Below, piece after piece: positions 1 through 64,000 of a stretch of 64,000 bases of DNA. The position numbers and the translations under genes were made by a program. Numbering within the stretch: the stretch's first letter is position 1; each line of letters opens with the position of its first letter. Source of the stretch: Centroscyllium fabricii (Eukaryota); assembly GCA_051313645.2 (NCBI GenBank), contig JBNRSN020000015.1, positions 38,192,001-38,256,000 on the forward strand, in the 5' to 3' direction. The notes beneath the pieces are model-generated. The model made no database searches. It had not been told where the DNA came from and was given only the letters and a program-made list of their open reading frames with translations.

Positions 1-287
1 GCTGAAAATTCATGTGACGGATGTAATTTGACTATCAATCTTCGAGAATTGAAATCCAAATAATGTTGGATGCCTTTTATGTTAGCAGGTGGAAAGGGTC
101 TAAAGTCAGAAACTTAACTGGACCAGTCAAATTGGGTTGTAGGCCAAAGAAATTAGCTAAGGACTCAGTCTATCCTTTTCCATTTCAGTCGGCAACATTT
201 GTTGATTTGACCCTGACCAGAACTTGGATGGTTTTTAAGTATTCAGTTCTATATCATGTTTTTTGTGTGTAACTTTCCTCCCAACAG

Positions 288-554
288 TTCCTTCCAAGCC
301 TGGAGATATTACAGTGACGAGCTTTACCAACAGTTCAATCTCTCTGAGCTTGGGGAAACCTACAGGCATGAAGGTCGCTCAATACAACTTTAGCATTATA
401 CACAGTCATTCTAATGGCAATGGCTCATTCATTGAGCGTACAAACTCCACCACAATAACTGGCCTAGAACCTGGAACCAATTACACCATCTCTGTAACTA
501 CCGTTGTTTTTGGTGATGTGAAGAGTGAAGCTGTAGTTATAAACCAATTCACAA
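288..554 (+). CDS. FN3 exon A, unit 1 (267 nt, phase 1-1)
   Basis: Acceptor ctttcctcccaacag ends at 287; donor a|gtaagt at 555; encodes PSKPGDITV...GLEPGTNYTISV...NQFT. Confidence 0.93.
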
Positions 555-3500
555 GTAAGTGAGACACAATTTCTGCTGTGGAACTCGATTTTAATGGACT
601 GTGTGCATGGATGGATACAACCAATAAATGGTCTGCTCTCAAGCAATTGAGAACCCTAACTGTGGGATAGCTCTGCTGAGAGGTTATTGGAATGTGCAAG
701 ATTGGCATTGGCAGAAACCTTGGTGAACTCTGTTACTGACCGCTGTAGAGTGTATCGGTTTATTGGCAACCTTTCACACGCAAGAAGTGACTATTTTGTT
801 TAAATGCAACCTTGTTGAGAAAGATGATACTTTTGAAATGGGATAGACTAATGTATCTGATTTGGCAGGCTCTGGTGTCAAAATTTGATTGATGAGTGGA
901 CATTTCTTTGACATAGGTATCCATAGGGGTAGTAGAAGAGGAGACAGGATGAGTGGACCTGATTAATTCCCAGCCTAAAGCATCTTAGTTATCAAGATAG
1001 GTTAAAAGAGCTGGGGCTCTACACTTTAGAGAAGCATAGACTTGGGGTCATCAGGTTGAGGTTTATAGGATGTTTACCAGTTGACTCTTTGTTCCAACTA
1101 ATTAGGTTAGGGAGGACAGGGGGGTCACAATTTGAAGCTGTTTAAGGCCAGATCTAGGTTCGATGTGATGAGGTGCTTCTTTTGCCAGAGAATAGTGGAC
1201 CTCTGGAGCAGGCTGGCCGTCTCATGCAGCAGACGCCGACTCGATAAATTCCTTCACGTGAGAGCTCGACCTGTTTCTAGTTGGGGTGGATATCACCTCT
1301 GACGAAAGCTAGGTATTTCATGGAATTCAGAGTCCGAGTAATCTCCTGGACTAGTTTTGTTCGCCTAGATGGGTCAGTGAGGAATTTCCCAGATTTTTTT
1401 ACCCTAAATTGGTCTGGGTTTTAAAGATCACATGGTTTCAGGTGGGGTGGCAATATCGCGATTGTGTGGGACATGCTGGATGGAGCAGAGGGTCTTTACC
1501 TGTCGGTCATTGTTCATATGTTTGTATATTTGCTGTGAATTACATCAAAGTTTTAGCAAGTTATAGCTTGGTGGAGTGACCGTTTCTCACCAATGGGACA
1601 TTGGACCCATTGGCTCCCTGATACATTTGTCACAGCAGACCACAACAACAGCAACCCTCATTTATATGATGCCTTTAACGTAGGAAATTATCCCAAGGTG
1701 TTCCACAGAAGGGTTCTAAAAACAAAAATTGACACCGCTGCATATCATTGAAGAATATTGTCTGCAGTGGAACACATGGGAATATATTTCAATAAATGGC
1801 GTAGATGGAACAGATGTGACAAATGTGCAATTGTGTGGAATCAGCAGTGTTGGCATCATCAGTTGATGGGCAACTGAAATCGAGGAAAATTAAGACGGTT
1901 GCAAAAGTTGTTCAACTGCAAGACAAGGCAATGGTTTATTGGATACAAATTGCAGTAATGATGATTGACATCTATAGACAGGTAGCCTGTGATGATGTGA
2001 CAAGCCAGCAGTGGCCGGCGAATGTTGCATCAAACTGGTGGATTCTGCTAGCGGCTTGGAATGAAGATGCTTGGAGGCGAGGATGCTTATAATCTCTGGG
2101 TTGACATCAAGTTGATGTGCACACTGTGCAGTACCTTTGCCCATTACCTAGTTATGAAATCTATTTGCTTTTCTATAATTCTGTTCCTGTGTGGAGAATT
2201 GTCTCAAACCTGTTTGCAGGGTGGCAGACAAAGCAAAAGCACCTAGCACGAGTGGTGGTCAAAATTCTGTAAGATATTTTGCAGATAGAGGGGCCAGAAA
2301 TATTTGCTCACTGTTTGCCAACTCTCCCAGTGGAAGGACTTGGTTAATGGGAAAGGTCTTCCGCAGGAGGTAGTCCACAGACGATGAGAATCAAAAGTGT
2401 GATAAGAAATCTGTGTAGGGTTGGTTACGTGGTTGTTGAGGTTGACATTGAGGAGTCGAATCTGAATGAGTCATTTGACCAACCAGACAACTTGTACAGC
2501 ACAGTTGCGATTATGATTAATTAGGATGGTTGAAAGTGGTTGCGTTGTTTTAAAGGATCTTCTTGAAGTATTAAATTGTCACACTTAGGTTGTTGATGTG
2601 ATGGTTGTGATTGGCAGTGCCATCACAATGGAAAGGAATTGGAATGATATAGATTGAATCTGCACAGGTTATCATGGATCATCGACGACAGCGGAGAATG
2701 AGCCGGTGTGAGATTGATGTTATTCTCAACATCTCATTAATATTTGCAGAACCAAATCCTGTGACCAATGTAACAGTTTTGAATCGCAACACCACTTCAG
2801 TTACTCTAAGCTGGGTCCGTCCAATCGACCACAAGCCTCGGTACAGATACAGGGTGGAGACTAGGGAAAATCCATCTTCAAATAGCACTGTTACTAATGA
2901 ATCCATTACCGTGGCTCAACTGGACCCTGGAACCAGATACACGTTCAGCGTGTTCACACTGGCGGCAGATGGTACATTAGCAGATCCGGTCACCATCTCT
3001 CTGACTACAGGTAGGAGTGCGGCTCAATTTGTATTTTGGTTCAATGAGAGTTCCTCCATGACCAAGATTTTGAAAAACACTGGTTAGGCCTCAGCTGGAG
3101 GATTGTGTTCAGTTCTGGGTACTCCACTTTTGGAAGGATGTCGAGGGCTTAGAGAGGGTGCCCTTGACCGGTACCAGGGATGAGGGACGTCTGTTGTGTG
3201 GAGAGAGTGGAAAAGCCAGGGTTGTTCTCCTTAGAACAGAGAAGATTAAGAGGAGATTTGATAGAGGTGTTCAAAATCATGAATGGTCTTGATAGAGTAA
3301 ATGAGGAGAAACACTTTCCAGTGGCAGAAGGACCGGTAACCAGAGACACAGATGTAAGGCAATTAGCAAAAGAAGCAGAGGCGACATGAGGAAACATTTT
3401 CTACACAGTGAGTTGTTGTGATTCAGAATGCACTGCCTGAAAGGGTGGTGAAAGCAGATTCCGTGGTAACTTTGAAAAGGAAAAGTGGTGAAATATTTGA

Positions 3501-6500
3501 AGGGGAAAAAGTTGCAGGACTTTGGGGAAAAAGTGGGCGAGTTGGACTCGTTGGAAAGCTCTACCAAAGAGCCGGCACAGACACCATGTCGTCCTCCTAC
3601 GATCGATGGGTAAAACTGGAGACTGTCGCTTCTGATTCAATCGTAAAGAAATGGACACCCATGAACAGAAAGAAAACATCAAGCTGAAAATTCATGTGAC
3701 GGATGTAATTTGACTATCAATCTTCGAGAATTGAAATCCAAATAATGTTGGATGCCTTTTATGTTAGCAGGTGGAAAGGGTCTAAAGTCAGAAACTTAAC
3801 TGGACCAGTCAAATTGGGTTGTAGGCCAAAGAAATTAGCTAAGGACTCAGTCTATCCTTTTCCATTTCAGTCAGCAACATTTGTTGATTTGACCCTGACC
3901 AGAACTTGGATGGTTTTTAAGTATTCAGTTCTATATCATGTTTTTTGTGTGTAACTTTCCTCCCAACAGTTCCTTCCAAGCCTAGAGATATTACGGTGAC
4001 GAGCTTTACCAACAGTTCAATCTCTCTGAGCTTGGGGAAACCTACAGGCATGAAGGTCGCTCAATACAACTTTAGCATTATACACAGTCATTCTAATGGC
4101 AATGGCTCATTCATTGAGCGTACAAACTCCACCACAATAAGTGGCCTAGAACCTGGAACCAATTACACCATCTCTGTAACTACCATTGTTTTTGGTGATG
4201 TGAAGAGTGAAGCTGTAGTTATAAACCAATTCACAAGTAAGTGAGACACAATTTCTGCTGTGGAACTCGATTTTAATGGACTGTGTGCATGGATGGATAC
4301 AACCAATAAATGGTCTGCTCTCAAGCAATTGAGAACCCTAACTGTGGAATGGCTCTGCTGAGAGGTTATTGGAATGTGCAAGATTGGCATTGGCAGAAAC
4401 CTTGGTGAACTCTGTTACTGACCGCTGTAGAGTGTATCGGTTTATTGGCAACCTTTCACACGCAAGAAGTGACTATTTTGTTTAAATGCAACCTTGTTGA
4501 GAAAGATGATACTTTTGAAATGGGATAGACTAATGTATCTGATTTGGCAGGCTCTGGTGTCAAAATTTGATTGATGAGTGGACATTTCTTTGACATAGGT
4601 ATCCATAGGGGTAGTAGAAGAGGAGACAGGATGAGTGGACCTGATTAATTCCCAGCCTAAAGCATCTTAGTTATCAAGATAGGTTAAAAGAGCTGGGGCT
4701 CTACACTTTAGAGAAGCATAGACTTGGGGTCATCAGGTTGAGGTTTATAGGATGTTTACCAGTTGACTCTTTGTTCCAACTAATTAGGTTAGGGAGGACA
4801 GGGGGGTCACAATTTGAAGCTGTTTAAGGCCAGATCTAGGTTCGATGTGATGAGGTGCTTCTTTTGCCAGAGAATAGTGGACCTCTGGAGCAGGCTGGCC
4901 GTCTCATGCAGCAGACGCCGACTCGCTAAATTCCTTCACGTGAGAGCTCGACCTGTTTCTAGTTGGGGTGGATATCACCTCTGACGAAAGCTAGGTATTT
5001 CATGGAATTCAGAGTCCGAGTAATCTCCTGGACTAGTTTTGTTCGCCTAGATGGGTCAGTGAGGAATTTCCCAGATTTTTTTACCCTAAATTGGTCTGGG
5101 TTTTAAAGATCACATGGTTTCAGGTGGGGTGGCAATATCGCGATTGTGTGGGACATGCTGGATGGAGCAGAGGGTCTTTACCTGTCGGTCATTGTTCATA
5201 TGTTTGTATATTTGCTGTGAATTACATCAAAGTTTTAGCAAGTTATAGCTTGGTGGAGTGACCGTTTCCCACCAATGGGACATTGGACCCATTGGCTCCC
5301 TGATACATTTGACACAGCAGACCACAACAACAGCAACCCTCATTTATATGATGCCTTTAACGTAGGAAATTATCCCAAGGTGTTCCACAGAAGGGTTCTA
5401 AAAACAAAAATTGACACCGCTGCATATCATTGAAGAATATTGTCTGCAGTGGAACACATGGGAATATATTTCAATAAATGGCGTAGATGGAACAGATGTG
5501 ACAAATGTGCAATTGTGTGGAATCAGCAGTGTTGGCATCATCAGTTGATGGGCAACTGAAATCGAGGAAAATTAAGACTGTTGCAAAAGTTGTTCAACTG
5601 AAAGACAAGGCAATGGTTTATTGGATACAAATTGCAGTAATGATGATTGACATCTATAGACAGGTAGCCTGTGATGATGTGACAAGCCAGCAGTGGCCGG
5701 CGAATGTTGCATCAAACTGGTGGATTCTGCTAGCGGCTTGGAATGAAGATGCTTGGAGGCGAGGATGCTTATAATCTCTGGGTTGACATCAAGTTGATGT
5801 GCACACTGTGCAGTACCTTTGCCCATTACCTAGTTATGAAATCTATTTGCTTTTCTATAATTCTGTTCCTGTGTGGAGAATTGTCTCAAACCTGTTTACA
5901 GGGTGGCAGACAAAGCAAAAGCACCTAGCACGAGTGGTGGTCAAAATTCTGTAAGATATTTTGCAGATAGAGGGGCCAGAAATATTTGCTCACTGTTTGC
6001 CAACTCTCCCAGTGGAAGGACTTGGTTAATGGGAAAGGTCTTCCGCAGGAGGTAGTCCACAGACGATGAGAATCAAAAGTGTGATAAGAAATCTGTGTAG
6101 GGTTGGTTACGTGGTTGTTGAGGTTGACATTGAGGAGTCGAATCTGAATGAGTCATTTGACCAACCAGACAACTTGTACAGCACAGTTGCGATTATGATT
6201 AATTAGGATGGTTGAAAGTGGTTGCGTTGTTTTAAAGGATCTTCTTGAAGTATTAAATTGTCACACTTAGGTTGTTGATGTGATGGTTGTGATTGGCAGT
6301 GCCATCACAATGGAAAGGAATTGGAATGATATAGATTGAATCTGCACAGGTTATCATGGATCATCGACGACAGCGGAGAATGAGCCGGTGTGAGATTGAT
6401 GTTATTCTCAACATCTCATTAATATTTGCAGAACCAAATCCTGTGACCAATGTAACAGTTTTGAATCGCAACACCACTTCAGTTACTCTAAGCTGGGTCC

Positions 6501-9500
6501 GTCCAATCGACCACAAGCCTCGGTACAGATACAGGGTGGAGACTAGGGAAAATCCATCTTCAAATAGCACTGTTACTAATGAATCCATTACCGTGGCTCA
6601 ACTGGACCCTGGAACCAGATACACGTTCAGCGTGTTCACACTGGCGGCAGATGGTACATTAGCAGATCCGGTCACCATCTCTCTGACTACAGGTAGGAGT
6701 GCGGCTCAATTTGTATTTTGGTTCAATGAGAGTTCCTCCATGACCAAGATTTTGAAAAACACTGGTTAGGCCTCAGCTGGAGGATTGTGTTCAGTTCTGG
6801 GTACTCCACTTTTGGAAGGTTGTCGAGGGCTTGGAGAGGGTGCACTTGACCGGTACCAGGGATGAGGGACGTCTGTTGTGTGGAGAGAGTGGAAAAGCCA
6901 GGGTTGTTCTCCTTAGAACAGAGAAGGTTAAGAGGAGATTTGATAGAGGTGTTCAAAATCATGAATGGTCTTGATAGAGTAAATGAGGAGAAACACTTTC
7001 CAGTGGCAGAAGGACCGGTAACCAGAGACACAGATGTAAGGCAATTAGCAAAAGAAGCAGAGGCGACATGAGGAAACATTTTCTACACAGTGAGTTGTTG
7101 TGATTCAGAATGCACTGCCTGAAAGGGTGGTGAAAGCAGATTCCGTGGTAACTTTGAAAAGGAAAAGTGGCGAAATATTTGAAGGGGAAAAAGTTGCAGG
7201 ACTTTGGGGAAAAAGTGGTCGAGTTGGACTCGTTGGAAAGCTCTACCAAAGAGCCGGCACAGACACCATGGACCGTATGTCGTCCTCCTACGATCGATGG
7301 GTAAAACTGGAGACTGTCGCTTCTGATTCAATCGTAAAGAAATGGACACCCATGAACAGAAAGAAAACATCAAGCTGAAAATTCATGTGACGGATGTAAT
7401 TTGACTATCAATCTTCGAGAATTGAAATCCAAATAATGTTGGATGCCTTTTATGTTAGCAGGTGGAAAGGGTCTAAAGTCAGAAACTTAACTGGACCAGT
7501 CAAATTGGGTTGTAGGCCAAAGAAATTAGCTAAGGACTCAGTCTATCCTTTTCCATTTCAGTCGGCAACATTTGTTGATTTGACCCTGACCAGAACTTGG
7601 ATGGTTTTTAAGTATTCAGTTCTATATCATGTTTTTTGTGTGTAACTTTCCTCCCAACAGTTCCTTCCAAGCCTGGAGATATTACAGTGACGAGCTTTAC
7701 CAACAGTTCAATCTCTCTGAGCTTGGGGAAACCTACAGGCATGAAGGTCGCTCAATACAACTTTAGCATTATACACAGTCATTCTAATGGCAATGGCTCA
7801 TTCATTGAGCGTACAAACTCCACCACAATAACTGGCCTAGAACCTGGAACCAATTACACCATCTCTGTAACTACCGTTGTTTTTGGTGATGTGAAGAGTG
7901 AAGCTGTAGTTATAAACCAATTCACAAGTAAGTGAGACACAATTTCTGCTGTGGAACTCGATTTTAATGGACTGTGTGCATGGATGGATACAACCAATAA
8001 ATGGTCTGCTCTCAAGCAATTGAGAACCCTAACTGTGGGATAGCTCTGCTGAGAGGTTATTGGAATGTGCAAGATTGGCATTGGCAGAAACCTTGGTGAA
8101 CTCTGTTACTGACCGCTGTAGAGTGTATCGGTTTATTGGCAACCTTTCACACGCAAGAAGTGACTATTTTGTTTAAATGCAACCTTGTTGAGAAAGATGA
8201 TACTTTTGAAATGGGATAGACTAATGTATCTGATTTGGCAGGCTCTGGTGTCAAAATTTGATTGATGAGTGGACATTTCTTTGACATAGGTATCCATAGG
8301 GGTAGTAGAAGAGGAGACAGGATGAGTGGACCTGATTAATTCCCAGCCTAAAGCATCTTAGTTATCAAGATAGGTTAAAAGAGCTGGGGCTCTACACTTT
8401 AGAGAAGCATAGACTTGGGGTCATCAGGTTGAGGTTTATAGGATGTTTACCAGTTGACTCTTTGTTCCAACTAATTAGGTTAGGGAGGACAGGGGGGTCA
8501 CAATTTGAAGCTGTTTAAGGCCAGATCTAGGTTCGATGTGATGAGGTGCTTCTTTTGCCAGAGAATAGTGGACCTCTGGAGCAGGCTGGCCGTCTCATCC
8601 TTCACGTGAGAGCTCGACCTGTTTCTAGTTGGGGTGGATATCACCTCTGACGAAAGCTAGGTATTTCATGGAATTCAGAGTCCGAGTAATCTCCTGGACT
8701 AGTTTTGTTCGCCTAGATGGGTCAGTGAGGAATTTCCCAGATTTTTTTACCCTAAATTGGTCTGGGTTTTAAAGATCACATGGTTTCAGGTGGGGTGGCA
8801 ATATCGCGATTGTGTGGGACATGCTGGATGGAGCAGAGGGTCTTTACCTGTCGGTCATTGTTCATATGTTTGTATATTTGCTGTGAATTACATCAAAGTT
8901 TTAGCAAGTTATAGCTTGGTGGAGTGACCGTTTCTCACCAATGGGACATTGGACCCATTGGCTCCCTGATACATTTGACACAGCAGACCACAACAACAGC
9001 AACCCTCATTTATATGATGCCTTTAACGTAGGAAATTATCCCAAGGTGTTCCACAGAAGGGTTCTAAAAACAAAAATTGACACCGCTGCATATCATTGAA
9101 GAATATTGTCTGCAGTGGAACACATGGGAATATATTTCAATAAATGGCGTAGATGGAACAGATGTGACAAATGTGCAATTGTGTGGAATCAGCAGTGTTG
9201 GCATCATCAGTTGATGGGCAACTGAAATCGAGGAAAATTAAGACTGTTGCAAAAGTTGTTCAACTGAAAGACAAGGCAATGGTTTATTGGATACAAATTG
9301 CAGTAATGATGATTGACATCTATAGACAGGTAGCCTGTGATGATGTGACAAGCCAGCAGTGGCCGGCGAATGTTGCATCAAACTGGTGGATTCTGCTAGC
9401 GGCTTGGAATGAAGATGCTTGGAGGCGAGGATGCTTATAATCTCTGGGTTGACATCAAGTTGATGTGCACACTGTGCAGTACCTTTGCCCATTACCTAGT

Positions 9501-12500
9501 TATGAAATCTATTTGCTTTTCTATAATTCTGTTCCTGTGTGGAGAATTGTCTCAAACCTGTTTGCAGGGTGGCAGACAAAGCAAAAGCACCTAGCACGAG
9601 TGGTGGTCAAAATTCTGTAAGATATTTTGCAGATAGAGGGGCCAGAAATATTTGCTCACTGTTTGCCAACTCTCCCAGTGGAAGGACTTGGTTAATGGGA
9701 AAGGTCTTCCGCAGGAGGTAGTCCACAGACGATGAGAATCAAAAGTGTGATAAGAAATCTGTGTAGGGTTGGTTACGTGGTTGTTGAGGTTGACATTGAG
9801 GAGTCGAATCTGAATGAGTCATTTGACCAACCAGACAACTTGTACAGCACAGTTGCGATTATGATTAATTAGGATGGTTGAAAGTGGTTGCGTTGTTTTA
9901 AAGGATCTTCTTGAAGTATTAAATTGTCACACTTAGGTTGTTGATGTGATGGTTGTGATTGGCAGTGCCATCACAATGGAAAGGAATTGGAATGATATAG
10001 ATTGAATCTGCACAGGTTATCATGGATCATCGACGACAGCGGAGAATGAGCCGGTGTGAGATTGATGTTATTCTCAACATCTCATTAATATTTGCAGAAC
10101 CAAATCCTGTGACCAATGTAACAGTTTTGAATCGCAACACCACTTCAGTTACTCTAAGCTGGGTCCGTCCAATCGACCACAAGCCTCGGTACAGATACAG
10201 GGTGGAGACTAGGGAAAATCCATCTTCAAATAGCACTGTTACTAATGAATCCATTACCGTGGCTCAACTGGACCCTGGAACCAGATACACGTTCAGCGTG
10301 TTCACACTGGCGGCAGATGGTACATTAGCAGATCCGGTCACCATCTCTCTGACTACAGGTAGGAGTGCGGCTCAATTTGTATTTTGGTTCAATGAGAGTT
10401 CCTCCATGACCAAGATTTTGAAAAACACTGGTTAGGCCTCAGCTGGAGGATTGTGTTCAGTTCTGGGTACTCCACTTTTGGAAGGATGTCGAGGGCTTGG
10501 AGAGGGTGCACTTGACCGGTACCAGGGATGAGGGACGTCTGTTGTGTGGAGAGAGTGGAAAAGCCAGGGTTGTTCTCCTTAGAACAGAGAAGGTTAAGAG
10601 GAGATTTGATAGAGGTGTTCAAAATCATGAATGGTCTTGATAGAGTAAATGAGGAGAAACACTTTCCAGTGGCAGAAGGACCGGTAACCAGAGACACAGA
10701 TGTAAGGCAATTAGCAAAAGAAGCAGAGGCGACATGAGGAAACATTTTCTACACAGTGAGTTGTTGTGATTCAGAATGCACTGCCTGAAAGGGTGGTGAA
10801 AGCAGATTCCGTGGTAACTTTGAAAAGGAAAAGTGGCGAAATATTTGAAGGGGAAAAAGTTGCAGGACTTTGGGGAAAAAGTGGTCGAGTTGGACTCGTT
10901 GGAAAGCTCTACCAAAGAGCCGGCACAGACACCATGGACCGTATGTCGTCCTCCTACGATCGATGGGTAAAACTGGAGACTGTCGCTTCTGATTCAATCG
11001 TAAAGAAATGGACACCCATGAACAGAAAGAAAACATCAAGCTGAAAATTCATGTGACGGATGTAATTTGACTATCAATCTTCGAGAATTGAAATCCAAAT
11101 AATGTTGGATGCCTTTTATGTTAGCAGGTGGAAAGGGTCTAAAGTCAGAAACTTAACTGGACCAGTCAAATTGGGTTGTAGGCCAAAGAAATTAGCTAAG
11201 GACTCAGTCTATCCTTTTCCATTTCAGTCGGCAACATTTGTTGATTTGACCCTGACCAGAACTTGGATGGTTTTTAAGTATTCAGTTCTATATCATGTTT
11301 TTTGTGTGTAACTTTCCTCCCAACAGTTCCTTCCAAGCCTGGAGATATTACAGTGACGAGCTTTACCAACAGTTCAATCTCTCTGAGCTTGGGGAAACCT
11401 ACAGGCATGAAGGTCGCTCAATACAACTTTAGCATTATACACAGTCATTCTAATGGCAATGGCTCATTCATTGAGCGTACAAACTCCACCACAATAACTG
11501 GCCTAGAACCTGGAACCAATTACACCATCTCTGTAACTACCGTTGTTTTTGGTGATGTGAAGAGTGAAGCTGTAGTTATAAACCAATTCACAAGTAAGTG
11601 AGACACAATTTCTGCTGTGGAACTCGATTTTAATGGACTGTGTGCATGGATGGATACAACCAATAAATGGTCTGCTCTCAAGCAATTGAGAACCCTAACT
11701 GTGGGATAGCTCTGCTGAGAGGTTATTGGAATGTGCAAGATTGGCATTGGCAGAAACCTTGGTGAACTCTGTTACTGACCGCTGTAGAGTGTATCGGTTT
11801 ATTGGCAACCTTTCACACGCAAGAAGTGACTATTTTGTTTAAATGCAACCTTGTTGAGAAAGATGATACTTTTGAAATGGGATAGACTAATGTATCTGAT
11901 TTGGCAGGCTCTGGTGTCAAAATTTGATTGATGAGTGGACATTTCTTTGACATAGGTATCCATAGGGGTAGTAGAAGAGGAGACAGGATGAGTGGACCTG
12001 ATTAATTCCCAGCCTAAAGCATCTTGGTTATCAAGATAGGTTAAAAGAGCTGGGGCTCTACACTTTAGAGAAGCATAGACTTGGGGTCATCAGGTTGAGG
12101 TTTATAGGATGTTTACCAGTTGACTCTTTGTTCCAACTAATTAGGTTAGGGAGGACAGGGGGGTCACAATTTGAAGCTGTTTAAGGCCAGATCTAGGTTC
12201 GATGTGATGAGGTGCTTCTTTTGCCAGAGAATAGTGGACCTCTGGAGCAGGCTGGCCGTCTCATGCAGCAGACGCCGACTCGCTAAATTCCTTCACGTGA
12301 GAGCTCGACCTGTTTCTAGTTGGGGTGGATATCACCTCTGACGAAAGCTAGGTATTTCATGGAATTCAGAGTCCGAGTAATCTCCTGGACTAGTTTTGTT
12401 CGCCTAGATGGGTCAGTGAGGAATTTCCCAGATTTTTTTACCCTAAATTGGTCTGGGTTTTAAAGATCACATGGTTTCAGGTGGGGTGGCAATATCGCGA

Positions 12501-15500
12501 TTGTGTGGGACATGCTGGATGGAGCAGAGGGTCTTTACCTGTCGGTCATTGTTCATATGTTTGTATATTTGCTGTGAATTACATCAAAGTTTTAGCAAGT
12601 TATAGCTTGGTGGAGTGACCGTTTCTCACCAATGGGACATTGGACCCATTGGCTCCCTGATACATTTGACACAGCAGACCACAACAACAGCAACCCTCAT
12701 TTATATGATGCCTTTAACGTAGGAAATTATCCCAAGGTGTTCCACAGAAGGGTTCTAAAAACAAAAATTGACACCGCTGCATATCATTGAAGAATATTGT
12801 CTGCAGTGGAACACATGGGAATATATTTCAATAAATGGCGTAGATGGAACAGATGTGACAAATGTGCAATTGTGTGGAATCAGCAGTGTTGGCATCATCA
12901 GTTGATGGGCAACTGAAATCGAGGAAAATTAAGACTGTTGCAAAAGTTGTTCAACTGAAAGACAAGGCAATGGTTTATTGGATACAAATTGCAGTAATGA
13001 TGATTGACATCTATAGACAGGTAGCCTGTGATGATGTGACAAGCCAGCAGTGGCCGGCGAATGTTGCATCAAACTGGTGGATTCTGCTAGCGGCTTGGAA
13101 TGAAGATGCTTGGAGGCGAGGATGCTTATAATCTCTGGGTTGACATCAAGTTGATGTGCACACTGTGCAGTACCTTTGCCCATTACCTAGTTATGAAATC
13201 TATTTGCTTTTCTATAATTCTGTTCCTGTGTGGAGAATTGTCTCAAACCTGTTTGCAGGGTGGCAGACAAAGCAAAAGCACCTAGCACGAGTGGTGGTCA
13301 AAATTCTGTAAGATATTTTGCAGATAGAGGGGCCAGAAATATTTGCTCACTGTTTGCCAACTCTCCCAGTGGAAGGACTTGGTTAATGGGAAAGGTCTTC
13401 CGCAGGAGGTAGCCCACAGACGATGAGAATCAAAAGTGTGATAAGAAATCTGTGTAGGGTTGGTTACGTGGTTGTTGAGGTTGACATTGAGGAGTCGAAT
13501 CTGAATGAGTCATTTGACCAACCAGACAACTTGTACAGCACAGTTGCGATTATGATTAATTAGGATGGTTGAAAGTGGTTGCGTTGTTTTAAAGGATCTT
13601 CTTGAAGTATTAAATTGTCACACTTAGGTTGTTGATGTGATGGTTGTGATTGGCAGTGCCATCACAATGGAAAGGAATTGGAATGATATAGATTGAATCT
13701 GCACAGGTTATCATGGATCATCGACGACAGCGGAGAATGAGCCGGTGTGAGATTGATGTTATTCTCAACATCTCATTAATATTTGCAGAACCAAATCCTG
13801 TGACCAATGTAACAGTTTTGAATCGCAACACCACTTCAGTTACTCTAAGCTGGGTCCGTCCAATCGACCACAAGCCTCGGTACAGATACAGGGTGGAGAC
13901 TAGGGAAAATCCATCTTCAAATAGCACTGTTACTAATGAATCCATTACCGTGGCTCAACTGGACCCTGGAACCAGATACACGTTCAGCGTGTTCACACTG
14001 GCGGCAGATGGTACATTAGCAGATCCGGTCACCATCTCTCTGACTACAGGTAGGAGTGCGGCTCAATTTGTATTTTGGTTCAATGAGAGTTCCTCCATGA
14101 CCAAGATTTTGAAAAACACTGGTTAGGCCTCAGCTGGAGGATTGTGTTCAGTTCTGGGTACTCCACTTTTGGAAGGATGTCGAGGGCTTGGAGAGGGTGC
14201 ACTTGACCGGTACCAGGGATGAGGGACGTCTGTTGTGTGGAGAGAGTGGAAAAGCCAGGGTTGTTCTCCTTAGAACAGAGAAGGTTAAGAGGAGATTTGA
14301 TAGAGGTGTTCAAAATCATGAATGGTCTTGATAGAGTAAATGAGGAGAAACACTTTCCAGTGGCAGAAGGACCGGTAACCAGAGACACAGATGTAAGGCA
14401 ATTAGCAAAAGAAGCAGAGGCGACATGAGGAAACATTTTCTACACAGTGAGTTGTTGTGATTCAGAATGCACTGCCTGAAAGGGTGGTGAAAGCAGATTC
14501 CGCGGTAACTTTGAAAAGGAAAAGTGGCGAAATATTTGAAGGGGAAAAAGTTGCAGGACTTTGGGGAAAAAGTGGTCGAGTTGGACTCGTTGGAAAGCTC
14601 TACCAAAGAGCCGGCACAGACACCATGGACCGTATGTCGTCCTCCTACGATCGATGGGTAAAACTGGAGACTGTCGCTTCTGATTCAATCGTAAAGAAAT
14701 GGACACCCATGAACAGAAAGAAAACATCAAGCTGAAAATTCATGTGACGGATGTAATTTGACTATCAATCTTCGAGAATTGAAATCCAAATAATGTTGGA
14801 TGCCTTTTATGTTAGCAGGTGGAAAGGGTCTAAAGTCAGAAACTTAACTGGACCAGTCAAATTGGGTTGTAGGCCAAAGAAATTAGCTAAGGACTCAGTC
14901 TATCCTTTTCCATTTCAGTCGGCAACATTTGTTGATTTGACCCTGACCAGAACTTGGATGGTTTTTAAGTATTCAGTTCTATATCATGTTTTTTGTGTGT
15001 AACTTTCCTCCCAACAGTTCCTTCCAAGCCTGGAGATATTACAGTGACGAGCTTTACCAACAGTTCAATCTCTCTGAGCTTGGGGAAACCTACAGGCATG
15101 AAGGTCGCTCAATACAACTTTAGCATTATACACAGTCATTCTAATGGCAATGGCTCATTCATTGAGCGTACAAACTCCACCACAATAACTGGCCTAGAAC
15201 CTGGAACCAATTACACCATCTCTGTAACTACCGTTGTTTTTGGTGATGTGAAGAGTGAAGCTGTAGTTATAAACCAATTCACAAGTAAGTGAGACACAAT
15301 TTCTGCTGTGGAACTCGATTTTAATGGACTGTGTGCATGGATGGATACAACCAATAAATGGTCTGCTCTCAAGCAATTGAGAACCCTAACTGTGGGATAG
15401 CTCTGCTGAGAGGTTATTGGAATGTGCAAGATTGGCATTGGCAGAAACCTTGGTGAACTCTGTTACTGACCGCTGTAGAGTGTATCGGTTTATTGGCAAC

Positions 15501-18500
15501 CTTTCACACGCAAGAAGTGACTATTTTGTTTAAATGCAACCTTGTTGAGAAAGATGATACTTTTGAAATGGGATAGACTAATGTATCTGATTTGGCAGGC
15601 TCTGGTGTCAAAATTTGATTGATGAGTGGACATTTCTTTGACATAGGTATCCATAGGGGTAGTAGAAGAGGAGACAGGATGAGTGGACCTGATTAATTCC
15701 CAGCCTAAAGCATCTTGGTTATCAAGATAGGTTAAAAGAGCTGGGGCTCTACACTTTAGAGAAGCATAGACTTGGGGTCATCAGGTTGAGGTTTATAGGA
15801 TGTTTACCAGTTGACTCTTTGTTCCAACTAATTAGGTTAGGGAGGACAGGGGGGTCACAATTTGAAGCTGTTTAAGGCCAGATCTAGGTTCGATGTGATG
15901 AGGTGCTTCTTTTGCCAGAGAATAGTGGACCTCTGGAGCAGGCTGGCCGTCTCATGCAGCAGACGCCGACTCGCTAAATTCCTTCACGTGAGAGCTCGAC
16001 CTGTTTCTAGTTGGGGTGGATATCACCTCTGACGAAAGCTAGGTATTTCATGGAATTCAGAGTCCGAGTAATCTCCTGGACTAGTTTTGTTCGCCTAGAT
16101 GGGTCAGTGAGGAATTTCCCAGATTTTTTTACCCTAAATTGGTCTGGGTTTTAAAGATCACATGGTTTCAGGTGGGGTGGCAATATCGCGATTGTGTGGG
16201 ACATGCTGGATGGAGCAGAGGGTCTTTACCTGTCGGTCATTGTTCATATGTTTGTATATTTGCTGTGAATTACATCAAAGTTTTAGCAAGTTATAGCTTG
16301 GTGGAGTGACCGTTTCTCACCAATGGGACATTGGACCCATTGGCTCCCTGATACATTTGACACAGCAGACCACAACAACAGCAACCCTCATTTATATGAT
16401 GCCTTTAACGTAGGAAATTATCCCAAGGTGTTCCAGAGAAGGGTTCTAAAAACAAAAATTGACACCGCTGCATATCATTGAAGAATATTGTCTGCAGTGG
16501 AACACATGGGAATATATTTCAATAAATGGCGTAGATGGAACAGATGTGACAAATGTGCAATTGTGTGGAATCAGCAGTGTTGGCATCACCAGTTGATGGG
16601 CAACTGAAATCGAGGAAAATTAAGACTGTTGCAAAAGTTGTTCAACTGAAAGACAAGGCAATGGTTTATTGGATACAAATTGCAGTAATGATGATTGACA
16701 TCTATAGACAGGTAGCCTGTGATGATGTGACAAGCCAGCAGTGGCCGGCGAATGTTGCATCAAACTGGTGGATTCTGCTAGCGGCTTGGAATGAAGATGC
16801 TTGGAGGCGAGGATGCTTATAATCTCTGGGTTGACATCAAGTTGATGTGCACACTGTGCAGTACCTTTGCCCATTACCTAGTTATGAAATCTATTTGCTT
16901 TTCTATAATTCTGTTCCTGTGTGGAGAATTGTCTCAAACCTGTTTACAGGGTGGCAGACAAAGCAAAAGCACCTAGCACGAGTGGTGGTCAAAATTCTGT
17001 AAGATATTTTGCAGATAGAGGGGCCAGAAATATTTGCTCACTGTTTGCCAACTCTCCCAGTGGAAGGACTTGGTTAATGGGAAAGGTCTTCCGCAGGAGG
17101 TAGCCCACAGACGATGAGAATCAAAAGTGTGATAAGAAATCTGTGTAGGGTTGGTTACGTGGTTGTTGAGGTTGACATTGAGGAGTCGAATCTGAATGAG
17201 TCATTTGACCAACCAGACAACTTGTACAGCACAGTTGCGATTATGATTAATTAGGATGGTTGAAAGTGGTTGCGTTGTTTTAAAGGATCTTCTTGAAGTA
17301 TTAAATTGTCACACTTAGGTTGTTGATGTGATGGTTGTGATTGGCAGTGCCATCACAATGGAAAGGAATTGGAATGATATAGATTGAATCTGCACAGGTT
17401 ATCATGGATCATCGACGACAGCGGAGAATGAGCCGGTGTGAGATTGATGTTATTCTCAACATCTCATTAATATTTGCAGAACCAAATCCTGTGACCAATG
17501 TAACAGTTTTGAATCGCAACACCACTTCAGTTACTCTAAGCTGGGTCCGTCCAATCGACCACAAGCCTCGGTACAGATACAGGGTGGAGACTAGGGAAAA
17601 TCCATCTTCAAATAGCACTGTTACTAATGAATCCATTACCGTGGCTCAACTGGACCCTGGAACCAGATACACGTTCAGCGTGTTCACACTGGCGGCAGAT
17701 GGTACATTAGCAGATCCGGTCACCATCTCTCTGACTACAGGTAGGAGTGCGGCTCAATTTGTATTTTGGTTCAATGAGAGTTCCTCCATGACCAAGATTT
17801 TGAAAAACACTGGTTAGGCCTCAGCTGGAGGATTGTGTTCAGTTCTGGGTACTCCACTTTTGGAAGGATGTCGAGGGCTTGGAGAGGGTGCACTTGACCG
17901 GTACCAGGGATGAGGGACGTCTGTTGTGTGGAGAGAGTGGAAAAGCCAGGGTTGTTCTCCTTAGAACAGAGAAGGTTAAGAGGAGATTTGATAGAGGTGT
18001 TCAAAATCATGAATGGTCTTGATAGAGTAAATGAGGAGAAACACTTTCCAGTGGCAGAAGGACCGGTAACCAGAGACACAGATGTAAGGCAATTAGCAAA
18101 AGAAGCAGAGGCGACATGAGGAAACATTTTCTACACAGTGAGTTGTTGTGATTCAGAATGCACTGCCTGAAAGGGTGGTGAAAGCAGATTCCGTGGTAAC
18201 TTTGAAAAGGAAAAGTGGCGAAATATTTGAAGGGGAAAAAGTTGCAGGACTTTGGGGAAAAAGTGGGCGAGTTGGACTCGTTGGAAAGCTCTACCAAAGA
18301 GCCGGCACAGACACCATGGACCGTATGTCGTCCTCCTACGATCGATGGGTAAAACTGGAGACTGTCGCTTCTGATTCAATCGTAAAGAAATGGACACCCA
18401 TGAACAGAAAGAAAACATCAAGCTGAAAATTCATGTGACGGATGTAATTTGACTATCAATCTTCGAGAATTGAAATCCAAATAATGTTGGATGCCTTTTA

Positions 18501-21500
18501 TGTTAGCAGGTGGAAAGGGTCTAAAGTCAGAAACTTAACTGGACCAGTCAAATTGGGTTGTAGGCCAAAGAAATTAGCTAAGGACTCAGTCTATCCTTTT
18601 CCATTTCAGTCGGCAACATTTGTTGATTTGACCCTGACCAGAACTTGGATGGTTTTTAAGTATTCAGTTCTATATCATGTTTTTTGTGTGTAACTTTCCT
18701 CCCAACAGTTCCTTCCAAGCCTGGAGATATTACAGTGACGAGCTTTACCAACAGTTCAATCTCTCTGAGCTTGGGGAAACCTACAGGCATGAAGGTCGCT
18801 CAATACAACTTTAGCATTATACACAGTCATTCTAATGGCAATGGCTCATTCATTGAGCGTACAAACTCCACCACAATAACTGGCCTAGAACCTGGAACCA
18901 ATTACACCATCTCTGTAACTACCGTTGTTTTTGGTGATGTGAAGAGTGAAGCTGTAGTTATAAACCAATTCACAAGTAAGTGAGACACAATTTCTGCTGT
19001 GGAACTCGATTTTAATGGACTGTGTGCATGGATGGATACAACCAATAAATGGTCTGCTCTCAAGCAATTGAGAACCCTAACTGTGGGATAGCTCTGCTGA
19101 GAGGTTATTGGAATGTGCAAGATTGGCATTGGCAGAAACCTTGGTGAACTCTGTTACTGACCGCTGTAGAGTGTATCGGTTTATTGGCAACCTTTCACAC
19201 GCAAGAAGTGACTATTTTGTTTAAATGCAACCTTGTTGAGAAAGATGATACTTTTGAAATGGGATAGACTAATGTATCTGATTTGGCAGGCTCTGGTGTC
19301 AAAATTTGATTGATGAGTGGACATTTCTTTGACATAGGTATCCATAGGGGTAGTAGAAGAGGAGACAGGATGAGTGGACCTGATTAATTCCCAGCCTAAA
19401 GCATCTTAGTTATCAAGATAGGTTAAAAGAGCTGGGGCTCTACACTTTAGAGAAGCATAGACTTGGGGTCATCAGGTTGAGGTTTATAGGATGTTTACCA
19501 GTTGACTCTTTGTTCCAACTAATTAGGTTAGGGAGGACAGGGGGGTCACAATTTGAAGCTGTTTAAGGCCAGATCTAGGTTCGATGTGATGAGGTGCTTC
19601 TTTTGCCAGAGAATAGTGGACCTCTGGAGCAGGCTGGCCGTCTCATCCTTCACGTGAGAGCTCGACCTGTTTCTAGTTGGGGTGGATATCACCTCTGACG
19701 AAAGCTAGGTATTTCATGGAATTCAGAGTCCGAGTAATCTCCTGGACTAGTTTTGTTCGCCTAGATGGGTCAGTGAGGAATTTCCCAGATTTTTTTACCC
19801 TAAATTGGTCTGGGTTTTAAAGATCACATGGTTTCAGGTGGGGTGGCAATATCGCGATTGTGTGGGACATGCTGGATGGAGCAGAGGGTCTTTACCTGTC
19901 GGTCATTGTTCATATGTTTGTATATTTGCTGTGAATTACATCAAAGTTTTAGCAAGTTATAGCTTGGTGGAGTGACCGTTTCTCACCAATGGGACATTGG
20001 ACCCATTGGCTCCCTGATACATTTGACACAGCAGACCACAACAACAGCAACCCTCATTTATATGATGCCTTTAACGTAGGAAATTATCCCAAGGTGTTCC
20101 ACAGAAGGGTTCTAAAAACAAAAATTGACACCGCTGCATATCATTGAAGAATATTGTCTGCAGTGGAACACATGGGAATATATTTCAATAAATGGCGTAG
20201 ATGGAACAGATGTGACAAATGTGCAATTGTGTGGAATCAGCAGTGTTGGCATCATCAGTTGATGGGCAACTGAAATCGAGGAAAATTAAGACTGTTGCAA
20301 AAGTTGTTCAACTGAAAGACAAGGCAATGGTTTATTGGATACAAATTGCAGTAATGATGATTGACATCTATAGACAGGTAGCCTGTGATGATGTGACAAG
20401 CCAGCAGTGGCCGGCGAATGTTGCATCAAACTGGTGGATTCTGCTAGCGGCTTGGAATGAAGATGCTTGGAGGCGAGGATGCTTATAATCTCTGGGTTGA
20501 CATCAAGTTGATGTGCACACTGTGCAGTACCTTTGCCCATTACCTAGTTATGAAATCTATTTGCTTTTCTATAATTCTGTTCCTGTGTGGAGAATTGTCT
20601 CAAACCTGTTTGCAGGGTGGCAGACAAAGCAAAAGCACCTAGCACGAGTGGTGGTCAAAATTCTGTAAGATATTTTGCAGATAGAGGGGCCAGAAATATT
20701 TGCTCACTGTTTGCCAACTCTCCCAGTGGAAGGACTTGGTTAATGGGAAAGGTCTTCCGCAGGAGGTAGTCCACAGACGATGAGAATCAAAAGTGTGATA
20801 AGAAATCTGTGTAGGGTTGGTTACGTGGTTGTTGAGGTTGACATTGAGGAGTCGAATCTGAATGAGTCATTTGACCAACCAGACAACTTGTACAGCACAG
20901 TTGCGATTATGATTAATTAGGATGGTTGAAAGTGGTTGCGTTGTTTTAAAGGATCTTCTTGAAGTATTAAATTGTCACACTTAGGTTGTTGATGTGATGG
21001 TTGTGATTGGCAGTGCCATCACAATGGAAAGGAATTGGAATGATATAGATTGAATCTGCACAGGTTATCATGGATCATCGACGACAGCGGAGAATGAGCC
21101 GGTGTGAGATTGATGTTATTCTCAACATCTCATTAATATTTGCAGAACCAAATCCTGTGACCAATGTAACAGTTTTGAATCGCAACACCACTTCAGTTAC
21201 TCTAAGCTGGGTCCGTCCAATCGACCACAAGCCTCGGTACAGATACAGGGTGGAGACTAGGGAAAATCCATCTTCAAATAGCACTAATGAATCCATTACC
21301 GTGGCTCAACTGGACCCTGGAACCAGATACACGTTCAGCGTGTTCACACTGGCGGCAGATGGTACATTAGCAGATCCGGTCACCATCTCTCTGACTACAG
21401 GTAGGAGTGCGGCTCAATTTGTATTTTGGTTCAATGAGAGTTCCTCCATGACCAAGATTTTGAAAAACACTGGTTAGGCCTCAGCTGGAGGATTGTGTTC

Positions 21501-24500
21501 AGTTCTGGGTACTCCACTTTTGGAAGGATGTCGAGGGCTTGGAGAGGGTGCACTTGACCGGTACCAGGGATGAGGGACGTCTGTTGTGTGGAGAGAGTGG
21601 AAAAGCCAGGGTTGTTCTCCTTAGAACAGAGAAGGTTAAGAGGAGATTTGATAGAGGTGTTCAAAATCATGAATGGTCTTGATAGAGTAAATGAGGAGAA
21701 ACACTTTCCAGTGGCAGAAGGACCGGTAACCAGAGACACAGATGTAAGGCAATTAGCAAAAGAAGCAGAGGCGACATGAGGAAACATTTTCTACACAGTG
21801 AGTTGTTGTGATTCAGAATGCACTGCCTGAAAGGGTGGTGAAAGCAGATTCCGCGGTAACTTTGAAAAGGAAAAGTGGCGAAATATTTGAAGGGGAAAAA
21901 GTTGCAGGACTTTGGGGAAAAAGTGGGCGAGTTGGACTCGTTGGAAAGCTCTACCAAAGAGCCGGCACAGACACCATGGACCGTATGTCGTCCTCCTACG
22001 ATCGATGGGTAAAACTGGAGACTGTCGCTTCTGATTCAATCGTAAAGAAATGGACACCCATGAACAGAAAGAAAACATCAAGCTGAAAATTCATGTGACG
22101 GATGTAATTTGACTATCAATCTTCGAGAATTGAAATCCAAATAATGTTGGATGCCTTTTATGTTAGCAGGTGGAAAGGGTCTAAAGTCAGAAACTTAACT
22201 GGACCAGTCAAATTGGGTTGTAGGCCAAAGAAATTAGCTAAGGACTCAGTCTATCCTTTTCCATTTCAGTCGGCAACATTTGTTGATTTGACCCTGACCA
22301 GAACTTGGATGGTTTTTAAGTATTCAGTTCTATATCATGTTTTTTGTGTGTAACTTTCCTCCCAACAGTTCCTTCCAAGCCTGGAGATATTACAGTGACG
22401 AGCTTTACCAACAGTTCAATCTCTCTGAGCTTGGGGAAACCTACAGGCATGAAGGTCGCTCAATACAACTTTAGCATTATACACAGTCATTCTAATGGCA
22501 ATGGCTCATTCATTGAGCGTACAAACTCCACCACAATAACTGGCCTAGAACCTGGAACCAATTACACCATCTCTGTAACTACCGTTGTTTTTGGTGATGT
22601 GAAGAGTGAAACTGTAGTTATAAACCAATTCACAAGTAAGTGAGACACAATTTCTGCTGTGGAACTCGATTTTAATGGACTGTGTGCATGGATGGATACA
22701 ACCAATAAATGGTCTGCTCTCAAGCAATTGAGAACCCTAACTGTGGGATAGCTCTGCTGAGAGGTTATTGGAATGTGCAAGATTGGCATTGGCAGAAACC
22801 TTGGTGAACTCTGTTACTGACCGCTGTAGAGTGTATCGGTTTATTGGCAACCTTTCACACGCAAGAAGTGACTATTTTGTTTAAATGCAACCTTGTTGAG
22901 AAAGATGATACTTTTGAAATGGGATAGACTAATGTATCTGATTTGGCAGGCTCTGGTGTCAAAATTTGATTGATGAGTGGACATTTCTTTGACATAGGTA
23001 TCCATAGGGGTAGTAGAAGAGGAGACAGGATGAGTGGACCTGATTAATTCCCAGCCTAAAGCATCTTGGTTATCAAGATAGGTTAAAAGAGCTGGGGCTC
23101 TACACTTTAGAGAAGCATAGACTTGGGGTCATCAGGTTGAGGTTTATAGGATGTTTACCAGTTGACTCTTTGTTCCAACTAATTAGGTTAGGGAGGACAG
23201 GGGGGTCACAATTTGAAGCTGTTTAAGGCCAGATCTAGGTTCGATGTGATGAGGTGCTTCTTTTGCCAGAGAATAGTGGACCTCTGGAGCAGGCTGGCCG
23301 ACTCGCTAAATTCCTTCACGTGAGAGCTCGACCTGTTTCTAGTTGGGGTGGATATCACCTCTGACGAAAGCTAGGTATTTCATGGAATTCAGAGTCCGAG
23401 TAATCTCCTGGACTAGTTTTGTTCGCCTAGATGGGTCAGTGAGGAATTTCCCAGATTTTTTTACCCTAAATTGGTCTGGGTTTTAAAGATCACATGGTTT
23501 CAGGTGGGGTGGCAATATCGCGATTGTGTGGGACATGCTGGATGGAGCAGAGGGTCTTTACCTGTCGGTCATTGTTCATATGTTTGTATATTTGCTGTGA
23601 ATTACATCAAAGTTTTAGCAAGTTATAGCTTGGTGGAGTGACCGTTTCTCACCAATGGGACATTGGACCCATTGGCTCCCTGATACATTTGACACAGCAG
23701 ACCACAACAACAGCAACCCTCATTTATATGATGCCTTTAACGTAGGAAATTATCCCAAGGTGTTCCACAGAAGGGTTCTAAAAACAAAAATTGACACCGC
23801 TGCATATCATTGAAGAATATTGTCTGCAGTGGAACACATGGGAATATATTTCAATAAATGGCGTAGATGGAACAGATGTGACAAATGTGCAATTGTGTGG
23901 AATCAGCAGTGTTGGCATCATCAGTTGATGGGCAACTGAAATCGAGGAAAATTAAGACTGTTGCAAAAGTTGTTCAACTGAAAGACAAGGCAATGGTTTA
24001 TTGGATACAAATTGCAGTAATGATGATTGACATCTATAGACAGGTAGCCTGTGATGATGTGACAAGCCAGCAGTGGCCGGCGAATGTTGCATCAAACTGG
24101 TGGATTCTGCTAGCGGCTTGGAATGAAGATGCTTGGAGGCGAGGATGCTTATAATCTCTGGGTTGACATCAAGTTGATGTGCACACTGTGCAGTACCTTT
24201 GCCCATTACCTAGTTATGAAATCTATTTGCTTTTCTATAATTCTGTTCCTGTGTGGAGAATTGTCTCAAACCTGTTTGCAGGGTGGCAGACAAAGCAAAA
24301 GCACCTAGCACGAGTGGTGGTCAAAATTCTGTAAGATATTTTGCAGATAGAGGGGCCAGAAATATTTGCTCACTGTTTGCCAACTCTCCCAGTGGAAGGA
24401 CTTGGTTAATGGGAAAGGTCTTCCGCAGGAGGTAGTCCACAGACGATGAGAATCAAAAGTGTGATAAGAAATCTGTGTAGGGTTGGTTACGTGGTTGTTG

Positions 24501-27500
24501 AGGTTGACATTGAGGAGTCGAATCTGAATGAGTCATTTGACCAACCAGACAACTTGTACAGCACAGTTGCGATTATGATTAATTAGGATGGTTGAAAGTG
24601 GTTGCGTTGTTTTAAAGGATCTTCTTGAAGTATTAAATTGTCACACTTAGGTTGTTGATGTGATGGTTGTGATTGGCAGTGCCATCACAATGGAAAGGAA
24701 TTGGAATGATATAGATTGAATCTGCACAGGTTATCATGGATCATCGACGACAGCGGAGAATGAGCCGGTGTGAGATTGATGTTATTCTCAACATCTCATT
24801 AATATTTGCAGAACCAAATCCTGTGACCAATGTAACAGTTTTGAATCGCAACACCACTTCAGTTACTCTAAGCTGGGTCCGTCCAATCGACCACAAGCCT
24901 CGGTACAGATACAGGGTGGAGACTAGGGAAAATCCATCTTCAAATAGCACTGTTACTAATGAATCCATTACCGTGGCTCAACTGGACCCTGGAACCAGAT
25001 ACACGTTCAGCGTGTTCACACTGGCGGCAGATGGTACATTAGCAGATCCGGTCACCATCTCTCTGACTACAGGTAGGAGTGCGGCTCAATTTGTATTTTG
25101 GTTCAATGAGAGTTCCTCCATGACCAAGATTTTGAAAAACACTGGTTAGGCCTCAGCTGGAGGATTGTGTTCAGTTCTGGGTACTCCACTTTTGGAAGGA
25201 TGTCGAGGGCTTGGAGAGGGTGCACTTGACCGGTACCAGGGATGAGGGACGTCTGTTGTGTGGAGAGAGTGGAAAAGCCAGGGTTGTTCTCCTTAGAACA
25301 GAGAAGGTTAAGAGGAGATTTGATAGAGGTGTTCAAAATCATGAATGGTCTTGATAGAGTAAATGAGGAGAAACACTTTCCAGTGGCAGAAGGACCGGTA
25401 ACCAGAGACACAGATGTAAGGCAATTAGCAAAAGAAGCAGAGGCGACATGAGGAAACATTTTCTACACAGTGAGTTGTTGTGATTCAGAATGCACTGCCT
25501 GAAAGGGTGGTGAAAGCAGATTCCGTGGTAACTTTGAAAAGGAAAAGTGGCGAAATATTTGAAGGGGAAAAAGTTGCAGGACTTTGGGGAAAAAGTGGTC
25601 GAGTTGGACTCGTTGGAAAGCTCTACCAAAGAGCCGGCACAGACACCATGGACCGTATGTCGTCCTCCTACGATCGATGGGTAAAACTGGAGACTGTCGC
25701 TTCTGATTCAATCGTAAAGAAATGGACACCCATGAACAGAAAGAAAACATCAAGCTGAAAATTCATGTGACGGATGTAATTTGACTATCAATCTTCGAGA
25801 ATTGAAATCCAAATAATGTTGGATGCCTTTTATGTTAGCAGGTGGAAAGGGTCTAAAGTCAGAAACTTAACTGGACCAGTCAAATTGGGTTGTAGGCCAA
25901 AGAAATTAGCTAAGGACTCAGTCTATCCTTTTCCATTTCAGTCGGCAACATTTGTTGATTTGACCCTGACCAGAACTTGGATGGTTTTTAAGTATTCAGT
26001 TCTATATCATGTTTTTTGTGTGTAACTTTCCTCCCAACAGTTCCTTCCAAGCCTGGAGATATTACAGTGACGAGCTTTACCAACAGTTCAATCTCTCTGA
26101 GCTTGGGGAAACCTACAGGCATGAAGGTCGCTCAATACAACTTTAGCATTATACACAGTCATTCTAATGGCAATGGCTCATTCATTGAGCGTACAAACTC
26201 CACCACAATAACTGGCCTAGAACCTGGAACCAATTACACCATCTCTGTAACTACCGTTGTTTTTGGTGATGTGAAGAGTGAAGCTGTAGTTATAAACCAA
26301 TTCACAAGTAAGTGAGACACAATTTCTGCTGTGGAACTCGATTTTAATGGACTGTGTGCATGGATGGATACAACCAATAAATGGTCTGCTCTCAAGCAAT
26401 TGAGAACCCTAACTGTGGGATAGCTCTGCTGAGAGGTTATTGGAATGTGCAAGATTGGCATTGGCAGAAACCTTGGTGAACTCTGTTACTGACCGCTGTA
26501 GAGTGTATCGGTTTATTGGCAACCTTTCACACGCAAGAAGTGACTATTTTGTTTAAATGCAACCTTGTTGAGAAAGATGATACTTTTGAAATGGGATAGA
26601 CTAATGTATCTGATTTGGCAGGCTCTGGTGTCAAAATTTGATTGATGAGTGGACATTTCTTTGACATAGGTATCCATAGGGGTAGTAGAAGAGGAGACAG
26701 GATGAGTGGACCTGATTAATTCCCAGCCTAAAGCATCTTGGTTATCAAGATAGGTTAAAAGAGCTGGGGCTCTACACTTTAGAGAAGCATAGACTTGGGG
26801 TCATCAGGTTGAGGTTTATAGGATGTTTACCAGTTGACTCTTTGTTCCAACTAATTAGGTTAGGGAGGACAGGGGGGTCACAATTTGAAGCTGTTTAAGG
26901 CCAGATCTAGGTTCGATGTGATGAGGTGCTTCTTTTGCCAGAGAATAGTGGACCTCTGGAGCAGGCTGGCCGTCTCATCCTTCACGTGAGAGCTCGACCT
27001 GTTTCTAGTTGGGGTGGATATCACCTCTGACGAAAGCTAGGTATTTCATGGAATTCAGAGTCCGAGTAATCTCCTGGACTAGTTTTGTTCGCCTAGATGG
27101 GTCAGTGAGGAATTTCCCAGATTTTTTTACCCTAAATTGGTCTGGGTTTTAAAGATCACATGGTTTCAGGTGGGGTGGCAATATCGCGATTGTGTGGGAC
27201 ATGCTGGATGGAGCAGAGGGTCTTTACCTGTCGGTCATTGTTCATATGTTTGTATATTTGCTGTGAATTACATCAAAGTTTTAGCAAGTTATAGCTTGGT
27301 GGAGTGACCGTTTCTCACCAATGGGACATTGGACCCATTGGCTCCCTGATACATTTGACACAGCAGACCACAACAACAGCAACCCTCATTTATATGATGC
27401 CTTTAACGTAGGAAATTATCCCAAGGTGTTCCACAGAAGGGTTCTAAAAACAAAAATTGACACCGCTGCATATCATTGAAGAATATTGTCTGCAGTGGAA

Positions 27501-30500
27501 CACATGGGAATATATTTCAATAAATGGCGTAGATGGAACAGATGTGACAAATGTGCAATTGTGTGGAATCAGCAGTGTTGGCATCATCAGTTGATGGGCA
27601 ACTGAAATCGAGGAAAATTAAGACTGTTGCAAAAGTTGTTCAACTGAAAGACAAGGCAATGGTTTATTGGATACAAATTGCAGTAATGATGATTGACATC
27701 TATAGACAGGTAGCCTGTGATGATGTGACAAGCCAGCAGTGGCCGGCGAATGTTGCATCAAACTGGTGGATTCTGCTAGCGGCTTGGAATGAAGATGCTT
27801 GGAGGCGAGGATGCTTATAATCTCTGGGTTGACATCAAGTTGATGTGCACACTGTGCAGTACCTTTGCCCATTACCTAGTTATGAAATCTATTTGCTTTT
27901 CTATAATTCTGTTCCTGTGTGGAGAATTGTCTCAAACCTGTTTGCAGGGTGGCAGACAAAGCAAAAGCACCTAGCACGAGTGGTGGTCAAAATTCTGTAA
28001 GATATTTTGCAGATAGAGGGGCCAGAAATATTTGCTCACTGTTTGCCAACTCTCCCAGTGGAAGGACTTGGTTAATGGGAAAGGTCTTCCGCAGGAGGTA
28101 GTCCACAGACGATGAGAATCAAAAGTGTGATAAGAAATCTGTGTAGGGTTGGTTACGTGGTTGTTGAGGTTGACATTGAGGAGTCGAATCTGAATGAGTC
28201 ATTTGACCAACCAGACAACTTGTACAGCACAGTTGCGATTATGATTAATTAGGATGGTTGAAAGTGGTTGCGTTGTTTTAAAGGATCTTCTTGAAGTATT
28301 AAATTGTCACACTTAGGTTGTTGATGTGATGGTTGTGATTGGCAGTGCCATCACAATGGAAAGGAATTGGAATGATATAGATTGAATCTGCACAGGTTAT
28401 CATGGATCATCGACGACAGCGGAGAATGAGCCGGTGTGAGATTGATGTTATTCTCAACATCTCATTAATATTTGCAGAACCAAATCCTGTGACCAATGTA
28501 ACAGTTTTGAATCGCAACACCACTTCAGTTACTCTAAGCTGGGTCCGTCCAATCGACCACAAGCCTCGGTACAGATACAGGGTGGAGACTAGGGAAAATC
28601 CATCTTCAAATAGCACTGTTACTAATGAATCCATTACCGTGGCTCAACTGGACCCTGGAACCAGATACACGTTCAGCGTGTTCACACTGGCGGCAGATGG
28701 TACATTAGCAGATCCGGTCACCATCTCTCTGACTACAGGTAGGAGTGCGGCTCAATTTGTATTTTGGTTCAATGAGAGTTCCTCCATGACCAAGATTTTG
28801 AAAAACACTGGTTAGGCCTCAGCTGGAGGATTGTGTTCAGTTCTGGGTACTCCACTTTTGGAAGGATGTCGAGGGCTTGGAGAGGGTGCACTTGACCGGT
28901 ACCAGGGATGAGGGACGTCTGTTGTGTGGAGAGAGTGGAAAAGCCAGGGTTGTTCTCCTTAGAACAGAGAAGGTTAAGAGGAGATTTGATAGAGGTGTTC
29001 AAAATCATGAATGGTCTTGATAGAGTAAATGAGGAGAAACACTTTCCAGTGGCAGAAGGACCGGTAACCAGAGACACAGATGTAAGGCAATTAGCAAAAG
29101 AAGCAGAGGCGACATGAGGAAACATTTTCTACACAGTGAGTTGTTGTGATTCAGAATGCACTGCCTGAAAGGGTGGTGAAAGCAGATTCCGTGGTAACTT
29201 TGAAAAGGAAAAGTGGCGAAATATTTGAAGGGGAAAAAGTTGCAGGACTTTGGGGAAAAAGTGGTCGAGTTGGACTCGTTGGAAAGCTCTACCAAAGAGC
29301 CGGCACAGACACCATGGACCGTATGTCGTCCTCCTATGATCGATGGGTAAAACTGGAGACTGTCGCTTCTGATTCAATCGTAAAGAAATGGACACCCATG
29401 AACAGAAAGAAAACATCAAGCTGAAAATTCATGTGACGGATGTAATTTGACTATCAATCTTCGAGAATTGAAATCCAAATAATGTTGGATGCCTTTTATG
29501 TTAGCAGGTGGAAAGGGTCTAAAGTCAGAAACTTAACTGGACCAGTCAAATTGGGTTGTAGGCCAAAGAAATTAGCTAAGGACTCAGTCTATCCTTTTCC
29601 ATTTCAGTCGGCAACATTTGTTGATTTGACCCTGACCAGAACTTGGATGGTTTTTAAGTATTCAGTTCTATATCATGTTTTTTGTGTGTAACTTTCCTCC
29701 CAACAGTTCCTTCCAAGCCTGGAGATATTACAGTGACGAGCTTTACCAACAGTTCAATCTCTCTGAGCTTGGGGAAACCTACAGGCATGAAGGTCGCTCA
29801 ATACAACTTTAGCATTATACACAGTCATTCTAATGGCAATGGCTCATTCATTGAGCATACAAACTCCACCACAATAACTGGCCTAGAACCTGGAACCAAT
29901 TACACCATCTCTGTAACTACCGTTGTTTTTGGTGATGTGAAGAGTGAAGCTGTAGTTATAAACCAATTCACAAGTAAGTGAGACACAATTTCTGCTGTGG
30001 AACTCGATTTTAATGGACTGTGTGCATGGATGGATACAACCAATAAATGGTCTGCTCTCAAGCAATTGAGAACCCTAACTGTGGGATAGCTCTGCTGAGA
30101 GGTTATTGGAATGTGCAAGATTGGCATTGGCAGAAACCTTGGTGAACTCTGTTACTGACCGCTGTAGAGTGTATCGGTTTATTGGCAACCTTTCACACGC
30201 AAGAAGTGACTATTTTGTTTAAATGCAACCTTGTTGAGAAAGATGATACTTTTGAAATGGGATAGACTAATGTATCTGATTTGGCAGGCTCTGGTGTCAA
30301 AATTTGATTGATGAGTGGACATTTCTTTGACATAGGTATCCATAGGGGTAGTAGAAGAGGAGACAGGATGAGTGGACCTGATTAATTCCCAGCCTAAAGC
30401 ATCTTAGTTATCAAGATAGGTTAAAAGAGCTGGGGCTCTACACTTTAGAGAAGCATAGACTTGGGGTCATCAGGTTGAGGTTTATAGGATGTTTACCAGT

Positions 30501-33500
30501 TGACTCTTTGTTCCAACTAATTAGGTTAGGGAGGACAGGGGGGTCACAATTTGAAGCTGTTTAAGGCCAGATCTAGGTTCGATGTGATGAGGTGCTTCTT
30601 TTGCCAGAGAATAGTGGACCTCTGGAGCAGGCTGGCCGTCTCATCCTTCACGTGAGAGCTCGACCTGTTTCTAGTTGGGGTGGATATCACCTCTGACGAA
30701 AGCTAGGTATTTCATGGAATTCAGAGTCCGAGTAATCTCCTGGACTAGTTTTGTTCGCCTAGATGGGTCAGTGAGGAATTTCCCAGATTTTTTTACCCTA
30801 AATTGGTCTGGGTTTTAAAGATCACATGGTTTCAGGTGGGGTGGCAATATCGCGATTGTGTGGGACATGCTGGATGGAGCAGAGGGTCTTTACCTGTCGG
30901 TCATTGTTCATATGTTTGTATATTTGCTGTGAATTACATCAAAGTTTTAGCAAGTTATAGCTTGGTGGAGTGACCGTTTCTCACCAATGGGACATTGGAC
31001 CCATTGGCTCCCTGATACATTTGACACAGCAGACCACAACAACAGCAACCCTCATTTATATGATGCCTTTAACGTAGGAAATTATCCCAAGGTGTTCCAC
31101 AGAAGGGTTCTAAAAACAAAAATTGACACCGCTGCATATCATTGAAGAATATTGTCTGCAGTGGAACACATGGGAATATATTTCAATAAATGGCGTAGAT
31201 GGAACAGATGTGACAAATGTGCAATTGTGTGGAATCAGCAGTGTTGGCATCATCAGTTGATGGGCAACTGAAATCGAGGAAAATTAAGACTGTTGCAAAA
31301 GTTGTTCAACTGAAAGACAAGGCAATGGTTTATTGGATACAAATTGCAGTAATGATGATTGACATCTATAGACAGGTAGCCTGTGATGATGTGACAAGCC
31401 AGCAGTGGCCGGCGAATGTTGCATCAAACTGGTGGATTCTGCTAGCGGCTTGGAATGAAGATGCTTGGAGGCGAGGATGCTTATAATCTCTGGGTTGACA
31501 TCAAGTTGATGTGCACACTGTGCAGTACCTTTGCCCATTACCTAGTTATGAAATCTATTTGCTTTTCTATAATTCTGTTCCTGTGTGGAGAATTGTCTCA
31601 AACCTGTTTGCAGGGTGGCAGACAAAGCAAAAGCACCTAGCACGAGTGGTGGTCAAAATTCTGTAAGATATTTTGCAGATAGAGGGGCCAGAAATATTTG
31701 CTCACTGTTTGCCAACTCTCCCAGTGGAAGGACTTGGTTAATGGGAAAGGTCTTCCGCAGGAGGTAGTCCACAGACGATGAGAATCAAAAGTGTGATAAG
31801 AAATCTGTGTAGGGTTGGTTACGTGGTTGTTGAGGTTGACATTGAGGAGTCGAATCTGAATGAGTCATTTGACCAACCAGACAACTTGTACAGCACAGTT
31901 GCGATTATGATTAATTAGGATGGTTGAAAGTGGTTGCGTTGTTTTAAAGGATCTTCTTGAAGTATTAAATTGTCACACTTAGGTTGTTGATGTGATGGTT
32001 GTGATTGGCAGTGCCATCACAATGGAAAGGAATTGGAATGATATAGATTGAATCTGCACAGGTTATCATGGATCATCGACGACAGCGGAGAATGAGCCGG
32101 TGTGAGATTGATGTTATTCTCAACATCTCATTAATATTTGCAGAACCAAATCCTGTGACCAATGTAACAGTTTTGAATCGCAACACCACTTCAGTTACTC
32201 TAAGCTGGGTCCGTCCAATCGACCACAAGCCTCGGTACAGATACAGGGTGGAGACTAGGGAAAATCCATCTTCAAATAGCACTGTTACTAATGAATCCAT
32301 TACCGTGGCTCAACTGGACCCTGGAACCAGATACACGTTCAGCGTGTTCACACTGGCGGCAGATGGTACATTAGCAGATCCGGTCACCATCTCTCTGACT
32401 ACAGGTAGGAGTGCGGCTCAATTTGTATTTTGGTTCAATGAGAGTTCCTCCATGACCAAGATTTTGAAAAACACTGGTTAGGCCTCAGCTGGAGGATTGT
32501 GTTCAGTTCTGGGTACTCCACTTTTGGAAGGATGTCGAGGGCTTGGAGAGGGTGCACTTGACCGGTACCAGGGATGAGGGACGTCTGTTGTGTGGAGAGA
32601 GTGGAAAAGCCAGGGTTGTTCTCCTTAGAACAGAGAAGGTTAAGAGGAGATTTGATAGAGGTGTTCAAAATCATGAATGGTCTTGATAGAGTAAATGAGG
32701 AGAAACACTTTCCAGTGGCAGAAGGACCGGTAACCAGAGACACAGATGTAAGGCAATTAGCAAAAGAAGCAGAGGCGACATGAGGAAACATTTTCTACAC
32801 AGTGAGTTGTTGTGATTCAGAATGCACTGCCTGAAAGGGTGGTGAAAGCAGATTCCGTGGTAACTTTGAAAAGGAAAAGTGGCGAAATATTTGAAGGGGA
32901 AAAAGTTGCAGGACTTTGGGGAAAAAGTGGTCGAGTTGGACTCGTTGGAAAGCTCTACCAAAGAGCCGGCACAGACACCATGGACCGTATGTCGTCCTCC
33001 TATGATCGATGGGTAAAACTGGAGACTGTCGCTTCTGATTCAATCGTAAAGAAATGGACACCCATGAACAGAAAGAAAACATCAAGCTGAAAATTCATGT
33101 GACGGATGTAATTTGACTATCAATCTTCGAGAATTGAAATCCAAATAATGTTGGATGCCTTTTATGTTAGCAGGTGGAAAGGGTCTAAAGTCAGAAACTT
33201 AACTGGACCAGTCAAATTGGGTTGTAGGCCAAAGAAATTAGCTAAGGACTCAGTCTATCCTTTTCCATTTCAGTCGGCAACATTTGTTGATTTGACCCTG
33301 ACCAGAACTTGGATGGTTTTTAAGTATTCAGTTCTATATCATGTTTTTTGTGTGTAACTTTCCTCCCAACAGTTCCTTCCAAGCCTGGAGATATTACAGT
33401 GACGAGCTTTACCAACAGTTCAATCTCTCTGAGCTTGGGGAAACCTACAGGCATGAAGGTTGCTCAATACAACTTTAGCATTATACACAGTCATTCTAAT

Positions 33501-36500
33501 GGCAATGGCTCATTCATTGAGCATACAAACTCCACCACAATAACTGGCCTAGAACCTGGAACCAATTACACCATCTCTGTAACTACCGTTGTTTTTGGTG
33601 ATGTGAAGAGTGAAGCTGTAGTTATAAACCAATTCACAAGTAAGTGAGACACAATTTCTGCTGTGGAACTCGATTTTAATGGACTGTGTGCATGGATGGA
33701 TACAACCAATAAATGGTCTGCTCTCAAGCAATTGAGAACCCTAACTGTGGGATAGCTCTGCTGAGAGGTTATTGGAATGTGCAAGATTGGCATTGGCAGA
33801 AACCTTGGTGAACTCTGTTACTGACCGCTGTAGAGTGTATCGGTTTATTGGCAACCTTTCACACGCAAGAAGTGACTATTTTGTTTAAATGCAACCTTGT
33901 TGAGAAAGATGATACTTTTGAAATGGGATAGACTAATGTATCTGATTTGGCAGGCTCTGGTGTCAAAATTTGATTGATGAGTGGACATTTCTTTGACATA
34001 GGTATCCATAGGGGTAGTAGAAGAGGAGACAGGATGAGTGGACCTGATTAATTCCCAGCCTAAAGCATCTTAGTTATCAAGATAGGTTAAAAGAGCTGGG
34101 GCTCTACACTTTAGAGAAGCATAGACTTGGGGTCATCAGGTTGAGGTTTATAGGATGTTTACCAGTTGACTCTTTGTTCCAACTAATTAGGTTAGGGAGG
34201 ACAGGGGGGTCACAATTTGAAGCTGTTTAAGGCCAGATCTAGGTTCGATGTGATGAGGTGCTTCTTTTGCCAGAGAATAGTGGACCTCTGGAGCAGGCTG
34301 GCCGTCTCATGCAGCAGACGCCGACTCGATAAATTCCTTCACGTGAGAGCTCGACCTGTTTCTAGTTGGGGTGGATATCACCTCTGACGAAAGCTAGGTA
34401 TTTCATGGAATTCAGAGTCCGAGTAATCTCCTGGACTAGTTTTGTTCGCCTAGATGGGTCAGTGAGGAATTTCCCAGATTTTTTTACCCTAAATTGGTCT
34501 GGGTTTTAAAGATCACATGGTTTCAGGTGGGGTGGCAATATCGCGATTGTGTGGGACATGCTGGATGGAGCAGAGGGTCTTTACCTGTCGGTCATTGTTC
34601 ATATGTTTGTATATTTGCTGTGAATTACATCAAAGTTTTAGCAAGTTATAGCTTGGTGGAGTGACCGTTTCTCACCAATGGGACATTGGACCCATTGGCT
34701 CCCTGATACATTTGACACAGCAGACCACAACAACAGCAACCCTCATTTATATGATGCCTTTAACATAGGAAATTATCCCAAGGTGTTCCACAGAAGGGTT
34801 CTAAAAACAAAAATTGACACCGCTGCATATCATTGAAGAATATTGTCTGCAGTGGAACACATGGGAATATATTTCAATAAATGGCGTAGATGGAACAGAT
34901 GTGACAAATGTGCAATTGTGTGGAATCAGCAGTGTTGGCATCATCAGTTGATGGGCAACTGAAATCGAGGAAAATTAAGACGGTTGCAAAAGTTGTTCAA
35001 CTGAAAGACAAGGCAATGGTTTATTGGATACAAATTGCAGTAATGATGATTGACATCTATAGACAGGTAGCCTGTGATGATGTGACAAGCCAGCAGTGGC
35101 CGGCGAATGTTGCATCAAACTGGTGGATTCTGCTAGCGGCTTGGAATGAAGATGCTTGGAGGCGAGGATGCTTATAATCTCTGGGTTGACATCAAGTTGA
35201 TGTGCACACTGTGCAGTACCTTTGCCCATTACCTAGTTATGAAATCTATTTGCTTCTCTATAATTCTGTTCCTGTGTGGAGAATTGTCTCAAACCTGTTT
35301 GCAGGGTGGCAGACAAAGCAAAAGCACCTAGCACGAGTGGTGGTCAAAATTCTGTAAGATATTTTGCAGATAGAGGGGCCAGAAATATTTGCTCACTGTT
35401 TGCCAACTCTCCCAGTGGAAGGACTTGGTTAATGGGAAAGGTCTTCCGCAGGAGGTAGTCCACAGACGATGAGAATCAAAAGTGTGATAAGAAATCTGTG
35501 TAGGGTTGGTTACGTGGTTGTTGAGGTTGACATTGAGGAGTCGAATCTGAATGAGTCATTTGACCAACCAGACAACTTGTACAGCACAGTTGCGATTATG
35601 ATTAATTAGGATGGTTGAAAGTGGTTGCGTTGTTTTAAAGGATCTTCTTGAAGTATTAAATTGTCACACTTAGGTTGTTGATGTGATGGTTGTGATTGGC
35701 AGTGCCATCACAATGGAAAGGAATTGGAATGATATAGATTGAATCTGCACAGGTTATCATGGATCATCGACGACAGCGGAGAATGAGCCGGTGTGAGATT
35801 GATGTTATTCTCAACATCTCATTAATATTTGCAGAACCAAATCCTGTGACCAATGTAACAGTTTTGAATCGCAACACCACTTCAGTTACTCTAAGCTGGG
35901 TCCGTCCAATCGACCACAAGCCTCGGTACAGATACAGGGTGGAGACTAGGGAAAATCCATCTTCAAATAGCACTGTTACTAATGAATCCATTACCGTGGC
36001 TCAACTGGACCCTGGAACCAGATACACGTTCAGCGTGTTCACACTGGCGGCAGATGGTACATTAGCAGATCCGGTCACCATCTCTCTGACTACAGGTAGG
36101 AGTGCGGCTCAATTTGTATTTTGGTTCAATGAGAGTTCCTCCATGACCAAGATTTTGAAAAACACTGGTTAGGCCTCAGCTGGAGGATTGTGTTCAGTTC
36201 TGGGTACTCCACTTTTGGAAGGATGTCGAGGGCTTGGGGAGGGTGCACTTGACCGGTACCAGGGATGAGGGACGTCTGTTGTGTGGAGAGAGTGGAAAAG
36301 CCAGGGTTGTTCTCCTTAGAACAGAGAAGGTTAAGAGGAGATTTGATAGAGGTGTTCAAAATCATGAATGGTCTTGATAGAGTAAATGAGGAGAAACACT
36401 TTCCAGTGGCAGAAGGACCGGTAACCAGAGACACAGATGTAAGGCAATTAGCAAAAGAAGCAGAGGCGACATGAGGAAACATTTTCTACACAGTGAGTTG

Positions 36501-39500
36501 TTGTGATTCAGAATGCACTGCCTGAAAGGGTGGTGAAAGCAGATTCCGTGGTAACTTTGAAAAGGAAAAGTGGCGAAATATTTGAAGGGGAAAAAGTTGC
36601 AGGACTTTGGGGAAAAAGTGGTCGAGTTGGACTCGTTGGAAAGCTCTACCAAAGAGCCGGCACAGACACCATGGACCGTATGTCGTCCTCCTACGATCGA
36701 TGGGTAAAACTGGAGACTGTCGCTTCTGATTCAATCGTAAAGAAATGGACACCCATGAACAGAAAGAAAACATCAAGCTGAAAATTCATGTGACGGATGT
36801 AATTTGACTATCAATCTTCGAGAATTGAAATCCAAATAATGTTGGATGCCTTTTATGTTAGCAGGTGGAAAGGGTCTAAAGTCAGAAACTTAACTGGACC
36901 AGTCAAATTGGGTTGTAGGCCAAAGAAATTAGCTAAGGACTCAGTCTATCCTTTTCCATTTCAGTCGGCAACATTTGTTGATTTGACCCTGACCAGAACT
37001 TGGATGGTTTTTAAGTATTCAGTTCTATATCATGTTTTTTGTGTGTAACTTTCCTCCCAACAGTTCCTTCCAAGCCTGGAGATATTACAGTGACGAGCTT
37101 TACCAACAGTTCAATCTCTCTGAGCTTGGGGAAACCTACAGGCATGAAGGTCGCTCAATACAACTTTAGCATTATACACAGTCATTCTAATGGCAATGGC
37201 TCATTCATTGAGCGTACAAACTCCACCACAATAACTGGCCTAGAACCTGGAACCAATTACACCATCTCTGTAACTACCGTTGTTTTTGGTGATGTGAAGA
37301 GTGAAGCTGTAGTTATAAACCAATTCACAAGTAAGTGAGACACAATTTCTGCTGTGGAACTCGATTTTAATGGACTGTGTGCATGGATGGATACAACCAA
37401 TAAATGGTCTGCTCTCAAGCAATTGAGAACCCTAACTGTGGGATAGCTCTGCTGAGAGGTTATTGGAATGTGCAAGATTGGCATTGGCAGAAACCTTGGT
37501 GAACTCTGTTACTGACCGCTGTAGAGTGTATCGGTTTATTGGCAACCTTTCACACGCAAGAAGTGACTATTTTGTTTAAATGCAACCTTGTTGAGAAAGA
37601 TGATACTTTTGAAATGGGATAGACTAATGTATCTGATTTGGCAGGCTCTGGTGTCAAAATTTGATTGATGAGTGGACATTTCTTTGACATAGGTATCCAT
37701 AGGGGTAGTAGAAGAGGAGACAGGATGAGTGGACCTGATTAATTCCCAGCCTAAAGCATCTTAGTTATCAAGATAGGTTAAAAGAGCTGGGGCTCTACAC
37801 TTTAGAGAAGCATAGACTTGGGGTCATCAGGTTGAGGTTTATAGGATGTTTACCAGTTGACTCTTTGTTCCAACTAATTAGGTTAGGGAGGACAGGGGGG
37901 TCACAATTTGAAGCTATTTAAGGCCAGATCTAGGTTCGATGTGATGAGGTGCTTCTTTTGCCAGAGAATAGTGGACCTCTGGAGCAGGCTGGCCGTCTCA
38001 TGCAGCAGACGCCGACTCGATAAATTCCTTCACGTGAGAGCTCGACCTGTTTCTAGTTGGGGTGGATATCACCTCTGACGAAAGCTAGGTATTTCATGGA
38101 ATTCAGAGTCCGAGTAATCTCCTGGACTAGTTTTGTTCGCCTAGATGGGTCAGTGAGGAATTTCCCAGATTTTTTTACCCTAAATTGGTCTGGGTTTTAA
38201 AGATCACATGGTTTCAGGTGGGGTGGCAATATCGCGATTGTGTGGGACATGCTGGATGGAGCAGAGGGTCCTTACCTGTCAGTCATTGTTCATATGTTTG
38301 TATATTTGCTGTAAATTACATCAAAGTTTTAGCAAGTTATAGCTTGGTGGAGTGACCGTTTCTCACCAATGGGACATTGGACCCATTGGCTCCCTGATAC
38401 ATTTGTCACAGCAGACCACAACAACAGCAACCCTCATTTATATGATGCCTTTAACATAGGAAATTATCCCAAGGTGTTCCACAGAAGGGTTCTAAAAACA
38501 AAAATTGACACCGCTGCATATCATTGAAGAATATTGTCTGCAGTGGAACACATGGGAATATATTTCAATAAATGGCGTAGATGGAACAGATGTGACAAAT
38601 GTGCAATTGTGTGGAATCAGCAGTGTTGGCATCATCAGTTGATGGGCAACAGAAATCGAGGAAAATTAAGACTGTTGCAAAAGTTGTTCAACTGAAAGAC
38701 AAGGCAATGGTTTATTGGATACAAATTGCAGTAATGATGATTGACATCTATAGACAGGTAGCCTGTGATGATGTGACAAGCCAGCAGTGGCCGGCGAATG
38801 TTGCATCAAACTGGTGGATTCTGCTAGCGGCTTGGAATGAAGATGCTTGGAGGCGAGGATGCTTATAATCTCTGGGTTGACATCAAGTTGATGTGCACAC
38901 TGTGCAGTACCTTTGCCCATTACCTAGTTATGAAATCTATTTGCTTTTCTATAATTCTGTTCCTGTGTGGAGAATTGTCTCAAAACTGTTTGCAGAGTGG
39001 CAGACAAAGCAAAAGCACCTAGCACGAGTGGTGGTCAAAATTCTGTAAGATATTTTGCAGATAGAGGGGCCAGAAATATTTGCTCACTGTTTGCCAACTC
39101 TCCCAGTGGAAGGACTTGGTTAATGGGAAAGGTCTTCCGCAGGAGGTAGTCCACAGACGATGAGAATCAAAAGTGTGCTAAGAAATCTGTGTAGGGTTGG
39201 TTACGTGGTTGTTGAGGTTGACATTGAGGAGTCGAATCTGAATGAGTCATTTGACCAACCAGACAACTTGTACAGCACAGTTGCGATTATGATTAATTAG
39301 GATGGTTGAAAGTGGTTGCGTTGTTTTAAAGGATCTTCTTGAAGTATTAAATTGTCACACTTAGGTTGTTGATGTGATGGTTGTGATTGGCAGTGCCATC
39401 ACAATGGAAAGGAATTGGAATGATATAGATTGAATCTGCACAGGTTATCATGGATCATCGACGACAGCGGAGAATGAGCCGGTGTGAGATTGATGTTATT

Positions 39501-42500
39501 CTCAACATCTCATTAATATTTGCAGAACCAAATCCTGTGACCAATGTAACAGTTTTGAATCGCAACACCACTTCAGTTACTCTAAGCTGGGTCCGTCCAA
39601 TCGACCACAAGCCTCGGTACAGATACAGGGTGGAGACTAGGGAAAATCCATCTTCAAATAGCACTGTTACTAATGAATCCATTACCGTGGCTCAACTGGA
39701 CCCTGGAACCAGATACACGTTCAGCGTGTTCACACTGGCGGCAGATGGTACATTAGCAGATCCGGTCACCATCTCTCTGACTACAGGTAGGAGTGCGGCT
39801 CAATTTGTATTTTGGTTCAATGAGAGTTCCTCCATGACCAAGATTTTGAAAAACACTGGTTAGGCCTCAGCTGGAGGATTGTGTTCAGTTCTGGGTACTC
39901 CACTTTTGGAAGGATGTCGAGGGCTTGGAGAGGGTGCACTTGACCGGTACCAGGGATGAGGGACGTCTGTTGTGTGGAGAGAGTGGAAAAGCCAGGGTTG
40001 TTCTCCTTAGAACAGAGAAGGTTAAGAGGAGATTTGATAGAGGTGTTCAAAATCATGAATGGTCTTGATAGAGTAAATGAGGAGAAACACTTTCCAGTGG
40101 CAGAAGGACCGGTAACCAGAGACACAGATGTAAGGCAATTAGCAAAAGAAGCAGAGGCGACATGAGGAAACATTTTCTACACAGTGAGTTGTTGTGATTC
40201 AGAATGCACTGCCTGAAAGGGTGGTGAAAGCAGATTCCGTGGTAACTTTGAAAAGGAAAAGTGGCGAAATATTTGAAGGGGAAAAAGTTGCAGGACTTTG
40301 GGGAAAAAGTGGTCGAGTTGGACTCGTTGGAAAGCTCTACCAAAGAGCCGGCACAGACACCATGGACCGTATGTCGTCCTCCTATGATCGATGGGTAAAA
40401 CTGGAGACTGTCGCTTCTGATTCAATCGTAAAGAAATGGACACCCATGAACAGAAAGAAAACATCAAGCTGAAAATTCATGTGACGGATGTAATTTGACT
40501 ATCAATCTTCGAGAATTGAAATCCAAATAATGTTGGATGCCTTTTATGTTAGCAGGTGGAAAGGGTCTAAAGTCAGAAACTTAACTGGACCAGTCAAATT
40601 GGGTTGTAGGCCAAAGAAATTAGCTAAGGACTCAGTCTATCCTTTTCCATTTCAGTCGGCAACATTTGTTGATTTGACCCTGACCAGAACTTGGATGGTT
40701 TTTAAGTATTCAGTTCTATATCATGTTTTTTGTGTGTAACTTTCCTCCCAACAGTTCCTTCCAAGCCTGGAGATATTACAGTGACGAGCTTTACCAACAG
40801 TTCAATCTCTCTGAGCTTGGGGAAACCTACAGGCATGAAGGTCGCTCAATACAACTTTAGCATTATACACAGTCATTCTAATGGCAATGGCTCATTCATT
40901 GAGCGTACAAACTCCACCACAATAACTGGCCTAGAACCTGGAACCAATTACACCATCTCTGTAACTACCGTTGTTTTTGGTGATGTGAAGAGTGAAGCTG
41001 TAGTTATAAACCAATTCACAAGTAAGTGAGACACAATTTCTGCTGTGGAACTCGATTTTAATGGACTGTGTGCATGGATGGATACAACCAATAAATGGTC
41101 TGCTCTCAAGCAATTGAGAACCCTAACTGTGGGATAGCTCTGCTGAGAGGTTATTGGAATGTGCAAGATTGGCATTGGCAGAAACCTTGGTGAACTCTGT
41201 TACTGACCGCTGTAGAGTGTATCGGTTTATTGGCAACCTTTCACACGCAAGAAGTGACTATTTTGTTTAAATGCAACCTTGTTGAGAAAGATGATACTTT
41301 TGAAATGGGATAGACTAATGTATCTGATTTGGCAGGCTCTGGTGTCAAAATTTGATTGATGAGTGGACATTTCTTTGACATAGGTATCCATAGGGGTAGT
41401 AGAAGAGGAGACAGGATGAGTGGACCTGATTAATTCCCAGCCTAAAGCATCTTAGTTATCAAGATAGGTTAAAAGAGCTGGGGCTCTACACTTTAGAGAA
41501 GCATAGACTTGGGGTCATCAGGTTGAGGTTTATAGGATGTTTACCAGTTGACTCTTTGTTCCAACTAATTAGGTTAGGGAGGACAGGGGGGTCACAATTT
41601 GAAGCTGTTTAAGGCCAGATCTAGGTTCGATGTGATGAGGTGCTTCTTTTGCCAGAGAATAGTGGACCTCTGGAGCAGGCTGGCCGTCTCATGCAGCAGA
41701 CGCCGACTCGATAAATTCCTTCACGTGAGAGCTCGACCTGTTTCTAGTTGGGGTGGATATCACCTCTGACGAAAGCTAGGTATTTCATGGAATTCAGAGT
41801 CCGAGTAATCTCCTGGACTAGTTTTGTTCGCCTAGATGGGTCAGTGAGGAATTTCCCAGATTTTTTTACCCTAAATTGGTCTGGGTTTTAAAGATCACAT
41901 GGTTTCAGGTGGGGTGGCAATATCGCGATTGTGTGGGACATGCTGGATGGAGCAGAGGGTCTTTACCTGTCAGTCATTGTTCATATGTTTGTATATTTGC
42001 TGTAAATTACATCAAAGTTTTAGCAAGTTATAGCTTGGTGGAGTGACCGTTTCTCACCAATGGGACATTGGACCCATTGGCTCCCTGATACATTTGTCAC
42101 AGCAGACCACAACAACAGCAACCCTCATTTATATGATGCCTTTAACGTAGGAAATTATCCCAAGGTGTTCCACAGAAGGGTTCTAAAAACAAAAATTGAC
42201 ACCGCTGCATATCATTGAAGAATATTGTCTGCAGTGGAACACATGGGAATATATTTCAATAAATGGCGTAGATGGAACAGATGTGACAAATGTGCAATTG
42301 TGTGGAATCAGCAGTGTTGGCATCATCAGTTGATGGGCAACTGAAATCGAGGAAAATTAAGACGGTTGCAAAAGTTGTTCAACTGCAAGACAAGGCAATG
42401 GTTTATTGGATACAAATTGCAGTAATGATGATTGACATCTATAGACAGGTAGCCTGTGATGATGTGACAAGCCAGCAGTGGCCGGCGAATGTTGCATCAA

Positions 42501-45500
42501 ACTGGTGGATTCTGCTAGCGGCTTGGAATGAAGATGCTTGGAGGCGAGGATGCTTATAATCTCTGGGTTGACATCAAGTTGATGTGCACACTGTGCAGTA
42601 CCTTTGCCCATTACCTAGTTATGAAATCTATTTGCTTTTCTATAATTCTGTTCCTGTGTGGAGAATTGTCTCAAACCTGTTTGCAGGGTGGCAGACAAAG
42701 CAAAAGCACCTAGCACGAGTGGTGGTCAAAATTCTGTAAGATATTTTGCAGATAGAGGGGCCAGAAATATTTGCTCACTGTTTGCCAACTCTCCCAGTGG
42801 AAGGACTTGGTTAATGGGAAAGGTCTTCCGCAGGAGGTAGTCCACAGACGATGAGAATCAAAAGTGTGATAAGAAATCTGTGTAGGGTTGGTTACGTGGT
42901 TGTTGAGGTTGACATTGAGGAGTCGAATCTGAATGAGTCATTTGACCAACCAGACAACTTGTACAGCACAGTTGCGATTATGATTAATTAGGATGGTTGA
43001 AAGTGGTTGCGTTGTTTTAAAGGATCTTCTTGAAGTATTAAATTGTCACACTTAGGTTGTTGATGTGATGGTTGTGATTGGCAGTGCCATCACAATGGAA
43101 AGGAATTGGAATGATATAGATTGAATCTGCACAGGTTATCATGGATCATCGACGACAGCGGAGAATGAGCCGGTGTGAGATTGATGTTATTCTCAACATC
43201 TCATTAATATTTGCAGAACCAAATCCTGTGACCAATGTAACAGTTTTGAATCGCAACACCACTTCAGTTACTCTAAGCTGGGTCCGTCCAATCGACCACA
43301 AGCCTCGGTACAGATACAGGGTGGAGACTAGGGAAAATCCATCTTCAAATAGCACTGTTACTAATGAATCCATTACCGTGGCTCAACTGGACCCTGGAAC
43401 CAGATACACGTTCAGCGTGTTCACACTGGCGGCAGATGGTACATTAGCAGATCCGGTCACCATCTCTCTGACTACAGGTAGGAGTGCGGCTCAATTTGTA
43501 TTTTGGTTCAATGAGAGTTCCTCCATGACCAAGATTTTGAAAAACACTGGTTAGGCCTCAGCTGGAGGATTGTGTTCAGTTCTGGGTACTCCACTTTTGG
43601 AAGGATGTCGAGGGCTTAGAGAGGGTGCCCTTGACCGGTACCAGGGATGAGGGACGTCTGTTGTGTGGAGAGAGTGGAAAAGCCAGGGTTGTTCTCCTTA
43701 GAACAGAGAAGGTTAAGAGGAGATTTGATAGAGGTGTTCAAAATCATGAATGGTCTTGATAGAGTAAATGAGGAGAAACACTTTCCAGTGGCAGAAGGAC
43801 CGGTAACCAGAGACACAGATGTAAGGCAATTAGCAAAAGAAGCAGAGGCGACATGAGGAAACATTTTCTACACAGTGAGTTGTTGTGATTCAGAATGCAC
43901 TGCCTGAAAGGGTGGTGAAAGCAGATTCCGTGGTAACTTTGAAAAGGAAAAGTGGCAAAATATTTGAAGGGGAAAAAGTTGCAGGACTTTGGGGAAAAAG
44001 TGGGCGAGTTGGACTCGTTGGAAAGCTCTACCAAAGAGCCGGCACAGACACCATGGACCGTATGTCGTCCTCCTACGATCGATGGGTAAAACTGGAGACT
44101 GTCGCTTCTGATTCAATCGTAAAGAAATGGACACCCATGAACAGAAAGAAAACATCAAGCTGAAAATTCATGTGACGGATGTAATTTGACTATCAATCTT
44201 CGAGAATTGAAATCCAAATAATGTTGGATGCCTTTTATGTTAGCAGGTGGAAAGGGTCTAAAGTCAGAAACTTAACTGGACCAGTCAAATTGGGTTGTAG
44301 GCCAAAGAAATTAGCTAAGGACTCAGTCTATCCTTTTCCATTTCAGTCGGCAACATTTGTTGATTTGACCCTGACCAGAACTTGGATGGTTTTTAAGTAT
44401 TCAGTTCTATATCATGTTTTTTGTGTGTAACTTTCCTCCCAACAGTTCCTTCCAAGCCTGGAGATATTACAGTGACGAGCTTTACCAACAGTTCAATCTC
44501 TCTGAGCTTGGGGAAACCTACAGGCATGAAGGTCGCTCAATACAACTTTAGCATTATACACAGTCATTCTAATGGCAATGGCTCATTCATTGAGCGTACA
44601 AACTCCACCACAATAACTGGCCTAGAACCTGGAACCAATTACACCATCTCTGTAACTACCGTTGTTTTTGGTGATGTGAAGAGTGAAGCTGTAGTTATAA
44701 ACCAATTCACAAGTAAGTGAGACACAATTTCTGCTGTGGAACTCGATTTTAATGGACTGTGTGCATGGATGGATACAACCAATAAATGGTCTGCTCTCAA
44801 GCAATTGAGAACCCTAACTGTGGGATAGCTCTGCTGAGAGGTTATTGGAATGTGCAAGATTGGCATTGGCAGAAACCTTGGTGAACTCTGTTACTGACCG
44901 CTGTAGAGTGTATCGGTTTATTGGCAACCTTTCACATGCAAGAAGTGACTATTTTGTTTAAATGCAACCTTGTTGAGAAAGATGATACTTTTGAAATGGG
45001 ATAGACTAATGTATCTGATTTGGCAGGCTCTGGTGTCAAAATTTGATTGATAAGTGGACATTTCTTTGACATAGGTATCCATAGGGGTAGTAGAAGAGGA
45101 GACAGGATGAGTGGACCTGATTAATTCCCAGCCTAAAGCATCTTAGTTATCAAGATAGGTTAAAAGAGCTGGGGCTCTACACTTTAGAGAAGCATAGACT
45201 TGGGGTCATCAGGTTGAGGTTTATAGGATGTGTACCAGTTGACTCTTTGTTCCAACTAATTAGGTTAGGGAGGACAGGGGGGTCACAATTTGAAGCTGTT
45301 TAAGGCCAGATCTAGGTTCGATGTGATGAGGTGCTTCTTTTGCCAGAGAATAGTGGACCTCTGGAGCAGGCTGGCCGTCTCATGCAGCAGACGCCGATTC
45401 GATAAATTCCTTCACGTGAGAGCTCGACCTGTTTCTAGTTGGGGTGGATATCACCTCTGACGAAAGCTAGGTATTTCATGGAATTCAGAGTCCGAGTAAT

Positions 45501-48500
45501 CTCCTGGACTAGTTTTGTTCGCCTAGATGGGTCAGTGAGGAATTTCCCAGATTTTTTTACCCTAAATTGGTCTGGGTTTTAAAGATCACATGGTTTCAGG
45601 TGGGGTGGCAATATCGCGATTGTGTGGGACATGCTGGATGGAGCAGAGGGTCTTTACCTGTCGGTCATTGTTCATATGTTTGTATATTTGCTGTAAATTA
45701 CATCAAAGTTTTAGCAAGTTATAGCTTGGTGGAGTGACCGTTTCTCACCAATGGGACATTGGACCCATTGGCTCCCTGATACATTTGACACAGCAGACCA
45801 CAACAACAGCAACCCTCATTTATATGATGCCTTTAACGTAGGAAATTATCCCAAGGTGTTCCACAGAAGGGTTCTAAAAACAAAAATTGACACCGCTGCA
45901 TATCATTGAAGAATATTGTCTGCAGTGGAACACATGGGAATATATTTCAATAAATGGCGTAGATGGAACAGATGTGACAAATGTGCAATTGTGTGGAATC
46001 AGCAGTGTTGGCATCATCAGTTGATGGGCAACTGAAATCGAGGAAAATTAAGACGGTTGCAAAAGTTGTTCAACTGCAAGACAAGGCAATGGTTTATTGG
46101 ATACAAATTGCAGTAATGATGATTGACATCTATAGACAGGTAGCCTGTGATGATGTGACAAGCCAGCAGTGGCCGGCGAATGTTGCATCAAACTGGTGGA
46201 TTCTGCTAGCGGCTTGGAATGAAGATGCTTGGAGGCGAGGATGCTTATAATCTCTGGGTTGACATCAAGTTGATGTGCACACTGTGCAGTACCTTTGCCC
46301 ATTACCTAGTTATGAAATCTATTTGCTTTTCTATAATTCTGTTCCTGTGTGGAGAATTGTCTCAAACCTGTTTGCAGGGTGGCAGACAAAGCAAAAGCAC
46401 CTAGCACGAGTGGTGGTCAAAATTCTGTAAGATATTTTGCAGATAGAGGGGCCAGAAATATTTGCTCACTGTTTGCCAACTCTCCCAGTGGAAGGACTTG
46501 GTTAATGGGAAAGGTCTTCCGCAGGAGGTAGTCCACAGACGATGAGAATCAAAAGTGTGATAAGAAATCTGTGTAGGGTTGGTTACGTGGTTGTTGAGGT
46601 TGACATTGAGGAGTCGAATCTGAATGAGTCATTTGACCAACCAGACAACTTGTACAGCACAGTTGCGATTATGATTAATTAGGATGGTTGAAAGTGGTTG
46701 CGTTGTTTTAAAGGATCTTCTTGAAGTATTAAATTGTCACACTTAGGTTGTTGATGTGATGGTTGTGATTGGCAGTGCCATCACAATGGAAAGGAATTGG
46801 AATGATATAGATTGAATCTGCACAGGTTATCATGGATCATCGACGACAGCGGAGAATGAGCCGGTGTGAGATTGATGTTATTCTCAACATCTCATTAATA
46901 TTTGCAGAACCAAATCCTGTGACCAATGTAACAGTTTTGAATCGCAACACCACTTCAGTTACTCTAAGCTGGGTCCGTCCAATCGACCACAAGCCTCGGT
47001 ACAGATACAGGGTGGAGACTAGGGAAAATCCATCTTCAAATAGCACTGTTACTAATGAATCCATTACCGTGGCTCAACTGGACCCTGGAACCAGATACAC
47101 GTTCAGCGTGTTCACACTGGCGGCAGATGGTACATTAGCAGATCCGGTCACCATCTCTCTGACTACAGGTAGGAGTGCGGCTCAATTTGTATTTTGGTTC
47201 AATGAGAGTTCCTCCATGACCAAGATTTTGAAAAACACTGGTTAGGCCTCAGCTGGAGGATTGTGTTCAGTTCTGGGTACTCCACTTTTGGAAGGATGTC
47301 GAGGGCTTGGAGAGGGTGCACTTGACCGGTACCAGGGATGAGGGACGTCTGTTGTGTGGAGAGAGTGGAAAAGCCAGGGTTGTTCTCCTTAGAACAGAGA
47401 AGGTTAAGAGGAGATTTGATAGAGGTGTTCAAAATCATGAATGGTCTTGATAGAGTAAATGAGGAGAAACACTTTCCAGTGGCAGAAGGACCGGTAACCA
47501 GAGACACAGATGTAAGGCAATTAGCAAAAGAAGCAGAGGCGACATGAGGAAACATTTTCTACACAGTGAGTTGTTGTGATTCAGAATGCACTGCCTGAAA
47601 GGGTGGTGAAAGCAGATTCCGCGGTAACTTTGAAAAGGAAAAGTGGCGAAATATTTGAAGGGGAAAAAGTTGCAGGACTTTGGGGAAAAAGTGGGCGAGT
47701 TGGACTCGTTGGAAAGCTCTACCAAAGAGCCGGCACAGACACCATGGACCGTATGTCGTCCTCCTACGATCGATGGGTAAAACTGGAGACTGTCGCTTCT
47801 GATTCAATCGTAAAGAAATGGACACCCATGAACAGAAAGAAAACATCAAGCTGAAAATTCATGTGACGGATGTAATTTGACTATCAATCTTCGAGAATTG
47901 AAATCCAAATAATGTTGGATGCCTTTTATGTTAGCAGGTGGAAAGGGTCTAAAGTCAGAAACTTAACTGGACCAGTCAAATTGGGTTGTAGGCCAAAGAA
48001 ATTAGCTAAGGACTCAGTCTATCCTTTTCCATTTCAGTCGGCAACATTTGTTGATTTGACCCTGACCAGAACTTGGATGGTTTTTAAGTATTCAGTTCTA
48101 TATCATGTTTTTTGTGTGTAACTTTCCTCCCAACAGTTCCTTCCAAGCCTGGAGATATTACAGTGACGAGCTTTACCAACAGTTCAATCTCTCTGAGCTT
48201 GGGGAAACCTACAGGCATGAAGGTCGCTCAATACAACTTTAGCATTATACACAGTCATTCTAATGGCAATGGCTCATTCATTGAGCGTACAAACTCCACC
48301 ACAATAACTGGCCTAGAACCTGGAACCAATTACACCATCTCTGTAACTACTGTTGTTTTTGGTGATGTGAAGAGTGAAGCTGTAGTTATAAACCAATTCA
48401 CAAGTAAGTGAGACACAATTTCTGCTGTGGAACTCGATTTTAATGGACTGTGTGCATGGATGGATACAACCAATAAATGGTCTGCTCTCAAGCAATTGAG

Positions 48501-51500
48501 AACCCTAACTGTGGGATAGCTCTGCTGAGAGGTTATTGGAATGTGCAAGATTGGCATTGGCAGAAACCTTGGTGAACTCTGTTACTGACCGCTGTAGAGT
48601 GTATCGGTTTATTGGCAACCTTTCACACGCAAGAAGTGACTATTTTGTTTAAATGCAACCTTGTTGAGAAAGATGATACTTTTGAAATGGGATAGACTAA
48701 TGTATCTGATTTGGCAGGCTCTGGTGTCAAAATTTGATTGATGAGTGGACATTTCTTTGACATAGGTATCCATAGGGGTAGTAGAAGAGGAGACAGGATG
48801 AGTGGACCTGATTAATTCCCAGCCTAAAGCATCTTAGTTATCAAGATAGGTTAAAAGAGCTGGGGCTCTACACTTTAGAGAAGCATAGACTTGGGGTCAT
48901 CAGGTTGAGGTTTATAGGATGTTTACCAGTTGACTCTTTGTTCCAACTAATTAGGTTAGGGAGGACAGGGGGGTCACAATTTGAAGCTGTTTAAGGCCAG
49001 ATCTAGGTTCGATGTGATGAGGTGCTTCTTTTGCCAGAGAATAGTGGACCTCTGGAGCAGGCTGGCCGTCTCATGCAGCAGACGCCGACTCGCTAAATTC
49101 CTTCACGTGAGAGCTCGACCTGTTTCTAGTTGGGGTGGATATCACCTCTGACGAAAGCTAGGTATTTCATGGAATTCAGAGTCCGAGTAATCTCCTGGAC
49201 TAGTTTTGTTCGCCTAGATGGGTCAGTGAGGAATTTCCCAGATTTTTTTACCCTAAATTGGTCTGGGTTTTAAAGATCACATGGTTTCAGGTGGGGTGGC
49301 AATATCGCGATTGTGTGGGACATGCTGGATGGAGCAGAGGGTCTTTACCTGTCAGTCATTGTTCATATGTTTGTATATTTGCTGTAAATTACATCAAAGT
49401 TTTAGCAAGTTATAGCTTGGTGGAGTGACCGTTTCTCACCAATGGGACATTGGACCCATTGGCTCCCTGATACATTTGTCACAGCAGACCACAACAACAG
49501 CAACCCTCATTTATATGATGCCTTTAATGTAGGAAATTATCCCAAGGTGTTCCACAGAAGGGTTCTAAAAACAAAAATTGACACCGCTGCATATCATTGA
49601 AGAATATTGTCTGCAGTGGAACACATGGGAATATATTTCAATAAATGGCGTAGATGGAACAGATGTGACAAATGTGCAATTGTGTGGAATCAGCAGTGTT
49701 GGCATCATCAGTTGATGGGCAACTGAAATCAAGGAAAATTAAGACGGTTGCAAAAGTTGTTCAACTGCAAGACAAGGCAATGGTTTATTGGATACAAATT
49801 GCAGTAATGATGATTGACATCTATAGACAGGTAGCCTGTGATGATGTGACAAGCCAGCAGTGGCCGGCGAATGTTGCATCAAACTGGTGGATTCTGCTAG
49901 CGGCTTGGAATGAAGATGCTTGGAGGCGAGGATGCTTATAATCTCTGGGTTGACATCAAGTTGATGTGCACACTGTGCAGTACCTTTGCCCATTACCTAG
50001 TTATGAAATCTATTTGCTTTTCTATAATTCTGTTCCTGTGTGGAGAATTGTCTCAAACCTGTTTGCAGGGTGGCAGACAAAGCAAAAGCACCTAGCACGA
50101 GTGGTGGTCAAAATTCTGTAAGATATTTTGCAGATAGAGGGGCCAGAAATATTTGCTCACTGTTTGCCAACTCTCCCAGTGGAAGGACTTGGTTAATGGG
50201 AAAGGTCTTCCGCAGGAGGTAGTCCACAGACGATGAGAATCAAAAGTGTGATAAGAAATCTGTGTAGGGTTGGTTACGTGGTTGTTGAGGTTGACATTGA
50301 GGAGTCGAATCTGAATGAGTCATTTGACCAACCAGACAACTTGTACAGCACAGTTGCGATTATGATTAATTAGGATGGTTGAAAGTGGTTGCGTTGTTTT
50401 AAAGGATCTTCTTGAAGTATTAAATTGTCACACTTAGGTTGTTGATGTGATGGTTGTGATTGGCAGTGCCATCACAATGGAAAGGAATTGGAATGATATA
50501 GATTGAATCTGCACAGGTTATCATGGATCATCGACGACAGCGGAGAATGAGCCGGTGTGAGATTGATGTTATTCTCAACATCTCATTAATATTTGCAGAA
50601 CCAAATCCTGTGACCAATGTAACAGTTTTGAATCGCAACACCACTTCAGTTACTCTAAGCTGGGTCCGTCCAATCGACCACAAGCCTCGGTACAGATACA
50701 GGGTGGAGACTAGGGAAAATCCATCTTCAAATAGCACTGTTACTAATGAATCCATTACCGTGGCTCAACTGGACCCTGGAACCAGATACACGTTCAGCGT
50801 ATTCACACTGGCGGCAGATGGTACATTAGCAGATCCGGTCACCATCTCTCTGACTACAGGTAGGAGTGCGGCTCAATTTGTATTTTGGTTCAATGAGAGT
50901 TCCTCCATGACCAAGATTTTGAAAAACACTGGTTAGGCCTCAGCTGGAGGATTGTGTTCAGTTCTGGGTACTCCACTTTTGGAAGGATGTCGAGGGCTTA
51001 GAGAGGGTGCCCTTGACCGGTACCAGGGATGAGGGACGTCTGTTGTGTGGAGAGAGTGGAAAAGCCAGGGTTGTTCTCCTTAGAACAGAGAAGGTTAAGA
51101 GGAGATTTGATAGAGGTGTTCAAAATCATGAATGGTCTTGATAGAGTAAATGAGGAGAAACACTTTCCAGTGGCAGAAGGACCGGTAACCAGAGACACAG
51201 ATGTAAGGCAATTAGCAAAAGAAGCAGAGGCGACATGAGGAAACATTTTCTACACAGTGAGTTGTTGTGATTCAGAATGCACTGCCTGAAAGGGTGGTGA
51301 AAGCAGATTCCGTGGTAACTTTGAAAAGGAAAAGTGGCGAAATATTTGAAGGGGAAAAAGTTGCAGGACTTTGGGGAAAAAGTGGTCGAGTTGGACTCGT
51401 TGGAAAGCTCTACCAAAGAGCCGGCACAGACACCATGGACCGTATGTCGTCCTCCTACGATCGATGGGTAAAACTGGAGACTGTCGCTTCTGATTCAATC

Positions 51501-54500
51501 GTAAAGAAATGGACACCCATGAACAGAAAGAAAACATCAAGCTGAAAATTCATGTGACGGATGTAATTTGACTATCAATCTTCGAGAATTGAAATCCAAA
51601 TAATGTTGGATGCCTTTTATGTTAGCAGGTGGAAAGGGTCTAAAGTCAGAAACTTAACTGGACCAGTCAAATTGGGTTGTAGGCCAAAGAAATTAGCTAA
51701 GGACTCAGTCTATCCTTTTCCATTTCAGTCGGCAACATTTGTTGATTTGACCCTGACCAGAACTTGGATGGTTTTTAAGTATTCAGTTCTATATCATGTT
51801 TTTTGTGTGTAACTTTCCTCCCAACAGTTCCTTCCAAGCCTGGAGATATTACAGTAACGAGCTTTACCAACAGTTCAATCTCTCTGAGCTTGGGGAAACC
51901 TACAGGCATGAAGGTCGCTCAATACAACTTTAGCATTATACACAGTCATTCTAATGGCAATGGCTCATTCATTGAGCGTACAAACTCCACCACAATAACT
52001 GGCCTAGAACCTGGAACCAATTACACCATCTCTGTAACTACCGTTGTTTTTGGTGATGTGAAGAGTGAAGCTGTAGTTATAAACCAATTCACAAGTAAGT
52101 GAGACACAATTTCTGCTGTGGAACTCGATTTTAATGGACTGTGTGCATGGATGGATACAACCAATAAATGGTCTGCTCTCAAGCAATTGAGAACCCTAAC
52201 TGTGGGATAGCTCTGCTGAGAGGTTATTGGAATGTGCAAGATTGGCATTGGCAGAAACCTTGGTGAACTCTGTTACTGACCGCTGTAGAGTGTATCGGTT
52301 TATTGGCAACCTTTCACATGCAAGAAGTGACTATTTTGTTTAAATGCAACCTTGTTGAGAAAGATGATACTTTTGAAATGGGATAGACTAATGTATCTGA
52401 TTTGGCAGGCTCTGGTGTCAAAATTTGATTGATAAGTGGACATTTCTTTGACATAGGTATCCATAGGGGTAGTAGAAGAGGAGACAGGATGAGTGGACCT
52501 GATTAATTCCCAGCCTAAAGCATCTTAGTTATCAAGATAGGTTAAAAGAGCTGGGGCTCTACACTTTAGAGAAGCATAGACTTGGGGTCATCAGGTTGAG
52601 GTTTATAGGATGTGTACCAGTTGACTCTTTGTTCCAACTAATTAGGTTAGGGAGGACAGGGGGGTCACAATTTGAAGCTGTTTAAGGCCAGATCTAGGTT
52701 CGATGTGATGAGGTGCTTCTTTTGCCAGAGAATAGTGGACCTCTGGAGCAGGCTGGCCGTCTCATGCAGCAGACGCCGATTCGATAAATTCCTTCACGTG
52801 AGAGCTCGACCTGTTTCTAGTTGGGGTGGATATCACCTCTGACGAAAGCTAGGTATTTCATGGAATTCAGAGTCCGAGTAATCTCCTGGACTAGTTTTGT
52901 TCGCCTAGATGGGTCAGTGAGGAATTTCCCAGATTTTTTTACCCTAAATTGGTCTGGGTTTTAAAGATCACATGGTTTCAGGTGGGGTGGCAATATCGCG
53001 ATTGTGTGGGACATGCTGGATGGAGCAGAGGGTCTTTACCTGTCGGTCATTGTTCATATGTTTGTATATTTGCTGTAAATTACATCAAAGTTTTAGCAAG
53101 TTATAGCTTGGTGGAGTGACCGTTTCTCACCAATGGGACATTGGACCCATTGGCTCCCTGATACATTTGACACAGCAGACCACAACAACAGCAACCCTCA
53201 TTTATATGATGCCTTTAACGTAGGAAATTATCCCAAGGTGTTCCACAGAAGGGTTCTAAAAACAAAAATTGACACCGCTGCATATCATTGAAGAATATTG
53301 TCTGCAGTGGAACACATGGGAATATATTTCAATAAATGGCGTAGATGGAACAGATGTGACAAATGTGCAATTGTGTGGAATCAGCAGTGTTGGCATCATC
53401 AGTTGATGGGCAACTGAAATCGAGGAAAATTAAGACGGTTGCAAAAGTTGTTCAACTGCAAGACAAGGCAATGGTTTATTGGATACAAATTGCAGTAATG
53501 ATAATTGACATCTATAGACAGGTAGCCTGTGATGATGTGACAAGCCAGCAGTGGCCGGCGAATGTTGCATCAAACTGGTGGATTCTGCTAGCGGCTTGGA
53601 ATGAAGATGCTTGGAGGCGAGGATGCTTATAATCTCTGGGTTGACATCAAGTTGATGTGCACACTGTGCAGTACCTTTGCCCATTACCTAGTTATGAAAT
53701 CTATTTGCTTTTCTATAATTCTGTTCCTGTGTGGAGAATTGTCTCAAACCTGTTTGCAGGGTGGCAGACAAAGCAAAAGCACCTAGCACGAGTGGTGGTC
53801 AAAATTCTGTAAGATATTTTGCAGATAGAGGGGCCAGAAATATTTGCTCACTGTTTGCCAACTCTCCCAGTGGAAGGACTTGGTTAATGGGAAAGGTCTT
53901 CCGCAGGAGGTAGTCCACAGACGATGAGAATCAAAAGTGTGATAAGAAATCTGTGTAGGGTTGGTTACGTGGTTGTTGAGGTTGACATTGAGGAGTCGAA
54001 TCTGAATGAGTCATTTGACCAACCAGACAACTTGTACAGCACAGTTGCGATTATGATTAATTAGGATGGTTGAAAGTGGTTGCGTTGTTTTAAAGGATCT
54101 TCTTGAAGTATTAAATTGTCACACTTAGGTTGTTGATGTGATGGTTGTGATTGGCAGTGCCATCACAATGGAAAGGAATTGGAATGATATAGATTGAATC
54201 TGCACAGGTTATCATGGATCATCGACGACAGCGGAGAATGAGCCGGTGTGAGATTGATGTTATTCTCAACATCTCATTAATATTTGCAGAACCAAATCCT
54301 GTGACCAATGTAACAGTTTTGAATCGCAACACCACTTCAGTTACTCTAAGCTGGGTCCGTCCAATCGACCACAAGCCTCGGTACAGATACAGGGTGGAGA
54401 CTAGGGAAAATCCATCTTCAAATAGCACTGTTACTAATGAATCCATTACCGTGGCTCAACTGGACCCTGGAACCAGATACACGTTCAGCGTGTTCACACT

Positions 54501-57500
54501 GGCGGCAGATGGTACATTAGCAGATCCGGTCACCATCTCTCTGACTACAGGTAGGAGTGCGGCTCAATTTGTATTTTGGTTCAATGAGAGTTCCTCCATG
54601 ACCAAGATTTTGAAAAACACTGGTTAGGCCTCAGCTGGAGGATTGTGTTCAGTTCTGGGTACTCCACTTTTGGAAGGATGTCGAGGGCTTGGAGAGGGTG
54701 CACTTGACCGGTACCAGGGATGAGGGACGTCTGTTGTGTGGAGAGAGTGGAAAAGCCAGGGTTGTTCTCCTTAGAACAGAGAAGGTTAAGAGGAGATTTG
54801 ATAGAGGTGTTCAAAATCATGAATGGTCTTGATAGAGTAAATGAGGAGAAACACTTTCCAGTGGCAGAAGGACCGGTAACCAGAGACACAGATGTAAGGC
54901 AATTAGCAAAAGAAGCAGAGGCGACATGAGGAAACATTTTCTACACAGTGAGTTGTTGTGATTCAGAATGCACTGCCTGAAAGGGTGGTGAAAGCAGATT
55001 CCGCGGTAACTTTGAAAAGGAAAAGTGGCGAAATATTTGAAGGGGAAAAAGTTGCAGGACTTTGGGGAAAAAGTGGGCGAGTTGGACTCGTTGGAAAGCT
55101 CTACCAAAGAGCCGGCACAGACACCATGGACCGTATGTCGTCCTCCTACGATCGATGGGTAAAACTGGAGACTGTCGCTTCTGATTCAATCGTAAAGAAA
55201 TGGACACCCATGAACAGAAAGAAAACATCAAGCTGAAAATTCATGTGACGGATGTAATTTGACTATCAATCTTCGAGAATTGAAATCCAAATAATGTTGG
55301 ATGCCTTTTATGTTAGCAGGTGGAAAGGGTCTAAAGTCAGAAACTTAACTGGACCAGTCAAATTGGGTTGTAGGCCAAAGAAATTAGCTAAGGACTCAGT
55401 CTATCCTTTTCCATTTCAGTCGGCAACATTTGTTGATTTGACCCTGACCAGAACTTGGATGGTTTTTAAGTATTCAGTTCTATATCATGTTTTTTGTGTG
55501 TAACTTTCCTCCCAACAGTTCCTTCCAAGCCTGGAGATATTACAGTGACGAGCTTTACCAACAGTTCAATCTCTCTGAGCTTGGGGAAACCTACAGGCAT
55601 GAAGGTCGCTCAATACAACTTTAGCATTATACACAGTCATTCTAATGGCAATGGCTCATTCATTGAGCGTACAAACTCCACCACAATAACTGGCCTAGAA
55701 CCTGGAACCAATTACACCATCTCTGTAACTACCGTTGTTTTTGGTGATGTGAAGAGTGAAACTGTAGTTATAAACCAATTCACAAGTAAGTGAGACACAA
55801 TTTCTGCTGTGGAACTCGATTTTAATGGACTGTGTGCATGGATGGATACAACCAATAAATGGTCTGCTCTCAAGCAATTGAGAACCCTAACTGTGGGATA
55901 GCTCTGCTGAGAGGTTATTGGAATGTGCAAGATTGGCATTGGCAGAAACCTTGGTGAACTCTGTTACTGACCGCTGTAGAGTGTATCGGTTTATTGGCAA
56001 CCTTTCACACGCAAGAAGTGACTATTTTGTTTAAATGCAACCTTGTTGAGAAAGATGATACTTTTGAAATGGGATAGACTAATGTATCTGATTTGGCAGG
56101 CTCTGGTGTCAAAATTTGATTGATGAGTGGACATTTCTTTGACATAGGTATCCATAGGGGTAGTAGAAGAGGAGACAGGATGAGTGGACCTGATTAATTC
56201 CCAGCCTAAAGCATCTTGGTTATCAAGATAGGTTAAAAGAGCTGGGGCTCTACACTTTAGAGAAGCATAGACTTGGGGTCATCAGGTTGAGGTTTATAGG
56301 ATGTTTACCAGTTGACTCTTTGTTCCAACTAATTAGGTTAGGGAGGACAGGGGGGTCACAATTTGAAGCTGTTTAAGGCCAGATCTAGGTTCGATGTGAT
56401 GAGGTGCTTCTTTTGCCAGAGAATAGTGGACCTCTGGAGCAGGCTGGCCGTCTCATCCTTCACGTGAGAGCTCGACCTGTTTCTAGTTGGGGTGGATATC
56501 ACCTCTGACGAAAGCTAGGTATTTCATGGAATTCAGAGTCCGAGTAATCTCCTGGACTAGTTTTGTTCGCCTAGATGGGTCAGTGAGGAATTTCCCAGAT
56601 TTTTTTACCCTAAATTGGTCTGGGTTTTAAAGATCACATGGTTTCAGGTGGGGTGGCAATATCGCGATTGTGTGGGACATGCTGGATGGAGCAGAGGGTC
56701 TTTACCTGTCGGTCATTGTTCATATGTTTGTATATTTGCTGTGAATTACATCAAAGTTTTAGCAAGTTATAGCTTGGTGGAGTGACCGTTTCTCACCAAT
56801 GGGACATTGGACCCATTGGCTCCCTGATACATTTGACACAGCAGACCACAACAACAGCAACCCTCATTTATATGATGCCTTTAACGTAGGAAATTATCCC
56901 AAGGTGTTCCACAGAAGGGTTCTAAAAACAAAAATTGACACCGCTGCATATCATTGAAGAATATTGTCTGCAGTGGAACACATGGGAATATATTTCAATA
57001 AATGGCGTAGATGGAACAGATGTGACAAATGTGCAATTGTGTGGAATCAGCAGTGTTGGCATCATCAGTTGATGGGCAACTGAAATCGAGGAAAATTAAG
57101 ACTGTTGCAAAAATTGTTCAACTGAAAGACAAGGCAATGGTTTATTGGATACAAATTGCAGTAATGATGATTGACATCTATAGACAGGTAGCCTGTGATG
57201 ATGTGACAAGCCAGCAGTGGCCGGCGAATGTTGCATCAAACTGGTGGATTCTGCTAGCGGCTTGGAATGAAGATGCTTGGAGGCGAGGATGCTTATAATC
57301 TCTGGGTTGACATCAAGTTGATGTGCACACTGTGCAGTACCTTTGCCCATTACCTAGTTATGAAATCTATTTGCTTTTCTATAATTCTGTTCCTGTGTGG
57401 AGAATTGTCTCAAACCTGTTTGCAGGGTGGCAGACAAAGCAAAAGCACCTAGCACGAGTGGTGGTCAAAATTCTGTAAGATATTTTGCAGATAGAGGGGC

Positions 57501-60500
57501 CAGAAATATTTGCTCACTGTTTGCCAACTCTCCCAGTGGAAGGACTTGGTTAATGGGAAAGGTCTTCCGCAGGAGGTAGTCCACAGACGATGAGAATCAA
57601 AAGTGTGATAAGAAATCTGTGTAGGGTTGGTTACGTGGTTGTTGAGGTTGACATTGAGGAGTCGAATCTGAATGAGTCATTTGACCAACCAGACAACTTG
57701 TACAGCACAGTTGCGATTATGATTAATTAGGATGGTTGAAAGTGGTTGCGTTGTTTTAAAGGATCTTCTTGAAGTATTAAATTGTCACACTTAGGTTGTT
57801 GATGTGATGGTTGTGATTGGCAGTGCCATCACAATGGAAAGGAATTGGAATGATATAGATTGAATCTGCACAGGTTATCATGGATCATCGACGACAGCGG
57901 AGAATGAGCCGGTGTGAGATTGATGTTATTCTCAACATCTCATTAATATTTGCAGAACCAAATCCTGTGACCAATGTAACAGTTTTGAATCGCAACACCA
58001 CTTCAGTTACTCTAAGCTGGGTCCGTCCAATCGACCACAAGCCTCGGTACAGATACAGGGTGGAGACTAGGGAAAATCCATCTTCAAATAGCACTGTTAC
58101 TAATGAATCCATTACCGTGGCTCAACTGGACCCTGGAACCAGATACACGTTCAGCGTGTTCACACTGGCGGCAGATGGTACATTAGCAGATCCGGTCACC
58201 ATCTCTCTGACTACAGGTAGGAGTGCGGCTCAATTTGTATTTTGGTTCAATGAGAGTTCCTCCATGACCAAGATTTTGAAAAACACTGGTTAGGCCTCAG
58301 CTGGAGGATTGTGTTCAGTTCTGGGTACTCCACTTTTGGAAGGATGTCGAGGGCTTGGAGAGGGTGCACTTGACCGGTACCAGGGATGAGGGACGTCTGT
58401 TGTGTGGAGAGAGTGGAAAAGCCAGGGTTGTTCTCCTTAGAACAGAGAAGGTTAAGAGGAGATTTGATAGAGGTGTTCAAAATCATGAATGGTCTTGATA
58501 GAGTAAATGAGGAGAAACACTTTCCAGTGGCAGAAGGACCGGTAACCAGAGACACAGATGTAAGGCAATTAGCAAAAGAAGCAGAGGCGACATGAGGAAA
58601 CATTTTCTACACAGTGAGTTGTTGTGATTCAGAATGCACTGCCTGAAAGGGTGGTGAAAGCAGATTCCGCGGTAACTTTGAAAAGGAAAAGTGGCGAAAT
58701 ATTTGAAGGGGAAAAAGTTGCAGGACTTTGGGGAAAAAGTGGGCGAGTTGGACTCGTTGGAAAGCTCTACCAAAGAGCCGGCACAGACACCATGGACCGT
58801 ATGTCGTCCTCCTACGATCGATGGGTAAAACTGGAGACTGTCGCTTCTGATTCAATCGTAAAGAAATGGACACCCATGAACAGAAAGAAAACATCAAGCT
58901 GAAAATTCATGTGACGGATGTAATTTGACTATCAATCTTCGAGAATTGAAATCCAAATAATGTTGGATGCCTTTTATGTTAGCAGGTGGAAAGGGTCTAA
59001 AGTCAGAAACTTAACTGGACCAGTCAAATTGGGTTGTAGGCCAAAGAAATTAGCTAAGGACTCAGTCTATCCTTTTCCATTTCAGTCGGCAACATTTGTT
59101 GATTTGACCCTGACCAGAACTTGGATGGTTTTTAAGTATTCAGTTCTATATCATGTTTTTTGTGTGTAACTTTCCTCCCAACAGTTCCTTCCAAGCCTGG
59201 AGATATTACAGTGACGAGCTTTACCAACAGTTCAATCTCTCTGAGCTTGGGGAAACCTACAGGCATGAAGGTCGCTCAATACAACTTTAGCATTATACAC
59301 AGTCATTCTAATGGCAATGGCTCATTCATTGAGCGTACAAACTCCACCACAATAACTGGCCTAGAACCTGGAACCAATTACACCATCTCTGTAACTACCG
59401 TTGTTTTTGGTGATGTGAAGAGTGAAGCTGTAGTTATAAACCAATTCACAAGTAAGTGAGACACAATTTCTGCTGTGGAACTCGATTTTAATGGACTGTG
59501 TGCATGGATGGATACAACCAATAAATGGTCTGCTCTCAAGCAATTGAGAACCCTAACTGTGGGATAGCTCTGCTGAGAGGTTATTGGAATGTGCAAGATT
59601 GGCATTGGCAGAAACCTTGGTGAACTCTGTTACTGACCGCTGTAGAGTGTATCGGTTTATTGGCAACCTTTCACACGCAAGAAGTGACTATTTTGTTTAA
59701 ATGCAACCTTGTTGAGAAAGATGATACTTTTGAAATGGGATAGACTAATGTATCTGATTTGGCAGGCTCTGGTGTCAAAATTTGATTGATGAGTGGACAT
59801 TTCTTTGACATAGGTATCCATAGGGGTAGTAGAAGAGGAGACAGGATGAGTGGACCTGATTAATTCCCAGCCTAAAGCATCTTGGTTATCAAGATAGGTT
59901 AAAAGAGCTGGGGCTCTACACTTTAGAGAAGCATAGACTTGGGGTCATCAGGTTGAGGTTTATAGGATGTTTACCAGTTGACTCTTTGTTCCAACTAATT
60001 AGGTTAGGGAGGACAGGGGGGTCACAATTTGAAGCTGTTTAAGGCCAGATCTAGGTTCGATGTGATGAGGTGCTTCTTTTGCCAGAGAATAGTGGACCTC
60101 TGGAGCAGGCTGGCCGTCTCATGCAGCAGACGCCGACTCGCTAAATTCCTTCACGTGAGAGCTCGACCTGTTTCTAGTTGGGGTGGATATCACCTCTGAC
60201 GAAAGCTAGGTATTTCATGGAATTCAGAGTCCGAGTAATCTCCTGGACTAGTTTTGTTCGCCTAGATGGGTCAGTGAGGAATTTCCCAGATTTTTTTACC
60301 CTAAATTGGTCTGGGTTTTAAAGATCACATGGTTTCAGGTGGGGTGGCAATATCGCGATTGTGTGGGACATGCTGGATGGAGCAGAGGGTCTTTACCTGT
60401 CGGTCATTGTTCATATGTTTGTATATTTGCTGTGAATTACATCAAAGTTTTAGCAAGTTATAGCTTGGTGGAGTGACCGTTTCTCACCAATGGGACATTG

Positions 60501-63142
60501 GACCCATTGGCTCCCTGATACATTTGACACAGCAGACCACAACAACAGCAACCCTCATTTATATGATGCCTTTAACGTAGGAAATTATCCCAAGGTGTTC
60601 CACAGAAGGGTTCTAAAAACAAAAATTGACACCGCTGCATATCATTGAAGAATATTGTCTGCAGTGGAACACATGGGAATATATTTCAATAAATGGCGTA
60701 GATGGAACAGATGTGACAAATGTGCAATTGTGTGGAATCAGCAGTGTTGGCATCATCAGTTGATGGGCAACTGAAATCGAGGAAAATTAAGACTGTTGCA
60801 AAAGTTGTTCAACTGAAAGACAAGGCAATGGTTTATTGGATACAAATTGCAGTAATGATGATTGACATCTATAGACAGGTAGCCTGTGATGATGTGACAA
60901 GCCAGCAGTGGCCGGCGAATGTTGCATCAAACTGGTGGATTCTGCTAGCGGCTTGGAATGAAGATGCTTGGAGGCGAGGATGCTTATAATCTCTGGGTTG
61001 ACATCAAGTTGATGTGCACACTGTGCAGTACCTTTGCCCATTACCTAGTTATGAAATCTATTTGCTTTTCTATAATTCTGTTCCTGTGTGGAGAATTGTC
61101 TCAAACCTGTTTGCAGGGTGGCAGACAAAGCAAAAGCACCTAGCACGAGTGGTGGTCAAAATTCTGTAAGATATTTTGCAGATAGAGGGGCCAGAAATAT
61201 TTGCTCACTGTTTGCCAACTCTCCCAGTGGAAGGACTTGGTTAATGGGAAAGGTCTTCCGCAGGAGGTAGTCCACAGACGATGAGAATCAAAAGTGTGAT
61301 AAGAAATCTGTGTAGGGTTGGTTACGTGGTTGTTGAGGTTGACATTGAGGAGTCGAATCTGAATGAGTCATTTGACCAACCAGACAACTTGTACAGCACA
61401 GTTGCGATTATGATTAATTAGGATGGTTGAAAGTGGTTGCGTTGTTTTAAAGGATCTTCTTGAAGTATTAAATTGTCACACTTAGGTTGTTGATGTGATG
61501 GTTGTGATTGGCAGTGCCATCACAATGGAAAGGAATTGGAATGATATAGATTGAATCTGCACAGGTTATCATGGATCATCGACGACAGCGGAGAATGAGC
61601 CGGTGTGAGATTGATGTTATTCTCAACATCTCATTAATATTTGCAGAACCAAATCCTGTGACCAATGTAACAGTTTTGAATCGCAACACCACTTCAGTTA
61701 CTCTAAGCTGGGTCCGTCCAATCGACCACAAGCCTCGGTACAGATACAGGGTGGAGACTAGGGAAAATCCATCTTCAAATAGCACTGTTACTAATGAATC
61801 CATTACCGTGGCTCAACTGGACCCTGGAACCAGATACACGTTCAGCGTGTTCACACTGGCGGCAGATGGTACATTAGCAGATCCGGTCACCATCTCTCTG
61901 ACTACAGGTAGGAGTGCGGCTCAATTTGTATTTTGGTTCAATGAGAGTTCCTCCATGACCAAGATTTTGAAAAACACTGGTTAGGCCTCAGCTGGAGGAT
62001 TGTGTTCAGTTCTGGGTACTCCACTTTTGGAAGGATGTCGAGGGCTTGGAGAGGGTGCACTTGACCGGTACCAGGGATGAGGGACGTCTGTTGTGTGGAG
62101 AGAGTGGAAAAGCCAGGGTTGTTCTCCTTAGAACAGAGAAGGTTAAGAGGAGATTTGATAGAGGTGTTCAAAATCATGAATGGTCTTGATAGAGTAAATG
62201 AGGAGAAACACTTTCCAGTGGCAGAAGGACCGGTAACCAGAGACACAGATGTAAGGCAATTAGCAAAAGAAGCAGAGGCGACATGAGGAAACATTTTCTA
62301 CACAGTGAGTTGTTGTGATTCAGAATGCACTGCCTGAAAGGGTGGTGAAAGCAGATTCCGTGGTAACTTTGAAAAGGAAAAGTGGCGAAATATTTGAAGG
62401 GGAAAAAGTTGCAGGACTTTGGGGAAAAAGTGGTCGAGTTGGACTCGTTGGAAAGCTCTACCAAAGAGCCGGCACAGACACCATGGACCGTATGTCGTCC
62501 TCCTACGATCGATGGGTAAAACTGGAGACTGTCGCTTCTGATTCAATCGTAAAGAAATGGACACCCATGAACAGAAAGAAAACATCAAGCTGAAAATTCA
62601 TGTGACGGATGTAATTTGACTATCAATCTTCGAGAATTGAAATCCAAATAATGTTGGATGCCTTTTATGTTAGCAGGTGGAAAGGGTCTAAAGTCAGAAA
62701 CTTAACTGGACCAGTCAAATTGGGTTGTAGGCCAAAGAAATTAGCTAAGGACTCAGTCTATCCTTTTCCATTTCAGTCGGCAACATTTGTTGATTTGACC
62801 CTGACCAGAACTTGGATGGTTTTTAAGTATTCAGTTCTATATCATGTTTTTTGTGTGTAACTTTCCTCCCAACAGTTCCTTCCAAGCCTGGAGATATTAC
62901 AGTGACGAGCTTTACCAACAGTTCAATCTCTCTGAGCTTGGGGAAACCTACAGGCATGAAGGTCGCTCAATACAACTTTAGCATTATACACAGTCATTCT
63001 AATGGCAATGGCTCATTCATTGAGCGTACAAACTCCACCACAATAACTGGCCTAGAACCTGGAACCAATTACACCATCTCTGTAACTACCGTTGTTTTTG
63101 GTGATGTGAAGAGTGAAGCTGTAGTTATAAACCAATTCACAA
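288..63142 (+). CDS. Internal part of a multi-exon gene encoding a giant FN3-repeat protein (35 or more FN3 domains), possibly an R3-type receptor tyrosine phosphatase-like ectodomain
   Basis: 35 exons, all AG/GT bounded and phase 1-1. They join in frame: A-to-B junction a+aa = Lys (QFT-K-PNPV), B-to-A junction g+tt = Val (LTT-V-PSKP). FN3 signatures are P..P..I.V, S(I/V).LS(W/L), Y, and GLEPGTNY/QLDPGTRY. The family assignment rests on resemblance only. Confidence 0.88.
623..628 (+). promoter_or_regulatory. Candidate intronic polyadenylation hexamer AATAAA downstream of exon A (in every unit)
   Basis: ccAATAAAtg lies about 60 nt after the TGA (560-562) reached by reading through the exon A donor. 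Confidence 0.3.
935..1530 (+). mobile_element. Decayed 5'-truncated CR1-clade LINE fragment 1 (ORF2 C-terminus plus 3' UTR); same position in every unit; boundaries approximate
   Basis: Manual translation from 966 gives IPSLKHLSYQDRLKELGLYTLEKHRL, then (frameshifted) RTGGHNLKLFKARSRFDVMRCFFCQRIVDLWSRL. These match the CR1 ORF2 tail motifs (LSYEERLKELGLFSLEKRRL; RTRGHSLKL...FF.QRVV..WN.LP). A CR1-like 3' end (ctggatgga...ggtcttt.cctg..gtcat) follows. Confidence 0.8.
1641..1745 (-). mobile_element. Probable L2-LINE/SINE-type 3' tail remnant, antisense; present in every complete unit
   Basis: The minus strand reads ...ccttgggataatttcctacgttaaaggcatcatataaatgagggttgctgttgttg. This resembles the 'gttaaaggcgctatataaatgcaagttgttgtt' 3' tail typical of L2-related elements in cartilaginous fishes (recalled similarity, not searched). 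Confidence 0.5.
2750..3010 (+). CDS. FN3 exon B, unit 1 (261 nt, phase 1-1)
   Basis: Acceptor tatttgcag ends at 2749; donor cag|gtagga at 3011; encodes PNPVTNVTV...SVTLSW...QLDPGTRYTFSV...SLTT. Confidence 0.93.
3011..3969 (+). other. Intron B-to-A (959 bp in unit 1, 968 bp elsewhere), repeated in every unit
   Basis: Begins GTAGGA; ends with a branch-like gtgtaac, a pyrimidine tract and CAG. Confidence 0.9.
3073..3600 (+). mobile_element. Decayed 5'-truncated CR1-clade LINE fragment 2; same position in every complete unit; boundaries approximate
   Basis: Translates as KTLVRPQLEDCVQFWVLHFWKDVEGLERV ... PGMRD ... GLFSLEQRRLRGDLIEVFKIMNGLDRVNEEKHFP ... NALPERVVKADS, the canonical CR1 ORF2 C-terminus with frameshifts. 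It ends in a gagccggcacagac...atggaccg.atg..tcct CR1-type 3' UTR. Confidence 0.92.
3970..4236 (+). CDS. FN3 exon A, unit 2 (variant G>R, T>S, V>I)
   Basis: Same splice sites as unit 1; ORF 3945..4244. Confidence 0.92.
6432..6692 (+). CDS. FN3 exon B, unit 2
   Basis: Same splice sites and translation as unit 1. Confidence 0.92.
7661..7927 (+). CDS. FN3 exon A, unit 3
   Basis: Same splice sites and translation as unit 1. Confidence 0.92.
10098..10358 (+). CDS. FN3 exon B, unit 3
   Basis: Same splice sites and translation as unit 1. Confidence 0.92.
11327..11593 (+). CDS. FN3 exon A, unit 4
   Basis: Same splice sites and translation as unit 1. Confidence 0.92.
13789..14049 (+). CDS. FN3 exon B, unit 4
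   Basis: Same splice sites and translation as unit 1. Confidence 0.92.
15018..15284 (+). CDS. FN3 exon A, unit 5
   Basis: Same splice sites and translation as unit 1. Confidence 0.92.
17480..17740 (+). CDS. FN3 exon B, unit 5
   Basis: Same splice sites and translation as unit 1. Confidence 0.92.
18709..18975 (+). CDS. FN3 exon A, unit 6
   Basis: Same splice sites and translation as unit 1. Confidence 0.92.
21146..21400 (+). CDS. FN3 exon B, unit 6 (255 nt; in-frame 6-nt deletion, SNSTVTNES > SNSTNES)
   Basis: ORF 21070..21477 is 135 aa versus 137 aa in other units; splice sites intact. Confidence 0.92.
22369..22635 (+). CDS. FN3 exon A, unit 7 (A>T variant)
   Basis: Same splice sites; KSETVV. 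Confidence 0.92.
24812..25072 (+). CDS. FN3 exon B, unit 7
   Basis: Same splice sites and translation as unit 1. Confidence 0.92.
26041..26307 (+). CDS. FN3 exon A, unit 8
   Basis: Same splice sites and translation as unit 1. Confidence 0.92.
28478..28738 (+). CDS. FN3 exon B, unit 8
   Basis: Same splice sites and translation as unit 1. Confidence 0.92.
29707..29973 (+). CDS. FN3 exon A, unit 9 (R>H variant)
   Basis: Same splice sites; FIEHTNST. Confidence 0.92.
32144..32404 (+). CDS. FN3 exon B, unit 9
   Basis: Same splice sites and translation as unit 1. Confidence 0.92.
33373..33639 (+). CDS. FN3 exon A, unit 10 (R>H variant)
   Basis: Same splice sites; FIEHTNST. Confidence 0.92.
35835..36095 (+). 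CDS. FN3 exon B, unit 10
   Basis: Same splice sites and translation as unit 1. Confidence 0.92.
37064..37330 (+). CDS. FN3 exon A, unit 11
   Basis: Same splice sites and translation as unit 1. Confidence 0.92.
39526..39786 (+). CDS. FN3 exon B, unit 11
   Basis: Same splice sites and translation as unit 1. Confidence 0.92.
40755..41021 (+). CDS. FN3 exon A, unit 12
   Basis: Same splice sites and translation as unit 1. Confidence 0.92.
43217..43477 (+). CDS. FN3 exon B, unit 12
   Basis: Same splice sites and translation as unit 1. Confidence 0.92.
44446..44712 (+). CDS. FN3 exon A, unit 13
   Basis: Same splice sites and translation as unit 1. Confidence 0.92.
46908..47168 (+). CDS. FN3 exon B, unit 13
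   Basis: Same splice sites and translation as unit 1. Confidence 0.92.
48137..48403 (+). CDS. FN3 exon A, unit 14
   Basis: Same splice sites and translation; one synonymous SNP (acc>act). Confidence 0.92.
50599..50859 (+). CDS. FN3 exon B, unit 14
   Basis: Same splice sites and translation; one synonymous SNP (gtg>gta). Confidence 0.92.
51828..52094 (+). CDS. FN3 exon A, unit 15
   Basis: Same splice sites and translation; one synonymous SNP (gtg>gta). Confidence 0.92.
54290..54550 (+). CDS. FN3 exon B, unit 15
   Basis: Same splice sites and translation as unit 1. Confidence 0.92.
55519..55785 (+). CDS. FN3 exon A, unit 16 (A>T variant)
   Basis: Same splice sites; KSETVV. Confidence 0.92.
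57956..58216 (+). CDS. FN3 exon B, unit 16
   Basis: Same splice sites and translation as unit 1. Confidence 0.92.
59185..59451 (+). CDS. FN3 exon A, unit 17
   Basis: Same splice sites and translation as unit 1. Confidence 0.92.
61647..61907 (+). CDS. FN3 exon B, unit 17
   Basis: Same splice sites and translation as unit 1. Confidence 0.92.
62876..63142 (+). CDS. FN3 exon A, unit 18 (last exon in window)
   Basis: Same splice sites and translation as unit 1. Confidence 0.92.
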
Positions 63143-64000
63143 GTAAGTGAGACACAATTTCTGCTGTGGAACTCGATTTTAATGGACTGTGTGCATGGAT
63201 GGATACAACCAATAAATGGTCTGCTCTCAAGCAATTGAGAACCCTAACTGTGGGATAGCTCTGCTGAGAGGTTATTGGAATGTGCAAGATTGGCATTGGC
63301 AGAAACCTTGGTGAACTCTGTTACTGACCGCTGTAGAGTGTATCGGTTTATTGGCAACCTTTCACACGCAAGAAGTGACTATTTTGTTTAAATGCAACCT
63401 TGTTGAGAAAGATGATACTTTTGAAATGGGATAGACTAATGTATCTGATTTGGCAGGCTCTGGTGTCAAAATTTGATTGATGAGTGGACATTTCTTTGAC
63501 ATAGGTATCCATAGGGGTAGTAGAAGAGGAGACAGGATGAGTGGACCTGATTAATTCCCAGCCTAAAGCATCTTGGTTATCAAGATAGGTTAAAAGAGCT
63601 GGGGCTCTACACTTTAGAGAAGCATAGACTTGGGGTCATCAGGTTGAGGTTTATAGGATGTTTACCAGTTGACTCTTTGTTCCAACTAATTAGGTTAGGG
63701 AGGACAGGGGGGTCACAATTTGAAGCTGTTTAAGGCCAGATCTAGGTTCGATGTGATGAGGTGCTTCTTTTGCCAGAGAATAGTGGACCTCTGGAGCAGG
63801 CTGGCCGTCTCATGCAGCAGACGCCGACTCGCTAAATTCCTTCACGTGAGAGCTCGACCTGTTTCTAGTTGGGGTGGATATCACCTCTGACGAAAGCTAG
63901 GTATTTCATGGAATTCAGAGTCCGAGTAATCTCCTGGACTAGTTTTGTTCGCCTAGATGGGTCAGTGAGGAATTTCCCAGATTTTTTTACCCTAAATTGG

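Follow-up and report, generated by a model that had tools for sequence, protein, structure and literature searches.

A 64-kb tandem array of FN3 exons in Centroscyllium fabricii most likely lengthens the outer stalk of CD148 (PTPRJ) several-fold

Human R3 proteins carry 8–18 FN3 domains, and human CD148 has 8–9 of them (PMC10815196, Table 1). In PTPRB, PTPRH and PTPRJ, the FN3 domains correspond one to one to single exons placed between phase-1 introns (PMC5336234). CD148 is excluded through its ectodomain from the immunological synapse (PMC2173795) as well as from the phagocytic synapse (PMC10815196). Tandem coding units have been described in other proteins. The kringle IV type 2 VNTR of LPA has a 5.6 kb unit, with 1–40 units per allele (PMC11462820), and in tenascin-W a single-exon FN3 domain was duplicated after species split, giving 1–9 copies that are most alike within a species (PMC1578592). 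A literature search for such an array in PTPRJ found no description, most subscription journals being outside its coverage.

The window analyzed here, a 64-kb stretch of Centroscyllium fabricii DNA, is a tandem array over its whole length (1-64000, forward strand), with 17.3 copies of a 3.66–3.69 kb unit, that is, 17 complete units plus a partial unit at each end. Self-BLAST gave 17 diagonals in steps of about 3.68 kb with 99.1–99.9% identity, which run up to both window ends. Tandem Repeats Finder returned nothing on the array, its period limit of 500 bp being below the unit size, and Rfam gave 0 matches for one unit (3961 of the 64000 bases).

Each unit (3660–3691 bp) is composed of exon A, an intron of about 2195 bp, exon B and an intron of about 968 bp. 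In unit 1, exon A1 (288-554, 267 nt, phase 1-1, with Leu replacing the strand-B Trp) is followed by the A-to-B intron (555-2749, GT-AG, present in every unit), exon B1 (2750-3010, 261 nt, phase 1-1) and the B-to-A intron (3011-3969, GT-AG), which has a 9-bp deletion private to this unit. The next exons, all on the forward strand, are A2 (3970-4236) and B2 (6432-6692), A3 (7661-7927) and B3 (10098-10358), A4 (11327-11593) and B4 (13789-14049), A5 (15018-15284) and B5 (17480-17740), A6 (18709-18975) and B6 (21146-21400), A7 (22369-22635) and B7 (24812-25072), A8 (26041-26307) and B8 (28478-28738), and A9 (29707-29973) and B9 (32144-32404). The second half of the window contains A10 (33373-33639) and B10 (35835-36095), A11 (37064-37330) and B11 (39526-39786), A12 (40755-41021) and B12 (43217-43477), A13 (44446-44712) and B13 (46908-47168), A14 (48137-48403) and B14 (50599-50859), A15 (51828-52094) and B15 (54290-54550), A16 (55519-55785) and B16 (57956-58216), A17 (59185-59451) and B17 (61647-61907), and A18 (62876-63142), the last exon before the array goes on beyond the window.

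The 18 A exons are 267 nt each and the B exons 261 nt in 16 of 17 cases, B6 being shortened to 255 nt by a 6-nt in-frame deletion. All 35 exons are preceded by AG and followed by GT, and the A donors match the strong consensus in 18 of 18 copies. Joined together, the exons give 9237 nt, or 3079 codons; one frame is free of stops (0, compared with 264 and 159 in the others), and the junction peptides are FT-K-PNP and TT-V-PSK. Exon counts, coordinates, junctions, the stop-free 3079 codons and the openness of the array at both ends coincide exactly with the original prediction, and Pfam and self-BLAST agree with its view of the exons as FN3 domains of an amplified two-exon cassette. Both exons pass the Pfam fn3 cut-off of 25 bits (39.2 and 51.9 bits), with 28% identity between A and B. 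Since all exons are of phase 1-1, gain or loss of any copy leaves the frame intact. Signal peptide, TM and PTP exons were absent from the 64-kb window.

The gene of origin was assigned by homology, and elasmobranch PTPRJ domains were the best matches of both exons. Exon A reaches 88% identity with Pristiophorus and 80–81% with Heterodontus, compared with at most 58% for other domain types, and falls into a 95/97-supported clade with the A domains of these two sharks. Exon B, without a supported clade, reaches 76% with Carcharodon and at most 56% with other domain types. In smaller trees, window A and window B each adjoin Pristiophorus, a placement that points to a squalomorph shark. Five of the six matches to exon B are named, all as elasmobranch 'receptor-type tyrosine-protein phosphatase eta' or eta-like (63–76% identity). 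An unnamed 82-aa ORF (P0059) matches exon A with 99% identity and terminates in intron read-through, so it is a genomic ORF and no transcript evidence, and exon A is thus present in an independent genomic record.

Two of the relatives, Carcharodon P0004 and Pristis P0184, possess a signal peptide, a TM segment and a PTP domain, and in the latter N-B-A-B-A-B-A, the proximal block and the PTP domain stand in one model. Against the human proteins, the PTP domain of P0184 scored 414 bits with PTPRJ, 332 with PTPRB and 288 with PTPRH, and that of P0004 scored 426, 353 and 288 bits, respectively. PTPRH was therefore rejected as the source, and of the CD148/PTPRH-like R3 phosphatase first proposed, the CD148/PTPRJ part stands, on domain identity and the PTP scores of the relatives. 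Tenascin-X was also rejected, as the matches bearing that name are 33–40% identical to the shark pair vs 63–88% for PTPRJ.

The gene structure is in agreement with this assignment: the phase 1-1 single-exon FN3 pattern of PTPRB/H/J is found in 35 of the 35 window exons, and the junction types of the window recur in the Heterodontus, Narcine and Pristiophorus models. At columns invariant in other species, window A retains 32 of 33 residues and window B 12 of 12. The one residue lost is a strand-C Tyr, kept by 13 out of 13 A domains outside the window and replaced by His in each of the 18 window copies. Loss of the strand-B Trp was rejected as a sign of decay because Leu occupies this position in all 13 A domains, from five species. 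By orthology of both domain types, the domains of the window are thus assigned to PTPRJ. We further infer linkage to TM and PTP exons in Centroscyllium fabricii, inclusion of the exons in mRNA and a spacer function.

FN3 domains were then typed against Heterodontus in 14 elasmobranch records from 13 species. From the tip inwards, the order is a single tip domain (single in 11 of the 14 models, absent in three), a variable slot and a proximal block of 8–14 domains. The slot is empty, with neither A nor B, in the Stegostoma, Mustelus and Heptranchias models, which indicates that it is dispensable or skipped. It holds a single B in Carcharodon and in Rhincodon, B-A in Rhinoraja, only B domains in Chiloscyllium (7), Scyliorhinus (8) and Hemiscyllium (10), A-B-A-B-A in Heterodontus, (B-A)3 in Pristis and (B-A)4-A in Narcine. 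The slot size is therefore 0–10 in the 13 species vs at least 35 in the window (at least 3.5 times the largest), with the reservation that these are predicted models and that collapsed assemblies may under-count. Duplication of three-domain cassettes is seen in the proximal block of the Carcharodon P0004 and Rhinoraja P0187 models, either in place of the distal slot or in addition to it.

The cassette had been considered lineage-specific, which does not hold, since A and B are common to sharks and rays and multi-copy in 7 of the 13 elasmobranch species models. Fragmentation of such a gene in assemblies had also been anticipated, and relatives do look broken here, with Pristiophorus A-A-B as a separate 244-aa model apart from the PTP-bearing one. 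Window included, copies group by species in three of the four multi-copy A sets and five of the seven B sets. The B-set exceptions are two bamboo-shark genera with interleaved copies, 72–95% identical, indicating an array older than the genus split that has been kept in open frame since.

Homolog searches with the Heterodontus A-B pair, which covered proteins of up to 5000 aa with shared words, returned 30 and 88 proteins, of which 116 named ones were used and 2 unnamed were dropped. A PTP motif is present in 89 of the 116, and 24 of these 89 have at least 25 FN3 domains. The 23 PTP-bearing models other than PTPRQ, with 25–44 FN3, belong to teleosts (13 species) and frogs (4 species), six records being Anabas isoforms. 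FN3 counts reach 44 in Pagrus (the maximum), 36 in Acanthopagrus, 35 in Spea and 31 in Betta. Among the 89 PTP-bearing matches, 25 contain at least 10 domains for which a sister of 90% identity or more exists, and the highest number of near-identical domains is 30 (Spea) vs at least 35 in the window. Two lizard models have 8–9 FN3 and no duplicates.

PTPRJ assignment by PTP domain was carried out for four proteins (Carcharodon, Acanthopagrus, Spea and Pristis); those of Acanthopagrus and Spea are nearest to PTPRJ among R3 structures. The PTP tree (34 rows, FastTree, midpoint root), built without PTPRB/PTPRH references, separates the giants from PTPRQ only, and Mantella P0016 falls outside the giants in it. 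The amplified units differ by lineage, being B only, A-B or three-domain cassettes, and the teleost and frog founder domains are 33–42% identical to the shark pair, a difference that points to independent amplification events. Equally giant, near-identical FN3 arrays in NCBI models of 17 further species, 13 of them teleosts and 4 frogs, contradict the supposed uniqueness to one lineage; the window becomes less unique, and the general pattern more interesting. Judged from these sequences, cassette amplification in PTPRJ-type genes recurs in non-amniote vertebrates.

The giant models are often named 'beta-like', 'titin-like' or 'uncharacterized', and four giant FN3 arrays (P0007, P0014, P0021 and P0185) bear the names mucin-19-like, tenascin-X, titin-like and titin. 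The lungfish 'mucin-19-like' has 44 FN3 in three-domain repeats without a PTP motif; the other arrays are the Parambassis 'tenascin-X', the Spea 'titin-like' and the Oreochromis 'titin'. Those of lungfish, Parambassis and Spea, not that of Oreochromis, show a Pfam PTPRJ TM-proximal domain, a PTP domain or a clear cassette array. Several of these arrays named mucin-19, tenascin-X or titin are probably misnamed PTPRJ-type genes.

Variation among the units was also analyzed. The 17 complete units, introns included, differ pairwise by 1–21 substitutions (mean 0.28%), with no identical pair. Pairwise divergence is 0.47% in A, 0.05% in B, and 0.29% and 0.27% in the two introns. Variant density does not differ between exons (10 in 528) and introns (44 in 3163; Fisher p = 0.33), and the exon substitutions among copies, only 10 in number for all selection tests, comprise 5 non-synonymous ones and an equal number of synonymous ones (P = 0.15 under neutrality for a non-synonymous count this low), besides the one in-frame deletion. 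Random placement of 51–54 substitutions and 3–4 indels in a unit left exons and splice sites intact in 56–65% of trials. The intact frame, stressed in the original prediction, is therefore expected by chance (P 0.56–0.65 by neutral placement) and was rejected as proof of function. The founder unit was intact, and the array itself tells neither for nor against selection.

For the epaulette shark, a mutation rate of 7e-10 per base per generation, with a wide interval, and an allelic diversity of 0.002 have been reported (PMC10587355). At this rate, and with the width of its interval, the divergence of 0.28% corresponds to about 2 million generations. Since the divergence between units is about the allelic diversity of that shark, ongoing homogenization fits as well as a single burst; near-identity supports the 'recent' amplification that had been proposed, only in a relative sense.

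Exchange between units is suggested by mosaic patterns, in which 22 of the 55 variants are common to more than one unit. The four-gamete test was failed by 57 of the 231 variant pairs, with a minimum of 8 exchanges, some of which recurrent CpG mutation may explain. Mosaic copies, none of them identical, speak for genuine unequal crossover or conversion rather than for assembly error. In units 12–15 (40755-55518), 2 substitutions separate unit 13 from unit 15 and 7 separate unit 12 from unit 14; the pattern resembles a higher-order duplication of two units, with units 12–13 and 14–15 as its copies. Variable sites in exon A number 9 vs 3.7 expected (p = 0.014). Six substitutions private to unit 2 lie within its first 382 bp (3970-4351), four in exon A2 and two just behind, and one of them yields an Ile found in Heterodontus, Pristiophorus and Pristis. 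The stretch resembles a conversion tract whose donor was an older A copy beyond the window.

In intron 1, about 935–960 bp into the unit, a 25-bp deletion is present in 5 of the 17 units (3, 6, 8, 9 and 16), and unit 7 has a different deletion of 19 bp at the same spot; these deletions can serve as copy-specific markers. The intron stretches 4793-4981 and 6756-7068, together with their copies, gave 0 Pfam matches in three frames. We tentatively take their translations to resemble the C-terminal end of a CR1-type LINE reverse transcriptase.

The explanation proposed for these observations is an extreme coding VNTR within the PTPRJ gene that probably forms a glycosylated spacer of variable length. 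The window would lie inside PTPRJ (CD148/DEP-1), in the hypervariable slot, with the tip FN3 on one side and the membrane-proximal block on the other. An old A+B cassette would have reached at least 17 copies via unequal crossing-over, with conversion maintaining their likeness, and most or many copies would be spliced into the receptor. The resulting passive, heavily N-glycosylated stalk would raise the tip domain off the membrane, and the larger ectodomain would keep the phosphatase away from close cell contacts. An FN3 domain has a contour length of about 3.5 nm. Tip, array and the usual 8–14 proximal domains would add up to an ectodomain of about 44–50 FN3 or more and about 160 nm. We lean, with modest confidence, towards an expressed stalk or spacer in PTPRJ, the array being intragenic and many copies spliced in.

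The translated array contains 158 sequons, 9 per unit, and 28.5% Ser/Thr, with no Cys and no RGD. AlphaFold with 9-row alignments, a weak test, gave seven strands for each exon with a pLDDT of 67 (A) and 83 (B), and the predicted A model matches FN3 structures.

Exclusion can be nearly complete for proteins only 2 nm above a 10-nm gap, and long rods have an effective height below their length (PMC6170634). A stalk of 160 nm is hence unnecessary for exclusion alone, and the effect of size may level off far below 120 nm; these points tell against a simple 'molecular ruler' role. The domains amplified differ from lineage to lineage and the tip remains single, a pattern that fits selection on, or tolerance of, length better than a specific site. 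A broader proposal, which we put forward tentatively, is that the length of the PTPRJ ectodomain is evolvable and probably polymorphic in sharks, bony fish and frogs, and fixed at 8–9 domains in amniotes; Centroscyllium fabricii would then express the longest receptor phosphatase observed so far, a CD148 with at least about 47 FN3, at least about 160 nm and over 4,700 aa, its single tip borne on a stalk of repeats, and its length governed by the copy number of the allele and by skipping of exons in frame.

Among the alternatives, a near-neutral accordion in PTPRJ was weighed first, in which copy number drifts, most copies are skipped in frame, and the protein is of ordinary or ladder length with its extra size unselected. 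With phase 1-1 throughout, any subset of exons is skippable, and the copies bear no sign of selection; the slot, empty in 3 of the 13 species models, varies from 0 to 10 without pattern, and teleost giants have isoforms of varied length (26–33 FN3 in the six Anabas records). However, canonical splice sites are kept at all 35 exons, with 18 strong A donors, open-frame multi-copy arrays persist across the two bamboo-shark genera, and giants are found repeatedly among PTPRJ-type genes (17 species of teleosts and frogs), whereas the two lizards have 8–9 FN3 and no duplicates. This makes the drifting array unlikely in our view, if worth keeping in mind.

An avidity or decoy array was considered next, with an A-B surface that binds a host ligand, a lectin or a microbe, and multiplied sites or shed or secreted decoys as the outcome. 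In every unit (555-630 in unit 1), translation past the A donor ends at a stop two codons on, and an AATAAA lies about 69 nt inside the intron, a possible route, on the sequence, to secreted FN3-only forms. Human PTPRJ has a secreted FN3-only isoform (PMC5354644) and its ectodomain has ligands (PMC10815196), and the distal slot was amplified repeatedly and independently in many lineages. The AATAAA within 100 nt of 18 of the 18 A donors are, however, copies of one site, and per unit two are seen where 2.04 are expected by chance. RGD is absent from the array, the amplified domains differ by lineage, which fits length better than a specific site, and near-identical copies speak against diversifying selection. 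We regard a binding or decoy role as improbable.

There is a similarly poor chance that the window is a detached satellite, in which a PTPRJ-derived A-B pair was copied elsewhere, or the gene died, and then spread as a 3.7-kb macrosatellite. Such an origin is compatible with the lack of flanking exons in 64 kb, with variation that agrees with neutrality, with the conserved Tyr gone from all A copies, and with the sawshark (Pristiophorus) A-A-B annotated apart from the PTP-bearing model. Against it, a multi-copy slot lies inside PTPRJ in five complete-looking models (Heterodontus, Narcine, Pristis, Scyliorhinus and Hemiscyllium), the founder unit has intact splice sites and retains 44 of 45 cross-species invariant residues, and the Trp-to-Leu change, common to 13 of 13 A domains, is not decay.

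Hardly credible, finally, is an assembly over-expansion of a short array, or the joining of both haplotypes: the units are 99.7% identical, about the allelic level for a shark (0.002, PMC10587355), and the largest slot in the other elasmobranch models is 10, but no units are identical among the 17, 22 of the 55 variants are mosaic, 40 of the 54 substitutions are transitions and 17 are of CpG type though CpG makes up 3.8% of sites, the indels are of 6, 9, 19 and 25 bp with no homopolymer slips, and 1–3 copies on two haplotypes are insufficient for 17 distinct units.

Most tests of whether CD45 and CD148 are excluded by size have used mammalian cells and engineered truncations. Should the array be expressed, natural CD148 ectodomains would range from about 10 to about 50 domains across sharks, fish and frogs, and the cost and benefit of phosphatase height would become testable across species and perhaps across alleles; if the giant receptor reading is true, they would form a natural length series for size-based phosphatase exclusion. 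The results also mark PTPRJ as a coding VNTR of the LPA type, which non-mammalian annotations show collapsed, split or under wrong names ('beta-like', 'titin-like', 'tenascin-X'). Should most copies be skipped, or the array lie detached from the gene, it amounts to an ordinary macrosatellite made from PTPRJ exons.

Compared with the known systems, the array is closest to elasmobranch PTPRJ (Heterodontus P0003, Pristis P0184, Narcine P0002 and Pristiophorus P0005), with 59–88% identity for A and 60–71% for B, and shares with it the A/B alternation, the junctions and the Leu-for-Trp replacement in A; it differs in having at least 35 domains vs 0–10 in the slot, and the window is without TM/PTP exons. 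Human CD148 has 8–9 FN3 in all vs at least 35 array FN3 in the window (PMC10815196). The teleost and frog giants are alike in their two- or three-domain FN3 cassettes, in copies at least 90% identical and in being PTP-bearing R3 proteins, but they derive from other founder domains and have up to 30 near-identical domains vs at least 35.

The tenascins W and X resemble the window in single-exon FN3 duplications and within-species likeness, and concerted evolution was reportedly described for tenascin-X by Hughes in 1999. They are secreted matrix proteins, however, and tenascin-W multiplies one domain only. LPA KIV-2 is an unrelated protein with the same type of multi-kb, intron-containing coding unit in tandem. 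In the window, introns are as alike as exons, and exchange between units is seen as well (57 of 231 four-gamete failures). In LPA, two exons encode one kringle, whereas each window exon is one whole domain, and inter-individual polymorphism is proven for LPA, while the window is one sequence.
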